In this document: positions 1 through 64,000 of the stretch, in pieces | Layout: every line of letters starts with the position of its first letter | Numbering within the stretch: position 1 is the first letter of the stretch | NCBI GenBank assembly: GCA_043826565.1 | Contig: JBDRPX010000004.1 | Coordinates: 10,232 to 74,231 of the forward strand | Length of the DNA stretch: 64,000 bases | Direction of reading: 5' to 3' | Source of the DNA: Candidatus Omnitrophota bacterium | Lineage (GTDB): Bacteria > Omnitrophota > Gorgyraeia > B26-G9 | The notes under the pieces: generated by a model | What the model was told of the DNA's origin: nothing | Database searches by the model: none | Seen by the model: the letters and a program-made list of their open reading frames with translations, nothing else | Position numbers and translations under genes: made by a program

Positions 1-555
1 AATATCGGCGGCGGACTGGGCATTACTTACAGCGATGAAAGACCGCAGACAGCGCAGGATTATGCCCGGGCAATTATCCCGATATTAAAAGGCCGGAAGC
101 TAAAACTCATTTTAGAACCGGGAAGATTTATTGCCGGTAATGCCGGGATTCTGGTGACTAAGGTTGTTTATGTCAAAGATACTCCGGCAAAGAGGTTCAT
201 TATTGTCGATGCGGCAATGAATGACTTGATCCGGCCTGCGTTTTATGATGCACACCATGATATTTTGCCAGTGAAGGCTGACAAAAAAAGCAGATTAAAA
301 AAAGCGGACGTAGTGGGCGCGATTTGTGAAAGCGGTGATTTTATCGCTAAAGATAGGCGTCTGCCGTGCGATTTAAAGCAAAAAGATTTACTTGCTGTTA
401 TGAGTGCCGGAGCTTATGGTTTTACTATGTCGAGTAACTATAATAGCCGGCGCAGAGCTGCTGAAGTGTTAGTTAAGGGGAATCGGTGTTGGATAATTAC
501 CAAAAGAGAGACCTATGCTGATCTGGTGAAAAATGAGGTTGTGGTTAACTTATAA
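1..555 (+). CDS. lysA: diaminopimelate decarboxylase, C-terminal part (5' end cut by window edge)
   Basis: Frame 1 is open from base 1. The translation (NIGGGLGITY...ICESGDF...) matches the LysA/ODC-fold C-terminal region. The listed ORF 154..555 is the in-frame tail. Confidence 0.8.
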   Translation, partial: NIGGGLGITYSDERPQTAQDYARAIIPILKGRKLKLILEPGRFIAGNAGILVTKVVYVKDTPAKRFIIVDAAMNDLIRPAFYDAHHDILPVKADKKSRLKKADVVGAICESGDFIAKDRRLPCDLKQKDLLAVMSAGAYGFTMSSNYNSRRRAAEVLVKGNRCWIITKRETYADLVKNEVVVNL

Positions 556-558
556 GGA

Positions 559-1449
559 GTGTATATGAAGAAGGCTCTAGTGAAAATAAAGCAGACAAAA
601 AAAGTTAACGTTAAAAAGGCAAAATCTGTCAAACGTAAGGTCATCAGAAAAAGAAAATTTGATTTCACTAAAATGGTTGCTTCCGGCAATGACTTCATTG
701 TTTTTGATAATCGGCGTTCCGGTTTGAAAAACGGAACTGAATTGGCGGCAGCTTTATGTAATAGGGTTGAAGCTATTGGCGCGGATGGGTTGATCTTTAT
801 TGAAAAATCCCGGAAAGCTGATTTTAAAATGCGGATATTTAATCCTGACGGTTCGGAAGCGGAGATGTGCGGTAATGGTATGCGGTGCGCGGCGCTTTAT
901 AAGGGGAAAAAGAGTGCGACGGTGGAAACTTTAGCCGGGATTTTAAAGGCAGAATTAAAAGATGACGCGATTAAAGTTAAAATGACACCGCCTAAAGATA
1001 TGCAGTTAAACATGAATCTTAATATTAATGGGCGGATGTATCCGGTAAATTTTGTTAATACCGGAGTTCCGCATGCGATCTATTTTGTCGAAGACCTGGA
1101 ATTGGCGAAAGTTCTCCTGTTGGGAAGGCTTATTCGTTATCACCGGGAATTTCATCCGGAGGGAACTAATGTTGATTTTGTTTCCATAGTTGATCAAGAG
1201 AATCTGGCAATCCGTACGTATGAGCGCGGGGTAGAAGCGGAAACATTAGCCTGCGGAACCGGTTCGGTTGCCTCGGCTTTGATCCATCACCATAAATTTA
1301 TTAGTACCCCGGGCAGTTTTAAAATTAATATCACGACAAAAAGCGGGGAAGTATTGAAAATATATTTTACTTATACCGGAAGTGAGTATGAGGATGTCTG
1401 GATGGAAGGCCCGGCGAGGGTTGTGTATGAGGGAGAGTGTTATGTTTAG
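559..1449 (+). CDS. dapF: diaminopimelate epimerase
   Basis: GNDF...CGNG motifs and a second active-site Cys region (ACGTGS). It has a Lys-rich N-terminal extension. The RBS AAGGAG lies upstream; the alternative ATG is at 565. Confidence 0.85.
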   Translation: MYMKKALVKIKQTKKVNVKKAKSVKRKVIRKRKFDFTKMVASGNDFIVFDNRRSGLKNGTELAAALCNRVEAIGADGLIFIEKSRKADFKMRIFNPDGSEAEMCGNGMRCAALYKGKKSATVETLAGILKAELKDDAIKVKMTPPKDMQLNMNLNINGRMYPVNFVNTGVPHAIYFVEDLELAKVLLLGRLIRYHREFHPEGTNVDFVSIVDQENLAIRTYERGVEAETLACGTGSVASALIHHHKFISTPGSFKINITTKSGEVLKIYFTYTGSEYEDVWMEGPARVVYEGECYV

Positions 1450-2332
1450 AGGATCAATGGTTGCGATTGTTACACCGTTTAAAGACGGCCGTCTTGATGA
1501 GGATAAACTTAAAGAACTTGTGGAATTTCATATTAAAAACAAAACCAGCGCGATTGTTCCCTGCGGGACAACCGGAGAGTCGGCGACATTGTCATTGGCC
1601 GAACATGAGCGGGTAATTGAACTGGTTGTAAAAACAGCAGGTGGAAAAGTTCCGGTTATTGCCGGTACCGGTTCAAATAATACCACGGAAGCTATTCGTT
1701 TAACTAAACATGCCAAAGAAGCCGGAGCGGATGGGTCTCTGCTGATCACGCCTTATTATAATAAGCCGACACAGCAGGGATTATATTTGCATTTTAAGGA
1801 AATTGCCGATAGTGTGGATATTCCGATTGTTTTATATAATATTGCCGGAAGAACAGCGGTTAATATGCTGCCGGAAACGATTGCCCGGCTGGCTTGTGAT
1901 TGTAAAAATATTATAGCGGTAAAAGAAGCCTCGGGGAATTTAGAGCAAATGGCGAGAATAAAGATGTTGTGCCCTAAGGATTTTGCTTTGATTTCCGGTG
2001 ATGATGCTTTGCTTTTGCCGGTTTTATCGATCGGAGGAATAGGAATTATTTCTGTGCTTGCTAATATCGTACCCCAGGATGTGGCTAAAGTAATTGAGGA
2101 ATTTGAAAAAGGTAATCTTAAAAAAGCGCAGGAAGTATATTACAAATTACTGCCTTTGATCAAAGCTATGTTTGTGGAAACAAACCCGATTCCCGTTAAG
2201 ACAGCAATGGGGCTTTTAGGGATGATAGCGCCGGAACTTCGACTGCCGTTGTGTCCTTTAGCTGAAGAATCTTTAGCTGAACTTAAAGAAGCTCTTCTTG
2301 TGTATGGATTATTGAAAGGGAAGAAAAAATGA
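1442..2332 (+). CDS. dapA: 4-hydroxy-tetrahydrodipicolinate synthase
   Basis: MFRGSMVAIVTPF...CGTTGE is characteristic of DapA. The start is chosen at the internal ATG overlapping the dapF stop, because the N-terminal extension of the longer ORF is non-homologous. Confidence 0.85.
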   Translation: MFRGSMVAIVTPFKDGRLDEDKLKELVEFHIKNKTSAIVPCGTTGESATLSLAEHERVIELVVKTAGGKVPVIAGTGSNNTTEAIRLTKHAKEAGADGSLLITPYYNKPTQQGLYLHFKEIADSVDIPIVLYNIAGRTAVNMLPETIARLACDCKNIIAVKEASGNLEQMARIKMLCPKDFALISGDDALLLPVLSIGGIGIISVLANIVPQDVAKVIEEFEKGNLKKAQEVYYKLLPLIKAMFVETNPIPVKTAMGLLGMIAPELRLPLCPLAEESLAELKEALLVYGLLKGKKK

Positions 2333-3042
2333 TTAGGTTAGGAGTCATCGGTTGCTGCGGAAAAATGGGTAAAAGAATTATGTCATTAGCCCAAGCTGAC
2401 AATATCCTTGAGGTTTGTATTGGACTTGAGATAAAGAATTCACCAACTATTGGTACGGTTCTTTGTGGGATTAAAGTAACCGATGATATTAGCCAAATAA
2501 AGCAGGTTGATGTGATTATCGATTTTACTCCGATGGTGGATAAAAAGGCCTTGCTTGATCTTGCTTGTGAGTATAATAAAGCTGTGGTGATTGGTACAAC
2601 AGGTTTAAACAAAGAGCAGGTTCAGGTAATTGCCGATGCTGCCAAACAGATTGCAATTGTTTATTCGCCAAATATGTCAGTTGGTGTCAATGTTATGTTT
2701 GAACTGGTTAAACAAGCAGCAGCTAAGCTTAAGGATTATAAAGTTAAAATAATTGAAGCGCATCATATTCATAAGAAAGATGCTCCCAGTGGTACTGCAA
2801 AACAATTTGCTCATTTAATTGAGTCTGTGACTAATAAAGCGGTTACAGATATTGAAGCTATTCGTGAGGGTGAAATTGTCGGTGATCACAAGATCATACT
2901 TGAAAGCGATGTGGATACTATCGAATTAAGCCACCATGCAAAAACTAGAGATATTTTTGTTAAAGGAGCTCTGGAAGCCGCCCGATGGGTTGCGGATAAA
3001 CCCGTTGGCTTATATAATATGCAGGATGTGTTGGGGAAATAG
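2329..3042 (+). CDS. dapB: 4-hydroxy-tetrahydrodipicolinate reductase
   Basis: N-terminal Rossmann motif GVIGCCGKMG. The length and the AHHIHKKDAPSGTA region are typical of DapB. ATGA overlap with dapA. Confidence 0.85.
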   Translation: MIRLGVIGCCGKMGKRIMSLAQADNILEVCIGLEIKNSPTIGTVLCGIKVTDDISQIKQVDVIIDFTPMVDKKALLDLACEYNKAVVIGTTGLNKEQVQVIADAAKQIAIVYSPNMSVGVNVMFELVKQAAAKLKDYKVKIIEAHHIHKKDAPSGTAKQFAHLIESVTNKAVTDIEAIREGEIVGDHKIILESDVDTIELSHHAKTRDIFVKGALEAARWVADKPVGLYNMQDVLGK

Positions 3043-3289
3043 TAAAATTAATTCAAAAGTCAAAGACCAAAAGTCAAAAATACAAATCAAAATTAAAAAG
3101 TTAAAAATAATATAACAGAATATATTGACAAAATTGAAAATAATCAAAAGTTGGATTCTATTAATAAGTGAACTGTTTGTTGATGATAGAATGCTTTAAA
3201 AATATTTCTTTAAATAATACAAATATATATTTTTGATTTTTGAATTTTGATTTCACAGTGTTGTGAAGAAAGGAAGGATGATTTAGTAT
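3043..3289. repeat. intergenic quasi-palindrome built from tandem CAAAAGT-like units (left arm) and their complement (right arm)
   Basis: tcaaaagtcaaagaccaaaagtcaaaaatacaaatcaaaatt ... tttttgatttttgaattttgattt. Confidence 0.6.
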
Positions 3290-4450
3290 ATGGAGATTAA
3301 GACCGCGAAGACATTACAGCAATTACCGCCCTATCTTTTTGTCGAAATCGATAAAGCAAAACGCAAGGCCAGACAGGCGGGAAAGGATCTTATAGATTTG
3401 GGTATCGGAGATCCGGATATCCCAACGCCGAAACATATAATCGAAGCATTGTATCGGGCCGCGAAAAACCCTTTAAATCACCGCTATGCCATGGATGCCG
3501 GCATGCCGGCTTTTAGAGAAGAAATTGCCACATGGTATAATAACCGTTTTAAAGTTAAACTTGACCCAATTAATGAAATATTGCCTTTGCTGGGATCGAA
3601 GGAGGGTATTGCCCATACTCCATTCGCGTTTTTAAATAAAAACGATGTTACGCTTGTGCCGGACCCGGGTTATCCGCCGTATAGTAATGCTACTATTTTG
3701 GCCGGAGGTATTCCGTATCGGATGCCTTTACTGCAGGAAAACGATTTTTTGCCGGATTTGAAAAAGATACCGGCTGCGGTATTAAAAAAGGCAAAACTTA
3801 TATTCCTGAATTATCCGAATAATCCGACCGCGGCATTGGCCCCCAAACAGTTTTTACAGGATGTGATTAAATTCGCGAAGAAAAATAAAATCATTATATG
3901 TTTTGATATGGCTTATTCGGAAATGTCCTATGACAATTATCGCGCTCCTTCGATATTAGAATTAAGCGGAGCAAAAGAGGTTGCCGTAGAATTCCATTCT
4001 CTTTCTAAAACGTTTAATATGACCGGCTGGAGAGTGGGCTGGGTTTGTGGAAATAAAGATGTAGTTGCCGCAATAGCCAAGATCAAATCAAATGTGGATT
4101 CCGGGATTTTTCAGGCTGTGCAATTGGCGGGAATTGCCGCGTTGAAATCACCGCGGAGTTTTTATGAAGGAATGTCCAAAATTTATCAACAGAGAAGAGA
4201 TATCCTTGTTACTGGCTTATCAAAGATTGGTTTTGAAGTAAAGGCCCCAAAAGCAACTTTTTATGTTTGGACTAAAATTCCATCCGGGAAAAACTCTATA
4301 GAATTTTCTAATCATTTGATGCAGAATGCGGATATCGTTGTTACTCCCGGAGTAGGTTTTGGAAAGTCCGGAGAAGGATATATAAGGTTCGCGCTTACGC
4401 AAAACAAAACCAGGATAAAGGAAGCTGTTGAGCGTTTGGCTGTTCTATGA
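3290..4450 (+). CDS. dapL: class I/II PLP aminotransferase, probably LL-diaminopimelate aminotransferase (DapL type)
   Basis: Aminotransferase fold with the PLP-lysine context SLSKTFNMTGWRVGW. It sits at the end of the lysA-dapF-dapA-dapB cluster, and no dapD/dapE is seen. Confidence 0.6.
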   Translation: MEIKTAKTLQQLPPYLFVEIDKAKRKARQAGKDLIDLGIGDPDIPTPKHIIEALYRAAKNPLNHRYAMDAGMPAFREEIATWYNNRFKVKLDPINEILPLLGSKEGIAHTPFAFLNKNDVTLVPDPGYPPYSNATILAGGIPYRMPLLQENDFLPDLKKIPAAVLKKAKLIFLNYPNNPTAALAPKQFLQDVIKFAKKNKIIICFDMAYSEMSYDNYRAPSILELSGAKEVAVEFHSLSKTFNMTGWRVGWVCGNKDVVAAIAKIKSNVDSGIFQAVQLAGIAALKSPRSFYEGMSKIYQQRRDILVTGLSKIGFEVKAPKATFYVWTKIPSGKNSIEFSNHLMQNADIVVTPGVGFGKSGEGYIRFALTQNKTRIKEAVERLAVL

Positions 4451-4923
4451 AGCGTTGTTGGCAAAAAACTTATTTAGGCATAGGTTCAAATTTAGGAGAT
4501 AGAAAAAGCAATATTGAACTTGCTCTTTCTCTGCTTTGCGGAGAAAAAGATGTTCGTATCCTGGGGATATCTTCCCTATATGAAACCGAACCTGTCGGAG
4601 GCCCTGATCAGGGAATGTTTTTGAATGGAGCGGTTTGTATTCTTACTGATCTGCATCCGAATAAATTACTGAAAGTTTTAAAAGCAATAGAGTCTGATAT
4701 GGGGAGAAAACTAAATTCTCTTAAATGGAGTCCCCGGATTATAGATTTGGATATACTTTTTTATGGAGATTTGATCTATAAGTGTAGAGATCTTAAGATT
4801 CCCCACCCTTTGATGCATAAAAGAAAGTTTGTATTAATGCCCATGGCTGATCTGTCACCGCTTAAGAAACATCCGATTTTAAAAAAGACAATAAAAAAAA
4901 TGCTCAAGGAGTTTAAATCGTGA
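4447..4923 (+). CDS. folK: 2-amino-4-hydroxy-6-hydroxymethyldihydropteridine pyrophosphokinase (HPPK)
   Basis: The YLGIGSNLGDR and ETEPVGGPDQ motifs are typical of HPPK. Confidence 0.85.
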   Translation: MKRCWQKTYLGIGSNLGDRKSNIELALSLLCGEKDVRILGISSLYETEPVGGPDQGMFLNGAVCILTDLHPNKLLKVLKAIESDMGRKLNSLKWSPRIIDLDILFYGDLIYKCRDLKIPHPLMHKRKFVLMPMADLSPLKKHPILKKTIKKMLKEFKS

Positions 4924-5162
4924 GAAGAATCTACCGGAATAATAATGAGAGAGTGATTGCCGGGATATGTTCGGGGTTGGCTGAGGCATATAAGATTGAT
5001 CCGCTGGTCTTTAGAATGATTTTTGTAAGTACGGGTATTTTTTTCGGGTCCGGAGGCATTATATATGTAATGCTATGGGCTTTATTGCCGAGAAAGAAGG
5101 AAGAACAAAATGAAGTTGATTCGCAGCGTCCTCCGGATGCAGAATCTGAGCAAAAAGCTTAG
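4920..5162 (+). CDS. PspC-domain membrane protein
   Basis: The RIYRNNNERVIAGICSGLAEAY motif followed by one TM helix. GTG start overlapping the folK stop. Confidence 0.6.
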   Translation: MRRIYRNNNERVIAGICSGLAEAYKIDPLVFRMIFVSTGIFFGSGGIIYVMLWALLPRKKEEQNEVDSQRPPDAESEQKA

Positions 5163-5988
5163 ACAAAAGGGGAAAACTATAGGGTTTGTCCCGACTATGG
5201 GATATTTACATCAAGGGCATCTTTCTTTAGTCCGGCAGTCGGTTAAGGATGCTGATGTCACGGTGATGAGCATCTATGTAAACCCTCTGCAGTTTGGGCC
5301 GAAAGAAGATTTTAAGCTGTATCCCCGTGATATTAAAAGTGATATGAAACTTGCCAGGAGTTCCGGAGTAGACTATGTTTTTATTCCTTCTGATCAGGAT
5401 ATGTATGCTGAAAAGTATCTTACGACAGTGGAAGTTAATGAGATCAGCGGACGGATGTGCGGAGCTTCCCGGCCGGGTCATTTTAAAGGAGTTACCACAG
5501 TAGTAAGTAAGCTTTTTAACATTGTTTTGCCGGATATCGCGTATTTTGGTCAAAAAGATGCCCAGCAGGCTGTTATTATAGGGAAAATGGTTAAGGATCT
5601 AAATATGCCGGTCAAGGTAAAAGTCTTGCCGATTATTCGTGAGCCTGATGGTTTGGCCAAAAGTTCCCGTAATATTTATCTGAGCCCGGGGCAGAGGAAG
5701 GACGCGGCAGTATTATTTCAAGCTTTGCAGATCGCCCGCAAAATGATCATTGAGGGAGAGCGGAATCCCGGAAAAGTTATTTTAAGAATGAAAAGATTGA
5801 TTTCTCAGACGGAGTCTGTTACAATAAACTACATTGTAATCGCAGGAGCTGATGATCTGCTGCCGGGAAAAAAGATATCCGGAAGAACATTAATAGCTTT
5901 GGCGGTGTTTATCGGCAAGGTAAGATTGATTGATAATATAGTAATTAAAGTCAAAAGTCAAAAGTCAAAAATCAAAATTACAAGTTAA
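5110..5988 (+). CDS. panC: pantoate--beta-alanine ligase
   Basis: GFVPTMGYLHQGH (HIGH-like) and other PanC-wide conservation. It overlaps the preceding ORF by about 50 nt. Confidence 0.85.
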   Translation: MKLIRSVLRMQNLSKKLRQKGKTIGFVPTMGYLHQGHLSLVRQSVKDADVTVMSIYVNPLQFGPKEDFKLYPRDIKSDMKLARSSGVDYVFIPSDQDMYAEKYLTTVEVNEISGRMCGASRPGHFKGVTTVVSKLFNIVLPDIAYFGQKDAQQAVIIGKMVKDLNMPVKVKVLPIIREPDGLAKSSRNIYLSPGQRKDAAVLFQALQIARKMIIEGERNPGKVILRMKRLISQTESVTINYIVIAGADDLLPGKKISGRTLIALAVFIGKVRLIDNIVIKVKSQKSKIKITS

Positions 5989-6082
5989 AATTCAAAATGA
6001 AAAAGAGAATAGTTTTATAGTTGTTGTTTTTGAGTTGAACTTATGGGTTTTGACTTTTGAATTTTTAATTTTTTGAAGAGGG
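5945..6082. repeat. intergenic quasi-palindrome (gtcaaaagtcaaaagtcaaaaatcaaaatt ... ggttttgacttttgaatttttaatttt)
   Basis: Direct reading of the sequence. It lies between panC and panD. Confidence 0.65.
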
Positions 6083-6091
6083 GTGAAAAGA

Positions 6092-6448
6092 ATGCTACGT
6101 ATAATTTGTAAATCTAAAATCCATAGAGCAACTGTTACTGATGCTAATCTTCAGTATATGGGAAGTATTACTATTGATAAAGATTTACTTGAAGCCGCGG
6201 ATATATATCCTAACGAACGTGTTCAGGTAGTTAATCTGAATAACGGCTCTCGTGTGGAAACCTATGTTATGGAAGGTCCGGCCGGTTCCGGAGTTGTTTG
6301 TATGAACGGTGCCGCAGCTCGCTGGGCACAACCGCAGGATAAAGTTATTATTATAACTTATTGTCTTTTGGATTCCCAAGAAGCTAAGGATCATGCGGCA
6401 AAAATAGTTTTTGTAAATGATGATAATAAGATAACCAAAACTAAGTGA
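6092..6448 (+). CDS. panD: aspartate 1-decarboxylase
   Basis: [16 protein letters not shown]...GSITID matches PanD, including the Gly-Ser self-processing site. The RBS GAGGGG is 8 nt upstream of the ATG at 6092. Confidence 0.85.
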
Positions 6449-6457
6449 TGATTTTTT

Positions 6458-7405
6458 ATGAATATAGATAATAGAACTGAAGACGATAAGCGATATATCA
6501 GTGATTTAAAGAAGAAGATTTCTGAACTTAAGAAAAAAAGAAAAGCTGTAATCATTGCGCACAATTATCAGCGTCCGGAAGTACAGCAGGTGGCTGATAT
6601 TACCGGAGATTCTTTGGAATTAAGCCGTGGGGTTACTCAAGTAGACGCGAAAACTGTAATTTTTTGCGGGGTGCATTTTATGGCTGAAACAGCATCTATA
6701 CTTAATCCGAAAAAAAAGATACTTCTCCCGGTAAAGGAATCAGGTTGTCCGATGGCCGATATGATTAATCTCAAAGAGCTGCGAAAGCTGAAAAAAGCGC
6801 ATCCCGGAGTGCCGGTTGTTTGTTATGTGAATTCCTCCGCGGAAGTCAAAGCGGAAAGTGATATTGCCTGTACTTCCAGTAACGCCGTGCAAATAGTCGA
6901 TTCCCTCCCGGAGAAGCAGGTTATTTTTGTTCCGGATAGGAATCTGGGTTCTTATATACAGTCTCAATTACCGCATAAAAAAATTATTCTTTGGGAAGGA
7001 TTTTGCCCGACGCATATGCGTGTTTCTGAGGAAGAAATAATTGAAGCAAAGCGGAAACATAAAAAAGCGAAATTTATTGCTCATCCGGAATGTCCCGGGA
7101 GGCTTTTGAAACACGCGGATTTTATCGGTTCGACAAGCCAGATGCTGCAATATGTAAAAAAGACACCCAGCCAGGAAATTATTGTCGGTACAGAGCTGGG
7201 GATGATCTATCGTTTTAAACAAGAAGCTCCGCATAAGAAATTCTATTGTCCCAGTGAGCATTTTATCTGCGCGGATATGAAATTAACAACTTTGGGATGG
7301 ATCGCGCATAGTTTGGAAAACATGGTTTATGAAGTCAGAGTTAGTGAGAATGTGAGAAAAGGCGCGAAAAAATCTTTGCAGAGAATGCTTTCCGCGCTTA
7401 AGTAA
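6458..7405 (+). CDS. nadA: quinolinate synthase
   Basis: AHNYQRPEVQ...DSL and VHFMAET motifs, plus Cys residues spaced as in NadA. Confidence 0.85.
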   Translation: MNIDNRTEDDKRYISDLKKKISELKKKRKAVIIAHNYQRPEVQQVADITGDSLELSRGVTQVDAKTVIFCGVHFMAETASILNPKKKILLPVKESGCPMADMINLKELRKLKKAHPGVPVVCYVNSSAEVKAESDIACTSSNAVQIVDSLPEKQVIFVPDRNLGSYIQSQLPHKKIILWEGFCPTHMRVSEEEIIEAKRKHKKAKFIAHPECPGRLLKHADFIGSTSQMLQYVKKTPSQEIIVGTELGMIYRFKQEAPHKKFYCPSEHFICADMKLTTLGWIAHSLENMVYEVRVSENVRKGAKKSLQRMLSALK

Positions 7406-7420
7406 AAGAAAGAATAGATA

Positions 7421-8227
7421 ATGATTAAAGTTGGTATTGTCGGATGTGGAACGATTGGTTCATATCTTGCTAAAGAAATTTTAAAACGATATAAAGACAG
7501 TGTCCGTTTAATGGGATTTTGTGAGGTCGATGGAAATAAAGTTGCCAAGCTAAACCGTCTGCTCAGAATAAAACTTAATGTATATTCGCTCGAGGATTTA
7601 ACTGAAAAGTGCGATCTGATTATTGAAGCAGCAGTTGGAGAAATTGCTGTGCAGGTTGTCGAAAGCGCGCTTAAGTTTAATAAAGATGTTATGATCATGA
7701 GTGTCGGAGGGTTGCTTAAAGAACCGCAATTATTTAAAAAAGTTAAAAAAAGTAAAATAAAGCTATATATCCCCAGTGGTGCTATTGCGGGACTAGATGC
7801 GCTAAAAGCCGCAGGGATGAGCAAAATAAAAAGTGTTTCGCTGACAACAAAGAAACCGCTGGCAGGTTTGGCTGGCGCGGATTATATCAAAAAGAATAAA
7901 ATTGATTTAAATAAAATCAAAACAGAGAAAGTAATCTTTGAAGGAACTGCGTTTGATGCGGTAGCTGGTTTTCCCAAAAATATAAATGTTGCCGCAGTTT
8001 TAAGCTTAGCCGGGATTGGCGCGAAGAAGACAAGGATTTGTATCATTGCCTCCCGCCAAATAAAAAGAAATACACATACTATTGCAATTGAGGGAGATTT
8101 TGGTAAAATAATATGTTGCACGGAGAACGTGCCGTCAAAGGTAAATCCAAAGACAAGTCAGCTGGCAGTATTGTCTGCGTTGGCAGCATTAGACGGGATC
8201 ATTGATAATATACGAATAGGCAACTAA
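7421..8227 (+). CDS. nadX: L-aspartate dehydrogenase-like NAD(P)-binding protein
   Basis: N-terminal GIVGCGTIGS Rossmann motif and ~268 aa length. Sitting directly downstream of nadA fits a NadX-type substitute for NadB. Confidence 0.65.
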   Translation: MIKVGIVGCGTIGSYLAKEILKRYKDSVRLMGFCEVDGNKVAKLNRLLRIKLNVYSLEDLTEKCDLIIEAAVGEIAVQVVESALKFNKDVMIMSVGGLLKEPQLFKKVKKSKIKLYIPSGAIAGLDALKAAGMSKIKSVSLTTKKPLAGLAGADYIKKNKIDLNKIKTEKVIFEGTAFDAVAGFPKNINVAAVLSLAGIGAKKTRICIIASRQIKRNTHTIAIEGDFGKIICCTENVPSKVNPKTSQLAVLSALAALDGIIDNIRIGN

Positions 8228-8239
8228 AGCTTAAGGAGT

Positions 8240-8443
8240 TTGGTTATGGGTTGTCCGAATATCGAAACAAATATACAAATGTGTAATTGCAGTTATGTTC
8301 CTTGTTCACGCAAAGGAAGATGCTGTGAATGTTTGCATTATCACCGGATGAGAAAAGAGCTTCCCGCGTGTTATTTTAGTAGTAAAACTGAGAGTACATA
8401 CGACCGTTCGATTGAAAACCTCATAAAAGATACGCAGCAGTAA
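8240..8443 (+). CDS. small cysteine-rich protein (9 Cys in 67 aa), function unknown
   Basis: CPN...[20 protein letters not shown]...PACYF. It resembles a conserved small uncharacterised bacterial Cys-rich family, but the family name is recalled rather than verified. Confidence 0.45.
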
Positions 8444-8481
8444 GGTTGTTAAAAATACAATTTCGGGAGGGAGGTGACAAA

Positions 8482-8715
8482 ATGGCAGATAAGGTTACGA
8501 AAGCTGGAGTAAAAAGAGAAAAAGGTTATCTTTATTATTTAGACAAGCAGGGTGATGTTTCCAGAGCAAAGATGGCTAGAGGCGGTAAAAAAGGCGGCAA
8601 GCCGGAAAAAGTAGTTAAAGCTGGAGTAAAAAGAGAAGATGGGTTTCTTTATTTTATCGATAAAGAAGGAGACATCTCCAGAGCAAAGATGGCTAGACGT
8701 AAAAAGAAAAAATAA
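8482..8715 (+). CDS. small basic protein made of two tandem ~33-aa repeats
   Basis: KAGVKREKGYLYYLDKQGDVSRAKMARGGKK is repeated as KAGVKREDGFLYFIDKEGDISRAKMARRKK. A strong RBS (GGGAGGGAGG) lies before the ATG at 8482. Confidence 0.5.
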   Translation: MADKVTKAGVKREKGYLYYLDKQGDVSRAKMARGGKKGGKPEKVVKAGVKREDGFLYFIDKEGDISRAKMARRKKKK

Positions 8716-8742
8716 GGTAATTTCTGTTAAATAAATATTATT

Positions 8743-8844
8743 GGCCCCTGTGAAGATCTCTTTACGGGGGCTCAATAGTCATTATAAATATATTATAAAG
8801 CAGTAAAATTTTTTATTTGTAGGGGCGGACCCCTGTGTCCGCCC
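8743..8844. other. two GC-rich hairpins sharing the motif CCCCTGTG
   Basis: 8743-8773 (GGCCCCTGTGAAG...CTTTACGGGGGC) and 8823-8844 (GGGCGGAC CCCTGT GTCCGCCC, perfect 8-bp stem). No downstream T-run, so they are not canonical terminators. Confidence 0.4.
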
Positions 8845-8944
8845 AATACTTAAAAATATATTAGGAATATTATTGATGGATTTTTCTGGTTACTGGAAAC
8901 CGGTAACTGGTTTCTTTAAAAAGAGGTGAAAGGAGTAGTTTGTT

Positions 8945-9262
8945 ATGACAGACGATGTAAAACAGGACGCCCACCCTGAGGAAAAACAGGAAGAAGTAAA
9001 AGAAGAAGTAAAAGAAGAAGTAACACCGGAGGTAACTCCGGAAGCAGTGCCGGAAGCGGCAGTGGAAGCGAAAGATAAAAAACCTCCCAAGGTTGAAATA
9101 CCTAAAAATTGCGGTGCATGCAAGAAACCTATTGAAAAAATCAGGTATTATCGCAATATGCAGTTTTTCTGTAATGTGAAGTGCTGGAAAACGTTTAAGA
9201 AAAAGAAGGAATTAGAAAAGAAAAAAGCAGAAGAAGAAAAACAGCAGGAAAAAACAGCTTAA
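8945..9262 (+). CDS. acidic/Lys-rich protein with a TRASH/FCS-like zinc ribbon (C-x2-C-x18-C-x3-C)
   Basis: CGACKKPIEKIRYYRNMQFFCNVKC, flanked by EEVKEEVKEEV and KKKELEKKK low-complexity tails. Confidence 0.45.
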   Translation: MTDDVKQDAHPEEKQEEVKEEVKEEVTPEVTPEAVPEAAVEAKDKKPPKVEIPKNCGACKKPIEKIRYYRNMQFFCNVKCWKTFKKKKELEKKKAEEEKQQEKTA

Positions 9263-9365
9263 GAATAGACTAGAGACAGCAGACTAAAGACCAAAAATAA
9301 AAGAAGTCCATAGCTGATAGTCCATGGTCCATAGTCGAATCATTTGGAATCTGGGATGAAATAAT
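9263..9365. repeat. intergenic repeat block of GTCCATAG-like units
   Basis: gtccatagctgatagtccatggtccatagtcg. Confidence 0.5.
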
Positions 9366-10466
9366 ATGGATATAAGCCTGATATTGGGAATTTCTATAGT
9401 TGTCGGTTGTGTGATAGTTGTAATATTTTGGATGTTTAAAAATCAAAAACCGGCGAAGTCAGATAATGTCATGAGTTTATTGCAGCAGCAGGTTGATAAT
9501 TTGCGTCAGCAGGTTAGTGAATCACTTAATGCTAATGCGCAGTTAGTTAATCAGCGGTTGAGTGAGCTTAATAACAGTGTTAATCAAAATCTGCAGGCGG
9601 TAACAGAGCAAATGATTGCTTCACAAAAAACTGTGGGCGACCGGCTTGAGGGAGCTACCCATATGGTGGGGCAAGTGCAAAAAGGGTTAGGTTCTTTGAC
9701 TGAGGCGACACAGCGGATATTTGAAGTCGGCAAGGATATTGCCAGTTTGCAGGAAATTCTCCAGGCTCCCAAGATAAGGGGAGGATTAGGAGAGTTGTTT
9801 TTAGAAGATCTTTTAAAGCAAATGCTGCCTTTTGCTAATTTTCAGATGCAATATAAATTTAAGAGCGGTGTGATCGTCGATTCCGTGGTCCGCTTGGGAG
9901 AGCACCTGATTAGTGTTGATTCGAAGTTTCCTTTAGAAAATTTTCGTCGAATCATCAGCTCAGAGAATGAAGATGGAAAAAAACAAGCGCGCCGAATTTT
10001 TAAAAGTGATGTAAAAAAGCACATTGACAGTATTGCTTCTAAATATATTGTTCCTGATGAAGGAACATTTGATTTTGCGCTTATGTATATTCCCGCGGAA
10101 AATGTTTACTATGAAATGATTATTAAAGATGATGGAGACGGGGAAAACAGCTTAAGCGTCTATGCGTTGAAGAAAAAAGTTATTCCCGTAAGCCCCAATT
10201 CCTTTTACGCGTATTTGAACGCGATTGTTTTAGGGTTGAAGGGATTAAAAATAGAAAAAAATGTACAGAATATTATTCAGCACCTTGATCATTTAAATAA
10301 GGATATGGAGCGTTTCAAGAATGATTTTGAGGTATTAGGAACACATATAAGGAATTTGAGCGGTAAATACGATGAAGCTGATAAAAGGCTTAGCAAATTT
10401 GAAGGCAAACTGGTAAGTATTTGCCAGGTCGAAAACGATAACAAACTTTTAGGTGATCATGAATAG
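9366..10466 (+). CDS. rmuC: DNA recombination protein RmuC
   Basis: N-terminal TM, a coiled-coil region, then the RmuC-type motifs VDSKFPLE and MYIPAENVYYE. Confidence 0.75.
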   Translation: MDISLILGISIVVGCVIVVIFWMFKNQKPAKSDNVMSLLQQQVDNLRQQVSESLNANAQLVNQRLSELNNSVNQNLQAVTEQMIASQKTVGDRLEGATHMVGQVQKGLGSLTEATQRIFEVGKDIASLQEILQAPKIRGGLGELFLEDLLKQMLPFANFQMQYKFKSGVIVDSVVRLGEHLISVDSKFPLENFRRIISSENEDGKKQARRIFKSDVKKHIDSIASKYIVPDEGTFDFALMYIPAENVYYEMIIKDDGDGENSLSVYALKKKVIPVSPNSFYAYLNAIVLGLKGLKIEKNVQNIIQHLDHLNKDMERFKNDFEVLGTHIRNLSGKYDEADKRLSKFEGKLVSICQVENDNKLLGDHE

Positions 10467-11007
10467 TAATGGTTTTGATAGAAGGTCTTATCCTCGTTTT
10501 GTCTCAACATTACCGCTGGAAATTAGTACCCCTGATTTCCAGTTGGAGACAATAACTAAAAATTTAAGCTGCTCCGGAGTCCTTTGCCAAGTACGTCGTT
10601 TTATACCGCTCAAGACGAAATTGAAGGTTACGATGAAACTTCCGCTTGTTATCGATGAGAAAAAAGTTAAAAAGTCGGTGAGTTGCCCGGCGGTAGTTGC
10701 CAGGATTGAGCCTTCCGAAGAAATGGGAGGAGCTGCCTATAAAATCGGTATTGTGTTTTTGAGTATCGAAGGGCAAGATAGAGAATTTATTTTGCAGTTC
10801 ATCCGCCAGAAAAACCTAAAAGAGGCAAAAGAGTTAAAGCGTTTATATTTGCAGTTAAAAGAGATGGCTGCCCGGCTTACCGAATTGGAAGAATGTCATC
10901 CCACGGCGGAACATTTTAGGAAGGTTATAAGCGGTGCTATTGAGGAACTTGATGCCGCCGCGCATATCCTTGATTTTGAAATAAATGAACTCAGACATAT
11001 GGAGTAA
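10453..11007 (+). CDS. PilZ-domain protein (c-di-GMP binding)
   Basis: The RRxxxR-like DRRSYPRF motif and the N.SxxG motif (NLSCSGVL). Confidence 0.65.
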   Translation: MIMNSNGFDRRSYPRFVSTLPLEISTPDFQLETITKNLSCSGVLCQVRRFIPLKTKLKVTMKLPLVIDEKKVKKSVSCPAVVARIEPSEEMGGAAYKIGIVFLSIEGQDREFILQFIRQKNLKEAKELKRLYLQLKEMAARLTELEECHPTAEHFRKVISGAIEELDAAAHILDFEINELRHME

Positions 11008-11009
11008 AT

Positions 11010-11393
11010 ATGGAACGTCAAAATCACAGTTTTGATAGAAGGTCGTGTCCTCGATATGAGACAAATCTTCAGGTTAATATTTGCGGGTTAAATTCCTCTT
11101 TTACTGCGGAAACCAAGAACATCAGCGGTTCGGGGTTGTACTGTACGGTGGATAAGTTTATACCGGTAATGACAAAATTATCATTAATTATGATTGTGCC
11201 GCTGATCGATAAAAATGCAAAAGTTGAGAAAGAAGTAAAGTGCGCGGCTGTGGTCGTTAGGATTGATCCGGACATAGAGCTTAAAACTGTTAAAAACTAT
11301 CAGTTAGGGCTTTTTTTTACGGAAATAAATGATAAAGACCGTGATATTCTTGCGCAATATATCCGGCATTCATTTCTCTCCGGGATGAATTAA
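11010..11393 (+). CDS. PilZ-domain protein, paralog of the previous gene
   Basis: DRRSCPRY and NISGSGLY motifs. It shares the N-terminal sequence MERQNHSFDRRS with the upstream paralog (MNSNGFDRRS). Confidence 0.65.
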   Translation: MERQNHSFDRRSCPRYETNLQVNICGLNSSFTAETKNISGSGLYCTVDKFIPVMTKLSLIMIVPLIDKNAKVEKEVKCAAVVVRIDPDIELKTVKNYQLGLFFTEINDKDRDILAQYIRHSFLSGMN

Positions 11394-11486
11394 TAAAAAG
11401 CCAGTTACCAGAAGAATTTTTGGTTACGCTTGATTAGTGTTCGCGGAACTCTTCGGTTTACTGGTTATTACTTATCGGGGGCTATT

Positions 11487-11963
11487 ATGGCAAAAGCATT
11501 AATTGCTTATTATTCACGATCCGGAAACACAAAAAAAATGGCGGAAGAAATTGCTCAGAGCCTTAAGCAAGAAGGATTATCTGTTGTTTGCCGGGAAATT
11601 ACATCAGTATCTGCCGAGGAACTTATAAATTTTGATGTTTTTATATTTGGATCCCCAACCTATTATGGAACAATGGCTTATCAAGTTAAGAAATTATTGG
11701 ATGAAAGTGTGATATTACATGGGCGCTTAGATGGGAAAATTGGAGCGGCTTTTTCTTCTTCGGCAAATATCGGAGGAGGAAATGAGACTACGGTAATGGA
11801 TATCCTGTATGCGTTTTTAATACATGGCATGATCTTACAAGGAGATGCTAAGGGTGATCATTACGGCCCGGTATCTATAGGCGCGCCGGATCAGCGCAGT
11901 ATCGCTCAATGCCGGAGGCTTGGGCAAAGAGTTGCCGGTCTGGCAAAAAAGCTTTTTAACTAA
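11487..11963 (+). CDS. flavodoxin-family FMN-binding protein
   Basis: AYYSRSGNTKKMAE phosphate-binding loop and the FGSPTYYG motif. Confidence 0.7.
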   Translation: MAKALIAYYSRSGNTKKMAEEIAQSLKQEGLSVVCREITSVSAEELINFDVFIFGSPTYYGTMAYQVKKLLDESVILHGRLDGKIGAAFSSSANIGGGNETTVMDILYAFLIHGMILQGDAKGDHYGPVSIGAPDQRSIAQCRRLGQRVAGLAKKLFN

Positions 11964-11976
11964 CATATAGTTTTGT

Positions 11977-12070
11977 GCGCCCATAGCTCAATTGTCCGCC
12001 AGGTGTCCACAGAAGGGCGAGACCTCGCCATGTGTGACTGCGAAGATATGGCTTGGCGGGGATAGAGAGT
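11977..12070 (+). other. partial tRNA-like copy (5' acceptor/D-arm of the downstream tRNA-Arg) interrupted by a ~56-nt GC-rich structured insert
   Basis: GCGCCCATAGCTCAAT[...56 nt...]GGATAGAGAG parallels GCGCCTGTAGCTCAATGGATAGAGCAC of the tRNA at 12097. No matching 3' acceptor strand is present. Confidence 0.4.
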
Positions 12071-12096
12071 GTGAAAATTGTTTTTGTTAGTTCTTT

Positions 12097-12169
12097 GCGC
12101 CTGTAGCTCAATGGATAGAGCACTAGTCTTCGGAACTAGGAGTTGTCCGTTCGAGTCGGACCAGGCGCG
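12097..12169 (+). tRNA. tRNA-Arg (anticodon TCG)
   Basis: Hand-folded cloverleaf: acceptor GCGCCTG/CAGGCGC, D-arm GCTC..GAGC, anticodon loop CTTCGGA, T-arm GTCCG TTCGAGT CGGAC. Confidence 0.8.
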
Positions 12170-12227
12170 CTTATTCTTGACCTTAAGTTTATTTTTTGTT
12201 ATAATTTAAACTTCCGAAAGAATCGGA

Positions 12228-12303
12228 GGGCCGTTAGCTCAATCGGTAGAGCATCTGACTCTTAATCAGGGGGTTGAAGGTTCGAGTCCTTCACGGCCCA
12301 CCA
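12228..12303 (+). tRNA. tRNA-Lys (anticodon CTT), CCA encoded
   Basis: Acceptor GGGCCGT/ACGGCCC, anticodon loop CTCTTAA, T-loop TTCGAGT, 3' ACCA. Confidence 0.85.
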
Positions 12304-12339
12304 ATTGTATCCTATAGTAAAGGTGGTGAAGCTTCTGTG

Positions 12340-13020
12340 ATGAAAGATATACAGGAACAGTTTGAACTGTTTGAAAAGGTAAATAATAAATACCGCAGCA
12401 TAGGAGATGTATTTGTTTTACTATTAATCGTTGTTTTGTTTGTGCAGATCGGTGTTATGGGGTATTTTATTACTAATATTGATACTGCCGAAATACAAGA
12501 AAAACTGGTAAAAAGAAGTATTGAGGTTGTCCCGGTTCTGCGGGATGAGATTAGTGATACTTTAAGAGAAGTTATTCCGGTATATGCCGAGGAGTTTAAA
12601 CAAAAAGTAGAAAAGCGTATGCCGGAATTTGAGGCGAAGCTTGAAAAAGAAAGCGGAGAATTTGTTGCCGGTTTTGAAAAAAAGATTTTGCCGAAAGCAG
12701 AAGCAAAAATTGATATATTAAGTGAGCGTACATTAGCCGTAATCCTAGAGGAATTTCCGGAATTGCAGGATTCGGAAAACACAGAAAATGTTGTAAAGAA
12801 TTTAAAAGAAGCTTTAGTCATTGCTTTTGCGGATATCTTTACGGATAAGCTCTCAAAAGCGGATAAGATCTTTAGGGGAATTAAAGAAAAACTTGATAAG
12901 ATGCATAAAGGTAACTTACAAATTGAAGATAATGTTGAAATAAAACTTCTTGCAGTTACTTTTCAATTAGCCGGTAAACGAATCGCGGAAGAAATTAGCC
13001 AGATGGAAAGCGGAAACTAA
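12340..13020 (+). CDS. single-TM membrane-anchored protein, function unknown
   Basis: The start is moved to the ATG at 12340 because the longer ORF overlaps tRNA-Lys. RBS AAGGTGGTGA. One TM (VFVLLLIVVLFVQIGVMGYFI), then a charged helical region. Confidence 0.5.
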   Translation: MKDIQEQFELFEKVNNKYRSIGDVFVLLLIVVLFVQIGVMGYFITNIDTAEIQEKLVKRSIEVVPVLRDEISDTLREVIPVYAEEFKQKVEKRMPEFEAKLEKESGEFVAGFEKKILPKAEAKIDILSERTLAVILEEFPELQDSENTENVVKNLKEALVIAFADIFTDKLSKADKIFRGIKEKLDKMHKGNLQIEDNVEIKLLAVTFQLAGKRIAEEISQMESGN

Positions 13021-13035
13021 TTGGATCGGATAAAA

Positions 13036-13090
13036 AAGACCTCTCACTCTAAAAGAGTTCGAGGTTAATTTGTTAATGCAAATTAAGGAG
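13036..13090 (+). promoter_or_regulatory. conserved leader element, copy A (AAGACCTCTCAC...GTTCGAGGTTAATTTG-loop-CAAATTAAGGAG)
   Basis: One of three ~85% identical copies (also 27200-27253 and 60506-60558). Each ends in the RBS of the downstream gene. It contains a perfect 7-bp inverted repeat TAATTTG/CAAATTA. Confidence 0.55.
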
Positions 13091-13096
13091 TTTGTG

Positions 13097-13777
13097 ATGG
13101 GGCAGGAAAATAGCACGGTTTTGCTAATAGAGCAGAAGATTGAAAAACTGCAGAAAAAGATAAAAAGAAACACTATCGTTTTCTTGGTATTGCTTATTGC
13201 GGTGATCATTCACTCTGCGTATACTTGTGTCTGGACTCACGAAATGACAAAGCCGGAGATGATTGTCGATGCTTTGTACGGAAAAGTTCTCTTGTCTACT
13301 CCGGAAATTGGAAAGAACACAAGGAAATATTTAATAGAAAATGCAGCGGTTATTACCGATAATGTGCTTGATCAAAGTCTTGGGGTTTTACCGCAGATGC
13401 GTTTGCTTGCTTTAAGGCAAGCTGATATTTTGACGACAAAATTATTCAATGAGGCAATTCGTGATGTAGAGCAGGTAACCCGGGATATGCTCACAGAAAA
13501 TAAAGATAAGCTTAGGGAAGGTATTGAAAGCGGGCTAAAAGAAGAAAATGTCAGTGCTCTTTCTCTGAAGATCGTCTCTGAAGTTGAAGGGTCATTAGAT
13601 CCCTGGGTTGATGAAATGATCAACTCTTTAGAAGTTAACTTGGAAAGTATAAATAATCAGCTGGATCAGATGGATAATAAACGCCGTTTAACAAAAGAAG
13701 AACAGTTGGAGCAGCGGTTTATTGAGTTATGGTTTCAATTGATGGCGAAATATTTTCCGGAAAAGAAACAATTATAA
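13097..13777 (+). CDS. single-TM membrane-anchored protein, paralog of 12340-13020
   Basis: Same architecture (short N-terminus, one TM, long helical charged domain). Start set at the ATG 6 nt after the AAGGAG of the leader element. Confidence 0.5.
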   Translation: MGQENSTVLLIEQKIEKLQKKIKRNTIVFLVLLIAVIIHSAYTCVWTHEMTKPEMIVDALYGKVLLSTPEIGKNTRKYLIENAAVITDNVLDQSLGVLPQMRLLALRQADILTTKLFNEAIRDVEQVTRDMLTENKDKLREGIESGLKEENVSALSLKIVSEVEGSLDPWVDEMINSLEVNLESINNQLDQMDNKRRLTKEEQLEQRFIELWFQLMAKYFPEKKQL

Positions 13778-13781
13778 TCAG

Positions 13782-13866
13782 GCGGACGTGGCGGAATTGG
13801 CATACGCGTACGGCTTAGGACCGTATCCCTTCGGGGATGAGAGTTCAACTCTCTCCGTCCGCACCA
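13782..13866 (+). tRNA. tRNA-Leu (anticodon TAG), CCA encoded
   Basis: Acceptor GCGGACG/CGTCCGC, anticodon stem-loop TACGG CTTAGGA CCGTA, long variable arm, T-loop TTCAACT. Confidence 0.85.
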
Positions 13867-14024
13867 AGTAGTTTGTAGCTCATAGCTGATGGTTCATAGT
13901 CAAAAGAAAAATGCTAAATAAAAAATTATTATTTATCATTATTTTGAAAATCCTATCAGTTAATTTTATACAGTTGTATTTTTTACTATGAGCAATAAAC
14001 TATGAGCCATAAGCTAATAAATAC
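13867..14024. repeat. intergenic quasi-palindrome of CATAG-containing units between tRNA-Leu and tRNA-Gly
   Basis: tagctcatagctgatggttcatagtc ... ctatgagcaataaactatgagccataagcta. Confidence 0.55.
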
Positions 14025-14099
14025 GCGGCGGTAATTCAGTGGTAGAATGTCTGCTTGCCAAGCAGAATGTCGAGGGTTCGACCCCCTTCCGCCGCTCCA
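14025..14099 (+). tRNA. tRNA-Gly (anticodon GCC), CCA encoded
   Basis: Acceptor GCGGCGG/CCGCCGC, anticodon loop TTGCCAA, T-loop TTCGACC. Confidence 0.85.
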
Positions 14100-14232
14100 A
14101 ATTTGTGCCCTCCTATGGGGGGCGAAGCAAGCTGAGCGCCGAGCAAGTGCGAGGAACAGCGAGCAGGACTGCGAGTGACAGCTAAGCGGGTGGGCCTGCG
14201 CAATCCCGCATAGGACATGCGGGATGTAGTAG

Positions 14233-14254
14233 GCGACCCCCTTCCGCCGCTCCA
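14233..14254 (+). repeat. direct repeat of the tRNA-Gly 3' end (GCGACCCCCTTCCGCCGCTCCA)
   Basis: Near-identical to 14078-14099. The two copies flank a 133-bp GC-rich segment (14100-14232), which is atypical for this AT-rich region. Confidence 0.6.
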
Positions 14255-14260
14255 TTTTTT

Positions 14261-14295
14261 AGATAATCACAGATGTTTTTCATCTGTGATTATCT
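14261..14295. promoter_or_regulatory. perfect 15-bp inverted repeat AGATAATCACAGATG-N5-CATCTGTGATTATCT upstream of tig
   Basis: Read directly from the sequence. It lies between the tRNA island and tig-clpP, so it is a candidate operator or terminator. Confidence 0.4.
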
Positions 14296-14335
14296 GTTCA
14301 TAAAGAGAAATAAAAAAGAAAGCGAGTTGATATTA

Positions 14336-15610
14336 GTGAAAGTAAAAGTAAAAAGTTCCGCAAAATGTCAGAAAGTATTAGAAATTGAGGTTCCGCAAGA
14401 AGCAATTAAAGAAGAATTCAATGAGTTTTATAAAAATCTGAGCAAATCAGCACAAGTTCCCGGATTTAGAAAGGGTAAAGCGCCTCGTCATATTCTGGAG
14501 AAATTCTATGCGGCTAAAGCCCATGAGGAAGTGTTGACTAATCTGGTTAATGATAGTTATAAGAAAGCGATAGAAAAAGAAAAGATCAATCCGGTTACTT
14601 TTCCGGAGGTTTCTGATGTTAATTTTGCTCAGGATGGGAATTTAACTTTTCAAACTACAATTGATGTGCGTCCGGAGTTTTCTTTAAAAGGGTATAAAGG
14701 TGTAAAGATAAAAAAGAATTCCGCGGTGGTTAAGGATGATGATATTAAACAAGTGCTGACTTTTTTGCAGGAGCGGTATGCTCAATTTACTCCGGTTGAG
14801 GACAGAGCGGTAACGAAAGGTGATTACATTATTTGTGATTACAGTTATGCGGTGGAAGAAAAAGTTTTAGAACAAAAAGAAAATGCCTGGATTTTTGTGG
14901 ATGATAAAATGTTCATCCCGGGGATATCTAAAGAATTATCCGGAGTGGAAGCCGGACAGACTAAAGAATTTGAACTCAAGCTTCCGGAGCATTTTCGTCC
15001 GGAAGAGTTTGCCAAAAAATCTGCCAAGTTTTGTTTTTCTGTGAAAGAAATAAAACAGAAAAAACTGCCGGATCTGGATGATGAATTTGCTAAGGTTGTT
15101 GGCCAAAAATCGATCGATGAATTGAAAGCTCACGTAAAAGAAGATCTTACTAAAGAAAAAGAAATGCAGATAAAACTGGATATGAAAAACCAGCTTGTGG
15201 ATGCTTTGGTCCAGGCCATGTCTTTTGATGTTCCGCCGTCATTGGTAAAGGAGCGGGAGCAGCTGCTTAAGGATAAGACCAGACAGAAATTCAAACAGCA
15301 GGGATTTGATGATAAGCAGATTGAAGAAGAAGAGAAAAAACTGACTGAAGAATTTAAGACAGAAGCATTAAAACAGATAAAAATATATTTTATTCTTGAG
15401 GAGATATCTAAACAGGAAAAGATTTCGGTTACGGCCCAAGAGATGGATCAGAGGCTTGAGTTAATTGCTAAATCTTATAATCAGGCTAAAGATGAGTTAT
15501 TGAAATATTTACAGGAAAAGAAGCTGCTGGATAATATCCATTGGGAATTATGGGAAGAAAAAGTCATTACTTTTCTCATTGATAATGCAAGTGTAGAAGA
15601 AAAAAAATAA
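14336..15610 (+). CDS. tig: trigger factor
   Basis: GFRKGKAPRHILEKFY ribosome-binding signature, an FKBP-like middle domain and a C-terminal helical domain. GTG start chosen at 14336 from alignment to the trigger factor N-terminus. Confidence 0.8.
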   Translation: MKVKVKSSAKCQKVLEIEVPQEAIKEEFNEFYKNLSKSAQVPGFRKGKAPRHILEKFYAAKAHEEVLTNLVNDSYKKAIEKEKINPVTFPEVSDVNFAQDGNLTFQTTIDVRPEFSLKGYKGVKIKKNSAVVKDDDIKQVLTFLQERYAQFTPVEDRAVTKGDYIICDYSYAVEEKVLEQKENAWIFVDDKMFIPGISKELSGVEAGQTKEFELKLPEHFRPEEFAKKSAKFCFSVKEIKQKKLPDLDDEFAKVVGQKSIDELKAHVKEDLTKEKEMQIKLDMKNQLVDALVQAMSFDVPPSLVKEREQLLKDKTRQKFKQQGFDDKQIEEEEKKLTEEFKTEALKQIKIYFILEEISKQEKISVTAQEMDQRLELIAKSYNQAKDELLKYLQEKKLLDNIHWELWEEKVITFLIDNASVEEKK

Positions 15611-15726
15611 CGATTACCCTGATACCAGAGCTCGCAGATAACTCGCTCGGTATAGGGTTTAATTCGCGTAATTCACTTATGTTGCTAAAGCTTCCATAAG
15701 TGAAACGCTCATTAAAGGAGGTTGTG

Positions 15727-16341
15727 ATGAAGGAACAGAATCAAATGTTAGTGCCGATGGTTGTAGAGCAGACCAGTCGTGGAGAACGAGCATATGATAT
15801 TTACTCACGATTATTAAAAGATAGGATTATTTTTATCGGAACCGCGATTGATGATATGGTCGCTAACCTGGTTATTGCGCAAATGCTATTTTTACAGATG
15901 GAAGATCCGGATAAAGATATTAATATCTACATTAATTCCCCGGGAGGTGTTGTTACTGCGGGCTTGGCTATTTATGATACGATGCAGTTTGTCAAATGTG
16001 ATGTTAACACTTATTGCGTCGGGCAAGCCGCGAGCATGGGGGCGGTTCTTTTAGCTGCCGGGGAAAAAGGTAAGCGGTTTATCCTGCCTAATGCGCGGGT
16101 TATGATTCATCAGCCCTGGGGTGGAACGCAGGGAGCAGCTTCGGATATAAGTATTCAGGCCCAGGAAATTTTAAAATTGCGGGATAATCTGAATGGAATT
16201 TTAAGCCGTCATACCGGTCAGCCGATTGACAAAATTGCCAAGGATACCGACAGGGATTATTTCATGTCTGCGGAAGAGTCAGTAGCCTATGGAATTATTG
16301 ATAGTGTAATCTCAAGTGAGCTGGATCAAAAGAAGAAATAG
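15727..16341 (+). CDS. clpP: ATP-dependent Clp protease proteolytic subunit
   Basis: SPGGVVTAG...GQAASMGA...MIHQP gives the catalytic Ser/His context. RBS AAGGAGG. Confidence 0.9.
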
Positions 16342-16363
16342 AACTTTACCGGAGGTAAGATCT

Positions 16364-17941
16364 GTGAAGATACTAATAAGTGATCCTTTATCGGAAGAAG
16401 GAATAAAGATTTTAAGAGATAGAGGTCTTGCTTTTGATTTGAAACCAAAATTATCTCCGGAAGAATTAAAAAGTATTATCAGTGAGTATGATGCTTTGAT
16501 TATCAGAAGCGGAACAAAAGTAACTGCTGAGATTATCAAGGCTACTAAGAATCTTAAAGTTATCGGCCGGGCCGGAGTCGGTGTCGATAATGTGGATGTT
16601 GATGCGGCTACTCAAAAAGGGATCGTGGTAATGAATACTCCCGGCGGCAATACGATATCTACCGCAGAACATACCGTCAGTATGCTGCTTGCTTTAAATC
16701 GTAATATCCCTCAGGCAAATATTTCTTTAAAACAAGGACAATGGGAACGTAAAAAATTCCAAGGCAAGGAACTTTCTAAAAAGACATTAGGCATTATCGG
16801 CTTAGGCAGAATTGGTTTTGAAGTTGCTAAACGTGTGCAGTCCTTTGGGATGAAGGTTATCGCATATGATCCTTTCTTGTCCACAAAAAAAGCTCAACAG
16901 GTAGATATTGAGCTGGTTGAGCTTGATGAATTATTTAAACGTTCCGACTACTTGACTGTACATACACCTTTAAGTGATGAAACACGTCATATGATCGGAA
17001 AAAGTCAGTTTGATCAGATGAAAAAGGGAGTGAAGATCCTTAATTGCGCGCGCGGCGGTATCGTTGATGAAAAAGCACTTTATGAGGCGATAAAAAATGG
17101 AGTTGTTTCCGGAGCTGCTTTAGATGTTTTTGAGCAGGAACCGCCGGTAGATAATCCGCTGATAGGTTTAGATAGTGTTATTGCCACGCCTCATTTAGGC
17201 GCTTCGACCGATGAAGCCCAGGTGAATGTTGCGGTTGAGATTGCTCAGCAGGTCGCGGATATCTTAGAAGGTAAAGGAATTCGAAATGCCGTGAATTATC
17301 CCTGTATTGAAGGCGAAACATGTACTATTTTGGAACCTTATATGCGGCTGGCGGAAAAGCTGGGTTCTTTGCAAGCGCAGATTATTACTGGACATATCAA
17401 CAAAGTGAGTATAAAATATGGGGGAGAGATTGTAGGTCAGGAAGTCGCTCCTATAACAGTGGCGCTTATAAAAGGGTTACTGACCCCCATATTGCAGGAA
17501 TCAATAAATTTTGTTAATGCTCCATTTATTGCTAAAGAGCGGGGCATAGCGGTTAGTGAGACCAAAATTCTTGAAACAGAAGAATTTGCTAACCTGATCG
17601 GGGTTGAAGTTGAAACCGATCAGGGGAAGACATTTGTTGCCGGAACTTTGTTTTCTAAAAATAATCCGCGAATTGTCAGGATTAACGAGTTTTATATTGA
17701 TTCAATCCCGGAAGGTTACATGATCATAACTCATAATCACGACAAGCCGGGAATTGTGGGAGAAATCGGGACAATTCTTGGTGAGAATAACATCAATATC
17801 GGAGCCATGAATTTCGGCAGAACAGCTCCCGGAGGAGAATCCTTGGTGGTTTTGAATGTTGATGGAAATGTTTCCCGTGAAATTTTAGAAAAAATTAAAA
17901 ATAGTGAAAATGTACTTGATATTAAACTCATCAAGCTTTGA
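16364..17941 (+). CDS. serA: D-3-phosphoglycerate dehydrogenase (long form with C-terminal ACT domain)
   Basis: 2-hydroxyacid dehydrogenase NAD-binding motif GIIGLGRIG, a catalytic His region, and a C-terminal ACT-like segment. GTG start after GGAGG. Confidence 0.8.
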   Translation: MKILISDPLSEEGIKILRDRGLAFDLKPKLSPEELKSIISEYDALIIRSGTKVTAEIIKATKNLKVIGRAGVGVDNVDVDAATQKGIVVMNTPGGNTISTAEHTVSMLLALNRNIPQANISLKQGQWERKKFQGKELSKKTLGIIGLGRIGFEVAKRVQSFGMKVIAYDPFLSTKKAQQVDIELVELDELFKRSDYLTVHTPLSDETRHMIGKSQFDQMKKGVKILNCARGGIVDEKALYEAIKNGVVSGAALDVFEQEPPVDNPLIGLDSVIATPHLGASTDEAQVNVAVEIAQQVADILEGKGIRNAVNYPCIEGETCTILEPYMRLAEKLGSLQAQIITGHINKVSIKYGGEIVGQEVAPITVALIKGLLTPILQESINFVNAPFIAKERGIAVSETKILETEEFANLIGVEVETDQGKTFVAGTLFSKNNPRIVRINEFYIDSIPEGYMIITHNHDKPGIVGEIGTILGENNINIGAMNFGRTAPGGESLVVLNVDGNVSREILEKIKNSENVLDIKLIKL

Positions 17942-17976
17942 TATGGAAACCTTTAACTTTAGATAAGGGGTGGAGG

Positions 17977-19608
17977 ATGAAAGGTAAACTGTTGAATAAA
18001 TTATTTATCATGATGGTGAGTATTTTGATTCTTCCTGTAGCTGCCAGAGCAGAGCTTGTGCTGGTAGCGGATATCGGGATTGAAGCATTTGGCCCGGAAG
18101 TGAAGATTTCCGTCACTTCTAATCTGCCTTTGCAGATTGAAACATTTAAGAGTGAAGAAGGTTCATCAAACTATATAGTTGTCGATTTTTTAGGAGCAGT
18201 ATATTCAGATCTTCCGCCGGTTGTGGATATAAGCAGCGGTGCGGTAGAAAAAGTAAGTCTTGTGCGGGGAGAGGAACAGCCGGTATCAGTAGACGGAAAA
18301 GAATATTACACTCTCGATTTTTTAGCAATTAACTTAAATGCCGATGCTGATTACAAAGTTGATCAGGATATGAATGTTATTGATTTGAAAATTACTGCTG
18401 TTGCAAAATCAGATAAGCTGTCTAAAGAAAGTGAGGCGGTTGTTTTAGAACCGCCGGTAGTTGTTACCCCGAGGAAAGTGGAAGTACCCAAGATTGAAAA
18501 AAAAGAAGATGTTGAAAAAGCGGAAAAAGAAAATAAGAAAGAAGAAGCGAGATTAGCTAAAGAAGCAAAGAAGGCGGAAAGAGCAAAGAAAAAAGAAGAA
18601 GTGAGATTAGCTAAAGAAGCAAAGAAGGCGGAAAGAGCAAAGAAAAAAGAAGAAGCGGGATTGGCTAAAGAAAAGCTGGAGAAAAAAATAGAATCAAAAA
18701 ATCCTGAAAAGAAGAAAAATGTATTAATCGTAAAAGCAGAACCGGAGCAAAACCCGGAGGTTAAAAAGACGGTAAGCCGTGCTGTTGATCCGGCTAATAA
18801 ATATATAATTGATAAGGTTGTCCAAGATACTATGCGTGAAAAAGAGCAGGTTAATTCCCGCATTGAAGAATTGACCGCTCAGCTGCAGCGCATGCAGAAA
18901 GATCTTGACTCCACAAAAGGTGAAAAATCTAAGATAGAAAGTAAAATAAGCGAAATTCTGTCAAGACTTGATGATGTTAATGACGCTTTAGGACTGGAAA
19001 TTAAACGTCGTCGTGAGTTAGGTGAACAGGTTGAGGATTTGGTTGAAAAAAGAAAGGCCTATACGCAGGCAAAGAGAACATTTGAAACTGTTGCCGCACA
19101 GCTTGCCGATACAAATGACAAAGTTGATACTTTGACCGCGGAAGCAGCCGCGGTCAAAGGTAATATTAGTGAGCTGGAAAAAGAAAAGAGTCAGCTAGAG
19201 TCAAAATTTGGCGCGCTTAGTACGGAAAGCGGCCGCTTTGAGGCTGATTATGAAGAGGCTTTGGATTTAAGTAACCGGAGTTCTGCGAAAGTAGATGAAT
19301 TAAGAAGAAAGCTTGAGCAAATGGAGATGACTCTCGCCAAGACCCTAAAAGATGAAGAAGCGCTTAAAGCTAAAGTTAAGGATTTAGAAAGTAAAAGAAA
19401 ATTCAGCAGTATAGAAGCGTCAAATTTTAAACAAAAATTAATGGATAAAGAAATATTATTAGATAATCTCTCCAGAAAATATGAACAGCTGAATAACGAA
19501 TTGGAGCTATCTTTGATGCAAAAGGATAAGCTTGATGAAGAATATAAAGATGCCAAGAATAAATATGAACAAATTAAACGCGAAGTTAAAGAGTCTATTA
19601 AAAATTAA
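17977..19608 (+). CDS. secreted AMIN-domain protein with Lys/Glu/Ala tandem repeats and a long coiled coil
   Basis: Signal peptide, then an AMIN-like beta domain (LVLVADIGIEAFGPEVKISV...YIVVDFLGAVY), then repeated KEEARLAKEAKKAERAKKKEE units, then heptad-rich sequence. Confidence 0.55.
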   Translation: MKGKLLNKLFIMMVSILILPVAARAELVLVADIGIEAFGPEVKISVTSNLPLQIETFKSEEGSSNYIVVDFLGAVYSDLPPVVDISSGAVEKVSLVRGEEQPVSVDGKEYYTLDFLAINLNADADYKVDQDMNVIDLKITAVAKSDKLSKESEAVVLEPPVVVTPRKVEVPKIEKKEDVEKAEKENKKEEARLAKEAKKAERAKKKEEVRLAKEAKKAERAKKKEEAGLAKEKLEKKIESKNPEKKKNVLIVKAEPEQNPEVKKTVSRAVDPANKYIIDKVVQDTMREKEQVNSRIEELTAQLQRMQKDLDSTKGEKSKIESKISEILSRLDDVNDALGLEIKRRRELGEQVEDLVEKRKAYTQAKRTFETVAAQLADTNDKVDTLTAEAAAVKGNISELEKEKSQLESKFGALSTESGRFEADYEEALDLSNRSSAKVDELRRKLEQMEMTLAKTLKDEEALKAKVKDLESKRKFSSIEASNFKQKLMDKEILLDNLSRKYEQLNNELELSLMQKDKLDEEYKDAKNKYEQIKREVKESIKN

Positions 19609-19654
19609 TTTTGATTATTCGATAATTATTGGGAACAGAAAGGTAGGTGGATCC

Positions 19655-22222
19655 ATGAGGAAACGTTTTTTTCTGTTGTTAGTTACAACGGCCTTGATAA
19701 TTTTTACTGGTGGCGCGCAGCTTTTTGCTCAGTCGGTTGTCTTAACTGATACAGAAATTAAAGAGGATTCTGACGCCGTACAATTGTTGTTTTCAACTAA
19801 TCGGTCTATTCCCATTGAATGTTATGACCTAAGTACTCCCCCGCAAATCGTGATTGATTTTATGGGTGAAATATATAGTAATAAACCTGAGATCATGATG
19901 GTAAACAAAGGTGCTGTAAAACAGATACGTGTAATAAAGGGGACAAGACAAGCAGCAGACTTAGATGATGCGTATTATTCTGTTGATTTTATTATTGTGG
20001 ATTTAAAAGAAGCCTTGCGATATGACTTTAACCAAGGATTAACTACCGCGGTTTTAGTTATTTCAAAACCGGGAAAAATCGTTACGGCAAAAATTCCCCT
20101 GAAGGAAGTCCCGGAAGTAGAACCTAGGACGGTAAGTCCGGAACCGGTTGAAAAGAAAGTTGTGGAAAAAGAAGTTGTTAAGAAAGAAGCTGTTAAACCG
20201 GTAGTTACTGAGAAACCTTTGCCGGTCGTGAAAAAGGAAAAGCCGTTTTTACTTGAGGAAAAAGAGCGTGATGCTGAGCAGGTGGTAATGCCTGCGAAAA
20301 AAGCGGATAAGGTTGTGGAGGCTTCTGATGAAGGTACTGTCGCGAAAAGTTCCAAAGCGGTTGGTAAAGGAATAGCTAAAGGCGTAGGAAGTTTTGGCAA
20401 AGGAATAAAAAACTTCTTTGGAGGGAAAGATAAAGATTCCAAAGAAGAACCTAAGGAAAATAGAAAAAGCAGAAGATCCAGACAAAATAAGGTAGCCCAA
20501 AAGAAGGAAAAAGAAGAAAAGAAAGCTGCTGCGAAACCGCAAAAGAAACTTTCTGCAAAACCAAAGAAAACAAAGGAGTTCTCCATAGAATCGATCTCCT
20601 TAGAAGAAGCGACAAAAAACTTGGCGGGTGCTAAAAGGGAATGTGGAAAAGCAGAGGAAGAAGTAGATGCCTTAAAGAAAGAAGTTGCTGATATAAATGC
20701 CGGCTTGGAGCAGGAGAAGGAAAAATTCGAAAAGAAAAAATCCGAAATCTCCGCTACTGAGGAAAAGAAAGACAGTGCTGAGAAAGATTTTAAGGCTGCT
20801 TTAAAGAAAACAGATATTGCGAAGAACAAAGCGAACGCTGTCTGGGTCGAATATGCCGAGGTTAAAGATCAGTTAAGCAGTCTTTTAGAAGGGAATGAAA
20901 AAGAAAGTATTATTGAAGATAGACAAAAGAAATATGAGAAAAAGAAAGAAATACTGGAGTCTTCGATCCGAGAAGCAGAAGAAGCTAAAGCGGGAAGCGA
21001 CAAAAAACTAAAAGAATACAATTTCTTAAAAGAAGAAGTGGGTAAATTATCACAGGAAGCAAAAGATCCGGAAAAGAAGATTGAAGTATTACAAAACAAG
21101 CAGCGTGAAACAGAAAAAAAACTTAATCTGGCAATGAATGATTTGAATGCGGCAAATAAGAAATTATCAAAAGCCGGGAGAGATTATAAGAAATATGAAT
21201 TAGAGAAAGCTGATGAGGAATATCGAAAATCCTTATTGGAGATAGATGAAGAAATAATTGTTCAAATGGAAGATCGCAGCAGTAAGCACGTAGAGAAACA
21301 GAAAAATGAAGAAGAAAAACGTAAAAAAATAGTTGAGAAAACCGCGGAAAAAGAAGCCCAGATTGAAGAGGAAAAATTAGAGAAAGAAACGATCAGAGAG
21401 GAACGCGCTCGTAAACGAGAGGAAGCTTTAGCCGCGAGAAAAGCGGAAAGAGAACAGAAAAAGGAAGAGGCTCGATTAGCTAAAGAAGCGAAAATGGCTG
21501 AAAAGGAAAAGAAAAGAGAAGAGGCTAGGCTGGCTAAAGAAGAACGCAAGGCCCAAAGAGAAGAGAAAAGAGAAGAAGCTAGGTTAGCCAAAGAAGCGCA
21601 AGAAGAGCTTAATAGAGAAGAAGAGATAGCTGAGATTGCTAAACAAGATGCTCAGGAAGCAGCTTTATTGCTTGTGCAGGAAAAAAGGCTGAAAGAAGAA
21701 GTTGTTGAGGAATATGCTGAGGAAGAAGTTGCGGAAGAAGAGGTATTGGTTGTTCCTGAAGAAGATAAAGAAATTCGGCCAAAAAGAAGAAAGACAAGTC
21801 TTGCCGCTAAGAAAAAAGCAGTTGAACAAAAATCACCGCGGGAAGAGATCTTGAAATCAGCAGTTGAGTTGCGCAATGCCGGTCTGGAAATGCAGCGTAC
21901 CGGGGATTTGGACCGCGCACTTAGATATTACCAGAAAGCGTTGATGAGTGATCCGGAATATGCGGCGGTGCATAATGACTTAGGTATTCTTTATGAACAA
22001 AAAGGCTTGGATGAGAAAGCAAAAATGGAATATCTTAAAGCTTTAAAAATAAATCCTTATTATATAAAGTCTCACAGTAATTTAGCTCTTTTATATGAGA
22101 AGTTTGGAGATAATAATAAGGCGTATTATCATTGGAAGCAAAGGGCTGAGTTAGGAGATCCTAATGATCCATGGACTGGAAAAGCAAAAGAAAAAATGGA
22201 AGAATTTAAGCAGAGAAAGTAG
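19655..22222 (+). CDS. secreted AMIN-domain protein with Lys/Glu repeats, coiled coil and C-terminal TPR repeats (paralog of previous)
   Basis: Signal peptide, an AMIN-like domain (VVLTDTEIKEDSDAVQLLFS...IVIDFMGEIY), EEARLAKEAK repeat units shared with the upstream gene, and C-terminal TPR-like helices (ALRYYQKAL...YLKALKINPYY). Confidence 0.55.
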   Translation: MRKRFFLLLVTTALIIFTGGAQLFAQSVVLTDTEIKEDSDAVQLLFSTNRSIPIECYDLSTPPQIVIDFMGEIYSNKPEIMMVNKGAVKQIRVIKGTRQAADLDDAYYSVDFIIVDLKEALRYDFNQGLTTAVLVISKPGKIVTAKIPLKEVPEVEPRTVSPEPVEKKVVEKEVVKKEAVKPVVTEKPLPVVKKEKPFLLEEKERDAEQVVMPAKKADKVVEASDEGTVAKSSKAVGKGIAKGVGSFGKGIKNFFGGKDKDSKEEPKENRKSRRSRQNKVAQKKEKEEKKAAAKPQKKLSAKPKKTKEFSIESISLEEATKNLAGAKRECGKAEEEVDALKKEVADINAGLEQEKEKFEKKKSEISATEEKKDSAEKDFKAALKKTDIAKNKANAVWVEYAEVKDQLSSLLEGNEKESIIEDRQKKYEKKKEILESSIREAEEAKAGSDKKLKEYNFLKEEVGKLSQEAKDPEKKIEVLQNKQRETEKKLNLAMNDLNAANKKLSKAGRDYKKYELEKADEEYRKSLLEIDEEIIVQMEDRSSKHVEKQKNEEEKRKKIVEKTAEKEAQIEEEKLEKETIREERARKREEALAARKAEREQKKEEARLAKEAKMAEKEKKREEARLAKEERKAQREEKREEARLAKEAQEELNREEEIAEIAKQDAQEAALLLVQEKRLKEEVVEEYAEEEVAEEEVLVVPEEDKEIRPKRRKTSLAAKKKAVEQKSPREEILKSAVELRNAGLEMQRTGDLDRALRYYQKALMSDPEYAAVHNDLGILYEQKGLDEKAKMEYLKALKINPYYIKSHSNLALLYEKFGDNNKAYYHWKQRAELGDPNDPWTGKAKEKMEEFKQRK

Positions 22223-22226
22223 GATT

Positions 22227-23501
22227 ATGTCTAACTTAGTGATTGTCGGTGCTCAATGGGGAGATGAGGGCAAAGGAAAAATTATTGATATTCTCTCTAA
22301 AAACGCGGATTATGTTGTTAGGTATCAAGGCGGTAATAATGCCGGGCATACTGTGGTTGTCGGAGAAACTGAGATTATTTTACATCTTGTTCCTTCCGGG
22401 ATTCTGCATAAAAATAAAATTTGTGTTATCGGGAATGGAGTGGTTATTGATCCGCAAGCTCTGCTTACGGAAATCGCTTATCTTAAAGAACGAAATATTG
22501 ATGTTAAAAATAATCTTAAAATAAGTGATAGAGCGCATGTAATTTTTCCCTATCATAAGGTGCTTGATCAGCTTCGTGAAGAAAAGTTTAGAAAAACAAA
22601 GATCGGGACCACCGGTAGAGGGATCGGCCCGTCTTATACGGATAAGTTTTCCCGCGGAGGGATTCGTATCGGTGATCTTTTAAATAAGAAGATATTTAAA
22701 GAAAAATTAGAGTGTAATCTGGAAGAAAAGAATGCGATTTTTACCAAAGTGTATAAATATAAAAAGTTTTCTTTTCAACAGATATATACTCAGTATTTAA
22801 AGTATGCCGAAAAGATAAAGCCGTATGTATGTGATTGTTCGGTTCTTTTGAATGAAGCGATAAGTAAACGCAAAAAAATACTTTTTGAAGGAGCACAAGG
22901 AACACTTTTGGATATCGATAACGGTACTTATCCGTTTGTTACTTCTTCAAATTCTACTGCCGGAGGAGCTTGTGTGGGTACGGGAATAGGCCCGACCAAG
23001 ATTAATAAAGTTACCGGGATAGTAAAAGCATACACAACCCGCGTCGGAGAAGGTCCGTTCCCTACGGAATTTTCGGATGTATTGATGAAAAAAATAAGAC
23101 GTATTGGAAAAGAATTTGGGGCGACTACCGGCCGGCCGCGCCGTTGCGGATGGTTTGACGCTGTTGTGGTAAAACATGCGGTAGCGACTAACGGCTTAGA
23201 CAGCATTGTCGTAACTAAGCTTGATGTTCTGGATACAATGCCGTCATTGAAAATATGTGTGGGATATAAATATAAAGGAATACTGTATACTAATTTTCCG
23301 TCTGATATTGAGGTGCTTTGGAAAGCTAAACCGATATATGAGGAATGTGAGGGTTGGATGGCGGATACAACTCGAGCAAAAAAGTTTTCGGATCTGCCGG
23401 TAAACGCTCGTAAATATCTAAGTAAATTGTCTGGGTTAGTAGGTGCAAAAATTGAAATTGTGTCTGTCGGCTCAGAACGAAACCAAACATTATTTGTCTG
23501 A
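22227..23501 (+). CDS. purA: adenylosuccinate synthetase
   Basis: VIVGAQWGDEGKGK P-loop and GTTGRGIGP motifs. Confidence 0.9.
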   Translation: MSNLVIVGAQWGDEGKGKIIDILSKNADYVVRYQGGNNAGHTVVVGETEIILHLVPSGILHKNKICVIGNGVVIDPQALLTEIAYLKERNIDVKNNLKISDRAHVIFPYHKVLDQLREEKFRKTKIGTTGRGIGPSYTDKFSRGGIRIGDLLNKKIFKEKLECNLEEKNAIFTKVYKYKKFSFQQIYTQYLKYAEKIKPYVCDCSVLLNEAISKRKKILFEGAQGTLLDIDNGTYPFVTSSNSTAGGACVGTGIGPTKINKVTGIVKAYTTRVGEGPFPTEFSDVLMKKIRRIGKEFGATTGRPRRCGWFDAVVVKHAVATNGLDSIVVTKLDVLDTMPSLKICVGYKYKGILYTNFPSDIEVLWKAKPIYEECEGWMADTTRAKKFSDLPVNARKYLSKLSGLVGAKIEIVSVGSERNQTLFV

Positions 23502-23675
23502 AAGGAAAATCAAAAATCAAAAATTAGAAATCAAAATGACAAAGAAAAATGTAAAAAGAATAAAAAATTACAAGAAATAAAATATGATTGTTATTCTATG
23601 ATTTTTCTTTTATAATTTAGATTTGACATTTTGCATTTTGACCTTTGAATTTTGACTTTAACAAGGATACTAAAG
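23502..23675. repeat. intergenic quasi-palindrome (aaatcaaaaatcaaaaattagaaatcaaaatgac ... tttgacattttgcattttgacctttgaattttgac)
   Basis: Between purA and mgtC-like. The centre contains a TATAAT-like hexamer. Confidence 0.65.
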
Positions 23676-24353
23676 ATGATTTTATTTTTTGATGATATTG
23701 TTTATCATATAACTGTGCGGATAATGCTTGCGGCATTATTGAGCGGACTTATCGGGTATGAAAGAGAAATCCATGGCCGGGCGGCCGGGTTAAGAACAAC
23801 GATTCTTGTGGGAGTGGGGTCATGCTTAATTATGATAACCTCAATACACATGCATGAAATGTTCGGAGCAACGGCTAATGTTGATCCCGGAAGAATCGCG
23901 GCACAGGTAGTAAGCGGCATCGGGTTTTTAGGCGCCGGGACAATACTGCGTTTTCGCGCTTCGATAAGAGGATTGACTACAGCTGCCGGATTATGGGCAG
24001 TGGCCGGGATCGGACTTGCCGTAGGATGCGGTTTTTATTCTGCGGCGCTTATCTCCACAGCGGTTATTTATATCGTATTGGTAACCTTATCAAGATTCGA
24101 ACATAGAATAAAGAAAAAATTTGAAAAGACATTAAAAATTGATACTATTGGCGGTATTGATCAGCTTGCTAAAATTACTAAAGTTCTTTCGAGTTGTCAA
24201 ATAGAAATAAAAGACATTGAGATAATCGATGCCCTCCAGGAAGGTAAATTTTCTACGAATATGCAGCTGTTGATTTGTGATGAAGGCAGTAGCAGCCAAT
24301 TAACTGAGTCACTAGCCAACATTAAAGGTATAACTGCTATAAAATGGGGTTAA
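23676..24353 (+). CDS. MgtC/SapB-family membrane protein
   Basis: GLIGYEREIHGRAAGLRT motif, four TM helices, and a C-terminal soluble domain. Confidence 0.7.
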   Translation: MILFFDDIVYHITVRIMLAALLSGLIGYEREIHGRAAGLRTTILVGVGSCLIMITSIHMHEMFGATANVDPGRIAAQVVSGIGFLGAGTILRFRASIRGLTTAAGLWAVAGIGLAVGCGFYSAALISTAVIYIVLVTLSRFEHRIKKKFEKTLKIDTIGGIDQLAKITKVLSSCQIEIKDIEIIDALQEGKFSTNMQLLICDEGSSSQLTESLANIKGITAIKWG

Positions 24354-25063
24354 AGAAAAAAAAACAAACCAAGGGATCTTCCTCAAAACAAGCACATCAT
24401 ATTTCCCTAAAAGAGCATAGAGTTTGTACGGCACGCGTGGATGTTGGACGGGAAAAACGGCGTGGTTTTCCAGAAGTAATTTATTGTCCGCAAAAAACAA
24501 TTAAACAGATTGAGCAAATTTCCCGATGTATTCTTAAGCACAACGACACCTTGCTTTTAACCCGGGCTAATGAAAAAATATATAAATGTATTAAAAAGAT
24601 TGACCGCCGGGCGGTTTATAATAAACGGGCTAATCTTATTTACATTAAAAAGGAAAAAAAGATTTCCAAAAAAGGGTTAATTTTAGTTATCAGTGCCGGC
24701 ACAAGCGATATTCCGGTGGCGGAAGAGGCCGCGGTTACGGCTGAGCTTATGCAAAATAAAGTTGAACGTCTTTACGATGTCGGGGTTGCGGGAATTCATC
24801 GTTTACTGTCCGAATCTGAATTATTGAAAAAAGCTGATGTTTTAGTGGTTGTTGCCGGAATGGAAGGCGCTTTAGCCAGTGTGGTCAGCGGTATGGTCAA
24901 AAAGCCGGTTATTGGGGTGCCGACAAGTATTGGTTATGGAGCAAGTTTTTCCGGGATCGCGCCGTTACTGACAATGCTTAACAGTTGTTCTCCCGGAGTG
25001 TGTGTGGTGAATATCGATAACGGGTTTGGCGCCGGGTATTTGGCGGGAATGATTAATAAGTAA
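24344..25063 (+). CDS. larB: nickel-pincer cofactor biosynthesis protein LarB (PurE-like carboxylase/hydrolase)
   Basis: PurE-fold motifs (ISAGTSD, GMEGAL, VPTSIGYGAS) in an ~240-aa protein, adjacent to larC. Confidence 0.65.
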   Translation: MGLKKKKQTKGSSSKQAHHISLKEHRVCTARVDVGREKRRGFPEVIYCPQKTIKQIEQISRCILKHNDTLLLTRANEKIYKCIKKIDRRAVYNKRANLIYIKKEKKISKKGLILVISAGTSDIPVAEEAAVTAELMQNKVERLYDVGVAGIHRLLSESELLKKADVLVVVAGMEGALASVVSGMVKKPVIGVPTSIGYGASFSGIAPLLTMLNSCSPGVCVVNIDNGFGAGYLAGMINK

Positions 25064-25163
25064 GTTTCAAGTTTCAGGCTGCAGGTCGCAGGATGTATTG
25101 ATAAATCTTTTGCTTTAAGACTTGTGACTTGTGACTTGTGACTTGTGACTGGAGACTTTTTTT
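25064..25163. repeat. intergenic repeat: gtttcaagtttcag ... then GACTTGTG x4 tandem
   Basis: agacttgtgacttgtgacttgtgacttgtgactgg. Confidence 0.6.
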
Positions 25164-26342
25164 ATGACTAGGATTGCCTATTTAGATTGTTTTTCCGGAA
25201 TAAGCGGGGATATGCTCTTAGGTGCTTTTATCGATTGCGGCTTAAAAGTTGCTGATTTAAAAAAAGAACTGGTAAAACTGAATGTTAAAGGGATTGATAT
25301 TAAAACCAGACGAGTAAGGCGCGGGCACATTTCGGGAACTAAAGTAGATGTGATTGCCGGGGGTAAAATTAGATTTTCTAGTTTAAAGAGTATTTTTAAA
25401 CTTATTGATAATAGTAAGCTTGATTCTAAGATAAAAGATTCGGTAAAAAATATATATACAAATTTGGCCAAGGCAGAAGCTGAAGTTCATCATGAGAAAC
25501 TAGAGCAGGTGCATTTTCATCAGCTGGGAGCTTTAGATACGATCGTTGATATTGTGGGAGCTGTAGTAGCGATAAATTTGCTGGGGATAGAACAATTGTA
25601 TTCTTCAAGTATTACTCTGGGCACAGGCATGGTGCGCTGCGGCAAGGATGTATTTCCTTTACCGGCTCCGGCAACATTACAACTGATCAAAGGCCGGACA
25701 GTGTGCATGGATCCTTCTATTTCGCATGAATTGGTTACTCCTACCGGAGCGGCAATATTAGCTACTCTGGCGAAAGAAGTCAAGTTTTTGCCCATGAATA
25801 TTTTGAAAGTAGGTTACGGGGCGGGCAGTTATAATGATCCGGCTTTACCTAATTTATTAACTTTGATAATTGCCGAATCAAAGATATTACCGGAAAAAGA
25901 TAATATAATTGTCGTTGAGACAAATATTGATGATACCCTGGCTTTAAATTTTGAGGTGCTTTTTGAACGATTGTTTGCTGCCGGCGCGCTGGATGTATAT
26001 ACTGTTTCGGTGATGATGAAAAAAATGCGGCCGGGTATTTTACTGAGTGTCCAGGTTTGCGAGAGCCGTCTGGATGAAATTTTGGAGATAATTTTCGAGG
26101 AAACAACTACCCTGGGAGTCAGAATAAACAATGTTTCTCGTCGAAAGCTGCAAAGAAAAATCTTGAAACTCAAAAGCGAATATGGGATAATTGTGAGAGT
26201 GAAAATTGCGGCTTTGGGAGCAAAAACAATGAATATTGCTCCGGAGTACGAGGATTGCAAAAGAATTGCTTTAAAGAAAAACTTACCGTTTAAAAAAGTT
26301 TATGAGAAAATAAAAGCCCAGGCATTAAAGGAGTTTGCGTAA
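25164..26342 (+). CDS. larC: nickel insertion protein LarC (DUF111 family)
   Basis: The N-terminus YLDCFSGISGDMLLGA is diagnostic for the LarC/DUF111 family. Confidence 0.8.
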   Translation: MTRIAYLDCFSGISGDMLLGAFIDCGLKVADLKKELVKLNVKGIDIKTRRVRRGHISGTKVDVIAGGKIRFSSLKSIFKLIDNSKLDSKIKDSVKNIYTNLAKAEAEVHHEKLEQVHFHQLGALDTIVDIVGAVVAINLLGIEQLYSSSITLGTGMVRCGKDVFPLPAPATLQLIKGRTVCMDPSISHELVTPTGAAILATLAKEVKFLPMNILKVGYGAGSYNDPALPNLLTLIIAESKILPEKDNIIVVETNIDDTLALNFEVLFERLFAAGALDVYTVSVMMKKMRPGILLSVQVCESRLDEILEIIFEETTTLGVRINNVSRRKLQRKILKLKSEYGIIVRVKIAALGAKTMNIAPEYEDCKRIALKKNLPFKKVYEKIKAQALKEFA

Positions 26343-26347
26343 CTATC

Positions 26348-27196
26348 ATGAAAAGAAGACTTTATACATTAGTTGTTCCGCGATTTGAGGATATTTTTCA
26401 TTCTTATTTTGCGCAGGAGATTATTAAAGGTGCCAGTTCTGCGGCTAGCCATATAAATGCCGATTTGCTGATACATATTACCGAGCGTGGTTCTCATGAT
26501 GATTGGATAAGCGCTTGCGCGCTTAAACCGGGGTTTTCCGACGGGATAATGTTTGCGGATATTGATCAGGACCGGAGCGGGCTTAATAGAATTATTAGCC
26601 GGAATATCCCTCATCTTGTTTTAAATAATTATTTTGACGGTCCGGGAAATTGTATTGGTATTGATAATTATAAAGCAACTTTGAAAATTGTTGATTATTT
26701 ACTTAGGCTGGGGCATAAACGTATTGCGACGATTTGCGGAGAACTTAATACGCAAGCCGGATCACAGCGTTTAAAGGGGTTTAAAGACAGGCTTAAAGCT
26801 CATGGCCTAGAGGTTAATGACAAGTATATCAAGAAGGGGGAGTTTTTAAGAACTCCGGCCCGTCGTGCCGCCGAGTATCTGCTGGGCTTGGATAATCCGC
26901 CGACGGCAATTTTCGCGGCTAGTGATGTGATGGCTCTGGAAGTTTTGGATGTGGCTAAGAAAAAAAATATTAAGATACCTGAGGATTTATCAGTGATTGG
27001 TTTTGATGATAATCCGTTAAATGTTTACAGTCCTATATCTCTGACTACCGTGAGGCAGCCGATCGCGGAAATGGCCAGGATGGGGTTGGAGATATTAAAT
27101 AGAATTGTTAAAAGGCAGGAGAAACTTCCGGTAAAGCAGAAACTTTCGGCAAGACTGATTAAAAGAGACTCCTGCGGAGAATATAAAATAAAGTGA
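26348..27196 (+). CDS. LacI-type periplasmic-binding-fold (sugar-binding) domain protein lacking the HTH
   Basis: Peripla_BP_1-like sequence from residue 1 (LVVPRFEDIFHSYFAQEIIKG ... FAASDVMALEV ... IGFDD). There is no N-terminal DNA-binding helix-turn-helix. Confidence 0.55.
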   Translation: MKRRLYTLVVPRFEDIFHSYFAQEIIKGASSAASHINADLLIHITERGSHDDWISACALKPGFSDGIMFADIDQDRSGLNRIISRNIPHLVLNNYFDGPGNCIGIDNYKATLKIVDYLLRLGHKRIATICGELNTQAGSQRLKGFKDRLKAHGLEVNDKYIKKGEFLRTPARRAAEYLLGLDNPPTAIFAASDVMALEVLDVAKKKNIKIPEDLSVIGFDDNPLNVYSPISLTTVRQPIAEMARMGLEILNRIVKRQEKLPVKQKLSARLIKRDSCGEYKIK

Positions 27197-27199
27197 ATT

Positions 27200-27253
27200 A
27201 AGACCTCTCACCTAGGCAGGTTCGAGGTTAATTTGCTAAAGCAAATTAAGGAG
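27200..27253 (+). promoter_or_regulatory. conserved leader element, copy B (upstream of secG)
   Basis: AAGACCTCTCACCTAGGCAGGTTCGAGGTTAATTTGCTAAAGCAAATTAAGGAG, with the ATG 7 nt downstream. Confidence 0.55.
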
Positions 27254-27260
27254 AAGGAAA

Positions 27261-27665
27261 ATGTACACAGTTTTATTAATTGTTCATGTAATTGTTTCTT
27301 TGTTTTTGATTTTTATCATTTTGATTCAAAGCGGTAAAGGCGAGGGGCTTTCTGATGTTTTCGGCGGCGGATCAAGTCAAACGACTATTTTTGGCACCCG
27401 TACCGGGACTTTTTTAACAAAAGCTACGACGGCTTCCGCAATTATTTTTATGGTTACATGTTTGAGCCTTGCGTTTATATCCCGGAAAGAAGGCGGTTCG
27501 GTTGTGCAGCAGGAACTTCAAAAAGAACAGGTAAACGATAAAATAAAAGGACTTATGCAGGGAGCTAAAGAAGCCCAGGAAAAAGCTGCGTCAACACCAG
27601 CAGCACCGGCAATGGCTGAAAATGTCCCGGAACAAGCACCAACAACACCGGTTCAAGGGGAGTAA
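27261..27665 (+). CDS. secG: preprotein translocase subunit SecG (with extended Ala/Pro-rich C-terminus)
   Basis: The LLIVHVIVSLFLIFIILIQSGKGEGL...FGGG core matches the SecG signature, plus a second TM. Confidence 0.7.
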   Translation: MYTVLLIVHVIVSLFLIFIILIQSGKGEGLSDVFGGGSSQTTIFGTRTGTFLTKATTASAIIFMVTCLSLAFISRKEGGSVVQQELQKEQVNDKIKGLMQGAKEAQEKAASTPAAPAMAENVPEQAPTTPVQGE

Positions 27666-27806
27666 ATAAAATATACAATAGACAATAAACAATAAACAAA
27701 TTACAAGTAATAGACAAGGAACAAAGAATCAATAAAATTAGGATAAAATATTTTATTAAATTTTTTGTAATTTGGAATTTGTGATTTGTAATTTGTAATT
27801 TTAGGG
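27666..27806. repeat. intergenic quasi-palindrome (acaatagacaataaacaataaacaaattacaag ... ttgtaatttggaatttgtgatttgtaatttgtaatt)
   Basis: Direct reading. Confidence 0.65.
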
Positions 27807-27818
27807 ATGGGGGAGAGT

Positions 27819-29450
27819 ATGAAAAAAAAATTACCGCTTTTTGCGGTATTTTTTTTAGCGGCAATAATATTCGGCGGATGTTCCGCGGATAAAAAAGAAG
27901 CGGTTTTTAATGAAGAAGAAAATTCTATTCCCGCTTATGGGGATATAATTGTCGAGGCCGGGATAGGCGATGCCCGAACTCTGGTTCCGATACTTGCCTC
28001 AGATAGTGCTTCCGGAAAGATCTGCGGGCTTATTTTTAATGGATTGGTCAAATACGATAAAGACCTTAATCTGGTTGGAGAGCTGGCCCAGAGCTGGGAT
28101 ATCCAGGAGGATGGACTGGTTATTGTCTTTCATTTACGAAAAGACGTTAAATGGCATGACGGCCGTTTGTTTACTGCTGCTGATGTTGAATTTACTTATA
28201 AAAAACTTATCGATCCGAATGTTCGGACTCCCTATAGCGGTGATTTTGTAAAGGTCAAGAATTTTGAAGTTATCGATGATTATACAGTAAAAATTACATA
28301 TGACGAACCGTTTTGTCCCGGCTTGGCCAGCTGGGGAATGAGTATAATGCCGCAGCATATCCTGGGAAAAGAGGATTTAAATAATACTGCTTTTTCGCGT
28401 AATCCTATCGGCACTGGCCCCTATAAGTTTAAAAAATGGAAAACGCAGGAACTTATTGAGTTGGAATCCAATCATGATTATTATGAGGGACGCCCTTATA
28501 TTGACCGTTTTATTTTGCGTATTATTCCTGATCCTTCAACCATGTTTTTAGAATTACAGAATCGCACTATTGATTATATGGGTCTTACCAGTCTGCAGTA
28601 TGTCCGGCAGACGCAAACCAAATTTTTTGAACGTTTCTATCATAAATTCAGATATCAGGGATTCTTTTTTACTTATCTGGGTTATAACTTATCTGATCCC
28701 AAGTTTAAAGATATCCGGGTGCGTAAGGCAATTAATTATGCTGTAAATAAGCAGGAGATCATCCAGGGAGTATTGCTGGGTGTGGGGACAGAATGTACCG
28801 GCCCGTTTGCCCCGCGTTCCTGGGCATATAACCGGGGAGTTAATGCGGTTGAGTATGATTTGGTGAAGGCCAAAGAACTTCTAGGGCAAGCCGGCTGGCA
28901 GATTGATAAAGACGGGATATTAAAGAAAGATGGTCAAATCTTTAAATTCACGATTATTACCAATCAGGGGAATGACGAAAGAAAGCGTGCCGCGGAAATT
29001 ATTCAGAAGCGGTTAAGTAAACTTGGGATGAAGGTCAAGATAAAAATACTGGAATGGAGTTCTTTTATTAATGAATGTATAAATAAGCGTAATTTTGAGA
29101 CAGTTCTTCTGGGGTGGTCTTTGTCCATGGATCCGGATTTGTATGATATTTGGCATTCCAGTAAAATAAAAGAGGGTGAGTTTAATTTTATCGGCTACAA
29201 GAATGAAGAGGTAGATAAGCTTTTAGAACAGGGGCGCAGGATATTTGATCAGGAAAAGAGAAAACAATTGTATAATAGAGTTCATGAAATAATATATGAT
29301 GAACAGCCGTATCTTTTTCTCTATACTCCGGACAGCTTACCGGTTTTAAGCAGCCGTTTCCAGGGAATAAAAGTAGCTCCGCTAGGTATTGGATATAATT
29401 TTATTAAATGGTATGTACCGAAATCAAGGCAGAAATATATTCTGCCTTAA
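27819..29450 (+). CDS. ABC transporter substrate-binding lipoprotein, family 5 (peptide/nickel type)
   Basis: Lipobox FGGCSAD, with length and conserved blocks of SBP_bac_5 (OppA/DppA/NikA-like). Confidence 0.75.
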   Translation: MKKKLPLFAVFFLAAIIFGGCSADKKEAVFNEEENSIPAYGDIIVEAGIGDARTLVPILASDSASGKICGLIFNGLVKYDKDLNLVGELAQSWDIQEDGLVIVFHLRKDVKWHDGRLFTAADVEFTYKKLIDPNVRTPYSGDFVKVKNFEVIDDYTVKITYDEPFCPGLASWGMSIMPQHILGKEDLNNTAFSRNPIGTGPYKFKKWKTQELIELESNHDYYEGRPYIDRFILRIIPDPSTMFLELQNRTIDYMGLTSLQYVRQTQTKFFERFYHKFRYQGFFFTYLGYNLSDPKFKDIRVRKAINYAVNKQEIIQGVLLGVGTECTGPFAPRSWAYNRGVNAVEYDLVKAKELLGQAGWQIDKDGILKKDGQIFKFTIITNQGNDERKRAAEIIQKRLSKLGMKVKIKILEWSSFINECINKRNFETVLLGWSLSMDPDLYDIWHSSKIKEGEFNFIGYKNEEVDKLLEQGRRIFDQEKRKQLYNRVHEIIYDEQPYLFLYTPDSLPVLSSRFQGIKVAPLGIGYNFIKWYVPKSRQKYILP

Positions 29451-29617
29451 AAAATTCAAAATTCAAAGGGCAAAACTCAAAACTGCAAGTCAAAACTAAA
29501 AAGTAGAAAATGAAAATCATTGTTTTAACTTTTGATTTTTGAATTGTATTTTTGACTTTTGAATTTTAAGTTTTGACTTATAAATTTCACCATATTGTTG
29601 TTAAAAGATTGGATAAA
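29451..29617. repeat. intergenic quasi-palindrome of TCAAAA(C/T)-type units and their complement
   Basis: aaaattcaaaattcaaagggcaaaactcaaaactgcaagtcaaaact ... ttttgatttttgaattgtatttttgacttttgaattttaagttttgac. Confidence 0.65.
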
Positions 29618-30394
29618 ATGATAAGAATACTTTATCTATTCAGCTTAATCTTTATATTAACTGGCTGCGCCCAGCGGTATTACAATGTGGCGACACATGA
29701 GGAAGAGATCTATTTTTACTCGACGGAAAAAGAAGTTAAAATCGGAAAATCATTTTCTCAACAGGTTGAAAAAAATTTTGATGTAGAGCCGGACGCATTG
29801 ATTCAGAAACGGATTACGGAAATCGGCAAAAAAATAGCGCAAGTGTGTGACCGGAAGGAAATAGATTACTATTTTAAAGTTTTGGATGAAAAAGATGAAA
29901 ATGCTTTTGCTTTACCCGGAGGCTATGTATATCTTTTAAAAGGGCTCTGGGATAAAGTCGAAGAAAGTGACGATTTAATCGCGGCTGTTTTGGCTCATGA
30001 AATCGGACATATTTGTGCCCGCCATAGTATTAAACGCACACAGCAGAGTATGGGTTATAATGCTCTGAGCATCCTGGTTGCCGGAGGAATGAATAATGCG
30101 TATGCCCGGAATAAAGCTTTGGTGGGGATAAACGAGCTGCTTTTATCATATTCCCGGGAAGATGAATTGCAGGCGGACAGGCTTTCTGCGGACTATTTAA
30201 AAAAAGCCGGGTATGATCCGCAGGCTATTATTAAGGTTCTGCAGTTATTACAAAAAATTCAGCGGGAAAAACCAGTACATTTTGCGTATGTACAGACGCA
30301 TCCGTATATAACAGAGCGCATGCGTGCGGTACGCGAGTTAATAAACAATGGAAATATTGGGTTTGATGATTATATTAACACAATCAAGGAATAG
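29618..30394 (+). CDS. M48-family zinc metallopeptidase lipoprotein
   Basis: Lipobox LTGCAQ, the HEIGH (HExxH) motif, and a downstream Glu, all typical of M48. Confidence 0.7.
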   Translation: MIRILYLFSLIFILTGCAQRYYNVATHEEEIYFYSTEKEVKIGKSFSQQVEKNFDVEPDALIQKRITEIGKKIAQVCDRKEIDYYFKVLDEKDENAFALPGGYVYLLKGLWDKVEESDDLIAAVLAHEIGHICARHSIKRTQQSMGYNALSILVAGGMNNAYARNKALVGINELLLSYSREDELQADRLSADYLKKAGYDPQAIIKVLQLLQKIQREKPVHFAYVQTHPYITERMRAVRELINNGNIGFDDYINTIKE

Positions 30395-30415
30395 TTAGAT
30401 CCTCAAGGAGAAATT

Positions 30416-31084
30416 ATGGATGAAATTATCAAAATGAAGGTTGACCGGGAAGAGCCCTGGAGAATTTTCCGGATTCTGGCGGAATTTGTCGATGGATTTG
30501 AAACCCTGTCTAAAATTGGGCCGGCGGTTTCAATCTTCGGTTCCGCGCGAAAAATGAAAAAAGATGAAAAGTATTATAAAACCGCGGAGAAAATTGCCTA
30601 TTTACTTTCTAAAAGAGGATTTTCTATTATTACCGGAGGAGGCCCGGGAATTATGGAAGCGGCAAATAAGGGAGCAAAAGAAGCCGGAGGTGTTTCCGTG
30701 GGGTTAAATATCCAGATCCCTACAGAGCAGAAGCCAAACAGATTTATTACTAAACTTGTAGAATTCCGTTATTTTTTCTGCCGCAAGGTAATGTTTGTTA
30801 AATATGCCTCGGCGTTTATAATTTTACCGGGTGGATTTGGTACGCTTGATGAATTCTTTGAATCCATTACCTTGATCCAAACCGGAAGAAGTGAACCTTT
30901 CCCGGTAATTCTCGTCGGTAAAAAGTACTGGCAGGGATTGGTGAAATGGCTTAATACAACTGTACTCCATGCCGGCAGTGTGCAAAAAAAGGATTTGAAT
31001 ATTTTTGAAATGGTAGATACTCCCGAAGAAGTGATGCGGATTATCGAGAAGTTCAATGAAAAGTCGCAAATACTGAAGGATTAG
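30416..31084 (+). CDS. LOG-family (TIGR00730-type) nucleotide-binding protein / cytokinin riboside 5'-monophosphate phosphoribohydrolase-like
   Basis: SIFGSAR and GGGPGIMEA motifs, plus PGGFGTLDE. Confidence 0.75.
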   Translation: MDEIIKMKVDREEPWRIFRILAEFVDGFETLSKIGPAVSIFGSARKMKKDEKYYKTAEKIAYLLSKRGFSIITGGGPGIMEAANKGAKEAGGVSVGLNIQIPTEQKPNRFITKLVEFRYFFCRKVMFVKYASAFIILPGGFGTLDEFFESITLIQTGRSEPFPVILVGKKYWQGLVKWLNTTVLHAGSVQKKDLNIFEMVDTPEEVMRIIEKFNEKSQILKD

Positions 31085-31199
31085 TAAAAAAGCAACTTTT
31101 TTATGTAAGTACTGTAATTTCTTGATTATAAGTATTAAATTTGATACAATCTGAAGATAGGGAAGTTCTGTCTGCCAACTAATAACAAGGAAGTTATGT

Positions 31200-33128
31200 A
31201 TGGGACAATATGAACTAAATCTAAGAGATTATATTCGGATATTTCGTAAACGCCGGCCAATCATTTTTCTTACCTTTATCATTATTACTCTTATCAGTGC
31301 TTTGTTTTCGGTAAAACAGGTCTCTACATATGTAGCTGTTACCACAGTTAAAATAGAAGAGCATAAAACTGTTGCCGGATTGCTTACCGAATGGATAGTA
31401 TATCAGCCGGGAGATATTATGGAATCGGAAACCAAGATTGTCAAAGGCTATCCGGTGATGAAAAAAGCAGCGATGCATCTGGGGCTGATTGACCAGGAGT
31501 CAACTGAAGATCAAACGAATCTTGTGGTCAGCACTTTACAGGACAAAATAGAGGCGGAACGCATCGCGAACACAAATATAATCCGGATTGTTGCGACTGC
31601 TGAGAATAGCCAGGAAGCTATAGAAATTGCGACGGCGGTAGCTCAGGAATATAAAGCTTATAATCTGGAGGAAAGACGCAGCCAGGCCAGCAGTGCCCGT
31701 AAATTTATTGAGGAGCAATTGCTTTCTCTGGAGAAGCGTTTAAGAGAAAAAGAGGAAGTGCTTAAAAAATTTGCCGAACAGTATGGAGGAGCAGCGCTTA
31801 ATGAGCCTTTCCAGAAAAAACTGGCAGAGTTGGAATTTGAACTTAATAAGTTAAAGCAAAAATATACGGAAAAACATCCAAATGTTATTCAGGTACAGGA
31901 ACAGATCGCCGCGCTTAAAGAGAATAGTAAGCAATTTGCCGGAGAGGATTTGAAAATTGCGCGGATTGCCCGGGATGTAGAATCGGATAAAAAGCTTTTT
32001 TCTATGCTTAAAGAAAAGTTGGAAGAAGCCCGGATAAATGAATCGCAAAAAGTCAGCGCGGTTTCCATTGTTGACCCCGCGGTAACCGCGGAAAAGAAAA
32101 TAATCGGACCGAATAAAATCGTCGGATTATTAGTCGGTGGATTTCTCGGGCTTATTTTAGGGTTTGCCTTGGCTTTAGTGCTGGAAAATCTGGATACTTC
32201 TATCGGGACAATTGAAGATGTCGAGCGCATAGCTGACGTACCGGTATTAGGAGTTATTCCGTCGGTATTACTGGAAGGCTCGGAACGAAAAAAAAGAGGT
32301 GTTTTTAGGAATTTTAAAAATAAATTAATGAACCGGGAGACGGAAGAGGTTGACGAAAAATCTATTCGCATGATTCTTCACTATAACCCGACTTCTCCGA
32401 TAGCGGAAGCTTTTCGTAATGTGCATACAAACCTTAAACTTACCCGGGAAAAGAAAACAATTCTCGTTACCAGTGCCGGCCCGCGGGAAGGCAAAAGCAC
32501 CACTGTGACGAATTTGGCGCTTGCCGTAGCTCAGGCGGGGATGAAGGTGCTTATTGTTTCCACAGATATCCGCCGGCCGGTAATCGGCAAGACATTTGGT
32601 ATAGATAAAGAACCGGGATTAACCGATGTTCTGCTGGGGATGATTTCCTTAGATGATGCCGTAAAAAATGTTACGGATTTTATGCTCGGAGATATGAGCT
32701 TTGAAGATATTCAGCAAACTCCGGGGTTGGATAATCTTTGGGTCCTTACCAGCGGCAAATTGCAGTTTAACCCGGCGAAATTATTGGAATCAAAAGAGTT
32801 TACCGACAGTGTTGAGGCAATGAAAGAAAGATTTGATGTTATCTTCTTCGATTCTCCTCCGGTATTACCGGTTACCGATTCCAGCCTTATTGCTAAAAAG
32901 ATGGATTGTGTGATTATGGTCTATGAAATCGGCAGGACCAGCCGGGAAGCTTTACTGCGCGCGAAAAATCAGCTTGATTCTGTCGGAGCCAATATCGCCG
33001 GTATTGTGCTTAATCAGACCAGACAGGAAATCGAAGCGGATGTTATTCAGCCCTACTATTATAAATATAAATATTACAAGTCTACTGAGGAAGAGGCAGC
33101 TGAAAAAAAAGGGGTCATTCTTAATTAA
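31200..33128 (+). CDS. polysaccharide co-polymerase/BY-kinase fusion (Wzc-like tyrosine autokinase)
   Basis: N-terminal Wzz-like domain with two TMs and a coiled coil. C-terminal Walker A (SAGPREGKST) and a terminal Tyr cluster (YYYKYKYYK). Confidence 0.8.
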   Translation: MGQYELNLRDYIRIFRKRRPIIFLTFIIITLISALFSVKQVSTYVAVTTVKIEEHKTVAGLLTEWIVYQPGDIMESETKIVKGYPVMKKAAMHLGLIDQESTEDQTNLVVSTLQDKIEAERIANTNIIRIVATAENSQEAIEIATAVAQEYKAYNLEERRSQASSARKFIEEQLLSLEKRLREKEEVLKKFAEQYGGAALNEPFQKKLAELEFELNKLKQKYTEKHPNVIQVQEQIAALKENSKQFAGEDLKIARIARDVESDKKLFSMLKEKLEEARINESQKVSAVSIVDPAVTAEKKIIGPNKIVGLLVGGFLGLILGFALALVLENLDTSIGTIEDVERIADVPVLGVIPSVLLEGSERKKRGVFRNFKNKLMNRETEEVDEKSIRMILHYNPTSPIAEAFRNVHTNLKLTREKKTILVTSAGPREGKSTTVTNLALAVAQAGMKVLIVSTDIRRPVIGKTFGIDKEPGLTDVLLGMISLDDAVKNVTDFMLGDMSFEDIQQTPGLDNLWVLTSGKLQFNPAKLLESKEFTDSVEAMKERFDVIFFDSPPVLPVTDSSLIAKKMDCVIMVYEIGRTSREALLRAKNQLDSVGANIAGIVLNQTRQEIEADVIQPYYYKYKYYKSTEEEAAEKKGVILN

Positions 33129-33395
33129 TGTGAACGATTTTCTATAACTTAATGATTACTAAATTGTTAGGCTAAATTTAAGAATGTCCCTGATTACAAT
33201 GATTAAAAAATTGATTACACCGATTGGACAAGTTGTCTTAAAAACCAGTTTTTCTTCTCGAGAGTTAAATATATTAATATCTGTGTAATCTTTTGAAAAT
33301 CTGTGAAATCAGGTTCTTTCAAGTTCACAAAAAATAAGAAAGAACCAAAAAAAGAATCATTGGCGCGTCGTTAGTTCTCTATAAATTTTCGAAGA

Positions 33396-34778
33396 TTGTT
33401 TAATAAAATGCTTAAAAATAATGGATATGCTAAGTTTGGTATTATTGTTACTCTTCTTCTTGTCGGCTTGGTAAGTATTTTATCTGTTTTCTATCCGGCA
33501 TCTTCAATGATGCCTTTATTTTTAATCCTTATCCCGGTAATTTTTATCATCGCGTTTACAAATACTGATTTTGCTTTAATTGTGCTTATCTTTGCCATGC
33601 TTTTATCTCCGGAAATTGGTTTAGGCGGAGGTATCCCCGGGCGTAATGTCGTGATACGTTTAGATGATATTTTTTTATTTATTATATTTTTCGGCTGGCT
33701 GGCAAAGATGGCGGTAAATAAAGAAGTGGGATTATTAAGAGTCACATTTTTAAACAAGCCGATTATTTTTTATGTTTTTATCTGTATAGTATCTTCCTGT
33801 TTAGGAGCGTTGCGCGGAACGACTAATCCGGTGCATACTATTTTTTATATTTTAAAATATATAGAATATTTTATCGTCTTTTTTATGGTTAGTAATAATA
33901 TTAAAGATAAAAACCAGGTAAAACTATTTACGGATTTAATACTATTAACTTGTGTTATTGTCTGTATCTACGGTTCTTATCTCTCCCTGATAAAGGGGGT
34001 ACGGGCGACCGCGCCGTTTGAAGGTATTGGAGAAGCAAATACTTTAGCCGGATATCTAATTGTTATGGGCGGTCTTGTACTGGGATTGTTTGTTTACGCG
34101 TCGGCTTCTTTTCGTAAACGATTCCTGCTGGCTGGTTTGTTTTCTCTGGTCCTATTTACCTTAATTTATACTCTTTCCCGAAGCGGATGGGTAGGATTTG
34201 GTTTTATGCTTGTATCTTTTACGTTTTTTTCTAAACGAAGTAGAATTTTTATGATTTTTGCGATTGTCTGCGGGGTGTTAATCCTGCCTCTGGTCTTGCC
34301 CCAGAGAGTTTATAAACGGGTAGATGCGACCTTTAAAGGGTATAAACAATACAGGATATTTGGTAAGTTAGTAACGCTTGATGAGTCTACGGGAGCGAGG
34401 ATAAGATCTTTTGAGTATTCTGTAAAACAATGGCTGAAAAATCCGATACTTGGGCAAGGAGTGCCCGGAGCTGATGTTTCCGATGTGCAGTATGGACGCA
34501 TCTTAAGAGAAGTCGGGATTGTGGGGTTTTTGTCATTTGTCTGGATTATCTGGATGGTTTTTAAAACCGGACTGAGGAGCTACTTTTATTCTAATATGGA
34601 TGGTTTTGGCAGAGGATTAAGCGTCGGTCTTATTAGCGCCTTAGTGGGTTTGCTGATAATGGGATTAGGCGCGGAATTTTTTATTATTATTAGAATCATG
34701 GAACCGTTTTGGTTTTTAGCGGCGATTGTTTCCGTGCTTCCGGAGACAAATCTTGTTGTAGAAACAAGTCCTGCTTAA
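33396..34778 (+). CDS. O-antigen ligase/Wzy-like polytopic membrane protein
   Basis: About 10 TMs and the Wzy_C-type motif YTLSRSGWVGFG. Confidence 0.6.
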   Translation: MFNKMLKNNGYAKFGIIVTLLLVGLVSILSVFYPASSMMPLFLILIPVIFIIAFTNTDFALIVLIFAMLLSPEIGLGGGIPGRNVVIRLDDIFLFIIFFGWLAKMAVNKEVGLLRVTFLNKPIIFYVFICIVSSCLGALRGTTNPVHTIFYILKYIEYFIVFFMVSNNIKDKNQVKLFTDLILLTCVIVCIYGSYLSLIKGVRATAPFEGIGEANTLAGYLIVMGGLVLGLFVYASASFRKRFLLAGLFSLVLFTLIYTLSRSGWVGFGFMLVSFTFFSKRSRIFMIFAIVCGVLILPLVLPQRVYKRVDATFKGYKQYRIFGKLVTLDESTGARIRSFEYSVKQWLKNPILGQGVPGADVSDVQYGRILREVGIVGFLSFVWIIWMVFKTGLRSYFYSNMDGFGRGLSVGLISALVGLLIMGLGAEFFIIIRIMEPFWFLAAIVSVLPETNLVVETSPA

Positions 34779-34812
34779 GCAGGATATCATAGATAAACAA
34801 AAAGGTGGCGTT

Positions 34813-36693
34813 ATGAGCGGGATTTGCGGATTTATAAGCAATCGACAGACGGTAGACATCAACTTGTTAGAACGTATGGCTGCTTCTATGTGCTATGTTA
34901 AAGAAGATAAAACAGATAAATGGCAGTTTGACTTATTAGGCCTTTGCCGGGTGCATCACGGGCTGATTAATCAACAAACGCAGCCAATATTTAATGAAGA
35001 CAAAAATTTGTTGATTGTCATGGCCGGGGAAGTTTTTGATTATGAGGTTGAAAAGGAAAATTTAATTAAAAAAGGCCATAAATTTATTTTTGAGGATAAT
35101 GACGCGGAATATTGTCTGCATTTGTATGAAGATAAAGGCACTGAATGTTTTAAGGAATTAAACGGTTCTTTTGCTATCGCCATTTATAATTTAAAAACTA
35201 AAGAGTTGTTATTAGTCAATGACCGGCTTTCAACTTACCCTGTGTTTTATTATTCTGGAGAAAAACTCATTTTTGGCACACAGCTGTCTTCCTTGATGCA
35301 GCATTCTGATTTAGCGCGTGAATTAGATATACGTTCCTTTTTTGAATTTTTTAGTTTTGAGAAAATATTAGGGGATAAAACATTTTATAAAAATGTAAAA
35401 ACACTTCCTCCTGCCTCGGTTTTAATTTACTCAGAAAATAAAGTAGAGAGTAAAGCTTATTGGCAAAGAAAGTATACAAATAGTAATTATCCGGAAAAGT
35501 ATTATGTAGATAAATTAGCTTGCGGCTTAAAAAAATCAATAGAACGCAGAATGCGTGGTCATTATCGTTTCGGACTTCTTTTAAGCGGGGGCTTAGATTC
35601 AAGGGTAATCGCGTCTCTTAGCAATAAAAAAATGACTGCTTTTACAGTAGGAGAGTCGGCTGATCAACAGCAGGTTAAGGTCTCTAAAATGATTGCCGAT
35701 ACCTTTGGATATGAGCATGTTTTTCTTAAGCGTGAGTCAGATCACTATGCGAATCTCGCAGATAAGGCGGTGGAAATCGGCAGTGGAATGTCTTTGTTTG
35801 TAAACGCGCATAATCTTGGATTTTTCCCGATCATAGAGAAGAAATGTGATATTTTGCTGCATGGCTATCTTTGTGATACTTTATTTAAAGGCTGGAAAAT
35901 ACCGACAAGAACAATAAATATCCTAGGGAAAAAGATTAGTAATCCATTTCAGGCCTGTTCTTTTGATAGAGGGGTAATATTAAAAAATAGTTTATATTCA
36001 AAAAATCCGGCACAGCTTTTTATGCCGGAATACGCGCAGGAGTTTGAGGAAAGCATAAAGAAATCTCTGGATAATTTTTTTGCTCAGACAGAGAAAAACG
36101 GAGTTCAGGAATCACATAAAGAATATGAATATTTTGCTTTTCCTTCAGCGCTTAAACATATTGATTGTTTATATATTCTGCATAATCAGGCATGTTTTTG
36201 TGAACGGACGGTGTTGCTGGATAATGATCTTTTGGAGTTATATCTGGAAACTCCGGTTCGCCTAAGATTAAATGGTAGGTTGTTTAAAAAAGTGATTAAA
36301 AAAATTTGCCGCAAAATATCATTTATTCCGGATGCTAATACCGGCCTGTCAATTATGAGCGGGGGGATTTTAGAATGGATAGTTTTAAAGTCTAAAATGG
36401 TTTTAGATAAAATATCAGCAGGCAAAAAAAGAAAAGAGAAGCCCTCACCGCAGATGTGTAATCCTGATTCCTGGCCAAATTATTCAGAGTTAATCAGGCA
36501 TAATCAGAGATTAAAGCAGCAAATAAGCGATATTATCGAAGATCCACAGGCGCTTGATCCGTCAATTTTTAATATTTCTCGAATAAAAGAAATGTTTATA
36601 GAACATATGGAGCGAAAAAATAACCATACGATGTTTTTATTATTATTGCTTACTTTTGGAAAATGGAATAAAAAATTTCCGAGAAAAATTTAA
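34813..36693 (+). CDS. asparagine synthase (glutamine-hydrolysing) family amidotransferase
   Basis: N-terminal nucleophile MSGICGF, the PP-loop SGGLDSR, and ~626 aa length. Its EPS-locus context suggests sugar or peptide amidation rather than housekeeping AsnB. Confidence 0.8.
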   Translation: MSGICGFISNRQTVDINLLERMAASMCYVKEDKTDKWQFDLLGLCRVHHGLINQQTQPIFNEDKNLLIVMAGEVFDYEVEKENLIKKGHKFIFEDNDAEYCLHLYEDKGTECFKELNGSFAIAIYNLKTKELLLVNDRLSTYPVFYYSGEKLIFGTQLSSLMQHSDLARELDIRSFFEFFSFEKILGDKTFYKNVKTLPPASVLIYSENKVESKAYWQRKYTNSNYPEKYYVDKLACGLKKSIERRMRGHYRFGLLLSGGLDSRVIASLSNKKMTAFTVGESADQQQVKVSKMIADTFGYEHVFLKRESDHYANLADKAVEIGSGMSLFVNAHNLGFFPIIEKKCDILLHGYLCDTLFKGWKIPTRTINILGKKISNPFQACSFDRGVILKNSLYSKNPAQLFMPEYAQEFEESIKKSLDNFFAQTEKNGVQESHKEYEYFAFPSALKHIDCLYILHNQACFCERTVLLDNDLLELYLETPVRLRLNGRLFKKVIKKICRKISFIPDANTGLSIMSGGILEWIVLKSKMVLDKISAGKKRKEKPSPQMCNPDSWPNYSELIRHNQRLKQQISDIIEDPQALDPSIFNISRIKEMFIEHMERKNNHTMFLLLLLTFGKWNKKFPRKI

Positions 36694-36697
36694 TTAC

Positions 36698-38161
36698 ATG
36701 AAAAATGAAGATAGTTTAAAGCAGAATATGGTTTCCGGGGTGAAATGGACCGCGGTTTCTCAGGTAGCCAGACAGATATTGCAGTTTGTTTTTTTGGCAA
36801 TTTTAGCCAGGTTGTTGTCTTTAGAGGATTTTGGCGTAATTGCTATTGCGATAATTTTTTTGGAATTCGGCATGATGCTCAGAGACTTAGGGTTTGGCTC
36901 GGCGATAATTCAAAAAAAAGATATTCACCAGGAGCATCTTTCAACGACTTTTTCGGTATGTGTTATTGCGGGGACAGTTATGTTTATAATATTAAATATG
37001 ACCGCTCCGTTAATCGCCGGATTTTTTAGCCGGGAAAACTTACGTTTTATTATTCCGGTTTTAGCTCTGCGTTTTGTATTATATTCTTTAAGTGTTGTGC
37101 ATGAGTCTATGCTTATCAAGCAGATGCAGTTTAAAAAACTGGCGATTATTGAAATCGGAGAGACAATTACTTATGGAACGATAGCGATTACCTTAGCCTT
37201 AAACGGCTGGGGAATCTGGGCGCTTGTTTGTGGATATTTGATCAGCGGTTTTGTGCGATTTATTTTATCCTGGAGTGTTTACCGATGGGATATTGAATTG
37301 AGCGTAAATATTAAAGCCTTAAAAGAGATCATTGGGTTTGCCGGGAATATGGTCGGGTTTAAAGTAGTTAATTATACTAATGCCAATTTTGACCGGTTTT
37401 TAATCGGACGGTTTTTACCTTCAGCAAGTTTGGGATTGTATTCTATGGCTTATAATCTGGCGGTTTTTCCTTCTCAGCAGACTGCGACAATGATTTCCCG
37501 GATCGGGTTTGCCGCATTTTCTAAGATCCAGGATGAGCGGGAGAGGATAAAGGAAGGATATTTGAAGATGGTGGGCTATGTTTCCACGGTCACTTTTCCT
37601 TTACTATTTGGATTATTTGTCTTGGCCCGATATTTTGTACTTACAGTGTATTCAAGTAAATGGCTGGAGATGGTCATCCCGCTTAGAATTTTATGTATTG
37701 CCGGCGTAATGCTTTCGATGACCGCATTTGGAGGTATTATTATCCTTGCTGTAGGGCGTGCCGATAAATTGCTTAAACTTTCGTCAATAGGACTCGTATT
37801 AAAAGCCGGCTTACTTTTATATGGAGTGCAGTATGGTTTATCCGGAGTTGCCCTAATGATTGTTGTTTACGCGGTGGCAATTAATCTGCTTATGCAGATG
37901 ATGATCCGGGAACTTGTAAATTTAAAGATGAGGAAGTATTTTTATGCCTTATTGCCGGCATTCATAAGTTCATGGGCTATGGCCGGGGGGTTGTGGGGGA
38001 TTGTAAGTGTGTATCCGGATAAGATGTTCTTGCATACGATTCCCGGAATCATAAGCCTGGTGGGCATGGGCGTGATTATTTATTTAGGGGTTGGTTTTAT
38101 GATTAACCGTAAAATATTAAAAGAGTTACTGCATATGCTCAAAGGAGCGTTTATTAAATGA
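36698..38161 (+). CDS. Wzx-like polysaccharide flippase (MOP superfamily)
   Basis: About 12-14 TMs and a Polysacc_synt-like profile. Confidence 0.7.
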   Translation: MKNEDSLKQNMVSGVKWTAVSQVARQILQFVFLAILARLLSLEDFGVIAIAIIFLEFGMMLRDLGFGSAIIQKKDIHQEHLSTTFSVCVIAGTVMFIILNMTAPLIAGFFSRENLRFIIPVLALRFVLYSLSVVHESMLIKQMQFKKLAIIEIGETITYGTIAITLALNGWGIWALVCGYLISGFVRFILSWSVYRWDIELSVNIKALKEIIGFAGNMVGFKVVNYTNANFDRFLIGRFLPSASLGLYSMAYNLAVFPSQQTATMISRIGFAAFSKIQDERERIKEGYLKMVGYVSTVTFPLLFGLFVLARYFVLTVYSSKWLEMVIPLRILCIAGVMLSMTAFGGIIILAVGRADKLLKLSSIGLVLKAGLLLYGVQYGLSGVALMIVVYAVAINLLMQMMIRELVNLKMRKYFYALLPAFISSWAMAGGLWGIVSVYPDKMFLHTIPGIISLVGMGVIIYLGVGFMINRKILKELLHMLKGAFIK

Positions 38162-38808
38162 AAAAAATATATAAGGTAATAGTCAGAATCTTAAAAGCAA
38201 TTGATCGGAGCTCAGGATATAAATTAGGTAGTTTTATTAGAAAGAAAACTAATGTGAACACAATTGATTTTTGGAATGAAACCTGGACAAAAAAAGAAGG
38301 AGACGAAGATTTTCGCTATAATTATTTTTTAGAATTTTTGCCTAAAGCCAGAGTTTTTTCTCTTTTGGATATTGGGTGTGCTTCCGGGGAGGGGTGTGTT
38401 CTCATTAAGAAACATTTCCCAAAAGCAGAAATTACTGGTATAGATTTTAGTTCCGTGGCAATTAATATGGCCAATGAGAAAAAATCAGATATTAATTTTA
38501 TCAGAATGGATATTTTAAAAGAAAGTCCAACTCAGAAATATGATTATATTACGATTATCCATACGTTGGAGCATTTTAATGATCCTTTTCAAGTTGTGAA
38601 TAAATGTTTAAACTTTGTAAATGAAGCGTTGATTATTGAAGCTCCTTATACAGAAAAATTTGATGTGCCGTATTTGTATAGAAAAGGCCAGCATAGATAT
38701 CTTTTTAATGAGAAAACTTTTGAAAAATATAAATGTAAAGTTCTTAAAATAACTGAGTATATAGAGTCAGCTAAATATAGATATATTGTGTATCAAATAG
38801 AACCATAA
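38158..38808 (+). CDS. class I SAM-dependent methyltransferase
   Basis: Motif I LLDIGCASGEG. Confidence 0.6.
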   Translation: MKKIYKVIVRILKAIDRSSGYKLGSFIRKKTNVNTIDFWNETWTKKEGDEDFRYNYFLEFLPKARVFSLLDIGCASGEGCVLIKKHFPKAEITGIDFSSVAINMANEKKSDINFIRMDILKESPTQKYDYITIIHTLEHFNDPFQVVNKCLNFVNEALIIEAPYTEKFDVPYLYRKGQHRYLFNEKTFEKYKCKVLKITEYIESAKYRYIVYQIEP

Positions 38809-38834
38809 TATAGGTTTAATAATTAGGGGGAAGT

Positions 38835-39500
38835 ATGCGAGGAATAATCAAAAAATCGTATAGTTTTATTATAAATGCTGTTAAGGCATGGGATAAAAGG
38901 ACAAATTATGCAGCTTTGCGTTGGTTGCGGAAGATAACGAATACAAATTCTAAGAAATTTTATGATGATTTGCTTGCCCGGAAGGGGAAGCAATGGAGGT
39001 CTTTTCCTTATGAGACTCTATTGGAATTTCTTCCGACAGATAAGCCCTTTACTTTACTTGATATCGGTTGTGCTCTTGGTGACGGGTGTATTTTTTTAAA
39101 AGAAAAATTTCCTGATAGTGATTTTAGCGGGGCAGATTGGAGTAGTGTTGGTATTGCGACAGCAAAAGAAAAATCCAAAGAGATCAATTTTTTTGAATTG
39201 AATATACTTAAAAATTCTCCGCCGAAGAATTATGACTATATTAGTATGTTAAGTACTTTAGAGCATTTTGATCATCCTTATGAGGTGATTGAAAAGTGTC
39301 TGAAATTTGTTAATAAAGCATTGTTCATTTATTCTCCATACACAAAATCTTTTGATGATCCACATCTTTACGGATCCGGACTGCATAGATTCTTGTTCAA
39401 TGAAGATACTTTTGCCGGATATGACAGCGAAGTATTAAAGATAACTCAACTGGTTGAAGCGACAGGGTATCAATATATTCTTTACAGGATAAATCCATGA
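38835..39500 (+). CDS. class I SAM-dependent methyltransferase (tandem paralog)
   Basis: Motif I LLDIGCALGDG. It shares an LEHF block with the upstream gene. Confidence 0.6.
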   Translation: MRGIIKKSYSFIINAVKAWDKRTNYAALRWLRKITNTNSKKFYDDLLARKGKQWRSFPYETLLEFLPTDKPFTLLDIGCALGDGCIFLKEKFPDSDFSGADWSSVGIATAKEKSKEINFFELNILKNSPPKNYDYISMLSTLEHFDHPYEVIEKCLKFVNKALFIYSPYTKSFDDPHLYGSGLHRFLFNEDTFAGYDSEVLKITQLVEATGYQYILYRINP

Positions 39501-40732
39501 AAATACTAAGTATTTCAAATATGGATATTTGGCCGTTTGGGAAAAATAAGGGAATCCCTTCGGTATCAGCTTCGCAGATAGGATTTGCCGACTTGGGGCA
39601 TGAGGTTTATTTTTCATGTCCGCTAAAACGGAAAGGATTGCCGGCAGAGGAAGAAATGGAAGGGGTGCATATCCGGCGCTATAGACTGCCGTTTGGCCTG
39701 AGCAGTCTTTCTGTCTATAATTTGCCGATGGATAAACTGGGTAATCGAATAAAAAGCAGTATGATTTATAATCTGGAATGGTTTTTTGTCCAGATTTTCG
39801 GGTTTTTTCACGGGATTACTCTGGCGCTGCGGATAAGGCCGGATCTTATTTATGCTCATAGCACTACGGCCGCGTTTCCGGCATTTTTGATTAGCCGGTT
39901 GTGCAAAGCGAAATTTGTGATCAGGGTTTATGGGATAAAGGATATGTCTACGTTTAATACCTGGGGCCGGCTAAGAGCGATCAGGGATATCGCGGCATTT
40001 AAATTAGCGGCGGATTACTTTATTGTCACTAATGACGGTACCGGAGGGTATGCTTTGCTTAAGGATCTGGGAGTAAAAGAAGAAAAAATTAAAAATTGGC
40101 GTAATGGGATCGACATTTCTATATCAGATCCTGTGCCGCAGGCAAAGCAAAAGGTATGCGCGCAGCTGGGTATTCCGGAATCTTCACGGATCATCCTTTC
40201 TTTGTCCCGGTTTATTCCTATTTACGGTGTAGATAATCTGGTATTATCTTTGCCGGAATTATTTAAAAAACACGAGGATATTGTTTGTGTTATTGCCGGC
40301 AGCGGCCCGGATAAATCTAAGTTAGAAGCTATTGTTAATGAGGCGGGGATCGCTTCCCGGGTTTTCTTTTTGGGGACAGTCGACCATGAGCAGGTAAAAA
40401 GACTTTTATATGCCGCGGATATGTATGTGTTTTTACCGCGGATTCATAACTGCACAAATACAATGTGGGAAGCTATCTCATGTGGGGTTTGTATTTTAAC
40501 TACCGAAACAGAATCAATAAAAGAGGTTCTGATTTCCGGGGAAAACTGTGTCTTGATATCTTATCAAAGGATAAAAGAATTACCTCAGGTTTTAGATTCT
40601 CTTTTTAATGATGATGAGCAGATGCGTAAATTGGGAGAAAATGCCTTAAAGCGTTCCCAGGAGGTCTTGGAGAGCTGGCCGGATAGAATAAAGAAAGAAG
40701 CAGAGCTTTTGGAAGAATTAGTGAAAAAATGA
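39497..40732 (+). CDS. family 4 (GT-B) glycosyltransferase
   Basis: C-terminal E-x7-E region (MWEAISCGVCILTTETE). Confidence 0.7.
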   Translation: MKILSISNMDIWPFGKNKGIPSVSASQIGFADLGHEVYFSCPLKRKGLPAEEEMEGVHIRRYRLPFGLSSLSVYNLPMDKLGNRIKSSMIYNLEWFFVQIFGFFHGITLALRIRPDLIYAHSTTAAFPAFLISRLCKAKFVIRVYGIKDMSTFNTWGRLRAIRDIAAFKLAADYFIVTNDGTGGYALLKDLGVKEEKIKNWRNGIDISISDPVPQAKQKVCAQLGIPESSRIILSLSRFIPIYGVDNLVLSLPELFKKHEDIVCVIAGSGPDKSKLEAIVNEAGIASRVFFLGTVDHEQVKRLLYAADMYVFLPRIHNCTNTMWEAISCGVCILTTETESIKEVLISGENCVLISYQRIKELPQVLDSLFNDDEQMRKLGENALKRSQEVLESWPDRIKKEAELLEELVKK

Positions 40733-41772
40733 AAGATAATAATAAGAAATCAATAAGCCTTATAATCACCGGAGATATTATGCTCGGAGGAACATTATCT
40801 GCGGGATTAAAAAAATATAATTATTCACATCTTAGAGATTGTTTTCAAGATGCGGACATTGTTTTTGGTAACTTGGAAGCTCCGTTTTCTAATCAAGGAC
40901 AACCGCAGGAGAATAAGATACTTCTTTCTCAGCCTCCGGAAGCTGTAGAATTGATTGATTATTTGGGTTTTAATGTATTGTCCTTAGGGAACAATCATAT
41001 TATGGATTATGGAGAAAAAGGCTTAGATGAAACATTGCGTATTCTTTCTGAAAATAATATTCAATACATCGGGGCAGGTAATGATCTTGCTCAGGCCAGA
41101 AAACCGGCAGAATTTAGTATGTGCGGGATAAAGGTGTCAATATTAGGCTATGCCAGCCAGTCTACGGAAAAAAGTAATCCTTTGGTGTATGCCCGGGAAA
41201 ATAAAAAAGGTTTGGCTGAATTTAATATGGAAGTAATTAAAGAAGATATTAAACGCGCCAAGGCTCAGGGCACGGATATTGTGGTTGTTTCTTTGCATTG
41301 GGGCGAAGAAATGTATCATTTCCCCTATCCAGAACAGAGAAAACAAGCGCATGAAATTATTGATATGGGCGCGAATATTATTGCCGGGCATCATCCGCAT
41401 CTTTTACAGGGGGTAGAGAAATATAAAAACGGAGTTATTTTATACTCTCTGGGTAATTTTATTTTTGGTGAGTTTATAATGCCGAATGATAAATGGTACC
41501 GATGGTCGCCAAGAAACCGGCTTAGTGCTTATCTTGAGTTTACGGTGGGAAAACAAGGGATACTTTCTTATAATGTAGTTCCTTTGTGGATAGGCAAGGA
41601 GCTGATTCCGTCCCAGGCTAAGAAAATATCCTGCCGCAGGGCGATAGAACGATTTTCTAAAATATTGAGCAGCCCGGATTATGAAAGATTATTTAAGGGT
41701 ATAAAAGCAAAAGAAAACCAGGCAATCTTTTGGGATAAGGTTAAAAGGAGATTTTTAGGTTATGGTCTATAA
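40729..41772 (+). CDS. CapA/PGA_cap family metallophosphatase-like protein
   Basis: GNLEAPF, GNNHIMDYG and HWGEE motifs. Confidence 0.65.
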   Translation: MKDNNKKSISLIITGDIMLGGTLSAGLKKYNYSHLRDCFQDADIVFGNLEAPFSNQGQPQENKILLSQPPEAVELIDYLGFNVLSLGNNHIMDYGEKGLDETLRILSENNIQYIGAGNDLAQARKPAEFSMCGIKVSILGYASQSTEKSNPLVYARENKKGLAEFNMEVIKEDIKRAKAQGTDIVVVSLHWGEEMYHFPYPEQRKQAHEIIDMGANIIAGHHPHLLQGVEKYKNGVILYSLGNFIFGEFIMPNDKWYRWSPRNRLSAYLEFTVGKQGILSYNVVPLWIGKELIPSQAKKISCRRAIERFSKILSSPDYERLFKGIKAKENQAIFWDKVKRRFLGYGL

Positions 41773-43201
41773 AAAAGTATTCCTATTAACCCCGCCATAC
41801 CGGGGCACCCGCGTAAAAGGAGTTTTTTCCGCGGGGCTTGGGTATATTGCCGAAAGCCTTAAGAACGCGGGCATTGAATATGAAGTTTGTAATATGAGTT
41901 TGGGGTATGATTATAAATATTTAAAAATGAAAATAGATAGATTTGCTCCGGGATTGATCGGTATCTCAATGATGACCTATAGATATAAACAGACCTATGA
42001 ATTAATAAGAAGCCTGAAAAAGGATTACCCCAAAATTCGGATTGTTGTCGGCGGTCCGCATATTTCTTTGTTTCGCAAAGAAGTTTTAGAAGCATGTCCG
42101 GAAATAGATTTTGGGATTACTTTAGAAGGGGAGGAGACAATAGTGGAATTGTGCAGCGGGACAGCTGCGGGATCGATCAAAGGACTGATTTATCAAGGAG
42201 AAAAAGGGGTTATTTATAATGGCGATAGGGAATTTATTAATCCCCTGGATAAGATTGCTTTTCCTCAATATGAGAAGTTTGAAATGGAAAGGATCTTTAA
42301 TAAGGAAATAAATTCCGTTCCCATAGTTTCCTCTCGCGGCTGCCCTTTTGCTTGTGTGTACTGTCCGGTTAAATTTTCCGTGGGTTGTGATTTCCGGGTG
42401 AGAAGCCCGGAAAGTATTATTGCCGAACTAAAGTATTGGCATCAGAAAGGGTACCGCAGGTTCAGTTTCGCGGATGATAATTTTACTTTAAAGAAACAGC
42501 GGATAGTTGACTTATGCGAAGCTCTCAGGAAAAACAATCTGAATGATTTAAAATTAAGCTGTGATAATGGCATCCGTGCGGATAAGGTTGATAAAGACCT
42601 TTTGAAGTTGATGAGGGATGTGGGTTTTTATAGAATAGCTTTTGGTGTGGAAGCGGGCAATAACAAAATTCTAAAGCAGTTGAAAAAAAGTGAAAATATT
42701 GAGACAATAACCGCGCGGATTCAGGAAGCCTGTGATCTGGGCTATGAGATGGATTTATTTTTTCTTGTGGGTTCTCCGGGAGAGACTTGGGAAGATTTGC
42801 AGGATTCTTTTAGTATTGCTTTAAAATATCCCATCGGGACAGCCTACTTTTATAATATTATCCCGTTTCCGCATACAGAATTATTTGATTGGATAAAAGA
42901 AAACGGCAGGTTTTTAAAAGAACCGGAAAACTATTTAGATGATTATCCGATCTTAGATAATGTGCCGCTTTTTGAAACTCCGGAAATGCCGCTTAAAATG
43001 AGAAAAAAAGCTATAAAAAAGGCGTTTAGTATTACCCGGCTAACCATGTACCGGGCTTGGACAAAACGGCTGGAAAAATTAGGCGGCCTGGGAAAAATAT
43101 TGGCGTTCATTTATACGCGGGAATTTGTTCAGGATGTGATTTTGCGCAATGAAATTACCCGAAAAATTGTTTATCGCTTAGCCTGGCTGTTTATTAAGTA
43201 A
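41762..43201 (+). CDS. B12-binding domain radical SAM protein
   Basis: N-terminal B12-binding-like Rossmann region and the CPFACVYC (C-x3-C-x2-C) cluster. Confidence 0.75.
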   Translation: MVYKKVFLLTPPYRGTRVKGVFSAGLGYIAESLKNAGIEYEVCNMSLGYDYKYLKMKIDRFAPGLIGISMMTYRYKQTYELIRSLKKDYPKIRIVVGGPHISLFRKEVLEACPEIDFGITLEGEETIVELCSGTAAGSIKGLIYQGEKGVIYNGDREFINPLDKIAFPQYEKFEMERIFNKEINSVPIVSSRGCPFACVYCPVKFSVGCDFRVRSPESIIAELKYWHQKGYRRFSFADDNFTLKKQRIVDLCEALRKNNLNDLKLSCDNGIRADKVDKDLLKLMRDVGFYRIAFGVEAGNNKILKQLKKSENIETITARIQEACDLGYEMDLFFLVGSPGETWEDLQDSFSIALKYPIGTAYFYNIIPFPHTELFDWIKENGRFLKEPENYLDDYPILDNVPLFETPEMPLKMRKKAIKKAFSITRLTMYRAWTKRLEKLGGLGKILAFIYTREFVQDVILRNEITRKIVYRLAWLFIK

Positions 43202-43212
43202 AAGGACGAAAA

Positions 43213-44034
43213 ATGCTTGTTTCTATAATCATACCTTGTAAAAATGAGAGTGAGAATATAAAGAGCTTACTGGAAGCTGTGCAAACGCAGGAACTTGATT
43301 TTGATAAAGAGATAATTACTGTTAATAATGTAAGCCCTTCGGGCCGGGCGAGGAATCAGGGCGCGGATAGAGCAAAGGGAGAAATCCTGGTTTTTCTGGA
43401 TAATGATATTAGTTTTGGCAGTTCTAGAGTTTTAGCAAATTTAATCGCGCCGCTTTTGGAAGACGCGGAGATCGGGATTTGCGGAGTTTCTCAAAAAATT
43501 CCCAAAAACGCGAATTGGTTTCAGCGCTGGTGTGCTAAAGAAATTCCGCATACTGAGCATTTAGTTGTGGAGAAAATAGAAGAACGGGGAATGGTGGGGG
43601 GCGCCTGCTGCGCGATAAAGAAAGAATTGTTTTTTAAATCCGGAAGATTTAATGATGGATTAAAAAGAGGGGTAGATGTTGAATTTTGTGCCCGGGTAAA
43701 GGCAAATAATTATCGTGTTGTGATTGTGCCGCAGACCTGGATTTATCATCCGCCATCGGAGAATTTATTTGAGTTTATAAGTTTGTGTTTTCGCAATGGA
43801 AAAGCTACCGCGTTTATTGACCGGTATTATCCGGAATTAAATTTTGATGTCGGCGTAGGAGAAAAAATTGGCCCGCTTAAGAAAAAAAGTATTTTAGAAA
43901 GGTTCTTACGCTATGGCCAAGGGGTTTTGAAAGCTATAGTATTTTTAAAGATATTAAATCTAATCTATAGGATTGCTTATTTTTTAGGATATATTCAGGA
44001 GAAAATATTCGGCGGGAGAAAAAATGTACGATAA
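43213..44034 (+). CDS. family 2 (GT-A) glycosyltransferase
   Basis: VSIIIPCKNE start and the DND motif. Confidence 0.7.
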   Translation: MLVSIIIPCKNESENIKSLLEAVQTQELDFDKEIITVNNVSPSGRARNQGADRAKGEILVFLDNDISFGSSRVLANLIAPLLEDAEIGICGVSQKIPKNANWFQRWCAKEIPHTEHLVVEKIEERGMVGGACCAIKKELFFKSGRFNDGLKRGVDVEFCARVKANNYRVVIVPQTWIYHPPSENLFEFISLCFRNGKATAFIDRYYPELNFDVGVGEKIGPLKKKSILERFLRYGQGVLKAIVFLKILNLIYRIAYFLGYIQEKIFGGRKNVR

Positions 44035-45376
44035 AATAGTCAAACACATCTATTACCCGTTAATGCAAAAAATTAAGGGACAAAAGGTTATTAGCTACGC
44101 GCAAAAACTTGAAAAATCGCAATGGAATACTGCCGATGTTTTAGAGAAAGAGCAATGGGATAATCTGAAAAGATTAATAGATAGCGCGGGTAAAAATGTG
44201 CCTTATTATAAACGAATTTTTAAGGAGGAAGGTATTGATACGAAAAATATTAAAAATTACAGTGATTTTAGGCGCATTCCTTGTCTGGAAAAAGATACAG
44301 TGCAGCAAAATTTTAAGGAACTTATTAATCCCGATTATAAGGAGGGGTTTTACCGGACTAAAACCAGCGGTTCTACAGGGCGGGTATTGGAATTATTACA
44401 CAGTATTGAGGTGACCAGTTGGATATTTGCCGGACAAAAAAGAGCGCAAAAATGGTTTGATGTTGAGGTTGGGGATAAAGCTTTATTTATCTGGGGAAGG
44501 CCGCTGGATTCGCGTTTTCAGGAGTTGGCGGGTTATATTAAAACGCGATTAAAGAATATTATACTGATTTCGGCTTTTGAGCTAACTGAAGCGAATCTAA
44601 AAAAACAATGGCAGAAAATAAAACATTTTAAGCCAAAATATATTTACGGTTACGCATCGTCGATTTTTAAATTAGCCGAATATGTGCAAAAGACAGACAA
44701 ACAGGCAGAGTTTTCCTCAAAAGCCGTGTTTACTACCGCGGAAACGCTTTTTAATTATCAGCGGGAAGTGATTGAAGCGGTCTTTGACTGTCCGGTAGCG
44801 CAGGAATACGGCTGTGCCGAAGTAGGCGCGTTTGCTTATGAATGTCCGCAAAAAAACATGCATATTTACGCGGAGAATGTTTTTGTGGAAGTGCTTAAAA
44901 ACGGACAGCCGGCAGCTGCAGGAGAAACCGGTGAAATAGTGATTACATCTTTAAATAATTATTGCATGCCGTTTATCCGTTACCGGGTGGGCGATATGGG
45001 AAGTTACTTAGATAAAGAGTGTGCTTGCGGCCGGAAACTCCCCTTATTGGATTTAAAAGTAGCCAAAGTTACGGATATGGTAGTGACGGCTGGCGGAGAA
45101 GTATTCTCCAGTGAATTGTTTGATTATATAAATTTAGAGCTTAAAAAGAAGCAGATCACCGGAATTGGTCAATTTCGGGTAACCCAGGAAAATCAGGAAG
45201 CTTTTGCCGTGGAAATAGTAAAACAAGAGCCATTTTCTGAGCAGGCAATTGATTTTTTCCGCAAAAAAATGATGGAATTTTTCGGCAATAATATAAAAAT
45301 AGAATTTATTTTTAAAAAGGAAATACCCAGAGATAAAACCGGAAAGATGAGATATTTTATTTCCAAATTAAAGTAA
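44024..45376 (+). CDS. PaaK/CapK-like adenylate-forming enzyme (coenzyme F390 synthetase family)
   Basis: The TSGSTG AMP-binding motif and ~450 aa length, in an EPS-locus context. Confidence 0.65.
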   Translation: MYDKIVKHIYYPLMQKIKGQKVISYAQKLEKSQWNTADVLEKEQWDNLKRLIDSAGKNVPYYKRIFKEEGIDTKNIKNYSDFRRIPCLEKDTVQQNFKELINPDYKEGFYRTKTSGSTGRVLELLHSIEVTSWIFAGQKRAQKWFDVEVGDKALFIWGRPLDSRFQELAGYIKTRLKNIILISAFELTEANLKKQWQKIKHFKPKYIYGYASSIFKLAEYVQKTDKQAEFSSKAVFTTAETLFNYQREVIEAVFDCPVAQEYGCAEVGAFAYECPQKNMHIYAENVFVEVLKNGQPAAAGETGEIVITSLNNYCMPFIRYRVGDMGSYLDKECACGRKLPLLDLKVAKVTDMVVTAGGEVFSSELFDYINLELKKKQITGIGQFRVTQENQEAFAVEIVKQEPFSEQAIDFFRKKMMEFFGNNIKIEFIFKKEIPRDKTGKMRYFISKLK

Positions 45377-45377
45377 A

Positions 45378-46433
45378 GTGACTATGAAAAAAATATTAAT
45401 TATTAACTTAGGCGGAATCGGTGATTTCTTGCTTTCTACTCCGGCTGTAAAGGCTTTACGGAACGCTTATCCTGATGCGGAAATAGATCTATTGGCTTCT
45501 GCCGGGATCGGGAAGATTGCCCGGGGATTGGATTATATAAACAGGATATTTGTATTTGATATTAAATACGGTGGAATTATCCGCTGGCACCGGATATGGA
45601 AAAACATCTCAACCTTATTAACGCTGCGCAGAAGGCACTATGACTTGGCTGTTAATATGCGTACGATTACTTCCGCAGACAGCGCGAAAAAGATAAAATT
45701 CCTTTTAAAAGTAATTTCCGCGCATAAAACAGCCGGCAGAAATACCGAGGGACGGGCTTCTTTTTTTAATATAAAAATTCCGGAAACTGATGACGGAGAT
45801 AAATATGAGAGGGAATATGATATTGATACAGTAACAGCTTTAGGCGTGAAAGTGCTGGATAAAAAAGTATCCTGGGAGATTAAGAGTAGTGCTCAGGATA
45901 ATATTGAAAACATGCTTAAAGAAAAAAAGGTAAGTAAAGAGGATATTCTTATTGGTATCCATCCCGGAGGCATGTTTTCGCGCCGCTGGCCCTTAGAAAG
46001 ATTTGCCAAGGTGATTGATGCTATTGCCGAAGCAATGCCGGCTAAATTTATTATCACCGGTGCTAAATTTGAAGAAGTATTAGGTAATACCCTGAAATCT
46101 ATTTCCGATACCGAAGTTATAAATGCGGCGGGGGATTTGGACATCCATGAATTATTTGCTTTAATTAAAAGATGTAATGTTTATATATCGAATGATACCG
46201 GGCCCATGCATATCGCGGCGATACTGAAAACGCCCTTAGTGGCGATATTCGGGCCGGGGCATTTTATTCGTTATGATCCCCGGAATATTTCCGATAGGGT
46301 CAAAGTTTTGTATAAAAAGAAGGAGTGTTCGCCTTGCTTAAAGGTGGAGTGTGATGATCTGCAGTGCTTAAAGGCTGTTTCCCCGCAGGAAGTTATTGAC
46401 GCGGTAACGCAATTATTAGAGGAAAAACAGTGA
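45378..46433 (+). CDS. family 9 glycosyltransferase (heptosyltransferase-like)
   Basis: ILIINLGGIGDFLLSTPAVKAL N-terminus, with GPMHIAA near the C-terminus. Confidence 0.7.
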   Translation: MTMKKILIINLGGIGDFLLSTPAVKALRNAYPDAEIDLLASAGIGKIARGLDYINRIFVFDIKYGGIIRWHRIWKNISTLLTLRRRHYDLAVNMRTITSADSAKKIKFLLKVISAHKTAGRNTEGRASFFNIKIPETDDGDKYEREYDIDTVTALGVKVLDKKVSWEIKSSAQDNIENMLKEKKVSKEDILIGIHPGGMFSRRWPLERFAKVIDAIAEAMPAKFIITGAKFEEVLGNTLKSISDTEVINAAGDLDIHELFALIKRCNVYISNDTGPMHIAAILKTPLVAIFGPGHFIRYDPRNISDRVKVLYKKKECSPCLKVECDDLQCLKAVSPQEVIDAVTQLLEEKQ

Positions 46434-47098
46434 TTAAACGTTTATACACCTGGTTTCATAAAGCAGTTGCTAAGGATGAAGAAAAAGATCAGCCTTCGGG
46501 CGGGGTTTGGCCGCATGTAGTCAGAAAAGGGGTTTTAAATATCTGCCAGGCAACCCAGGGGGCAGTCATGGAAGTCGGCTGCGGGGAGGGATTATTTATC
46601 CGCCAACTGGCATTAAATAATCCAGGACTGAAAATTACCGGAGTGGATAATAATAGTGTTAAATTAGAAGAAGCAAAACGTAAATGCCATGAGCTTGGGC
46701 TGGTCAATGTTAACATAATATTTGCTGACGCAGCCAATATACCTGTTTCTGCGGAATGTTTTAATTGCGTTGTGTGTATAAATGTTTTGCTCAATTTACC
46801 TTCGATAGAAGTAGTCCGAAGCATTATAAAAGAAATATCCCGGGTTTGCGCGTGCGGAGGAAAGTTTGTGTTTGATTTTCGTAATTCCGCTAATCCGGTG
46901 GTTAATTTAAAATACAGGCTGGCTCCTTATTATGATGAAACAGTTAAAAGAGACAGTTTGCCGTTAAATACATATTCATCCAAGCAGATCACGGCGCTGT
47001 TATCGGAAAACAAGTTTAAGGTCATTAGCCGGAAATATCTGGGATTTCCTTATAATCGGTTAGCGCCGATTATTATAATTGAGGCGGAAAAATGTTAA
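46430..47098 (+). CDS. class I SAM-dependent methyltransferase
   Basis: Motif I VMEVGCGEG. Confidence 0.6.
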   Translation: MIKRLYTWFHKAVAKDEEKDQPSGGVWPHVVRKGVLNICQATQGAVMEVGCGEGLFIRQLALNNPGLKITGVDNNSVKLEEAKRKCHELGLVNVNIIFADAANIPVSAECFNCVVCINVLLNLPSIEVVRSIIKEISRVCACGGKFVFDFRNSANPVVNLKYRLAPYYDETVKRDSLPLNTYSSKQITALLSENKFKVISRKYLGFPYNRLAPIIIIEAEKC

Positions 47099-48246
47099 GA
47101 AAAGTACCAATAGTTGCTGTGCCCATCGAAATTACGGATTTATTAGCGGGGTTTAATGCTTTTAGCCGGAAACTCAGTCCCGGCAGTGAACCTTCGGATG
47201 TATTTTTTGCTGATTCCGCAACAGCCTGTCTTTACACATTCCTGCAGATTCTTAAAGGTCAGTCAGATAAACAGGAGGTCATCCTGCCGGCTTATACGGC
47301 ATCGACATTAGTGATCGCGATTCAAAAGGCGGGATTAAAACCAGTGCTTTGTGATATCCGCCTGACTGATTTTAATATGGACCCGGATTCATTAAGGCAG
47401 ATTATTACGGAAAAGACATTAGCGATTATCGGTGTGCATATGTTTGGAATTGTTGATGCGGGGTTGGGTAATATTAAAAAACAATTTCCGGAAATTATCG
47501 TTATTGAAGATTGCTGCCAGGCGATGGGAAGCGAAATTGACCGTGAATTTGTGGGCAAAATGACAGATGTAAGCCTGTTTAGCTTTAATCGCGGTAAAAA
47601 CATTCCCACTTACGGCGGCGGTTGTTTGGGTTTAAATATTAAATTTCTTATAGACAAGATTAAGCAGTCCGGGGTAAGGGAACAGCCGGTGACATTGGCG
47701 CAGGAACTTAAATCAGCAGTTAAGCTGATGGCTTTAGCTGTTATTATGCGGCCGTGGGTATATGGGGCGGCTTTGCCGTTTATCGCGGGTTTAAAAGAGA
47801 AAGCTCCGGCAGAGGATTTTGCGGTCCAGGGGTATACGAAGTTTCAATTAGGTGTTCTCGGTTCTCTATTAAAGAAAATGAAATCACTAAGTCAACAGCG
47901 TTATATTAATGGAATGAAATTAATCGAAGGATTGCAGAAAACAGAAGGGGTTTGTACCCCGGAAATCGCGAAAAATACTAAGCCGGCATTTAACCGCCTG
48001 CCGGTTTTATTTAATGATCCTAAGGAGAAAGAAACCACTCAGAAGAATTTAAGTAGGTCCGGCATAGAAACTTCCCAAATGTATTTTAAACCATTGCATC
48101 ATATTTTTGCTTTAGGATATAAAAAAGAAGAATTTTCTAACGCGGTTTATCTGGCGCAGCATCTTTTGACTTTACCAACACATCCTTTGCTTGCGGATAG
48201 CGATATAGAAAAGATCATTAAAACGATAAGGCGGGTAGTTAAATGA
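47092..48246 (+). CDS. DegT/DnrJ/EryC1/StrS-family PLP enzyme (sugar aminotransferase-like)
   Basis: FSFNRGKNI putative PLP-Lys block and overall DegT-like blocks, but divergent. Confidence 0.5.
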   Translation: MLRKVPIVAVPIEITDLLAGFNAFSRKLSPGSEPSDVFFADSATACLYTFLQILKGQSDKQEVILPAYTASTLVIAIQKAGLKPVLCDIRLTDFNMDPDSLRQIITEKTLAIIGVHMFGIVDAGLGNIKKQFPEIIVIEDCCQAMGSEIDREFVGKMTDVSLFSFNRGKNIPTYGGGCLGLNIKFLIDKIKQSGVREQPVTLAQELKSAVKLMALAVIMRPWVYGAALPFIAGLKEKAPAEDFAVQGYTKFQLGVLGSLLKKMKSLSQQRYINGMKLIEGLQKTEGVCTPEIAKNTKPAFNRLPVLFNDPKEKETTQKNLSRSGIETSQMYFKPLHHIFALGYKKEEFSNAVYLAQHLLTLPTHPLLADSDIEKIIKTIRRVVK

Positions 48247-49280
48247 AAAAAATTCTTATTGCCAATTTTGGGGGGATCAAAGATATTATGCTTTCTGCTC
48301 CGGCTTTGCAGGCGCTAAAAAAAGCTGATCCTGATTCCGTTCTGCATATGCTTATTTTCCCTGAGCCGTTAGAATATGCGATGATGCTTTCCTGTATAGA
48401 TAATATCACTGTTTTGCAGAGAGAGCTGGTTTGTTTGTCCTCTAATTTAAAACTGCTTTTTGAATTACGTAAAGAAAAGTTTGATATTATGATCAATATG
48501 CGTACGCTTTTTACTAAAAAAGAAGCGAGTTACATCCAGTGGATTATTAATGCGGTTAACCCTCAGTTAAAAGTCGGCAGAAATACTGATGGCCGCGGTA
48601 AATTTTTTGATATTAAGATTCCGGAAACATCGGTCGGAGAAAAGTATGAGATGGAATATAATAGTGATATCGTAAAAGCTTTGGGAGTCGAAGAGGTAGG
48701 ACGGGATATTGATTTCCCCATTGATGAAAAAAGCCAGGAATACGCGGATGATTTGCTCAAACGTGAAGGTATTGAAGAAAATATGTTTCTTATGGGGATT
48801 CATCCCGGAGGAGGAGTGTTACGGCGCTGGTCAATAGATAAATTATGCGAGGTTATAAGAGAACTTAATAAGAAATTCTCATTTCGTTATGTGATCACCG
48901 GAAGTAACGATGAAAAAGACCTGGGCGAATATATTGTTAAGGAAATAGAAGAGGGCCGGGTGATTGACCTTACCGGAAAACTGGGCATGCCTTCATTAGG
49001 CGCGGTAATTAAAAGATGTAATTTGTTTGTTTCTAATGATGCCGCTCCGTTACATATTGCCGCGGTATTTAAAACTCCTTTGATCGCTTTGTTTGGGTCT
49101 ACAGACCTAACGCGGTATGATCCGCGTAATATATGCGATAAAGCGGAAATTATTTATAATAAACAGGACTGCGCGCCTTGTAAAAAATCCAAATGTGAAG
49201 CAATAAAGTGCATGGATAGTATAACCATAGAGTCGGTAGTTCAGGCCTGTTTGAAATTTATTAATCCGGTGCAGCTTTAA
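48243..49280 (+). CDS. family 9 glycosyltransferase (second copy)
   Basis: KILIANFGGIKDIMLSAPALQAL and APLHIAA blocks; paralog of the gene at 45378. Confidence 0.7.
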   Translation: MKKILIANFGGIKDIMLSAPALQALKKADPDSVLHMLIFPEPLEYAMMLSCIDNITVLQRELVCLSSNLKLLFELRKEKFDIMINMRTLFTKKEASYIQWIINAVNPQLKVGRNTDGRGKFFDIKIPETSVGEKYEMEYNSDIVKALGVEEVGRDIDFPIDEKSQEYADDLLKREGIEENMFLMGIHPGGGVLRRWSIDKLCEVIRELNKKFSFRYVITGSNDEKDLGEYIVKEIEEGRVIDLTGKLGMPSLGAVIKRCNLFVSNDAAPLHIAAVFKTPLIALFGSTDLTRYDPRNICDKAEIIYNKQDCAPCKKSKCEAIKCMDSITIESVVQACLKFINPVQL

Positions 49281-49317
49281 TCCCGGACCAGAATTTGATT
49301 AAGATAGGGGAAAGATA

Positions 49318-49878
49318 ATGAATATAAAAGGCGTGCATTTTAAATCAATGTTATCGGCGGTGAAGATACTTTTTGGAGAAGAGGGGTTTAAAAAGGCAGT
49401 AAGCGGTCTTACTGAAGAGGATAAAAAGATTGTCAATACCGAACGAATGGCGAGCGTAAGGTTGTTACCTTTAGATTCGGTAGTACGTTTTATGGAAATA
49501 GTTATCCGGGATTTAGCTGCTGGTGATGAAAGAATAGCTTTAAAAATGGGAAAAATAGTCGGAGACCTCGAACTTAACAGTATTTACCGGGTGTTTATAA
49601 CAACCATCGGTAATCCGGAATTTATTGTTAAGAAAACACCGATGATCTTTGAAGCTCTCCATGATTCGGGAAAGCTTACTTTTGAAAAATCCGAGGAAAA
49701 TAATTTTTTGATGACGGTTACGGGTTTTAGCAAAAATCAGCGGGTTTATGAATTTGGGATGATGGGCTGGATAAAATATTATTTTGAACTAAGCGGAGTA
49801 AAATCCGTTAAAGCGGAAATAATAAAATCTATTGGGGCCGGAGAAAAGGAAGCTCAGTATAAGTTCTCCTGGGACTGA
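49318..49878 (+). CDS. hypothetical soluble protein (186 aa)
   Basis: ORF with an RBS (GGGGAAAG). I do not recognise a family with confidence. Confidence 0.4.
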   Translation: MNIKGVHFKSMLSAVKILFGEEGFKKAVSGLTEEDKKIVNTERMASVRLLPLDSVVRFMEIVIRDLAAGDERIALKMGKIVGDLELNSIYRVFITTIGNPEFIVKKTPMIFEALHDSGKLTFEKSEENNFLMTVTGFSKNQRVYEFGMMGWIKYYFELSGVKSVKAEIIKSIGAGEKEAQYKFSWD

Positions 49879-49880
49879 TT

Positions 49881-50687
49881 TTAGTATTGAATCAAACTGC
49901 CTTGCTGGCGTGCTTTTTTTAAAGCATAGCCAAAGGCAAAGAAGCTTAAAGGGGACAGGATAATCGAGAAGATCAAAAGGATCGCGCATTCTGAGGAGAG
50001 CTGGCTCAAAGTGTAGTTTTTATATACGGCTAGTTCAATTGCTCTGATCGCGTGAGTGATCGGTAAAAACTGGGCTATTGTCTGCAAAAACTTAGGCATT
50101 ACCGCGATTGGGAAAAATACTCCGCCTAATAACCCTTCCAGATTATTGATCACCCAGGCAATGGGATTACCGCGCTTGAAGACAATGATAAAACAAGCCG
50201 AGAGTATGCCTAAACTGCTGAAGCAGATGATCGTCAGTATTAAGATTATGATCGCCGAAAGGATATTTACATTCCCAAAATCTATATGGAATAAAAATAC
50301 ACCTAAGATAAAATATATACATATATTAAATGTGGCAAAGATGAGATTCCAGCAGGCCATACTGCCTAAGATAATGCCCACGCGGGTGGGAGTTAAAAGA
50401 AGGGTTTCCAAAGTGCCCATGGTCTGTTCCTGGCGGACCTGGTCGGCAAAAGAACCCATGCCCACTCCGATATAGCTGAAAAAGGCCATGCTTAAAAGTA
50501 CATAAGAAAAGTAATTCACCCCGAATTCCTGCAGATGTTTACTTATCCGGCCGCTGAAGAGTTTATCGATAAAAAAATAGGTAAGCAGAAGGACAAAGAC
50601 GCTGAATATATTCAGAAAAAAAGAAAGCTTATAACTGGTTTCAATGAGCAGGTCTTTTTTTATTAAGGCATATAATTTTCTAAACAT
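49881..50687 (-). CDS. ABC-2 type polysaccharide exporter permease (Wzm-like)
   Basis: Six TMs with an ABC-2 membrane profile. It overlaps the ATPase gene start. Confidence 0.7.
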   Translation of the reverse strand: MFRKLYALIKKDLLIETSYKLSFFLNIFSVFVLLLTYFFIDKLFSGRISKHLQEFGVNYFSYVLLSMAFFSYIGVGMGSFADQVRQEQTMGTLETLLLTPTRVGIILGSMACWNLIFATFNICIYFILGVFLFHIDFGNVNILSAIIILILTIICFSSLGILSACFIIVFKRGNPIAWVINNLEGLLGGVFFPIAVMPKFLQTIAQFLPITHAIRAIELAVYKNYTLSQLSSECAILLIFSIILSPLSFFAFGYALKKARQQGSLIQY

Positions 50688-51462
50688 TTTTTGTTAGTTC
50701 CCTATATATATCGGTTAAACCGGCTTTGGGCATTTTAGTTTGCTTCCTTAGTTCTTCAATTGTTCCGTTTCCGCAGAGTTTTCCTTTGTGAAGGATGAAA
50801 AATAAATCACAAAGATCTTCAGCTTCTCCTATATTATGTGTAGCCATAAGAATTGTTTTTCCCTCGTCGGAAAGGTTCTTAATTGTAGTTTTTAAAGTCT
50901 CAGAAGAATTATAATCCAGGCTTTTCATGGGTTCATCTAAAAGCAAAAGGGACGGTTCGTGCAGAAGCGCTCTGATCAGGGAGAGTTTTCTTTTCATGCC
51001 CGTAGAATATGAATCAAAGCGCTGGTTTTGATAGTCAATGTTGAATAACTGAAGGAGCTCGGCTAGCCGTTTTTTTGTTTGAGCCTTATTTAAGCCGTAC
51101 AAAGCGGCGAAAAATTCCAGGTTTTGTAATCCGGAGAGTCTCCAGTAGAAACTGCGGTCGTCATTGGAAACCAGCCCGATATTTGATTTAACAGCGATGT
51201 CATTTGTTTTGACCGAATAATTGTTTACGATAACATTGCCTTCATCAGGAAACACAAGCGTGGAAATTATTTTAAGTAAAGTAGTTTTGCCTGCGCCGTT
51301 TTCTCCGAGTAAACAGGCGATTTTCCCTTGGGGTAAAGAAAAAGATACATTGCTTAATGCGGTTATCCGGGGCATTTCCCGCAATAGAAGCATATCAGTG
51401 ATTGAGGCAGGAGTTTGAAATTGCTTGGTTAAATTTTCTATGCTTAATATTGTATTATTCAT
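50680..51462 (-). CDS. ABC transporter ATP-binding protein (Wzt-like)
   Basis: Walker A GENGAGKTT, signature YSTGMKRKLSL, and Walker B LLLDEP. Start taken at the ATG at 51462 (the TTG at 51498 is also possible). Confidence 0.8.
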   Translation of the reverse strand: MNNTILSIENLTKQFQTPASITDMLLLREMPRITALSNVSFSLPQGKIACLLGENGAGKTTLLKIISTLVFPDEGNVIVNNYSVKTNDIAVKSNIGLVSNDDRSFYWRLSGLQNLEFFAALYGLNKAQTKKRLAELLQLFNIDYQNQRFDSYSTGMKRKLSLIRALLHEPSLLLLDEPMKSLDYNSSETLKTTIKNLSDEGKTILMATHNIGEAEDLCDLFFILHKGKLCGNGTIEELRKQTKMPKAGLTDIYRELTKNV

Positions 51463-51801
51463 GTAGATAAGGTTAACAGATAAGCCTGTTTTCGTCAAGG
51501 TACAAGACAGTCGCTAAGCGCTCAGCTACTGCGTTATTTTTTCGCTTACTTGTGCGACGTGCATTTTGCACGCCTCCGCGTTCGCTCAAAAAAGCCTTGT
51601 ATCTGAGCACTTTTCGACAGCTTGTATGATTCTTTATGGTTTTTGTTTAAGTTATCTGTGTCTTGGGTCTTGCGTCTTGAGTCTATTAATTTTTTCCCTT
51701 GTAAGTGTTTTTATGACTGTGATACAATTAAATAAATAGGGGCGGGGCAAAAATACCGCAGATATTTCATGGAATGGATTATTAAAGACAAGGAGTGGGG
51801 T

Positions 51802-53193
51802 ATGACTATTTATCGCCAAAGTTTATTTTTAGCAGCAGTTGTTATTCTTTCCTTAGTTTTCCTCTGTTTACCTTCTTACGCGCAGGATCCCCAGACTAAA
51901 CCGCCGGAAATTGCCGGAGAGTTTTTCGGCATGCCGGTACCTTCAAGTAATTACTTTTTTGCCAAAAGGGTGATCATGTCTTATGGCGCTAAATGGCGCG
52001 GATCTCCGCAAACCCAGGCAGAACTAGAAGATATGGTTTGGCAGGAGCTTTTATTTTCATTTGAAGCATATCGCCGGGGCATAGAGGTAAGCCAGGAGGA
52101 AATTGGCGAGGAAATCGAAAAAATATTAAAAGCGCAAAAGGCAGAATTCAATTGGCGCTTGGATAAAGAGGAATTTGAAAAATGGGCAAAGGATACTTTG
52201 GGGGTTCCGGTAGATATGTTCATGAATCAAATAGAACATTTGGCTAAGATCGAAAAACTGCGTCAGGAAGTGATCGATAGTATTGAACCGGAAGTTACGG
52301 ATGAGGAAGCTTATCAGAAATTTTTAAATGAGTATAATACTCTTTTGGTGGAATTGATCCAGTTTGATGATCTGGAAAAAGCAAAAGATTTTTATGAAAA
52401 GTCCATTCTGCCGATCGCGGATAATGCTCCGGAGCAGCTTGTTTGGGATGACTTAATTCTATCCGATGAGGCTTCCAAACGGGGAATTAAAGCCGAAGAT
52501 GAAGAGGTGGACAAAGCGGTTTCGGCATTATTGCGGGCCAAAGAAGCCAGGTTTAAGTGGCAAGAAGATAATGAATCGTTTAAAAAATGGATTGAGGAAA
52601 CAACCGGAGAAACCGAAGAAGGGTTTCGTCAGCGTTTTAAAGCTTTTGTAAAGATCGGTAAGCTTATGAACAAGATATCCGCAAAGGAAGAGCCGGAAAT
52701 TAAAGATAAGAAATATAAAAAGTTTCTTAAAAATAATAAGACTTATGCGCAGGCATATGCGGAGTTTTTCGCGGCTTATAAGCCAACAGGCGATGTCCTT
52801 AATTTTGCTTCTTTTGAAGAAGCCTTAGCTTATTATCAGAAGATAGATAGACAGCCGGGGTTCTGGGAAGACCGCAAGAGAGAAAACCCGGATCTATTTA
52901 AACAGCCGGGATTTGTGGCCCTGGATTTTCTGCTGAATATGTGGGGTTTTAAAAAAGAAGACGCTTATAAGATGCTGGATGCGGAAATCGGGGCGTATTA
53001 TCCGCCGTCTCCTATATATAAGGGATATGGTGTGTTTAAGATCCTGAAAATCCGTAAGGCAAAGCCTGAGGAATATGAGGGCCGCAAAGATTATTATGTG
53101 GAAAGGGTAAAATCTATCAAAAAATATGATGGTTTTACCGCGTGGGTCAAAGAGCTTAAAGAACAGGCTGATATAAAAAGATTTATTCAGTAA
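51802..53193 (+). CDS. secreted protein with internal ~100-aa repeats, function unknown
   Basis: Signal peptide ending AQD. Repeated blocks (KWRGSPQTQAELEDMVWQE... / ...RFKWQEDNESFKKWIEE...). RBS AAGGAG. Confidence 0.5.
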   Translation: MTIYRQSLFLAAVVILSLVFLCLPSYAQDPQTKPPEIAGEFFGMPVPSSNYFFAKRVIMSYGAKWRGSPQTQAELEDMVWQELLFSFEAYRRGIEVSQEEIGEEIEKILKAQKAEFNWRLDKEEFEKWAKDTLGVPVDMFMNQIEHLAKIEKLRQEVIDSIEPEVTDEEAYQKFLNEYNTLLVELIQFDDLEKAKDFYEKSILPIADNAPEQLVWDDLILSDEASKRGIKAEDEEVDKAVSALLRAKEARFKWQEDNESFKKWIEETTGETEEGFRQRFKAFVKIGKLMNKISAKEEPEIKDKKYKKFLKNNKTYAQAYAEFFAAYKPTGDVLNFASFEEALAYYQKIDRQPGFWEDRKRENPDLFKQPGFVALDFLLNMWGFKKEDAYKMLDAEIGAYYPPSPIYKGYGVFKILKIRKAKPEEYEGRKDYYVERVKSIKKYDGFTAWVKELKEQADIKRFIQ

Positions 53194-53308
53194 TAAGTGG
53201 TAAGAATTAAGGATTAAGAAGAAAACAAAAGGCAAAAAATAAAAGAAAAAAAATATAAATTAAAAAAATGTCACTTAATACTTACGACTTAATCCTTATG
53301 ACTTAATT
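53194..53308. repeat. intergenic quasi-palindrome (ttaaggattaagaag ... cttaatacttacgacttaatccttatgacttaa)
   Basis: Immediately upstream of the peptidase/kinase/PqqD/rSAM cassette. Confidence 0.55.
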
Positions 53309-53758
53309 ATGGAAGAAATCATTCTGAAGGCTAAAGTTGATCTTTTGTGCAAGCAGCTGCGGGAAACCGGGAGTATTCAGGTATCTGTGTCCGGCAATTC
53401 TATGTTTCCGTTTATGAAAAACGGAGATATGCTGCTGGTTGAGCCGATAAAAATAAAAGATGTTTTTCTCGGGGAAGTAGTAGTTGTCTATGCGCATAAT
53501 AATCTCTACTGCCACAGGGTTGCATTTAAAAATCCTAAATTTATTCAAACAAAAGCAGATGCCTTAGTACTCTGGGATGTTCCGGCAAATCAGGAAGACT
53601 TGATCGGAAAAGTTGTCGGCCGGGTCAAAAAAGGGAACATAATTCGTATTGATAATGGATGGCTGAGGATCGCGGGAATTTTAATATTAGGGTTTTCTTT
53701 TTTGGCCGCGCCCTTATATATCCCTTTACGGATGATAAAAAGGCTATTTAGAAAATGA
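53309..53758 (+). CDS. S24/S26-family (signal-peptidase-like) serine peptidase with C-terminal TM
   Basis: The SGNSMFPFMKNGDMLLV motif is characteristic of the S24/S26 catalytic Ser region. A downstream Lys candidate is present, followed by a hydrophobic C-terminus. Confidence 0.55.
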   Translation: MEEIILKAKVDLLCKQLRETGSIQVSVSGNSMFPFMKNGDMLLVEPIKIKDVFLGEVVVVYAHNNLYCHRVAFKNPKFIQTKADALVLWDVPANQEDLIGKVVGRVKKGNIIRIDNGWLRIAGILILGFSFLAAPLYIPLRMIKRLFRK

Positions 53759-54921
53759 GTACTTCTCTTACGGAAAAGCAGGCGATATTTGATTATTTTG
53801 TATTCACTCTTATCGCGAAACCTTCATTATTTGTCTTGGAAGATTATTCCGAGTTATTAAAATCAATGGACTGGCCTTATTTTTTAGAAAAGGTTTTTCG
53901 CGAGGGTATCTCCGGTTTGATCTTTTACCATGTGCTTAAAACTAAAAATTGCCATATATTTCCTGATGATGTCCGGGAGCAGTTAAGATATGATTATGAG
54001 AACAATCTGGGCCGGAATTTATTTTTAAGTCTTCGGACAATAGAATTCCTGGATTATCTGAATAAAGAAAATATCCGCGTATTGTTACTGCGCGGAGCGG
54101 ATTTTATCGACCGAATCTACCCGGATTACGGAATCCGGGCCATGGGAGATGTGGATATTATTATTGCTGAGGAAGATTTTAAGCGGGCTGAAAAAATATT
54201 CAATACTCTTGGGTATGAGAATTACAAAGGATACCGGTACTTGTTTTTAAAAGATGAGGTTTATATCGATGTTCATCTTGATCTTGCCGGTTATTGGCGA
54301 ATCCCATCACGTTTGCATACGATTAGCATTAAAAATGAAGATGTTTGGCGAGATGCCCAGCCCATAAATGATGTTCGCCCATTGATCCGGAAATTAGGGG
54401 TATATGACGCGATTCTTGCGGCTTGTGTTCATATGCAGGAACATTCGTTTAGCCGGTTGATATGGTTTGTCGATGTTTTGTTTTTGATAAAAAATGAAGG
54501 TGAGGATTTTAACTGGCCGCGGTTATGGGAAAGAGCCCGGCAGTGTAATCTGCATAAATCACTCATGTTTGCGCTTAGTTATTTGCAGGCCCGGGAGCTT
54601 ATAATTATTCCGGAAGATATGCTGCGGAATTTTAAGCAGGTGCCTTTAAATGGGTTTGAGTCAAGGTCCTTGCAGATACTTAGAATTAATAAGCGGGAAT
54701 ATATATCCGGAGAATTACTGTTCTTTTTTTCTCTGGGGACTTTAAAAGAAAAACTTAAATATATTAAAGAAGTACTGTTTATTAAAAAAGAGTTGTTTCC
54801 TTCGGTGCTCCCAAACGCCAATATCTGGAATTATATATGCCGGTTTTTTAGGATAGTATGGTACGGAGTGAGTAAATTATTCGCGGCATTTAAAAATGAA
54901 AACAAATTGATAAGCAGATAA
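53755..54921 (+). CDS. uncharacterised nucleotidyltransferase-family protein (PF14907-like)
   Basis: ~388 aa with the minimal NTase core GDVDIIIAEED. Its neighbourhood (kinase + PqqD) fits families seen in RiPP-like cassettes. Confidence 0.5.
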   Translation: MSTSLTEKQAIFDYFVFTLIAKPSLFVLEDYSELLKSMDWPYFLEKVFREGISGLIFYHVLKTKNCHIFPDDVREQLRYDYENNLGRNLFLSLRTIEFLDYLNKENIRVLLLRGADFIDRIYPDYGIRAMGDVDIIIAEEDFKRAEKIFNTLGYENYKGYRYLFLKDEVYIDVHLDLAGYWRIPSRLHTISIKNEDVWRDAQPINDVRPLIRKLGVYDAILAACVHMQEHSFSRLIWFVDVLFLIKNEGEDFNWPRLWERARQCNLHKSLMFALSYLQARELIIIPEDMLRNFKQVPLNGFESRSLQILRINKREYISGELLFFFSLGTLKEKLKYIKEVLFIKKELFPSVLPNANIWNYICRFFRIVWYGVSKLFAAFKNENKLISR

Positions 54922-54925
54922 GATT

Positions 54926-55762
54926 ATGAGAGAAATATTATTAAACATCGGCGGGATAGCGGTATTAGTTGCTAATGGCAATGAAGAGTTTATTTCTTTG
55001 TTAAAGGATAAATATAAAGATTTTGTCATGGAGTGTTCCGGGCTCGAAAACATCCGGATTGAGATGAATAATAAACGGATTGAAAACGAAACTCCCCGGA
55101 TTACAATTGATAAAGATGAGCAGCAGTATTCGATTATCGGTGATGAGTTCTTGGGCAAGCTGAATATAGAAGATAAAAGATGTGTTGTTTATATGCGAAA
55201 CAATGAGAGTTTGTTTGATACTTTCTTGAGGGTGCTTTTTTCGGTATTACTTGTTTATCAGGAAGGATTTTTGGTGCATGCTTCGGGTATATCCCGGGAG
55301 GGAAAAGGATTTCTTTTTCCCGGAGCTTCCGAACATGGTAAGACAACTACCGCGCGCCGGTTTTGTGAATCGGTGATATTTAGTGATGAACTGGTAATTG
55401 TTAAAAAACAAGATGACGGATTTTACCTTTTCCCTTCGCCGTTTGCCGGAGAATTCGTTGGTAGTAATATGAATGAACCGGCACGATTAGAAAAAGTTTT
55501 TATACTTACCCGGGAACATATCGGCGTAACGGAAAAGGTTAAGGATTTTGAGAGTTTTCTTAGCCTGCTGGAACGTATATTTTTCTTTGCTTCTGACGCG
55601 GTCCTAAATCAGAAGCTTATTGATTTAGCTAAACAATTATGTACAAGAGTTGCTTGTTTTAAAATGAATATAATGGAAGAGAAAAACTTAGAGAGGATTT
55701 TTGATGAAATTTCAAAAGATGATGATCGAGCGCAATGCCCAGGCAGCCTGGCAGGAAATTGA
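54926..55762 (+). CDS. HPr-kinase-C-terminal-domain-like P-loop kinase
   Basis: P-loop GASEHGKTT within an HprK-C-like region (LVHASGISREGKGFLFPGASEHGKTT). There is no HPr kinase N-terminal domain. Confidence 0.55.
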   Translation: MREILLNIGGIAVLVANGNEEFISLLKDKYKDFVMECSGLENIRIEMNNKRIENETPRITIDKDEQQYSIIGDEFLGKLNIEDKRCVVYMRNNESLFDTFLRVLFSVLLVYQEGFLVHASGISREGKGFLFPGASEHGKTTTARRFCESVIFSDELVIVKKQDDGFYLFPSPFAGEFVGSNMNEPARLEKVFILTREHIGVTEKVKDFESFLSLLERIFFFASDAVLNQKLIDLAKQLCTRVACFKMNIMEEKNLERIFDEISKDDDRAQCPGSLAGN

Positions 55763-56021
55763 AGATAATGTTGTGGTTGTTACTCCGGCTAATAGTAAAG
55801 TTCATGTTTTATCCGGTATCGGCGGGCGAGTTTGGCAGCTGCTGGAAGAGGAAAAAACCGGACAACAGCTTAGCGAGATTATAATTGAGGAATTTGATGT
55901 GGGGATAGAGCAGGTCCAAGCGGATGTGGATGGTTTTTTGCAGGAGCTTTTGGAGAAAGAGATTATAAAAGTACAGAGGACAGAGGACAGAAAACAGAGG
56001 ACAGAAGAAACTACGTGCTAA
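55704..56021 (+). CDS. PqqD-family peptide-binding chaperone (RiPP recognition element-like)
   Basis: ~100 aa with the PqqD signature AAWQEIEDNVVVVTP...VHVLSGIGGRVWQLL...EF.V...V..DV..FLQEL. It overlaps the end of the kinase gene. Confidence 0.6.
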   Translation: MKFQKMMIERNAQAAWQEIEDNVVVVTPANSKVHVLSGIGGRVWQLLEEEKTGQQLSEIIIEEFDVGIEQVQADVDGFLQELLEKEIIKVQRTEDRKQRTEETTC

Positions 56022-56088
56022 AATTTTTTTCAGACTTCTGATCTCTGACATCGGATTTCTGACTTCTTGTTTTCCTTCGGAGAAGCGT
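55975..56088. repeat. quasi-palindrome (cagaggacagaggacagaaaacagaggacagaag ... cagacttctgatctctgacatcggatttctgacttct)
   Basis: The left arm lies inside the 3' end of the PqqD-like CDS (encoding QRTEDRKQRTEE). The right arm is intergenic before the rSAM gene. Confidence 0.55.
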
Positions 56089-57096
56089 ATGACTATTTGG
56101 GATGAGGTCGGCAAGGCTATAAAAGAGAAGTATATTCCGATTACTATGGTTCTGGAAGCTACCCGGCAATGTAATCTGCAGTGCTGCCATTGCTATAATA
56201 TTAAGGACAATGTGCAGCTGAGTTTTGATCAGATAAAAGACATTGGCGGGCAGCTGCGCCGGGCCGGATGTTTGTTTCTGGTGCTTACCGGAGGCGAAGT
56301 GTTTACAAAACCGGATTTTCTGGACATTGCCGGATATTTACGTAAGCTGGGGTTTGATTTAAAAGTTTTTACTAACGGTACTCTGATTACTTCACAAATG
56401 GTGGAAAGAATAAAAGATCTTGCTTTTAGTGAGGTGGGAATAAGTATTCAGGGAATCAATGCTCAAACGCATGATCGAATTACGGGAAATCCGGGATCTT
56501 TTGCCAAAGCTTTATCGGCAGTAAAGATACTTAAGCAGGCTAAGGTTCCCGTAGGTATAAAAACTACTTTAATGAAAACTAATTTTAGTGAATATAAAGA
56601 AATCATGGAATTAGCGGACAATCTGGGAGTTACCTATGTTATTGATCCGGTTGTTTCTCCGCGGGATGATGGATCAAAAGATGTTTTATCCTGCCGGTTG
56701 AGTGATGGCCAGCTTGAAGAGTTTTATCGGGAACAATTTTCTAAAATTGATTCTGTTTCTGCAGAAGTCAATAATGAGGATATTTGTGAGGCGGGTAAAA
56801 TATTCGGCAGTATTTCGGTTTTAGGTGATGTGTATCCCTGTATTCAAATTCCTTTGAAATGCGGTAATGTTTTCCAGCAGGAGTTTAAAGAGATCTGGGA
56901 TAATAGTGATATTTTAAATAAAATGCGAACAGTAAAACTTTGTGATATTGAAGAGTGTGCGACTTGTAAGATAGCTTATGGCTGTACCCGATGCCCGGGG
57001 CTGGCTTATTTAGAGGACGGAGATTTGTTTGGGCCGTCTTCGGTGGCGTGTATGAACGCGCGTATCTATGAGAAAATTAAAGAGTTAAAAATATAA
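56089..57096 (+). CDS. radical SAM enzyme with C-terminal SPASM-like Cys-rich domain
   Basis: CNLQCCHC (C-x3-C-x2-C) near the N-terminus, and a C-terminal CDIEECATCKIAYGCTRCPG...VACMNA Cys cluster. Confidence 0.8.
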   Translation: MTIWDEVGKAIKEKYIPITMVLEATRQCNLQCCHCYNIKDNVQLSFDQIKDIGGQLRRAGCLFLVLTGGEVFTKPDFLDIAGYLRKLGFDLKVFTNGTLITSQMVERIKDLAFSEVGISIQGINAQTHDRITGNPGSFAKALSAVKILKQAKVPVGIKTTLMKTNFSEYKEIMELADNLGVTYVIDPVVSPRDDGSKDVLSCRLSDGQLEEFYREQFSKIDSVSAEVNNEDICEAGKIFGSISVLGDVYPCIQIPLKCGNVFQQEFKEIWDNSDILNKMRTVKLCDIEECATCKIAYGCTRCPGLAYLEDGDLFGPSSVACMNARIYEKIKELKI

Positions 57097-57100
57097 TATC

Positions 57101-59056
57101 ATGGGATTAAAAATTAAAAATAATATTGGCAATAAACTTCTCGTTCAGATGATTATTGTGGTAATGATCATCGCCGCGGGATTCTATTCAATTATCAGCA
57201 TGCAGACTAAGGAGCTTGAGAAAAGAATATTCGATAAAGCTAAATTGTTTTCCACGATCCTGGGAGTGCATCTGGATAGAATAATCAGTGATAATATTTC
57301 CGCCTATAATAGCCTGCAAATGATTGTTAAGGGGATTGCTAAAACACATGAATCAGTAGAAGATATCCGGATTATTGCTCCGGAATTTATTGTCTTAGCT
57401 TCAAGTTCTCCGGAATATGTATGGCAGGCGGTAGATTCCGAGTATGTCGAAGTGATAAAAGATGTTGCCGCGAATATGAAGCCCCGGTCTTTGCTTAAGA
57501 CGGAATTAGGTAAAGACCTGGTTATCCATTTTATGCCTCTTTTGTCTTTGGATAAAGAAAAGCGGCTGATCGGAGTTATGCAGATCGCAGCGCGGTTTCC
57601 CTCACAGCAGGCGCAGACAATGGCTTATTTGCGCAGCAATAAGTCTGTTTATTATAAGGAGGAAGCCGCTGGATTTGCCCAGCAGGTATCTAAAGATCTT
57701 AAGAGCGCTTTGGATGAAGTGGATAAGAATTTTAGATATTTGGATGCTCTTTTGGCGAGTATGTTAAAGGATGATGAAATTCAGGATGTAAAACTATTTT
57801 CACATGATTTGCGTTTATTAGGATCCGGCAGTTCCGGACGCAAAACGCCGTTTATTTCTCAAAGAGAAATTGCTTTATATGAAAAAGCTGTTTTAGGTGA
57901 AGAAACATTGAACCTTAAGACCCCGGGGAAAAATGAGCAGCGCGAATTAGTCAGCCCGCTGTATTTAACACAAAATAATAATCGGGAGATCATTGGCGCG
58001 GTGGGAATCACAGTTTCCCTGATCAGGATAAATGCTTTAGTAGAGGCCCGGAGAAAAAATATTCTGGTGATGAGCCTGGTTATTATTGCCGCGTTTTGTT
58101 TGTTGATCGGTGTGTTTTTCAGAAAGACGGTTATGCTTCCGATAGATAAACTCATGGCCATGACTCAGCGGATAGGAAAGGGAAACTTCTCTCAGAAAGT
58201 AGTGATCAACTCTAATGATGAAATCGGCAGTCTGGCCCAGGCTTTAAACCAGATGTCGGATGAGTTGTTTAAATCAAAACAGGAAATAGAAAGATGGAAT
58301 CTTACGCTCAAAGATCGTGTGGTTGAGGTTACTAAGGAACTTCAGCAAAAGCAGGCCCAGCTTATGGAATCCGAAAGAATGGCGTCTTTGGGGGTGCTGT
58401 CGAGCGGGATTGCTCATGAAATAAATAATCCCTTGGGAATTATTCTCGGGCACGCGCAAATGCTGTTAAAGGAATTGAACACAAAAGGTAATATCCAGAA
58501 TGCCCAGGAAGCGGCGGTTCTTTTAAAGACCATAGAAGAATATACCAAGCGGTGTTCGTATATCGTAAATAGCCTCCTGGAATTTTCCCGAAAAAAAGAA
58601 TTGCAGTTTCAGTCTGTTTCGGTGACGGCGGCAATAGAGAATGCTTTAATGTTTACGAGCAGCCGTTTGGGGCAAAAGGGAATAAATGTAACCAAGGAAT
58701 ACAGTAAAAATATGCCTCAAATTTCCGCGGACTCAATACATCTGGAGCAGGTGTTTATTAATATAATTCTTAATGCCGAACAAAGTATGTCCGGAGGCGG
58801 CCAGCTGAAAGTAACCGCGGATATGAAAAAAAATGATATTTTGATCAGCTTTTGTGATACCGGACAGGGAATAGCTGAGGATGATCTTAAGAAAATATTT
58901 GATCCGTTTTTTACCACGCGTCAGCCGGGAGAAGGATCCGGATTAGGGCTGGCGATTAGTTATGGAATTATTAAGGCGCATAGCGGAGATATAATTGTGG
59001 AAAGTAAAAAAGGCCAAGGCACAAAAGTAATGGTGAAACTGCCAATAAAAAAATAA
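57101..59056 (+). CDS. sensor histidine kinase (TM - periplasmic/sensor region - HAMP - HisKA - HATPase_c)
   Basis: H-box GIAHEINNPLG and the G1/G2 boxes (DTGQGI, GSGLGLAIS). Confidence 0.8.
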   Translation: MGLKIKNNIGNKLLVQMIIVVMIIAAGFYSIISMQTKELEKRIFDKAKLFSTILGVHLDRIISDNISAYNSLQMIVKGIAKTHESVEDIRIIAPEFIVLASSSPEYVWQAVDSEYVEVIKDVAANMKPRSLLKTELGKDLVIHFMPLLSLDKEKRLIGVMQIAARFPSQQAQTMAYLRSNKSVYYKEEAAGFAQQVSKDLKSALDEVDKNFRYLDALLASMLKDDEIQDVKLFSHDLRLLGSGSSGRKTPFISQREIALYEKAVLGEETLNLKTPGKNEQRELVSPLYLTQNNNREIIGAVGITVSLIRINALVEARRKNILVMSLVIIAAFCLLIGVFFRKTVMLPIDKLMAMTQRIGKGNFSQKVVINSNDEIGSLAQALNQMSDELFKSKQEIERWNLTLKDRVVEVTKELQQKQAQLMESERMASLGVLSSGIAHEINNPLGIILGHAQMLLKELNTKGNIQNAQEAAVLLKTIEEYTKRCSYIVNSLLEFSRKKELQFQSVSVTAAIENALMFTSSRLGQKGINVTKEYSKNMPQISADSIHLEQVFINIILNAEQSMSGGGQLKVTADMKKNDILISFCDTGQGIAEDDLKKIFDPFFTTRQPGEGSGLGLAISYGIIKAHSGDIIVESKKGQGTKVMVKLPIKK

Positions 59057-59108
59057 TTAACCTGTAGGGGCCTGGCTTGCCTGGCCCGCAACTTCAAGAG
59101 GTTTTTCA

Positions 59109-60521
59109 ATGCACAAAGAGCATATTTTAGTTGTCGATGATGAGCATGGAATGCGGGAATATCTAAAAAAACTTTTAACGGATAATAATTATTTCGTATC
59201 CCTTGCCGCTAATGGCGCGGAGGCATTAGAGCAGATAAAAAATGATGAGCCGGCTGTGGCCTTAATGGATTTTAAAATGCCGAATATGAACGGATTGGAA
59301 CTGTTGGAAAAATTTAAACAGATGCATCCGCATATAACGGTGATCATGATGACTGCTTACGGCACGGTGGAAAACGCGATCAAAGCTATGAAGCTGGGCG
59401 CGTATGATTATCTGAATAAACCATTTGAAATGGAAGAAATACTATTGGTTATCGCTAAGGCTTTAGAGAAAAGGCGTCTGGAAAAAGAAAACATTTCTTT
59501 GCGTAAGCAGATTAAAAAGACATATACTTTTGAGGATATTGTTTCCGGAAATAATCAAATGCAGCAAATTTTTGAAATTGTAAAAAAAGTGGCCGGGGCA
59601 AGAAGTACGGTGCTTATTGAAGGTGAAACCGGAACCGGTAAAGAACTGGTTGCCCGGGCTATTCATAACCTAAGCGAGCGGAAAGACAAGCCTTTTATTG
59701 CGGTTGACTGCAGTGCGCTTACGGAAAGTCTTTTAGAAAGTGAATTATTCGGCCATGTGCGGGGCGCGTTTACCGGAGCAACTAGAGATAAAAAAGGGCT
59801 TTTTGAAACTGCTGACGCCGGAACGATATTTTTGGATGAAGTCGGGCATATGTCTTTGGAGATTCAGTCAAAATTATTACGCGTATTGCAGGAGGGGGAA
59901 ATTAAGCGTGTCGGCCAGGCTACTCCGCATAAAGTGGATGTCCGCCTTATTGTTGCGGCTAATGAGCGTTTGGAAAACAGGATAAAAGCCGGTAAGTTCC
60001 GGCAGGACCTTTATTACCGGATCAATGTCGTGCCTGTATATCTGCCGCCGCTTAGAGAGCGCAGTGAAGATGTGCCTCTTTTGATTGAATATTTTATTGG
60101 GAAGTATAATAGTATTGAAGGCAAACAGTTAAAGGATATATCTCTGGATGCGTTGAAAGTTTTAATGGATTATTGCTGGCCGGGGAATGTGCGGGAACTG
60201 GAAAATCTTATTCATCGCGCGGTGGTTATGGAGGTAGGGCCAATGATCACTCTTAATGATTTGCCCGCAAACATAAGAATGCCGGAGACCGCGGAAAAGC
60301 GGGAGGAATTGCCGCGGATAAAAAATTTCCGCCAGGCCAAGCGAAAAATCGTAGAGTCATTTGAAAAAAGGTTTTTAACGGAAGCCTTGACGAGGCATAA
60401 CGGCAATGTGAGTAAAGCGGCGAGAGAAATGGGATTGGATCGGAGGAATTTGCAAAGGAAATTTAAAGATTGTGATATAGATTCTGATAAATTTAGAGTT
60501 AAGGGAAGACCTCTCACCTAA
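59109..60521 (+). CDS. sigma-54-dependent response regulator (REC-AAA+-HTH, NtrC family)
   Basis: REC Asp pocket (VVDDE...D), Walker A GETGTGKE, the GAFTGA motif, and a C-terminal Fis-type HTH. Confidence 0.9.
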   Translation: MHKEHILVVDDEHGMREYLKKLLTDNNYFVSLAANGAEALEQIKNDEPAVALMDFKMPNMNGLELLEKFKQMHPHITVIMMTAYGTVENAIKAMKLGAYDYLNKPFEMEEILLVIAKALEKRRLEKENISLRKQIKKTYTFEDIVSGNNQMQQIFEIVKKVAGARSTVLIEGETGTGKELVARAIHNLSERKDKPFIAVDCSALTESLLESELFGHVRGAFTGATRDKKGLFETADAGTIFLDEVGHMSLEIQSKLLRVLQEGEIKRVGQATPHKVDVRLIVAANERLENRIKAGKFRQDLYYRINVVPVYLPPLRERSEDVPLLIEYFIGKYNSIEGKQLKDISLDALKVLMDYCWPGNVRELENLIHRAVVMEVGPMITLNDLPANIRMPETAEKREELPRIKNFRQAKRKIVESFEKRFLTEALTRHNGNVSKAAREMGLDRRNLQRKFKDCDIDSDKFRVKGRPLT

Positions 60522-60558
60522 AAGGTTCGAGGTTAATTTGTTTACACAAATTAAGGAG
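60506..60558 (+). promoter_or_regulatory. conserved leader element, copy C (overlaps the stop codon of the response-regulator gene)
   Basis: AAGACCTCTCACCTAAAAGGTTCGAGGTTAATTTGTTTACACAAATTAAGGAG, with the ATG 7 nt downstream. Confidence 0.55.
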
Positions 60559-60565
60559 GTGTTGT

Positions 60566-61039
60566 ATGAAGTGTCCGAAGTGTGATAGTGCTCTAAGGAC
60601 GGCTAAGCATAGTGATGTTACCATTGATTTCTGTGAATTATGTTATGGAATTTGGCTGGATAAAGGGGAGTTGGAAAGAATAGCTGCTTATGAAAAAAAA
60701 GACGCGGCAAAAGCTGTGGAAACCCTGAAGAACTTGCTTAAGGCGGAAAATGAAATTGTTCAGGAGCAGAGTATTTGCTGTCCGCATTGTGAACAACAAA
60801 TGCAGAAAATTAAATTCACCACTAAGGACGGAATTGTTGCCGATAAATGTGCCGGCTGCCAGGGTATTTGGTTTGATAAGGGTGAATTAATATCAATTAC
60901 TGATCATATGGACGGAAAAAAGAATTCTAATCCAGGCCAGAGCAGGGATGTTTCCCTCTTACCCAGCATATTGGCTTTGGGAGGTATCATTGCTTTGTTC
61001 ATTTTATTATTGATTTGGGCTATTAGTTATTTTAAATAA
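60566..61039 (+). CDS. membrane-anchored protein with two TFIIB-type zinc ribbons (zf-TFIIB/PF13453-like)
   Basis: Two copies of the pattern CPxC...C.LC.GIW.DKGEL, followed by a C-terminal TM helix. Confidence 0.6.
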   Translation: MKCPKCDSALRTAKHSDVTIDFCELCYGIWLDKGELERIAAYEKKDAAKAVETLKNLLKAENEIVQEQSICCPHCEQQMQKIKFTTKDGIVADKCAGCQGIWFDKGELISITDHMDGKKNSNPGQSRDVSLLPSILALGGIIALFILLLIWAISYFK

Positions 61040-61159
61040 TAGCGTGTTTAATGTCGCGATGTGTCTAAAAATACGCATTAATTTTATTGATTTTGCGTTT
61101 TCAGAATTTCCTCATATTTTTATAAATATAACTCCTGTATTTTAAATAGGTTATATCAA

Positions 61160-61172
61160 GGCAAAATTTGCC
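61160..61172. promoter_or_regulatory. perfect palindrome GGCAAA-A-TTTGCC, candidate enhancer (UAS) for the sigma-54 activator
   Basis: About 20 bp upstream of the -24 element. Confidence 0.35.
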
Positions 61173-61186
61173 GATTATTTATAGGT

Positions 61187-61202
61187 TGGCATATTGATTG
61201 CT
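61187..61202 (+). promoter_or_regulatory. sigma-54 (-24/-12) promoter TGGCAT-N5-TTGCT
   Basis: Matches the TGGCAC-N5-TTGCW consensus with the invariant GG and GC. It is 46 bp upstream of the ATG at 61248 and downstream of the sigma-54 activator gene. Confidence 0.6.
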
Positions 61203-61247
61203 TACTATATATATGTATATTTAAAAAATAAAAAATTGGAGTTAATA

Positions 61248-64000
61248 ATGTCAGCTAAAACCCTAAAAATCTTCCTGTTTTTTACCCTTATTTTTTGTGT
61301 TGGAGTAGTACCTGCGCAAGCCGGTCTTAAGGTGCAAAAAGGTGAGACGACTATTGTAAACGGTCAAACATCAGTAACAGTTAATATTACAGCAGTTAGT
61401 GATCTTTCCCGCGCAATGCTGCTGATGTGGTCATCTGGTGATAGCGGTACAGACTGGGGAGAAGCCTGGCAGGCAACCGGATATCTTTCTTCTACCAGCC
61501 AGATAGCTTTTGAGCGGGTGGGCACACGGGATGATTGTCAGATCGGATATTATGTTGTTGAAGCAGAAAATCAGGAATTCGAAGTTATTGACCGGGGATT
61601 AATGGTTATCGGGGCTGAGAATACGATGCAGGATACTGATATTTCTCAGGCGATTGACCAGGCTCATACCGCTATAATCGCAAGCTCAATGTTAGGAGAT
61701 GCCACCGGCAATGATGATGAAGTGCATAAAGGTTTTGCCACGGTACATTTTGTGGATAATGATACTATTCGCGCGACTCGAGGCGCTTCCGGAACATATT
61801 CCTGTGATGTGCGATATCAGGTGGTACAGTGGCTGGATATAATCAATGTGCAAAGTAAAGAATTTAGTTCATCTATTAGTACTACGGAACTTACCCAATC
61901 TATTGATACTCCTGTAACTGCAACGCGTACCTGGTTATATGCTACAGCCAGCCATTCCGGAGGCAGCGGTATTTCTCAGGTTGCGGTGGATACCTATCTT
62001 AAAGACGGATCAACTGTTGGATTTAGAAGGCGTCAAGGAACTTATAGTGACGCGATTCGCTGGTGGGCCATAGAATTTCCCTCAGATGTTTCTGTCCAGC
62101 ACGTATCTGGGGCAGCGGCAACCGGTGATCTTACTGTGGTAACACCGATCAGTGCGGTGACGATTGCTAATTCCTGGTCCGATGTTTATAATAATTGTAA
62201 TGGTACCGGACAGGCATTACCTCGTCAGGCTTTTTATACTCAGATTACATCAACAACTCAGGTTACCAATACCCGGTATTACAGCGGGCAGGCTGCGGAT
62301 TTATCCGTGGAAGTGATTGATACCGCAGGTTGGACTGTTACAGTGCCTACGGTAAATATTACGGTAACTCCTAATATTACCAAGTCACAAACCGCGGGAA
62401 ACCTGGAAATTAAACTGGTATTCAGTGAAAGTATGAACCCTTCCGTATCTCCGGTAGTGATGTATGACCCGGCGGGAACGACCGGAGCGCAGTCATGTAC
62501 CGGAGGGACATGGTCAACAACGACTTATTCTAATGATACTTATACGGTATATAATGATGCGGCGATCGATGAGGCTACCGGCGACGGCATTGCAGCTGTC
62601 AGTGTCAGCGGAGCAAAGAGCGTGATTGGGGTTATTATGACCCCGGATACTAATGATACCTTTGTCATCGATACTGCAGCGCCGGCAAATCCGGGCGCGC
62701 CGTGTAATGCCTGGGAAAGTTCAGCGAAAATAACTTCGCTGACCGATGATACCTGGCAGGAAAACGATGATACACCTTATTTTGAATGGGCCGGAGCAAG
62801 TGACAGCGGCGGTTCCGGAGTAAGCGGTTATTCTGTTTATTGGGGGAATGATCCAAATGGTGTACCGGCGGCAACTCAGGAACAGACAGCAGCTAATTTT
62901 GATGTGACCGCAGCCACAGGAGACGGGGTATTTTTCTTAAGAGTAAGGACATTTGATAATGCGTCCAATTACAGTGACCCGGTGACCTTATTTACATTTC
63001 GTTATGATGCCGGGGCACCAACAAATCCGAATGTGCCTTGTGATGGCTGGCAGACAAGTTTAAAGTTAGATGCAATCAGTAATGATACCTGGCAGGAAAG
63101 TGACGATACTCCCTATTTTGAATGGACCGGGGCCAATGACGCTGGCGGTTCCGGAGTAAGCGGTTATTCTGTTTACTGGGGAACTGATCCCGGAGGAGAG
63201 CCCGGGATTACGCAGGCACAGGGAAACGCCGATTATGAAGTAACTACTCCAACCGGTGACGGGACTTATTATTTAAGGGTGAGAACATTTGATAATGTGA
63301 ATCATTACAGCGCGCCGGTAACTTTATTTACTTTTCATTATGATGCGACTGCGCCGTCTAATCCCAACACTCCCTGTAATGCCTGGGATTCTTCTTCTAA
63401 AAATACAGTGGTATCTGACAATATTCCGCAAGGCGCGGACGATACTCCTTATTTTGAATGGACCGGAGCCAATGACGGCAATGGGCAGGGAGTAAGCGGA
63501 TATTCTGTATATTTAGGAACGAATTCCGAAGGCGAGCCTGGAACTACTCAGGAGCAGTCCGGGGCCAGTTATGATGTAACGGCTTCAACGGGTGCGGGAA
63601 CATTTTATCTGCGGGTGCGGACTTTTGACAGTTTGGGGCACTACAGTGAACCAACAACTTTGTTTACATTTATCTATGATGAAACCAAACCGACAATGAG
63701 TATCGGCGTGCTTCCTGATCCTGCCGGACATCGGGCAGTGGGGGAATTGGCATTTATCCTGATTTTTTCCGAGTCAATGGATACCGGAACAATACCGGTA
63801 GTAACCTATGACCCGGCCGGGTCAACTGGTTTGCAAAGTGCGGCTACTAATGGTTCCTGGTCGACGACTAACAATAATAATGACACATATACCGTATATA
63901 ACAGCAGTGCTATCAATAGTTCAACGGGTGACGGCATTGCGGCTATAACCATTAGCGCGGCTAAAGATATTGCCGGCAATACAATGCTTGATGATACTAA
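61248..64000 (+). CDS. giant secreted repeat protein (3' end beyond window); at least three ~105-aa tandem Fn3/Ig-like repeats
   Basis: My own translation shows a continuous frame from the ATG at 61248 to the window end. Signal peptide ...VVPAQA. Repeats APxNPxxPCxxW...DDTPYFEWxGAxDxGGSGVSGYSVYWG...RVRTFDNxxxYSxPxTLFTFxYDA occur three times. Confidence 0.7.
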   Translation, partial: MSAKTLKIFLFFTLIFCVGVVPAQAGLKVQKGETTIVNGQTSVTVNITAVSDLSRAMLLMWSSGDSGTDWGEAWQATGYLSSTSQIAFERVGTRDDCQIGYYVVEAENQEFEVIDRGLMVIGAENTMQDTDISQAIDQAHTAIIASSMLGDATGNDDEVHKGFATVHFVDNDTIRATRGASGTYSCDVRYQVVQWLDIINVQSKEFSSSISTTELTQSIDTPVTATRTWLYATASHSGGSGISQVAVDTYLKDGSTVGFRRRQGTYSDAIRWWAIEFPSDVSVQHVSGAAATGDLTVVTPISAVTIANSWSDVYNNCNGTGQALPRQAFYTQITSTTQVTNTRYYSGQAADLSVEVIDTAGWTVTVPTVNITVTPNITKSQTAGNLEIKLVFSESMNPSVSPVVMYDPAGTTGAQSCTGGTWSTTTYSNDTYTVYNDAAIDEATGDGIAAVSVSGAKSVIGVIMTPDTNDTFVIDTAAPANPGAPCNAWESSAKITSLTDDTWQENDDTPYFEWAGASDSGGSGVSGYSVYWGNDPNGVPAATQEQTAANFDVTAATGDGVFFLRVRTFDNASNYSDPVTLFTFRYDAGAPTNPNVPCDGWQTSLKLDAISNDTWQESDDTPYFEWTGANDAGGSGVSGYSVYWGTDPGGEPGITQAQGNADYEVTTPTGDGTYYLRVRTFDNVNHYSAPVTLFTFHYDATAPSNPNTPCNAWDSSSKNTVVSDNIPQGADDTPYFEWTGANDGNGQGVSGYSVYLGTNSEGEPGTTQEQSGASYDVTASTGAGTFYLRVRTFDSLGHYSEPTTLFTFIYDETKPTMSIGVLPDPAGHRAVGELAFILIFSESMDTGTIPVVTYDPAGSTGLQSAATNGSWSTTNNNNDTYTVYNSSAINSSTGDGIAAITISAAKDIAGNTMLDDT

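Follow-up and report, generated by a model that had tools for sequence, protein, structure and literature searches.

Co-polymerases of the PCP-2a type that carry a BY-kinase domain go with capsule or exopolysaccharide (EPS) synthesis, whereas O-antigen systems use Wzz. The largest known group of B12-binding radical SAM (B12-rSAM) enzymes is that of the C-methyltransferases, to which GenK, GenD1 and MoeK5, all acting on sugars, belong (PMC12931638). In Vibrio cholerae the PaaK/CapK-like protein VpsH is genetically linked to the addition of glycine on the uronic acid of a lipid-linked intermediate (PMC13463779), and PsmN is needed for the addition of a hexose to the phospho-Ser of pseudomycoidin (PMC6993621).

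In the sequence analysed here, a stretch of 64 kb from an uncultured Omnitrophota bacterium referred to as the window, the array 31200-49878 is probably a single operon-like unit that directs synthesis of a surface heteropolysaccharide dependent on Wzx/Wzy and controlled by Wzc. Pfam and NCBIfam annotation assigns to it 16 co-directional, mostly overlapping genes:

31200..33128, + strand, Wzc-like polysaccharide co-polymerase fused to a BY tyrosine autokinase (PCP-2a type; Pfam GNVR, AAA_31, Wzz)
33396..34778, + strand, polytopic Wzy_C-domain membrane protein (Pfam Wzy_C 39 bits, cut-off 31.7)
34813..36693, + strand, AsnB-family adenylating enzyme, variable slot (GATase_7 88 bits, Asn_synthase 63 bits)
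36656..38161, + strand, Wzx, MOP-family flippase (Polysacc_synt_3 284.9 bits)
38158..38808, + strand, class I SAM methyltransferase MT1 (Methyltransf_12/23/31/25/11)
38835..39500, + strand, class I SAM methyltransferase MT2, tandem paralog of MT1 (Methyltransf_23/12/25)
39497..40732, + strand, GT4 (GT-B) glycosyltransferase, conserved core (Glycos_transf_1 99.9 bits, Glyco_transf_4)
40729..41772, + strand, soluble PGA_cap (CapA/PgsA/MslH-family) metalloenzyme, accessory (PF09587 250 bits)
41762..43201, + strand, B12-binding radical SAM enzyme, conserved core (B12-binding 65.7 bits, Radical_SAM 82 bits)
43213..44034, + strand, GT2 (GT-A) glycosyltransferase, conserved core (Glycos_transf_2, Glyco_tranf_2_5)
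44024..45376, + strand, CapK/PaaK-like adenylate-forming ligase, accessory (CapK_C in the identical database protein)
45378..46433, + strand, GT9a glycosyltransferase, conserved core (Glyco_transf_9 85.7 bits)
46430..47098, + strand, class I SAM methyltransferase MT3, conserved core (Methyltransf_25/31/11)
47092..48246, + strand, DegT/DnrJ-family sugar aminotransferase, conserved core (PF01041 142 bits)
48243..49280, + strand, GT9b glycosyltransferase, accessory paralog (Glyco_transf_9 86.6 bits)
49318..49878, + strand, orphan 186-aa ORF, last + strand gene of the array

Intergenic spacing on the + strand ranges from -38 to +37 nt, with the sole exception of a 267-nt gap from Wzc to Wzy_C, and a convergent ABC-2 pair (minus strand, 49881-51498) adjoins the array on its 3' side. 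All the gene classes listed in the initial annotation were found, and its limits coincide with ORF ends, 31200 being the start of Wzc and 51498 that of the minus-strand ABC ATPase; the DegT/DnrJ aminotransferase (47092-48246) and the orphan ORF (49318-49878) were missing from its list. Its proposal of a single glycan locus is supported: the + strand genes read as one operon-like unit and not as two unrelated operons.

A core of the order Wzc-Wzy_C-Wzx-MT-GT4-B12rSAM-GT2-GT9-MT-DegT, with one or two methyltransferases between Wzx and GT4 depending on the genome, is common to about 12 related MAGs. Synteny is kept in loci L001/L007, L002, L004/L014, L009, L010, L012, L015, L018, L022 and L041, at per-gene identities of 38-84%, and the recurrence of the same order in about a dozen species-level genomes means that the arrangement is not due to chance. 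Several related loci come from MAGs whose labels (Elusimicrobia, Planctomycetia, Clostridia, Coxiella) may reflect misbinning, which leaves a "multi-phylum" spread uncertain. Variable additions to the core are AsnB, CapA plus CapK, GT9b and the 186-aa ORF: here the AsnB-like gene lies between Wzy_C and Wzx, CapA and CapK flank the B12 enzyme and GT2, and the second GT9 and the orphan ORF follow DegT. Of the four tailoring enzymes described as unusual, only the B12-rSAM enzyme belongs to the conserved core, AsnB, CapA and CapK being accessories that vary between genomes.

The Wzc protein exceeds the TIGR01007 cut-off (161.7 against 108.05) and has two TM segments, a Walker A motif (GPREGKST) and, at the C-terminus, a cluster of tyrosines, QPYYYKYKYYKS; its orthologs, 47-68% identical, stand first in related loci. 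The Wzy_C protein, with about 12-13 hydrophobic segments, adjoins Wzc in the relatives too; the Wzy_C domain does not separate polymerases from WaaL-type ligases or PglL-type O-oligosaccharyltransferases, and the protein could be either a Wzy-type polymerase or an enzyme of the O-antigen-ligase type. The flippase is above the NF007773 cut-off (308.7 against 273); its translation probably begins slightly 3' of the listed TTG, and the L001 ortholog, of 487 aa, starts 7 nt past AsnB.

GT4 is found directly upstream of B12-rSAM (or of CapA), and GT2 immediately 3' of B12-rSAM, in all orthologous loci. In L001 and L004, GT9a forms a fusion with a methyltransferase; GT9b, 38% identical to GT9a, is missing from L001, the closest relative. 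Both GT9 enzymes resemble LPS heptosyltransferases most closely and so fit a different product, an LPS outer core with O-antigen, in which they would act as heptosyltransferases on lipid A-core and the Wzy_C protein as a WaaL-type ligase: GT9a scores 120.2 bits with heptosyltransferase II (heptsyl_trn_II), slightly below the cut-off of 134.6, and 117 bits with heptosyltransferase III, for which GT9b gives 105 bits. The Pfam name of the Wzy_C family also refers to O-antigen ligases, and the window lacks a Wza gene. However, GT9a and GT9b stay below all curated cut-offs, no Kdo transferase, lpx or ADP-heptose gene is present among the annotated ORFs of the window, a PCP-2a protein with BY-kinase domain and Tyr tail heads the locus, and in L004 a Wza (Poly_export) gene lies immediately upstream of Wzc; an LPS product is therefore improbable, and a Wzc-controlled surface heteropolysaccharide is preferred. 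The orphan ORF that closes the array has no Pfam or NCBIfam match and no homolog among about 130 related loci; its AF2 model is of low confidence (pLDDT 61), and the Foldseek matches of this model are all H-NOX domains (E 1e-6, TM 0.34).

The export machinery of the locus is ordinary; its conserved core contains an uncharacterised B12 radical enzyme. The cysteine motif C194-x3-C198-x2-C201 is unchanged in 24 of 24 orthologs, and the protein reaches no named NCBIfam family. The AF2 model (pLDDT 92.7) finds its best folds in MgmA/QCMT, TsrM, AprD4, CysS, OxsB and TokK, the best match by TM-score being AprD4, an enzyme that does not use cobalamin. At E<=1e-20 at least 2531 relatives exist; glycosyltransferases accompany all 11 of the 11 loci with enzymes at least 57% identical and at least 16 of 28 in the 40-56% range, and distant relatives in L005 and L006 also sit among glycosyltransferases, with up to four paralogs per locus.

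As for the accessory enzymes, the AsnB-like protein falls below the cut-off of every NCBIfam model. Its PP-loop (SGGLDS) is intact, but Ser occupies the position of the catalytic N-terminal Cys (MSGICGF, where MSGI aligns with MCGV of 7ylz), which makes the use of glutamine doubtful; the designation as an amidotransferase needs correction. The same Ser is seen in a 76%-identical ortholog (MSGIAGF), while 8 other AsnB-like genes of related loci start with MCGI; among orthologous loci, AsnB is confined to the window and L001/L007. The PGA_cap protein has no TM segment; among solved structures, the peptide epimerase MslH is nearest to it. It has counterparts of MslH D11, E44, N87, H88, D91, H259 and H295, with the catalytic dyads conserved, whereas H261 is replaced by Gly (PMC10406935). 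CapA and CapK occur together in four loci (window, L007, L010, L129) and are both missing from the other orthologous loci. The CapK-like ligase is below the cut-offs of NCBIfam models (DVU1553_fam_AMP 142 bits, FlxY 133 bits, PaaK 97-107 bits) and matches PaaK 4r1l in the PDB (106.7 bits); it has no match in the local Pfam copy, but the identical database protein P0129 carries PF27533 CapK_C. It displays a TSGSTG P-loop and a C-terminal KTGK, and its relatives lie in a glycan-locus context in all three sampled cases. As for the methyltransferases, MT1 has the lowest GC of the locus (0.29) and is 47% identical to MT2, and the position of MT3 3' of GT9 is kept in orthologous loci. Finally, in DegT the PLP lysine is found in SFnrgKN by alignment to 7b0d.

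This enzyme set bears out the initial forecast of a decorated polysaccharide, as it predicts a methylated, aminated and amide-decorated polymer. A priming transferase whose gene lies elsewhere would start the repeat unit on undecaprenyl phosphate, and the four glycosyltransferases would extend it, one of its sugars being an amino sugar made by DegT. The three SAM methyltransferases would methylate hydroxyl or amino groups, and the B12-rSAM enzyme would modify an unactivated sugar carbon, most likely by C-methylation, the alternative being an AprD4-like radical dehydration. The CapK-like ligase would adenylate a sugar carboxylate and join it to an amino acid or amine, as proposed for Vibrio VpsH; the presence of a uronic acid in the glycan is assumed. 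The PGA_cap enzyme, which travels with CapK, may act on the CapK-added appendage, possibly as an epimerase like MslH, and the AsnB-like enzyme may form a second amide without glutamine hydrolysis. Wzx would then flip the unit, the Wzy_C protein polymerise it, and Wzc set chain length and export. Profile annotation detects no priming phosphoglycosyltransferase, Wza/OPX or nucleotide-sugar synthesis gene (dehydratase, Ugd) within the 64-kb window, so the pathway is incomplete as seen.

Directly 3' of the array lies the transporter pair:

49881..50687, - strand, ABC-2 permease, convergent with the glycan operon (ABC2_membrane 58 bits)
50680..51498, - strand, ABC ATPase, DrrA/ABCA-like type (ABC_tran 98.9 bits; drrA subfamily 201.8 bits)

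The permease, whose stop codon is 2 nt from that of the last array gene, has six TM segments, weak NCBIfam matches throughout (YadH-like, DrrB, SagH, and KpsM at 24 bits) and no sequence match in the PDB. The ATPase is without a carbohydrate-binding extension; in the PDB it matches ABCA3/4/7/1 and small DrrA-like proteins best, and the top 60 include no Wzt, KpsT or TagH. By sequence, the pair appears to be a DrrAB/ABCA-like exporter and not a recognisable polysaccharide exporter. Since it is a separate convergent unit with an ABCA/DrrA-type ATPase, the two polysaccharide export routes initially suggested, Wzx/Wzy and ABC, are not established.

These two routes had been part of a broader picture, that of a PEP-CTERM/exosortase-type EPS locus under a nearby sigma-54 two-component system. 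Weak but significant matches to XrtA-associated chain-length determinant, tyrosine kinase, amidotransferase and GT4 models agree with it, as do an NtrC-type regulator with 427.9 bits on the PEP-CTERM-box regulator model and the conserved vicinity of the ABC-2 pair to the glycan locus. This likeness is superficial, however: all the XrtA-associated NCBIfam models are far below cut-off (TIGR03108 160.8 against 816.9, TIGR03018 113.7 against 230.65, TIGR03007 125.2 against 278.85, TIGR02915 427.9 against 502.6) and are outscored by more general ones. In line with a remark in the initial annotation, none of the annotated ORFs with 100 aa or more in the 64 kb encodes an exosortase; moreover, the AsnB-like enzyme has no Cys nucleophile and is outside the conserved core, the ATPase is not of the Wzt/KpsT/TagH type, and neither Wzc nor Wzy_C has a sigma-54 promoter-like site in front of it, the best one of the window (61187-61202) lying before a different gene. 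An exosortase-type locus is thus very unlikely, and the earlier interpretation as a whole is partly supported.

Beyond the ABC pair, a SurA-N-like gene and a peptide-modification cassette (53309-57096) are found:

51769..53193, + strand, SurA-N-like protein, secreted or anchored (SurA_N_2/_3 matches sub-threshold)
53309..53758, + strand, S24/S26-type serine peptidase (Peptidase_S24 29.6 bits; sigpep_I_arch 44.9 bits)
53755..54921, + strand, NTP_transf_5 family protein, PsmN-like (PF14907 144.7 bits)
54926..55762, + strand, HprK-like P-loop protein, ScmC/HprK-related (Walker A GASEHGKTT)
55701..56021, + strand, PqqD-family peptide-recognition protein, small gene (PF05402 54.8 bits, E 1.2e-14)
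56089..57096, + strand, radical SAM/SPASM enzyme (Radical_SAM 81.9 bits, SPASM 34.7 bits)

The SurA-N-like protein has an N-terminal hydrophobic segment and orthologs (53-64%) in L001, L087, L091 and L093, being a conserved neighbour in this gene order. The peptidase, with a C-terminal TM segment and the serine motif GNSMFP, is a candidate leader peptidase of the cassette; in P0122 a peptidase of this type is fused to NTP_transf_5. The HprK-like protein has weak NCBIfam matches (ScmC 28.7, HprK_rel_B 23.7, HprK_rel_A 20.1 bits) and its gene is kept in the relatives' cassettes. PqqD, probably translated from a start beyond the listed TTG, best matches the lasso PqqD chaperone (44.6 bits, cut-off 80) and adjoins rSAM in the window and in 9 related loci. 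The rSAM/SPASM enzyme, with matches below cut-off to AhbD/NirJ and to the peptide maturases WgkB, GeoRSP, MftC and ScmE, is a candidate peptide maturase, and the relatives' cassettes encode Cys-rich precursor peptides.

A new finding is the conserved neighbourhood of three modules, namely glycan locus, ABC-2 pair and peptide cassette: the ABC-2 permease accompanies both Wzc and the cassette, and the pair has Wzc on one side in 14 of 17 contigs and cassette genes on the other in 14 of 17. It is less likely, though plausible, that this adjacency is simply synteny inherited within one Omnitrophota lineage and that pair and cassette are functionally unlinked to the glycan operon. Such independence would agree with the opposite strand of the pair, with its DrrA/ABCA-like ATPase, usual for peptide, drug or lipid export, and with the completeness of the cassette as a RiPP cluster, which in relatives additionally includes a precursor gene; furthermore, the permeases of all contigs with the adjacency are 49-71% identical to the query, so these contigs are fairly close relatives, and the 10 kb on either side of B12-rSAM genes from other phyla yielded none of the cassette genes. 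Conversely, the adjacency persists across three gene orders, two orientations and 24 lineages; in L087 the cassette comes about 70 nt after DegT, encoded on the same strand, and in L106 the ABC pair is co-directional with a GT4 gene and overlaps it, with no cassette nearby. In L106 and L109, which lack the cassette, the pair still accompanies glycan genes, which leaves room for a glycan-related role; the pair may serve the glycan, the peptide or both. If pair and cassette were instead unlinked to it, the Wzx/Wzy glycan operon would end at 49878, next to a separate rSAM-peptide (RiPP) cluster equipped with an exporter of its own.

The 16 co-directional genes at 31200-49878 form, as far as family assignments can tell, a Wzx/Wzy-type glycan operon, in which a conserved core that includes an uncharacterised B12-binding radical SAM enzyme (B12-rSAM) is combined with variable, putatively amide-forming accessories; the chemistry of these enzymes is predicted. 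An initial annotation had described a Wzx/Wzy operon with an unusual tailoring set, resembling PEP-CTERM/exosortase-type loci and served in addition by an ABC-type polysaccharide exporter: the operon and its tailoring set are retained here, while the PEP-CTERM likeness and the role given to the ABC pair are not. Pfam/NCBIfam annotation confirmed the gene list, with coordinates that coincide with ORF ends, and added two genes that had been overlooked:

47092-48246, + strand: DegT/DnrJ aminotransferase, with the PLP lysine retained
49318-49878, + strand: orf186, an orphan ORF of 186 aa without family match, the last gene of the operon

No homolog of orf186 is found in about 130 related loci, and its stop codon lies 2 nt from that of the permease gene of the convergent ABC-2 pair. 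Its structural model resembles ligand-binding domains of the H-NOX/V4R type; since the model is of low confidence, these matches are taken as a hint only.

The genes of the operon are spaced by -38 to +37 nt, with the exception of an AT-rich gap of 267 nt between Wzc and the Wzy_C protein. The GC content of the window is 39.4% and nearly all of its genes are on the + strand; GC is lower in the variable part of the locus (33001-39000), with values of 0.35 for the AsnB-like gene, 0.29 for the methyltransferase MT1 (38158-38808) and 0.35 for MT2, compared to a window mean of 0.39. Glycan loci typically show such a dip in their exchangeable part. On the 5' side the operon is preceded by housekeeping genes: dapF/A/B, panC/D, nadA, tRNAs, trigger factor, clpP, serA, purA, larB/larC and secG, together with genes for proteins of the SBP_bac_5, M48 peptidase and LOG families. 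Two candidate c-di-GMP receptors are also encoded on this side:

10453-11393, + strand: two adjacent PilZ-domain genes, at a distance of about 20 kb from the glycan locus

Rfam matches in the window are limited to four tRNAs. Between 30000 and 49999, 69 sigma-70 promoter-like sites are found versus 60.5 expected, and terminator-like matches are mostly intragenic.

In the assembly machinery, Wzx is a MOP-family flippase (308.7 bits on NF007773, cut-off 273; 284.9 bits on Polysacc_synt_3), and Wzc is a full BY-kinase co-polymerase of the PCP-2a class (161.7 bits on TIGR01007, cut-off 108.05), with a GNVR domain, a Walker A motif and a C-terminal Tyr cluster in the tail QPYYYKYKYYKS. A third protein, with about 12-13 TM segments, carries a Wzy_C domain (39 bits, cut-off 31.7); this domain is common to WaaL ligases and PglL-type transferases, thus the protein is regarded as a putative polymerase only. 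These features resemble those of enterobacterial group 1 capsule and colanic acid loci, which share a PCP-2a Wzc with Walker A motif and C-terminal Tyr cluster, a MOP flippase (the one of the window being above the NCBIfam PRK10459 cut-off), a polytopic Wzy_C protein and several glycosyltransferases (GTs) within one co-directional operon. Differently from those systems, the window lacks Wza, the Wzb phosphatase and a priming WbaP/WcaJ, and its locus has no nucleotide-sugar synthesis genes; conversely, it contains the B12-rSAM, GT9 enzymes, CapA, CapK and an AsnB-like enzyme. Over the 64 kb, the annotated ORFs of 100 aa or more gave no Poly_export match for the OPX protein Wza, and no Bac_transf or Glycos_transf_4 match for an initiating phosphoglycosyltransferase of the WbaP/WecA type. 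In related loci (L-numbers designate genomic loci or contigs of relatives), a Wza gene lies upstream of Wzc in L004, and priming-type genes are present in L002 (Glycos_transf_4) and L005 (Bac_transf). From its gene content, the locus would work like a Wzx/Wzy/Wzc system of the group 1 capsule/colanic acid type, though its window is without Wza and a priming transferase. An LPS core or O-antigen as the product is still considered, given that one GT9 enzyme scores 120 bits on heptosyltransferase II (cut-off 134.6); this reading is however disfavoured by the BY-kinase co-polymerase and by the Wza gene of L004.

The likeness to PEP-CTERM/XrtA exopolysaccharide loci stops at the parts list, which in both cases comprises a chain-length determinant/tyrosine kinase, an O-antigen-ligase-like protein, an AsnB-family enzyme, GT4s and a nearby NtrC-type regulator. 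All XrtA-associated models remain far below cut-off: TIGR03007 (125.2 vs 278.85), TIGR03018 (113.7 vs 230.65), TIGR03108 (160.8 vs 816.9) and the GT4 models TIGR03088 (78.9 vs 409) and TIGR04063 (73.8 vs 442). As the initial annotation had already remarked, no exosortase occurs in the window, here among annotated ORFs of at least 100 aa over 64 kb. Furthermore, unlike in XrtA loci, the AsnB-like enzyme is devoid of a nucleophilic Cys and is not a conserved member of the window's locus family. The scores of the diagnostic models, together with the lack of an exosortase in the window, mean that the locus is not demonstrably a PEP-CTERM/XrtA member. The regulator belongs to a group of genes near the 3' end of the window:

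within 57101-64000, + strand: HAMP histidine kinase, NtrC-type sigma-54 response regulator and small zinc-ribbon protein

The regulator scores 427.9 on TIGR02915 (cut-off 502.6), with higher scores on AtoC/NtrC models. A sigma-54 promoter scan gave 14 matches versus 22 expected, none of them before the glycan locus; the best site of the window (61187-61202, one mismatch) lies 3' of the histidine kinase, regulator and zinc-ribbon genes and precedes the gene for a secreted protein rich in repeats (more than 938 aa), which starts at about 61.2 kb and runs off the window, its C-terminus being unseen. The regulator probably controls the gene of the secreted repeat protein rather than the glycan locus.

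Comparison with relatives separates a stable core from exchangeable genes. Context was taken for six B12-rSAM relatives and 80 species-representative loci, and all window proteins were mapped onto them. Among loci spanning 8 kb or more, GT genes are present in 11 of 11 with a B12-rSAM of 57% identity or higher, and all of these but the divergent L016 (10/11) keep most of the order Wzc, Wzy_C, [variable], Wzx, MT, (MT), GT4, B12-rSAM, GT2, GT9, MT, DegT. Among the mapped loci, the AsnB-like gene is found only in the window and its closest relative (B12-rSAM 84% identical), where it occupies the slot between Wzy_C and Wzx; elsewhere this slot contains a TagF-like transferase and a deacetylase and, in other genomes, a nucleotidyltransferase, a methyltransferase and a CDP-alcohol phosphatidyltransferase. 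CapA and CapK occur together in the window, L007, L010 and L129 and are both missing from the other orthologous loci, while the second GT9 (GT9b) and orf186 are found in the window genome alone among the loci compared. A core combined with variable slots fits the hypervariable polysaccharide cassettes described for complete Omnitrophota genomes (2026 preprint). A further gene, for a radical SAM/SPASM protein of about 385 aa with a Fer4_12 domain, lies 3' of DegT inside most orthologous glycan loci:

L002, 17300-18457: post-DegT rSAM/SPASM
L004, 16792-17946: post-DegT rSAM/SPASM
L129, 14478-15380: post-DegT rSAM/SPASM

Equivalents are present in L009, L010, L012, L015, L018 and L041; the gene is missing from the window and its closest relative, and its product has no PqqD partner and only 21-24% identity with the rSAM of the peptide-modification cassette discussed below.

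The most distinctive component of the core is the B12-rSAM. It has the N-terminal Rossmann domain of the B12-binding type (65.7 bits on PF02310, cut-off 32.1) and the radical SAM barrel with the CxxxCxxC motif that are typical of class I cobalamin-dependent radical SAM enzymes; 24 orthologs retain C194, C198 and C201 without exception, and the AF2 model (pLDDT 92.7) displays the class I architecture. Its best structural matches are MgmA/QCMT, TsrM, AprD4, CysS, OxsB and TokK (Foldseek E about 1e-23, TM 0.62-0.72), identity with any solved member being at most 23%; none of the named NCBIfam B12-rSAM families reaches its cut-off. The protein is a predicted cobalamin-dependent enzyme, with putative cobalamin binding and methyl transfer. 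The most likely chemistry is a predicted C-methylation of a sugar carbon, as in the sugar-acting C-methyltransferases of antibiotic pathways GenK, GenD1 and MoeK5 (2026 superfamily review, PMC12931638). The alternative would be a radical dehydration like that of AprD4, an enzyme which acts on an aminoglycoside sugar and has the highest TM-score (0.72); AprD4 is a look-alike that is reported not to bind cobalamin. In either case, action on a sugar would parallel GenK, GenD1, MoeK5 and AprD4, while, unlike the known class I members, the window enzyme sits in a polysaccharide assembly operon and not in a cluster for a small-molecule antibiotic. No B12-rSAM of a polysaccharide locus is mentioned in the 2026 review, and a literature search found no report of such enzymes in polysaccharide, O-antigen or capsule loci. 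Its relatives are numerous, exceeding 2,500 at E<=1e-20, and those examined are mostly in glycan loci. Even the distant ones (40-56% identical), from MAGs labelled Elusimicrobia, Planctomycetota, Nitrospirota, DPANN archaea and Patescibacteria, are found mostly among glycosyltransferases, sometimes with four paralogs per locus. In L006 (an Elusimicrobia MAG, 10001-18515) and L005 (3523-11449), two to four paralogs per glycan locus are interleaved with GT2/GT4 enzymes, methyltransferases, ArnT-like PMT_2 proteins and carbamoyltransferases.

The accessory enzymes point to amide chemistry. The CapK-like ligase has no match in the local Pfam; the call is nevertheless upheld by the PF27533 (CapK_C) annotation of an identical database protein (P0129), by matches to PaaK crystal structures (58-107 bits) and by NCBIfam PaaK-type matches, although the PaaK equivalog models are not reached (97-107 bits vs cut-offs of 646-700). 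Its sequence contains the ANL P-loop TSGSTG and the C-terminal lysine of KTGK, and its relatives are in glycan loci in three of three cases sampled. [quoted passage not shown] Like the VPS locus, the window has a PaaK-like adenylate-forming enzyme within a Wzx/Wzy locus, and amidation of a sugar carboxylate is likewise the predicted reaction of its CapK; the dispensability seen in Vibrio is consistent with the accessory distribution of CapK among orthologous loci. The window ligase differs in that it travels with a PGA_cap enzyme, absent from the description of VPS, VpsH being compared by description only.

This PGA_cap (CapA-like) protein (250 bits on PF09587, cut-off 27) is soluble, with no TM segment, and no PgsB/PgsC-like partner for poly-gamma-glutamate synthesis is found among the annotated window ORFs. 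Its nearest solved relative is MslH, a Ca-dependent epimerase acting on a peptide C-terminus (PMC10406935); equivalents of MslH D11, E44, N87, H88, D91, H259 and H295 are present, so that both His/Asp dyads and most metal ligands are retained. The strict pairing of CapA with CapK suggests that the PGA_cap protein acts on the appendage installed by CapK; that it would epimerise this appendage we infer from the MslH analogy only.

In the AsnB-like enzyme of both the window (MSGICGF) and its ortholog (MSGIAGF), aligned to MCGVAGW of 7ylz, Ser replaces the N-terminal Cys nucleophile, while eight AsnB-like genes of related loci start with MCGI. The PP-loop SGGLDS is present (Asn_synthase 63 bits; TIGR01536 177.3, cut-off 267.1). 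Given the lack of the N-terminal Cys, glutamine-dependent amidation appears doubtful, and an amide-forming adenylation with another nitrogen donor seems more likely. The three methyltransferases are all of a generic class I type; two of them, MT1 and MT2, form a tandem pair of paralogs with 47% identity.

The ABC-2 pair that faces the operon consists of two overlapping genes, for a permease (ABC2_membrane, 58 bits) and an ATPase (ABC_tran, 98.9 bits). The best matches of the ATPase are the drrA subfamily and ABCA nucleotide-binding domains; it has no carbohydrate-binding extension, and its top 60 PDB matches include no Wzt, KpsT or TagH. The permease scores 24 bits on KpsM (cut-off 300), has otherwise weak and mixed matches, and gives no PDB sequence match. 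By family, the pair is thus not recognisable as a Wzm/Wzt, KpsMT or TagGH exporter.

Beyond the ABC-2 pair, and outside the stretch delimited by the initial annotation, lies a set of genes that appears dedicated to peptide modification:

51769-53193, + strand: SurA-N-like secreted protein, preceding the cassette
53309-57096, + strand: cassette of S24/S26-type peptidase, NTP_transf_5, HprK-like P-loop protein, PqqD and rSAM/SPASM
55701-56021, + strand: gene of the PqqD family (54.8 bits in Pfam) that overlaps the HprK-like ORF at the latter's end

The PqqD gene is easily missed in ORF lists with a floor of 90-100 aa. Its position next to the rSAM/SPASM gene (Radical_SAM plus SPASM) is kept in the window and nine related loci, and its best NCBIfam match is the lasso PqqD chaperone. 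A natural fusion of Peptidase_S24 and NTP_transf_5 (P0122, 530 aa, on a 4.7 kb contig) supports a functional link between these two adjacent cassette genes. In relatives, the cassettes contain candidate precursor peptides of 45-57 aa, found on 11 contigs:

Candidate precursor genes in the cassettes of relatives (-)
L087, 13965-14198
L090, 11797-11961
L091, 7917-8090
L095, 2727-2921
L098, 2093-2227
L103, 13395-13568
L104, 12623-12805
L107, 5379-5534
L108, 13774-13944
L110, 12271-12420
L123, 11797-11961

They share a leader with the motif KK.Y.KP.[LIV] and a core with 3-4 Cys, often end in Ser, and match no NCBIfam family. In the window, no precursor gene is recognisable by an HMM of the relatives' precursors, by a YxKP motif scan or by inspection of intergenic ORFs; none is recognisable either in L093, which has the gene order of the window. 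Cys-rich ORFs at 51518-51736 were discarded as precursors, their leader motif being missing.

The cassette resembles the paeninodin and pseudomycoidin lasso clusters, which also combine PqqD, an HprK-like P-loop protein, NTP_transf_5 and an adjacent ABC-2 exporter. In such clusters the HprK-like kinase PsmK phosphorylates the C-terminal Ser of the precursor, and the NTP_transf_5 protein PsmN is needed to add a hexose to the resulting phosphate (PMC6993621); the C-terminal Ser of the relatives' precursors, like that of the PsmK substrate, fits this precedent of phosphorylation followed by glycosylation. Conversely, the cassette has no lasso cyclase and no B2-type transglutaminase-like protease was found; its maturase is an rSAM/SPASM protein, its peptidase is of the S24/S26 type, the precursor cores of relatives are Cys-rich, and it is fixed beside a polysaccharide locus, in the window without a recognisable precursor gene. 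A lasso reading in which the AsnB-like enzyme would act together with PqqD, HprK, NTP_transf_5 and the ABC pair was rejected, since that enzyme scores 106.5 on the lasso cyclase model (cut-off 525) and its gene lies in the variable glycan slot, is missing from the many relatives that have the cassette, and is not co-distributed with it. The rSAM/SPASM-PqqD pair is a feature shared with peptide cassettes such as SynChlorMet. The rSAM/SPASM maturase and the Cys-rich cores suggest thioether cross-links in the predicted product.

Cassette, ABC pair and glycan locus stay adjacent across three gene orders. In the first (window and L093) the glycan genes are followed by the ABC pair on the opposite strand and by SurA and the cassette, and L007 agrees up to SurA, where the fetched DNA ends. 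In the second, found in at least eight contigs, the cassette is followed by the ABC pair on the opposite strand and by Wzc-Wzy_C; in the third (L087) DegT is immediately followed by the co-directional cassette. The permease, used as query against metagenomes, gave 42 contigs, 26 of them with a full-length permease gene, corresponding to 24 lineages at 95% nucleotide identity. Among contigs with at least 1.5 kb on the side concerned, Wzc-Wzy_C is found, divergently oriented, on the ATPase side in 14 of 17, and the cassette on the permease side in 14 of 17. Contigs without cassette still have the ABC pair beside glycan genes: L106 shows an overlap of the pair with a co-directional GT4 gene, and in L109 the pair is flanked by Wzc and, on its opposite side, by type II secretion genes. 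The search for NTP_transf_5 homologs returned eight matches only, so the linkage is followed within this lineage only, and nothing was found in the literature on HprK, PqqD and NTP_transf_5 occurring together with exopolysaccharide genes.

It may be imagined, as a quite improbable scenario, that glycan locus, ABC pair and cassette make one product, either a peptide-anchored polysaccharide or a heavily glycosylated RiPP. The PqqD/rSAM-SPASM pair would mature a Cys-cross-linked ribosomal peptide, the HprK-like protein would phosphorylate its C-terminal Ser/Thr, and NTP_transf_5 would prime the phospho-peptide with a sugar, as PsmK and PsmN do for pseudomycoidin; the primed peptide could then be extended by the glycosyltransferases of the locus, or be the acceptor for a ligase-type Wzy_C protein, and the ABC-2 pair would handle the peptide. 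Such a scheme would explain the missing priming phosphoglycosyltransferase beside the locus. The persistent linkage of the glycan genes to an rSAM-peptide cassette and an exporter raises the question of whether peptide and glycan pathways cooperate.

Glycan loci are known for their diversity and, to our knowledge, little else is known about the surface of Omnitrophota; likewise, we know of no report that ties a cobalamin-dependent radical SAM enzyme to the assembly of bacterial polysaccharides. The locus family described here fixes a B12-rSAM between two glycosyltransferases in many uncultured lineages, and GT4-B12rSAM-GT2-GT9 is a defined, expressible block in which to seek C-methylated or deoxygenated sugars on lipid-linked intermediates. 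Candidate routes to amino-acid or amide decoration of the glycan are offered by the pair of CapK and PGA_cap and by the AsnB-like enzyme that lacks the Cys, and the arrangement of a core with variable slots looks like an Omnitrophota "common antigen with serotype-like decorations". For radical B12 chemistry in the assembly of polysaccharides, the locus represents a concrete and widespread test case.

Follow-up and report, generated by a model that had tools for sequence, protein, structure and literature searches.

A conserved radical SAM cassette from an Omnitrophota bacterium as putative machinery for maturing a ribosomally made peptide

The stretch of 64,000 nucleotides analyzed here (hereafter, the window) encodes a five-gene cassette that, judging from its sequence, is a real and uncharacterized system of radical-SAM RiPP machinery, the chemistry of which we infer. 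Logic read from relatives that retain a precursor gene suggests, with somewhat better than even confidence, that the five genes serve to mature a ribosomally made peptide. The functional unit is larger than five genes and probably also includes a divergent ABC-2 exporter, a SurA_N-like protein, a histidine kinase/sigma-54 regulator pair, and a giant gene.

The window comes from Candidatus Omnitrophota bacterium (GCA_043826565.1, contig JBDRPX010000004.1, positions 10,232 to 74,231). An ORF check of the window recovered all five genes on the + strand within 53309-57096, where an earlier note had placed them, in the following order:

53309-53758, + strand: S26-type (SipW/Sec11-like) peptidase, 149 aa (Pfam Peptidase_S24, 29.6 bits, cutoff 23.3)
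53755-54921, + strand: NTP_transf_5 (PF14907) nucleotidyltransferase, 388 aa (Pfam, 144.7 bits)
54926..55762, + strand: ScmC-family P-loop kinase, predicted PEPCK/HprK fold (PF27840, motifs, predicted fold)
55704-56021 (ORF from 55701), + strand: PqqD-family RiPP recognition element, a discrete protein (Pfam PF05402, 54.8 bits)
56089-57096, + strand: radical SAM/SPASM enzyme, 335 aa (Pfam Radical_SAM, 81.9 bits; SPASM, 34.7 bits)

Successive genes are spaced by a 4-nt overlap, a 4-nt gap, an overlap of ~59 nt, and a 67-nt gap, and a histidine kinase gene starts 4 nt past the radical SAM stop. The five genes are co-directional and overlapping or near-abutting, much as the earlier note had described, an arrangement far beyond chance. 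Four of the five family assignments made in that note (PqqD, Radical_SAM with SPASM, NTP_transf_5, and Peptidase_S24) scored above HMM cutoffs, whereas its call of an HprK-like kinase stands on other evidence. The kinase did not reach the cutoff of the Pfam Hpr_kinase_C model, and it scored 20-29 bits against NCBIfam lasso-associated HprK-related families with cutoffs of 125-200. The call is borne out by its precomputed Pfam family, PF27840 (ScmC), by conserved kinase motifs (P-loop GxSxxGKT, ‘SDE’, and one His and one Arg that are invariant), and by a predicted PEPCK/HprK fold.

The call of an S24/S26 membrane peptidase stood with its Pfam match and could be refined: the peptidase is specifically S26B, a Ser/His homolog of ER/archaeal-type signal peptidases that is membrane-anchored at its C-terminus, where a hydrophobic anchor is present. 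It scored 44.9 bits against TIGR02228 (archaeal/ER-type signal peptidase I), and its homolog in locus L006 exceeded the cutoff of that model (72.6 versus 51.85). Residues G29, S31, M32, P34, G55, H69, R70, and D84 are invariant in 15 cassette homologs. The true start of PqqD, judging from homologs, is probably the ATG at 55704; its top NCBIfam match was lasso_PqqD_Bac (44.6 bits, under the cutoff of 80). The radical SAM enzyme carries a CX3CX2C motif (C28, C32, and C35) and seven further Cys of a full seven-Cys SPASM domain that are conserved in 30 radical SAM homologs. Among solved structures, the nearest in sequence is that of the thioether-forming SkfB (E 2.8e-20). No NCBIfam model reached its cutoff with this enzyme, the best partial matches being the heme-pathway enzymes AhbD and NirJ.

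Evidence for a peptide substrate comes from outside the window’s clade, where 21 of 24 cassette loci have an adjacent ORF of 44-79 aa and 13 of the 24 encode NTP_transf_5. A database search yielded 108 precursor-like peptides, all unnamed and without a Pfam match. Every one of them has a [YWF]xxP leader motif resembling the lasso YxxP, a C-terminal Ser, and 2-4 Cys; the fuller motif Y..P.[LIVM] is present in 94, and a fixed spacing of 18 residues separates the Tyr from the first Cys in 95. Ala occupies position -3 of the first Cys in 95 of the peptides and position -1 in 83; type I signal peptidases follow a -3/-1 small-residue rule. Each precursor feature pairs with one cassette enzyme, and this adjacent family, with features that match every enzyme, strongly reinforces the RiPP reading proposed in the earlier note.

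The window’s clade comprised 16 distinct loci. The cassette order is the same in 11 other distinct clade loci, whose radical SAM enzymes are 45-64% identical to that of the window, and the ScmC-PqqD-rSAM core was detected in at least 10 phylum-level lineages; gene-neighborhood conservation, which the earlier note had put forward as a check, is thereby evident both within the clade and across phyla. The cassette belongs to a widespread, unnamed family. Three further clade loci (L015 and L047/L048) keep the set with an insertion between the PqqD and radical SAM genes. Locus L044 encodes only PqqD, the radical SAM enzyme, the histidine kinase, and the regulator; because it lacks the nucleotidyltransferase, the peptidase, and the ScmC kinase, the PqqD-radical SAM pair can work without those three.

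No precursor gene adjoins the cassette in the window’s own lineage. Profile HMM, regex, and conserved small-ORF searches revealed no precursor-like ORF in the whole 64-kb window, the 16 clade loci likewise yielded none (profile HMM and regex in 13; called-gene tables for L046-L048), and the locus-tag prefix of this genome, ABII88, does not occur among the 108 database peptides. The earlier note’s statement that no precursor gene lies nearby was correct for both the window and the clade. This absence (0 of 16 loci), together with the loss of three genes in L044 and the insertions in L015, L047, and L048, is what would be expected if the cassette were an evolutionary remnant whose enzymes fell out of use when the precursor was lost. 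We consider this very improbable: catalytic motifs are intact despite clade identities of 44-64% for the radical SAM enzyme and about 31-37% for the kinase, and the genes remain in the same order, closely spaced or overlapping, conservation that is not expected of unused genes. Because all catalytic motifs are kept, the most likely substrate of the clade enzymes is a peptide whose gene lies at some other place in the genome.

The following features flank the cassette:

49881..51498, - strand: ABC-2 type transporter, permease (49881-50687) and ATPase (50680-51498) (NCBIfam DrrA/DrrB-type matches)
51769..53193, + strand: SurA_N-like secreted protein, 474 aa, signal peptide, no Cys (Pfam SurA_N_2 and SurA_N_3, below cutoff)
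57101..59056, + strand: HAMP histidine kinase with a large extracytoplasmic domain (NCBIfam and Pfam matches)
59109..60521, + strand: sigma-54-dependent response regulator (Pfam Response_reg, Sigma54_activat, and HTH_8)
61187..61202, + strand: sigma-54 promoter TGGCAT-N5-TTGCT, 46 nt upstream of the giant gene
61248..64000, + strand: 5' part of a giant secreted protein with a signal peptide, running past the window end (sequence read)

The transporter genes are transcribed divergently from the cassette. A closely related ABC-2 pair (E 1e-99 to 1e-135) adjoins the cassette in clade relatives, and also in the precursor-bearing Omnitrophota loci L026 and L029-L032 as well as in L007 and L034, suggesting that the transporter is the probable exporter of the product. 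Orthologs of the SurA_N-like protein (52-60% identity) are encoded immediately before the peptidase gene in L001-L003, L010, L012, and L013, and a 446-aa gene occupies the corresponding position in L046; the gene is a clade-specific companion. Downstream, 11 other distinct clade loci have a gene for a homologous histidine kinase (E 1e-157 to 1e-247 in the loci scored) right after the radical SAM gene, and the position of the regulator is conserved in the clade. The cassette appears to be co-transcribed or tightly coupled with this pair. The promoter is the sole match in the window at up to one mismatch, with exact matches at the corresponding place in L001, L002, L003, L010, and L043, and from it the pair would drive the giant surface protein. 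The 917 aa of that protein within the window had no Pfam match; they are strongly homologous (520-1187 bits) to proteins of 5,800-6,100 aa that follow the cassette in L002, L003, L010, L046, and L047. The clade layout is cassette, histidine kinase, sigma-54 regulator, sigma-54 promoter, and finally a secreted protein that is large and in most cases giant. Relatives in other phyla keep the precursor next to the cassette, which in the window’s lineage is linked instead to sensory genes and the gene of a giant surface protein.

This layout could indicate that the clade cassette came to act on a protein encoded within the module, the giant or the SurA_N-like protein. The SipW-type peptidase would then be a signal peptidase dedicated to that protein, in the role that SipW has for TasA and TapA, and the other enzymes would modify the protein before export. 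Consistent with such a switch, the large secreted protein occurs together with the cassette and the kinase/regulator pair in 10 distinct loci regardless of the upstream genes (EPS in the window, Ast in L046), all 16 clade loci lack a precursor, the giant protein has an A-x-A signal-peptide site (VPAQA|G), and the precursor-bearing loci L005 and L006 also adjoin large beta-propeller or beta-helix secreted proteins. However, giant N-termini are not conserved and have no YxxP-like motif, the SurA_N-like protein has neither Cys nor a terminal Ser and is missing from several clade loci, the 1285-aa protein of L044 does not end in Ser, and known PqqD-dependent radical SAM enzymes act on leader-bearing peptides. 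We therefore regard a protein substrate as unlikely.

The earlier note also placed the cassette between an EPS locus and a sigma-54 module. The sigma-54 module proved conserved, but the EPS link is incidental: in L046 the complete module adjoins arginine-catabolism (Ast) genes, with no EPS genes. The same locus argues against a role in a polysaccharide or nucleotide-sugar pathway, with a glycan or lipid-linked intermediate as substrate. In the window, as in several relatives, genes for a DegT aminotransferase, GT9, a methyltransferase, and a B12-radical SAM protein are found upstream; sugars are conceivable substrates for PF14907 and PEPCK-like kinases, and the transporter resembles polysaccharide exporters. 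Yet the PqqD recognition element is always present, and cassettes in other phyla adjoin a conserved peptide with features that match the enzymes, which leaves little room for a glycan pathway.

For a peptide substrate, the order of events might be as follows. The discrete PqqD would bind the leader via its lasso-like Y-x-x-P-x-[LIVM] motif, and the radical SAM/SPASM enzyme is proposed to cross-link the Cys-containing core at two invariant Cys; as to the type of cross-link, our guess is a thioether, most likely of the sactipeptide or ranthipeptide type. By analogy with paeninodin-type lasso peptides, the ScmC-family kinase is proposed to phosphorylate the invariant C-terminal Ser, and, as for pseudomycoidin, the PF14907 nucleotidyltransferase to decorate the phospho-Ser with a sugar or nucleotide. 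HPr-kinase homologs phosphorylate the C-terminal Ser of linear lasso precursors, after which a nucleotidyltransferase, sometimes fused to the leader protease, glycosylates the Ser phosphate (PMC8498205); this fusion parallels the peptidase-nucleotidyltransferase fusions identified in L002, L017, and L043. The membrane-anchored SipW-type enzyme, a candidate leader peptidase, would then cut after Ala-x-Ala, just ahead of the first Cys, and the neighboring ABC-2 transporter would export the product, a leader-cleaved, Cys-cross-linked peptide with a phosphorylated and possibly further decorated terminal Ser.

Phosphorylated and phosphoglycosylated lasso clusters (paeninodin, pseudomycoidin, and proteobacterial kinase-containing clusters) share with the cassette or its relatives’ precursors a discrete PqqD-type protein, a Y-x-x-P-x-L-type leader motif, an HPr-kinase-fold enzyme paired with a C-terminal Ser that is invariant, a nucleotidyltransferase sometimes fused to a leader protease, and an ABC exporter. 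In contrast, the cassette has no lasso cyclase or B2 transglutaminase-type protease, its core would be modified by a radical SAM/SPASM enzyme and its leader cut by an S26-type peptidase, the cores of relatives have 2-4 Cys, and the window kinase is distant (20-24 bits against a cutoff of 200). The earlier note pointed to a database-defined cassette of HprK-related kinase, PqqD, and nucleotidyltransferase; of such defined cassettes, the one nearest to the window’s is SynChlorMet (ScmC, ScmD, ScmE, and ScmF; NCBIfam TIGR04248-04251; PF27840), and not HPr-rel-A, although the curated cutoffs of neither were reached. An operon of ScmC, PqqD, and a PqqE-like rSAM/SPASM enzyme is common to both systems, whereas the window has one radical SAM gene rather than two, adds the S26 peptidase and PF14907 nucleotidyltransferase, and scored 28.7 of 125 (ScmC), 29.7 of 100 (ScmD), and 109 of 400 (ScmE). 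Locus L045, with two tandem radical SAM genes, PqqD, and weaker ScmC-like and NTP_transf_5 matches, recalls the SynChlorMet architecture. To our knowledge, the SCM precursor is described as unidentified in the TIGRFAMs text.

Sactipeptide and ranthipeptide maturases (SkfB, AlbA, and CteB-type) likewise combine CX3CX2C with a full SPASM domain, depend on a recognition element, and act on Cys-containing precursors, whereas the cassette’s recognition element is a separate protein and identity is low; we know of no kinase and nucleotidyltransferase tailoring in these classes. Mycofactocin (MftA-F) resembles the cassette in its discrete PqqD-like chaperone, SPASM radical SAM enzyme, peptidase, later glycosyl decoration, and chemistry at the precursor C-terminus. 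MftC aligned full length with the window radical SAM enzyme at 119 bits, well short of the required 265. The two systems have unrelated precursor families, MftD and MftE homologs are absent, and the cassette peptidase is of the signal-peptidase type. Finally, the tapA-sipW-tasA operon of Bacillus subtilis, like the cassette, encodes an ER-type Ser/His signal peptidase beside a secreted surface or matrix protein, and the L006 cassette peptidase matches the SipW model weakly. The cassette peptidase, however, has a C-terminal rather than an N-terminal anchor, and in relatives it adjoins a small leader-bearing peptide instead of a Sec substrate.

Five open reading frames on the + strand at 53309-57096 were recovered exactly as an earlier note on this DNA had described them. 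These frames (hereafter the cassette) and their neighbors are as follows.

49881-51498, - strand: ABC-2 pair
51769-53193, + strand: SurA_N-like protein, 474 aa
53309-57096, + strand: cassette of five genes, encoding an S26 peptidase, an NTP_transf_5 nucleotidyltransferase, an ScmC-like kinase, a PqqD protein, and a radical SAM/SPASM enzyme
57101-59056: histidine kinase
59109-60521: sigma-54 response regulator
60566-61039: 157-aa protein with two zinc ribbons of the TFIIB type (PF13453) and a transmembrane segment at the C-terminus
61248-64000: 5' part of a gene for a giant secreted protein

The junctions between the cassette genes comprise, in gene order, a 4-nt overlap, a 4-nt gap, an overlap of ~59 nt (taking the ATG at 55704 as the PqqD start, which its homologs suggest), and a 67-nt gap. 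The histidine kinase gene begins 4 nt past the stop codon of the radical SAM gene.

Profile searches bore out the domain assignments proposed in the earlier note, with PqqD (PF05402; 54.8 bits versus a cutoff of 23.4), Radical_SAM (81.9 bits) and SPASM (34.7 bits) on one protein, NTP_transf_5 (PF14907; 144.7 bits versus 31.2, covering profile positions 2-245 of 249), and Peptidase_S24 on the first gene product (29.6 bits) all above their Pfam gathering scores. The proposed HprK-like kinase had no match in the local Pfam copy, whereas a predicted HprK/PEPCK fold and a Walker A motif with a downstream acidic pair were identified, and a public protein collection places it in a new Pfam family, PF27840, named ScmC. 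Its NCBIfam matches were weak (ScmC, HprK-related kinase B, and HprK-related kinase A; 20-29 bits versus cutoffs of 125-200), and a sequence-only search of the PDB returned generic P-loop matches only. A word-indexed search with the kinase recovered nothing except the kinase itself, and a genome scan with the single sequence had no matches, whereas a scan with a 12-sequence alignment succeeded. The ScmC-like kinase family comprises 4221 cluster representatives at E ≤ 1e-3 and 724 at E ≤ 1e-10.

The cassette peptidase is not LexA-like; its best curated matches were signal peptidase I of the archaeal/ER type. It scored 44.9 against the TIGR02228 equivalog cutoff of 51.85, while the corresponding peptidase of a Stahlbacteria locus (L006) passed this model at 72.6 and also touched the SipW model. 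Eight residues are invariant among 15 cassette homologs (G29, S31, M32, P34, G55, H69, R70, and D84) and include a Ser nucleophile box (GxSMxP), a His general base (HR[VIL]), and a conserved Asp. These residues correspond to the Ser/His arrangement of the SipW/Sec11 subfamily (S26B). The hydrophobic segment is C-terminal, and the protein has no N-terminal anchor.

In the radical SAM enzyme, the CX3CX2C motif (C28, C32, and C35) and seven additional Cys (C233, C251, C290, C293, C299, C302, and C321) are conserved in 30 homologs, and the latter constitute a full SPASM domain. None of the NCBIfam models reached its cutoff with this enzyme. Matches extended over the full length for the maturases of GeoRSP (120 bits) and mycofactocin (119 bits) and were split into two stretches for WgkB (125 bits) and ScmE (109 bits); the best partial matches were to AhbD and NirJ. 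The closest solved structure by sequence is that of SkfB, which forms thioethers.

Orthologs of the radical SAM enzyme were numerous (44-64% identity) and mostly from Omnitrophota. Homologous loci were collected through these orthologs and through the genome scan with the kinase alignment, and were annotated using phmmer with the window proteins as queries. The gene-neighborhood comparison for which the earlier note had called separated these loci into two groups, comprising 16 loci of the window's own clade and 24 loci outside of it. The outside loci were from Brocadiia, Stahlbacteria, Elusimicrobia, other Omnitrophota, Methylomirabilales/NC10, Rokubacteria, Coriobacteriia, Dehalococcoidia, Eubacteriales, and unclassified MAGs. 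All retain ScmC, PqqD, and the radical SAM enzyme, and the peptidase (10/24), nucleotidyltransferase (13/24), and ABC-2 pair (7/24) are present in some.

A small precursor ORF lies directly beside the enzymes in 21 of the 24 outside loci, usually just 3' of the radical SAM gene. When the public protein collection was searched with a profile of 18 of these ORFs, 108 precursor peptides (44-79 aa) were retrieved; those with a name are all annotated as ‘hypothetical protein’ and none contains a Pfam domain, nor did the precursor ORFs match any NCBIfam model. A C-terminal Ser and a leader [YWF]xxP motif are present in all 108, with the form Y..P.[LIVM] in 94, and all have two to four Cys. The first Cys after the leader Tyr stands at a distance of exactly 18 residues in 95/108, and it is preceded by Ala at -3 in 95/108 and at -1 in 83/108. 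Counted from this Cys to the C-terminus, the precursors have a median of 20 residues, and a typical one reads ...KKPYEKPQIVSEEVFETLALA/CGK...C...RS.

These features resemble those of characterized systems. Y-x-x-P-x-L is the motif by which lasso leaders are recognized by PqqD-type B1 proteins, and the best curated match of the window PqqD was the lasso PqqD of Bacillota. Ala-x-Ala followed by cleavage is the classical rule of type I signal peptidases. The combination seen in the cassette relatives, of two invariant Cys with a recognition element and a SPASM radical SAM enzyme, is the pattern of sactipeptides and ranthipeptides. The invariant C-terminal Ser matches the residue that HPr-kinase homologs phosphorylate in linear lasso precursors (PMC8498205). 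In pseudomycoidin a nucleotidyltransferase glycosylates that Ser phosphate, and in some cases the lasso nucleotidyltransferase and the leader protease form a fusion (PMC8498205). The Ser ends of all 108 peptides, together with this lasso precedent, point to the C-terminal Ser as the putative substrate of the ScmC-like kinase.

Because each precursor feature has a matching enzyme, we infer, from homology and from the co-variation of gene content with peptide features, the following series of steps. PqqD would bind the leader, the radical SAM/SPASM enzyme would cross-link Cys, the ScmC-like kinase would phosphorylate the terminal Ser, and the nucleotidyltransferase would decorate the phosphate. 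The peptidase would then remove the leader at the membrane, with export through the ABC-2 pair.

Sixteen distinct loci make up the clade (the window, L001, L002, L003, L009, L010, L012-L015, L017, L043, L044, L046, L047, and L048). Their usual order is the ABC-2 pair on the opposite strand, the SurA_N-like gene, the peptidase, nucleotidyltransferase, ScmC-like kinase, PqqD, and radical SAM genes, and then, 3' of the latter, genes for a HAMP histidine kinase, a sigma-54 response regulator, and a very large secreted protein. The module formed by the cassette and these three 3' genes does not depend on its upstream context, which consists of EPS genes in the window versus arginine-catabolism genes in L046. 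Since L046 has the module without EPS genes, we rejected membership of the cassette in the EPS pathway.

Four variants of the clade arrangement show the tie of the cassette to signaling. L044 retains only PqqD, the radical SAM enzyme, the kinase, and the regulator. In L047 (3349-9597; equivalent in L048 and L015), a 6.8-kb signaling island encoding a PAS histidine kinase, a PilZ protein, a CBS-PAS kinase, and six single-domain receiver proteins lies between PqqD and the radical SAM gene. In L009 (7757-8851) and L013 (7702-8793), a protein of ~363 aa, which ends in an RpoN-box-like motif (ISRRT[IV].KY[RK]KE) and is a candidate for a truncated sigma-54-like factor specific to the module, is encoded between the peptidase and the nucleotidyltransferase. 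The latter two are fused in L002, L017, and L043. A gap of the same size is present in L014 at the position of the L009/L013 insert.

An exact sigma-54 promoter (TGGCAY-N5-TTGCT) closely precedes the gene for the large protein, both in the window (at 61187) and in L001, L002, L003, L010, and L043; scans for sigma-70 promoters and terminators yielded matches at chance level. The large secreted proteins are 5,800-6,800 aa in L001, L002, L003, L046, and L047/L048 and 1,285 aa in L044. The N-terminal 917 aa of the window giant are homologous to the giants of L002, L003, L010, L046, and L047 (520-1187 bits), and the gene is orthologous among clade relatives, at 5,800-6,100 aa where N-termini match. 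Across the giants, N-termini are poorly conserved, and the domains are Golvesin_C, Beta-prop_ACSF4, DUF2341, or AF_1625_C. The 157-aa zinc-ribbon protein encoded between the regulator and the giant was not found at the matching position in relatives. Outside the clade, the precursor-bearing cassettes of L005 (11957-14971) and L006 (1395-8466) adjoin large secreted beta-propeller or beta-helix proteins, and that of L006 also adjoins a 1281-aa TPR-GAF sigma-54 activator. Such neighbors hint that the association with big surface proteins and with sigma-54 is older than the window's clade.

The earlier note had seen no precursor gene nearby, and this held for the 64-kb window and the 16 clade loci in small-ORF, regex, and profile HMM screens (L046-L048 were judged from gene tables only, and in clade loci with an 18-20-kb giant gene the screens covered DNA no farther than that gene). 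A motif regex was applied, six-frame translations were searched with profile HMMs built from 3 and later from 20 sequences, small ORFs were compared all versus all, and intergenic ORFs and the regulator-giant gaps were inspected. The same screens recovered every precursor of the control loci. The locus-tag prefix of this genome is carried by none of the 108 database precursors. Three small ORFs (67, 89, and 105 aa) occupy a 1.1-kb gap in the window (8240-9262) that is otherwise poor in genes; two of them are rich in Cys or Lys, and an internal duplication, KAGVKRE.G.LY..DK.GD.SRAKMAR, is present in one. None is related to the precursor family.

Every catalytic motif is kept despite divergence to 44-64% (radical SAM) and ~31-37% (kinase) identity, which argues that the cassette enzymes are in use. 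The likeliest explanation is that the precursor for the window's cassette is encoded elsewhere in the genome. An alternative is that the clade cassette switched to a protein substrate of its own module. Several observations speak against the candidates for such a substrate: the SurA_N-like protein has no Cys, no terminal Ser, and no precursor-like motif; the giant proteins have N-termini that are not conserved and contain no precursor-like motif; in L044, the last residue of the 1285-aa protein is not Ser; and across all module proteins the C-termini have neither a conserved Ser nor a precursor-like motif. A further alternative is that the peptide is a signal sensed by the co-encoded histidine kinase. 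In its complete form, a tailored peptide encoded elsewhere would be exported and sensed by the co-transcribed kinase, which would switch on the giant surface protein by way of sigma-54, or, as a variant, the enzymes would modify the giant directly; we consider this unlikely. If true, the peptide-signal reading would describe a RiPP-based autoinduction circuit that controls a giant adhesin or predation protein.

The literature that we examined on Omnitrophota giant genes makes no mention of a link between these genes and a peptide-maturation operon. If the chemistry proposed here is true, such an operon would be tied in Omnitrophota to how the notable giant genes of the phylum are regulated or matured. 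The cassette relatives would then define an undescribed class of RiPP in which leader recognition of the lasso type and phospho-Ser tailoring at the C-terminus are joined to cross-linking by a radical SAM enzyme and to a leader protease that resembles signal peptidases. Cluster representatives of the ScmC-like kinase family number in the thousands in uncultured phyla, and the precursors are candidate substrates for the long-orphan ScmC/SynChlorMet-type cassettes. With concrete precursor sequences available, the system is directly testable by heterologous expression.

Several features of the window lie outside the module. In the EPS locus, an AsnB-like amidotransferase (34813-36693) has the N-terminus MSGICGF, and the sole NCBIfam match of a PGA_cap protein (40729-41772) was the lasso C-terminal Trp epimerase MslH (90 versus 700). 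Both probably have EPS functions, although they echo lasso-tailoring families. Genes for a B12-binding radical SAM protein, a GT2, an AMP-dependent ligase of the DVU_1553 family, a GT9, and a methyltransferase of the DVU_1556 family follow in a row (41762-47098), and the two DVU_155x matches suggest a conserved, unnamed sub-cassette for glycoconjugate modification. Two further features are listed below; the second is preceded by a 556-aa ORF with no family match.

12097-14099: four tRNA genes in two pairs, Arg-TCG and Lys-CTT, then Leu-TAG and Gly-GCC
19532-22222: 896-aa ORF with C-terminal TPR repeats, in the stretch where AT skew (0.40) and GC skew (0.33) are more extreme than anywhere else in the window

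With regard to lasso clusters, the earlier note had observed that a cyclase and a B2 protease are lacking. Neither is among the cassette genes, and we therefore rejected the cassette as a lasso cluster. No match to a B2 transglutaminase-type leader protease was detected among the 42 window ORFs scanned. The sole Asn-synthase homolog, the EPS-locus protein at 34813-36693, lies 17 kb upstream, had a weak, partial match to the lasso cyclase model (106.5 versus a cutoff of 525), and scored better as AsnB.

The window also falls below the cutoffs of SynChlorMet (ScmC 28.7/125, ScmD 29.7/100, ScmE 109.4/400, and ScmF 86.3/400), a system with two radical SAM/SPASM genes versus one in the window, although the kinase meets ScmC at the broader level of PF27840. 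A metagenome scan with the radical SAM protein recovered a single distant locus with two such genes (L045, 604-5830). They are in tandem, recalling SynChlorMet architecture, and are accompanied by PqqD and by weaker matches to ScmC-like (opposite strand) and NTP_transf_5 proteins; this locus has no clear precursor. HPr-rel-A scores were likewise below cutoffs (TIGR04352 20.1/200 and TIGR04353 15.8/35), and no curated cutoff of GeoRSP or mycofactocin was reached. Full-text searches of the available literature (SynChlorMet, ScmC, PF14907, and HPr kinase with SPASM or RiPP) returned no description of this system.

Of the features of a generic radical SAM/SPASM RiPP system, the window has CX3CX2C with a seven-Cys SPASM domain and PqqD but not an in-cluster precursor, which is a property of 21 of the 24 outside loci and of none in the clade. 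We regard the cassette as a case of RiPP maturation in which a recognition element accompanies a radical SAM/SPASM enzyme. It belongs to neither the phosphorylated lasso nor the radical-SAM thioether families. Rather, by analogy with both, it appears to work like a hybrid that joins the leader, recognition, kinase, and nucleotidyltransferase logic of phosphorylated lasso peptides to the core chemistry of radical-SAM thioether peptides.

Follow-up and report, generated by a model that had tools for sequence, protein, structure and literature searches.

Omnitrophota are uncultured, very small bacteria, often attached to hosts or predatory, and they are believed to contact other cells through very long surface proteins. 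The locus described here bears on when such giant surface proteins are made: within a 64-kb stretch of Candidatus Omnitrophota DNA (the window), a two-component system is encoded shortly upstream of a gene for a giant secreted protein. What, then, turns this gene on? We consider it quite probable that this one giant adhesin-like protein gene is under the control of a two-component, sigma-54-dependent switch encoded in the window, and we set out below the genes, the promoter and the upstream sites on which this reading depends.

Kinase, activator, giant gene and neighbouring cassette

The sensor histidine kinase (57101–59056, forward strand) is 651 aa long and consists of an N-terminal transmembrane helix, an extracytoplasmic sensor region of about 280 aa and a second transmembrane helix, followed by HAMP, HisKA and HATPase_c domains (Pfam, 2.3e-14, 3.9e-13 and 5.2e-24, respectively). 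Its sensor domain is 45% identical to that of the orthologue in a related locus, L001 (L-numbers denote related loci throughout). The kinase also had a sub-threshold dCache_1 match and reached no NCBIfam equivalog cut-off. The signal that it senses is presumably extracytoplasmic.

The gene that follows (59109–60521, forward strand) encodes a 470-aa response regulator in which a receiver domain, an AAA+ domain and a Fis-type HTH are all recognized above Pfam cut-offs (Response_reg 1.9e-32, Sigma54_activat 3.3e-71, AAA_lid_14, and HTH_8 5e-11). Its translation shows an intact GAFTGA motif, a Walker A motif (GETGTGKE) and a Walker B motif (FLDEVG), as well as the receiver residues DD (aa 10–11), D54 and K104. 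The protein thus has what defines an NtrC-class enhancer-binding response regulator, namely the receiver aspartate, an AAA+ domain with both Walker motifs and GAFTGA, and a Fis-type HTH. It is 100% identical to P0006, named sigma-54 dependent regulator by NCBI and assigned to a Candidatus Omnitrophota MAG. The HTH region of this activator is highly conserved across the related loci, and in every one examined the activator gene is placed between the cassette described below and the giant gene.

The giant gene starts at 61248 on the forward strand and is still open at the window end, so that its 5′ part (61248–64000) comprises 917 codons. The product begins with a Sec-type signal peptide (aa 1–25, ending AQA) and continues with an N-terminal domain of four beta modules of about 85 aa each (aa ~27–365) and then Ig-like domains and three repeats of about 100 aa. 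Where they are called, the orthologous genes of related loci encode 3,200–6,800 aa. The repeat region had no significant match in Pfam or PDB sequence searches, and a search of a viral fold library gave only TM-scores of 0.3 or less. Using all 917 aa as a query returned almost no matches because the repeats swamp the word index; a profile of the N-terminal domain found four proteins, of which those of L007 and L008 come without useful upstream DNA.

The activator gene is followed, ahead of the promoter region, by a gene for a small protein of 157 aa (60566–61039, forward strand) that has a C-terminal transmembrane helix and two zinc ribbons of TFIIB type (Pfam Zn_ribbon_TFIIB, 1.4e-26, in two stretches). 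Judged by comparison among loci, this gene is a lineage-specific insert: the same slot is taken elsewhere by a Y1 transposase, a TPR protein, a SecA-like protein or a 369-aa ORF, or is empty.

Upstream of the kinase, on the same strand, Pfam and NCBIfam profiles identify a SurA-like protein (51769–53193), an S24-like peptidase (53309–53758), an NTP_transf_5 protein (53755–54921), a ScmC/HprK-like protein (54926–55762), a PqqD (55701–56021) and a radical SAM/SPASM protein (56089–57096). The kinase is probably co-transcribed with this cassette, since it starts 4 nt past the stop of the radical SAM gene, and the cassette (51769–57096) apparently forms one operon with kinase and activator. The cassette has the same order in L001 and L010–L015 and a reduced version in L016, and the kinase-activator pair is linked to an orphan PqqD/radical-SAM cassette in all related loci. 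These findings agree with the preliminary description of the locus, which had placed a histidine kinase and a GAFTGA-bearing sigma-54 activator directly upstream of a secreted protein of more than 900 aa: Pfam domains and translated motifs bear out the pair, the 917 codons and the signal peptide bear out the protein, and profile matches confirm that the modification cassette and the EPS locus said to lie next door are both real.

The -24/-12 element upstream of the giant gene

At 61187–61202 on the forward strand, the sequence TGGCATATTGATTGCT has the form of a sigma-54 -24/-12 promoter, with TGGCAT and TTGCT on either side of the spacer ATTGA and its GG (61188–61189) and GC (61200–61201) dinucleotides exactly 10 nt apart, as is characteristic of such promoters. 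It is the sole exact match to TGGCAY-N5-TTGCW on both strands of the 64 kb, where shuffled sequences lead one to expect 0.08, and it is still the sole match when one mismatch is allowed. The motif faces the giant gene, whose ATG lies 45 nt past it, with a GGAG at 61238–61241. A looser pattern, TGG-N9-TGCW, gave no credible second promoter near the cassette or the EPS genes. Scanning for sigma-70 promoters is uninformative in the AT-rich DNA here.

The related loci carry most of the weight. All 12 of them (named for this count: L001, L003–L006 and L010–L015) have a -24/-12 element ahead of the orthologous gene, at GC contents from 39 to 62%. It is exact in nine, exact also in L006, a close relative of L004, and one base off in each of L003 and L005. 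In L016, the most distant locus, a -12 element occurs at the expected place with non-canonical spacing. The intergenic DNA of these loci is unalignable apart from the conserved elements, and the order in which the parts occur is the same in all 12: kinase, activator, a variable inserted gene, TGGCAY-N5-TTGCW and the giant gene. Because both gene order and element recur in this way, 61187–61202 is very likely the sigma-54 promoter of the giant gene, and standard -24/-12 numbering predicts a transcription start near 61213. The promoter and the self-contained unit of kinase, NtrC-type activator, sigma-54 promoter and giant secreted protein, both proposed at the outset from the window by itself, have therefore held up on wider comparison.

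We infer that sigma-54 is encoded in this genome; rpoN was not found within the window. Indirect support comes from the intact GAFTGA of the activator and from L015, where a sigma-54-like protein with an RpoN box is encoded inside the cassette; it is tempting to speculate that, in at least one lineage, the unit may have recruited its own truncated sigma-54 paralogue.

Candidate activator sites and competing explanations

If the activator drives this promoter, where does it bind? The best candidate for its enhancer, or upstream activating sequence (UAS), is a conserved dyad box of about 37 bp at 61042–61077, GCGTGTTTAATGTCGCGATGTGTCTAAAAATACGCA, which would span roughly -170 to -135 relative to the predicted start and is, of the sites considered here, most likely the one that the activator uses. 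It is a dyad conserved together with the activator and lies within the 80–200 bp upstream at which such sites are usually found. An unbiased enumeration of shared inverted repeats in five loci did no better than shuffles, and a strict half-site search (GCGTA-N3-TACGC) worked for L003 and L001 only; the box emerged only when more loci were added, and was then tested by leave-one-out models. One of these, R1, was built from seven other loci with the window sequence left out, and its top match in the whole window was 61048–61080 (E 0.034); the second match was the same site on the minus strand, and the rest had E above 1.8. Each related locus has one such site and the remainder of the 168 kb covered has none; the box is also present in L003, L013 and L016, which had no part in training.

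Both the sequence and the position of the box are conserved. Its dyad symmetry holds in 75.7% of cells, versus 27–56% when partners are slid, and comes with compensatory changes, while the hairpin-tip motif CnCRRTGnGGC and the half-sites TGCGTAA/TTACGCA are conserved in sequence beyond what pairing demands. The box lies 144–148 or 158–161 bp upstream of TGGCA across loci, and the inserted genes are always upstream of it, never between box and promoter.

The same box could also be read as RNA. A hairpin followed by a T-rich tract makes a terminator role possible, and the strongest competing explanation is that 61042–61077 is only the rho-independent terminator of the cassette-kinase-activator operon, insulating the giant gene, with the activator binding elsewhere, for example at 61126–61156. 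In the window, as in L001, L004 and L011, the hairpin is more stable on the plus strand than on the minus strand (-11.1 versus -5.7 kcal/mol in the window), and mismatches of the G·T kind are commoner in the box than A·C ones (9 versus 2). In about 8 of 11 loci the hairpin leads into a T-rich run, which is interrupted in the window; L004 and L013 are strong cases, L013 looking canonical with its T7 run, and L003, L015 and L016 have no T-run. The box begins 3 nt past the upstream stop codon (61039), nothing else from there to 61160 looks like a terminator, and in L010 one box copy follows each of two consecutive genes. However, terminators normally keep structure rather than sequence, whereas the loop or tip and the half-sites of the box are conserved between 39 and 62% GC. 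The box keeps a fixed distance to the promoter, but is anywhere from 3 to about 400 bp away from the stop codon upstream; the RNAalifold consensus has only 4 base pairs (-0.31 kcal/mol), with 23% of cells mismatched; and the two tandem 13-bp palindromes of L003 and the three half-sites of L016, which lack a T-run, resemble protein-binding sites. A terminator and nothing else thus seems unlikely to us, if plausible enough to be kept in view, and the box may have a dual role as enhancer and terminator.

A second conserved dyad, ATATAAC-N17-GTTATAT (61126–61156; consensus CATAAC-N17-GTTATG), is centred about 46 bp upstream of TGGCA and is visible in anchored alignments of eight loci. The corresponding model, R2, was again built from seven loci with the window left out and had its top window match at 61123–61155 (E 0.0032). 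This dyad may be a proximal activator site or the site of a DNA-bending protein.

We presume that the adjacent activator, and not another one, binds the dyads at 61042–61077 and 61126–61156. The alternative is that this kinase-activator pair has other targets, such as the cassette or distant genes, while some other activator serves the giant-gene promoter. The pair is indeed translationally close to the cassette genes, across that same 4-nt gap, and variable inserts part it from the giant gene; being co-operonic with the cassette, it could have further or different targets. We nevertheless find this alternative improbable, given that the activator gene and the unit of box, promoter and giant gene are adjacent in all 13 loci despite the insertions, and that neither the window nor the surroundings of the cassette in related loci contain a further -24/-12 element or box copy.

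The preliminary description had assigned the role of upstream activating sequence to a different element, the palindrome GGCAAAATTTGCC at 61160–61172. This is a perfect 6-1-6 dyad (GGCAAA and TTTGCC about a central A, with an A4T3 tract) and has a single exact copy in the window; with up to two mismatches there are 7 matches versus 5.6 expected, which is no enrichment. It ends 14 nt before the promoter motif, and the distance of about 20 bp given earlier fits its centre, about 21 bp upstream of TGGCA and about -47 from the predicted start. A related A/T-tract is found at similar offset only in L004 and L006 (GGCAAAAATTTTC and GGGAAAATTTTC), and across 11 loci the 40-bp stretch before TGGCA has more dyad symmetry than usual, with summed best dyad arms of 58 versus 44.5 ± 3.5 in shuffles (p about 0.001) and 38–51 in other 40-bp windows of the same regions. 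Yet the palindrome sequence is absent at that position in L001, L003, L005 and L010–L015 despite the highly conserved HTH region of the activator, and the dyads that occur there in other loci are unrelated to it (GCGGGATTCCCGC in L005, AAAACATGTTTT in L012). NtrC-class enhancer sites usually lie much farther upstream than the polymerase footprint, and the palindrome is centred inside or beside that footprint; it has neither the conservation with the activator nor the usual 80–200 bp spacing of a UAS. The perfect dyad just upstream of the promoter therefore stands as described, but a role for it as the activator's binding site is very improbable: to judge by conservation and distance, the palindrome is not the enhancer and may at most be an architectural (bending) or lineage-specific element. 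Inspected by eye, the palindrome and the second dyad do not resemble the E. coli IHF consensus WATCAANNNNTTR, and we rejected both as IHF sites.

That the -24/-12 match is fortuitous and transcription of the giant gene starts instead at a sigma-70-type promoter within the AT-rich spacer is extremely improbable, as the weak sigma-70-like matches (9 of 12 positions) that overlap 61194–61249 are no commoner than in shuffles (20 versus 15.7 ± 3.2 expected), whereas the -24/-12 element is kept in every one of the 12 loci, GC-rich ones included, amid diverged surroundings.

Proposed circuit and comparison with known systems

We propose that the membrane kinase (57101–59056) would sense an extracytoplasmic signal and phosphorylate the receiver domain of the NtrC-type activator (59109–60521). 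The activator would then oligomerise and bind upstream of the promoter through its Fis-type HTH, likeliest at 61042–61077, and the dyad at 61126–61156 may share in this binding. By looping the DNA and using ATP hydrolysis, exerted through its GAFTGA loop, it would open the sigma-54 holoenzyme at 61187–61202, and transcription would begin near 61213. The regulatory logic is textbook, in that a two-component system controls a sigma-54 promoter; this instance of it is new. It would provide a first regulatory handle on the giant surface proteins of Omnitrophota, in the form of a concrete circuit for one conserved family, with a defined sensor kinase, activator and promoter and two candidate operator sites. 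Its parts could be moved into a heterologous rpoN+ host, and the orphan PqqD/radical-SAM cassette family would gain its first consistent genomic partner.

A more speculative proposal, which we regard as doubtful, is that an ABC exporter, the SurA-like chaperone, the S24-like peptidase, NTP_transf_5, the ScmC/HprK-like protein, PqqD, the radical SAM/SPASM protein, the kinase, the activator and the giant gene are all one functional unit. This could mean that a modified peptide, made and exported by the RiPP-like cassette, is sensed by the kinase, in which case an autoinduction loop would set when an Omnitrophota cell deploys its giant adhesin, or that the cassette modifies the giant protein itself, which would amount to RiPP-type chemistry on a substrate of several thousand residues. 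In their gene content (ScmC/HprK-like, PqqD, radical SAM/SPASM, NTP_transf_5) the cassettes resemble SynChlorMet (Scm) and GeoRSP-type orphan cassettes and the lasso-peptide clusters with an HPr-kinase-like protein and a nucleotidyltransferase. However, all cassette scores are under the family cut-offs, and the cassette here comes without an evident precursor peptide gene, lasso cyclase or protease. We found no published description of a fixed linkage of such a cassette to a kinase, a sigma-54 activator and a giant gene.

The activator does not belong to any of the named NCBIfam regulators that it resembles. Its scores are under the curated equivalog cut-offs for AtoC (493.9 versus 714), NtrC (451.8 versus 558.6), PrsR (427.9 versus 502.6) and ZraR (384.1 versus 760), and it falls in a separate orthologue clade of about 40 clusters with 57–70% identity, dropping to about 51% outside.

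NtrB/NtrC at glnAp2 is the paradigm of enhancer-dependent sigma-54 activation, with dyad sites more than 100 bp upstream and more sites nearer the promoter. The window shares with it a -24/-12 promoter, an AAA+ activator that carries GAFTGA and is controlled by phosphorylation, and a distal as well as a nearer dyad. Unlike in that system, no nitrogen-metabolism genes take part here, and the kinase sits in the membrane and has a large extracytoplasmic sensor domain, whereas NtrB is cytoplasmic.

The closest models by score are those of AtoS/AtoC, which acts on the atoDAEB sigma-54 promoter of Escherichia coli: AtoC is the best NCBIfam model for the activator and AtoS the best for the kinase core, and both systems pair a kinase with an adjacent NtrC-class regulator of REC/AAA+/HTH_8 type. 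The verified AtoC site, upstream of a sigma-54 promoter, is an inverted palindrome of about 40 bp (PMC3118216), similar in length and form to the 37-bp dyad box at 61042–61077. The published AtoC half-site end ATTTrCwCA (PMC3118216) resembles the box arm TTTACRCA, which we take as a lead only. The differences are also clear: the scores are far under the equivalog cut-offs (for AtoS, 221 versus 646), the sensor domain of the window kinase is unrelated, and the target here, in Omnitrophota, is a giant secreted protein rather than a catabolic operon.

A third comparison is with PrsK/PrsR of PEP-CTERM/exosortase EPS systems (TIGR02915/TIGR02916), in which a kinase and a sigma-54 activator likewise occur beside an EPS locus and secreted proteins, and the EPS genes of the window (chain-length determinant, tyrosine kinase, amidotransferase) resemble parts of XrtA systems. 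We rejected membership in PrsK/PrsR and PEP-CTERM systems, given the PrsR score and XrtA-associated matches far under their cut-offs; an exosortase (EpsH/XrtA) was not found within the window. The likeness to two-component/sigma-54 control of EPS-associated surface proteins that was noted earlier is thus good as an analogy, but not as an equivalence.

Finally, the giant protein invites comparison with the Archaeovorin and Dockerin types of Omnitrophota, which reach 30,000–147,000 aa and have been proposed to serve in attachment to or attack on other cells (bioRxiv 10.1101/2023.11.21.568195, 10.64898/2026.06.07.730766). These two reports make no mention of sigma-54, promoters or two-component control. 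The likenesses are the shared phylum, the great length, the signal peptide and the abundance of repeats, to which a SecA-like gene in the related locus L010 can be added. The present family is nevertheless shorter, at the 3,200–6,800 aa given above, and, in the parts seen, shows no architecture of the HEAT, Dockerin or TM-rich kind. Its context differs as well: the giant proteins described so far are associated with a type II secretion-like locus, whereas the family described here is accompanied by a PqqD/radical-SAM cassette and a two-component system.

A probable sigma-54 promoter upstream of the giant gene

The sigma-54 regulatory finding is real, and the core interpretation in the preliminary description is right. 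The proposed sigma-54 consensus upstream of the giant gene is the exact -24/-12 element TGGCAT-ATTGA-TTGCT (61187-61202), followed by a ribosome-binding site (GGAG, 61238-61241) and the ATG at 61248. TGGCAY-N5-TTGCW matches exactly once on both strands of the 64 kb, compared to 0.08 matches expected from dinucleotide-preserving shuffles, and this site is still the sole match in the window when one mismatch is allowed.

We collected 13 related loci (handles L001-L016 denote DNA loci) by searching genomes with the kinase sensor domain and metagenomes with the giant protein's N-terminal domain, and through activator orthologues. In all 13, the cassette is followed by kinase and activator and then, beyond an inserted gene where present and an intergenic region, by a very long gene, with called lengths of 3,200, 4,279, 6,130 and 6,807 aa. 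The element recurs upstream of the long gene in 12 of the 13: nine matches are exact, L006, a close relative of L004, is also exact, and L003 and L005 each deviate by one base. Our confidence in the promoter is high mainly because of this footprint, which is shared by genomes of ~39 to 62% GC whose flanking intergenic DNA cannot be aligned. In L016, the most distant locus (activator 57% identical), TGGC stands at the expected distance and the -12 part is wrongly spaced.

Depending on the locus, the called start codon lies 34 to 273 nt from TGGCA. In L011, the leader that separates the sigma-54 promoter (12745) from the called start of the 6,130-aa gene contains about five ~33-nt repeats in tandem (12790-12965; …AAAAATGAAAAAATAGTATGCTAAGAAATA…).

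Candidate enhancers

The preliminary description had assigned the enhancer to a palindrome just upstream of the promoter. This assignment is wrong, and two conserved dyads take its place as candidates. The first is a distal box of ~37 bp (61042-61077; consensus GYGTAAAwwwTGTCnCrRTGnGGCGwwwwwTACRCA). When a model was built from seven other loci with the window left out, its best match in the whole window was 61048-61080 (E 0.034); the second-best was this site read on the opposite strand, and all remaining matches had E > 1.8. In a scan of 168 kb from related loci, exactly one site was found per locus, including sites outside the training set (L003, L013 and L016), except in L010, where two boxes flank the inserted SecA-like gene, one per side. 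The preceding stop codon lies a variable 3 to ~400 bp from the box and all gene insertions are upstream of it, while the distance from box start to TGGCA is 144-148 bp in seven loci and 158-161 bp in three. In L016 (11418-11600) the box is well conserved (E 2e-8), the downstream target is a 1,285-aa protein, and at the expected 144 bp from the box stands TGGCTGTAAAAGCTTG, in which GC is two bases too near GG for canonical sigma-54. Of the cells, 75.7% obey the dyad symmetry, compared to 27-56% when partners are slid, and compensatory changes on both sides affect 11 cells, a count that 4 of 500 shuffles also reached.

The box could instead be only an intrinsic terminator that prevents read-through from the operon upstream into the giant gene. 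The RNA hairpin of the window box is more stable on the plus strand (-11.1 kcal/mol) than on the minus strand (-5.7 kcal/mol), as in L001 (-15.2 and -7.7 kcal/mol); the hairpin reaches -31.7 kcal/mol in L004 and -22.4 kcal/mol in L013, where T7 follows. Because a T-rich run follows the box in ~8 of 11 loci and its mismatches are biased toward G·T (9, compared to 2 A·C), the box could be, or could also be, a terminator. However, the loop and tip and the half-sites TGCGTAA/TTACGCA are kept at the sequence level, and the spacing from the promoter is fixed. Moreover, L003 has two tandem 13-bp palindromes, L016 has three half-sites without a T-run, and the RNAalifold consensus is weak (4 pairs, -0.31 kcal/mol). 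A role as terminator alone thus seems unlikely, and we lean, on sequence grounds, toward the distal box as the candidate activator enhancer, possibly with a dual enhancer/terminator role.

The second dyad, CATAAC-N17-GTTATG, takes the form ATATAAC/GTTATAT in the window (61126-61156). R2, a model of this dyad built from seven loci without the window, had its top window match at 61123-61155 (E 0.0032). The next-best matches, 33140-33171 (+; E 0.055) and 31178-31201 (-; E 0.31), lie within the EPS locus, in two stretches of AT-rich intergenic DNA that precede the Wzy-like and the Wzz/kinase gene; no -24/-12 element was found near either, and they may reflect base composition only.

The palindrome itself, GGCAAA-A-TTTGCC (61160-61172), is present as described, with perfect 6-1-6 symmetry. 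It has no second exact copy in the window and is not enriched at ≤2 mismatches (7 matches, 5.6 expected). Its centre precedes TGGCA by ~21 bp, a very short distance for an NtrC-class enhancer, and its sequence is not conserved: L001, L003, L005 and L010-L015 carry unrelated sequences at this offset, and a comparable A/T-tract occurs in L004 and L006 alone. Across 11 loci, dyad symmetry in the 40 bp upstream of TGGCA exceeded expectation (summed best arms 58, compared to 44.5 ± 3.5 in shuffles; p about 0.001), while other 40-bp windows of the same regions gave 38-51. These proximal dyads include AnTn tracts, namely CAAAATTTG in the window, GAAAATTTTC in L006 and two AAAATTTT copies ~10-11 bp apart in L004. 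Such A-tracts bend DNA intrinsically. It is plausible that the AnTn dyads have an architectural role, although the GC-rich L005 (GCGGGATTCCCGC) is at odds with this.

Regulators, cassette and giant protein

The window holds housekeeping genes in its first 31 kb, then a polysaccharide locus (31200-49878: Wzz/tyrosine kinase, Wzy-like protein, AsnB-like amidotransferase, flippase, methyltransferases, glycosyltransferases, PGA_cap, B12-radical SAM, DegT), a divergent ABC exporter and the cassette (51769-57096), which encodes, in order, a SurA-like protein, S24-like peptidase, NTP_transf_5, ScmC/HprK-like protein, PqqD and radical SAM/SPASM. This bears out the proposed proximity of an EPS locus and a modification cassette to the regulators. 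No precursor-peptide gene was apparent in the short intergenic gaps of the cassette. Cassette and exporter are conserved together with kinase, activator and giant gene in the window, L001 and L010-L015; the L016 cassette is reduced to PqqD and radical SAM. All 2-kb bins of 1-64000 have a positive GC skew (cumulative +6.85) and the plus strand carries nearly all long ORFs; this places the whole window on one replichore with strongly co-oriented genes.

The expected kinase and sigma-54 activator precede the giant gene with complete domain sets. The kinase (57101-59056; HAMP/HisKA/HATPase_c) has a ~280-aa sensor region between two TM helices; the activator (59109-60521; REC, Sigma54_activat, AAA_lid_14, HTH_8) has readable Walker A/B motifs and an intact GAFTGA. 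The activator shares 100% identity with a protein listed by NCBI for a Candidatus Omnitrophota MAG, on a contig of 172 kb. As only 4 nt separate the radical SAM gene from the kinase gene, both regulators probably belong to the cassette operon. rpoN was not found within the 64-kb window. L015 encodes, between S24-like peptidase and NTP_transf_5, a 361-aa sigma-54-like protein (3848-4933, +) with Sigma54_DBD (1.5e-22) and an RpoN box (SRRTIAKYR). It aligns with residues ~233-471 of solved sigma-54, with region I and the larger part of the core-binding domain absent, and scores 98 bits against the TIGR02395 cut-off of 277; by these features it is a predicted cluster-specific, truncated sigma-54 paralogue.

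The inserted gene differs among loci: a double zinc-ribbon protein with a C-terminal TM helix in the window (60566-61039), a Y1 transposase in L003, L011 and L012, a TPR protein in L015, a 1,604-aa SecA-like protein in L010, a 369-aa ORF in L005, and none in L001, L004/L006, L013 and L014. Y1 (IS200/RAYT-like) transposase genes lie at L003:4569-5492, L011:11497-12348, L012:11462-12352 and L014:9054-9938, a repeated insertion at the kinase-activator-box junction in independent lineages. In L003, REP-like repeats (ACAAAATAAGTCTGACTT...ATGTTCCATA) flank the box on either side and also occur in the 5' leader. The L010 SecA-like gene (11645-16459), between activator and giant gene, has SecA_DEAD and P-loop_SecA, with SecA_PP_bind only sub-threshold; ~50 nt are identical between the boxes after the activator gene (11421-11461) and before the promoter (16490-16530). 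West-Roberts et al. report giant proteins of Omnitrophota in which SecA domains are embedded.

The giant gene encodes a secreted protein of more than 900 aa, as proposed: 917 codons, starting with a Sec signal peptide and open at the window end. The ~340 residues past the signal peptide are 52-69% identical among metagenome orthologues, where alignable, and are predicted to form four ~85-residue beta modules (pLDDT 82.6, pTM 0.86); Ig-like and ~100-aa repeats follow, with >20 further ~100-aa repeats in L001. A 485-aa homologue of this domain (29% identity; P0004, L009:8001-9458) lies in a phage structural block beside terminase GpA, portal and Mu F-like proteins, consistent with the tail-fibre-like fold matches of the domain. 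From this fold resemblance, we read the giant protein as a secreted, adhesin-like fibre of great length whose tip would bind a receptor. In L013 (11690-13500), the giant gene after the promoter (TGGCATGGCCGTTGCA at 11599) is not called and has no long ORF beyond the conserved N-terminus (…GLKVQQGTATI…), and is thus probably frameshifted, decayed or mis-assembled.

Comparison with known systems

The cassette resembles SynChlorMet and GeoRSP cassettes and lasso-peptide accessory sets, although it stays under the cut-offs of these families and no precursor gene is visible in it. The Omnitrophota giant proteins described earlier (bioRxiv 10.1101/2023.11.21.568195; 10.64898/2026.06.07.730766) have other architectures and contexts, and neither paper mentions sigma-54, promoters or two-component regulation. 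Kinase and activator fall below every equivalog cut-off and form their own clade; the PrsK/PrsR PEP-CTERM system was rejected since the activator is below the equivalog cut-offs.

The distal box, a ~37-bp dyad, compares in length and shape with the verified AtoC site, an inverted palindrome of ~40 bp (PMC3118216), although the activator here does not reach the AtoC/NtrC equivalog cut-offs. What distinguishes the circuit is its conservation across an uncultured phylum, its predicted control of a giant adhesin-like gene and its being locked to an orphan radical-SAM/PqqD cassette. The regulatory design itself is of a known kind: the circuit, here read from sequence, would work like AtoS/AtoC-atoDAEB or NtrB/NtrC-glnAp2.
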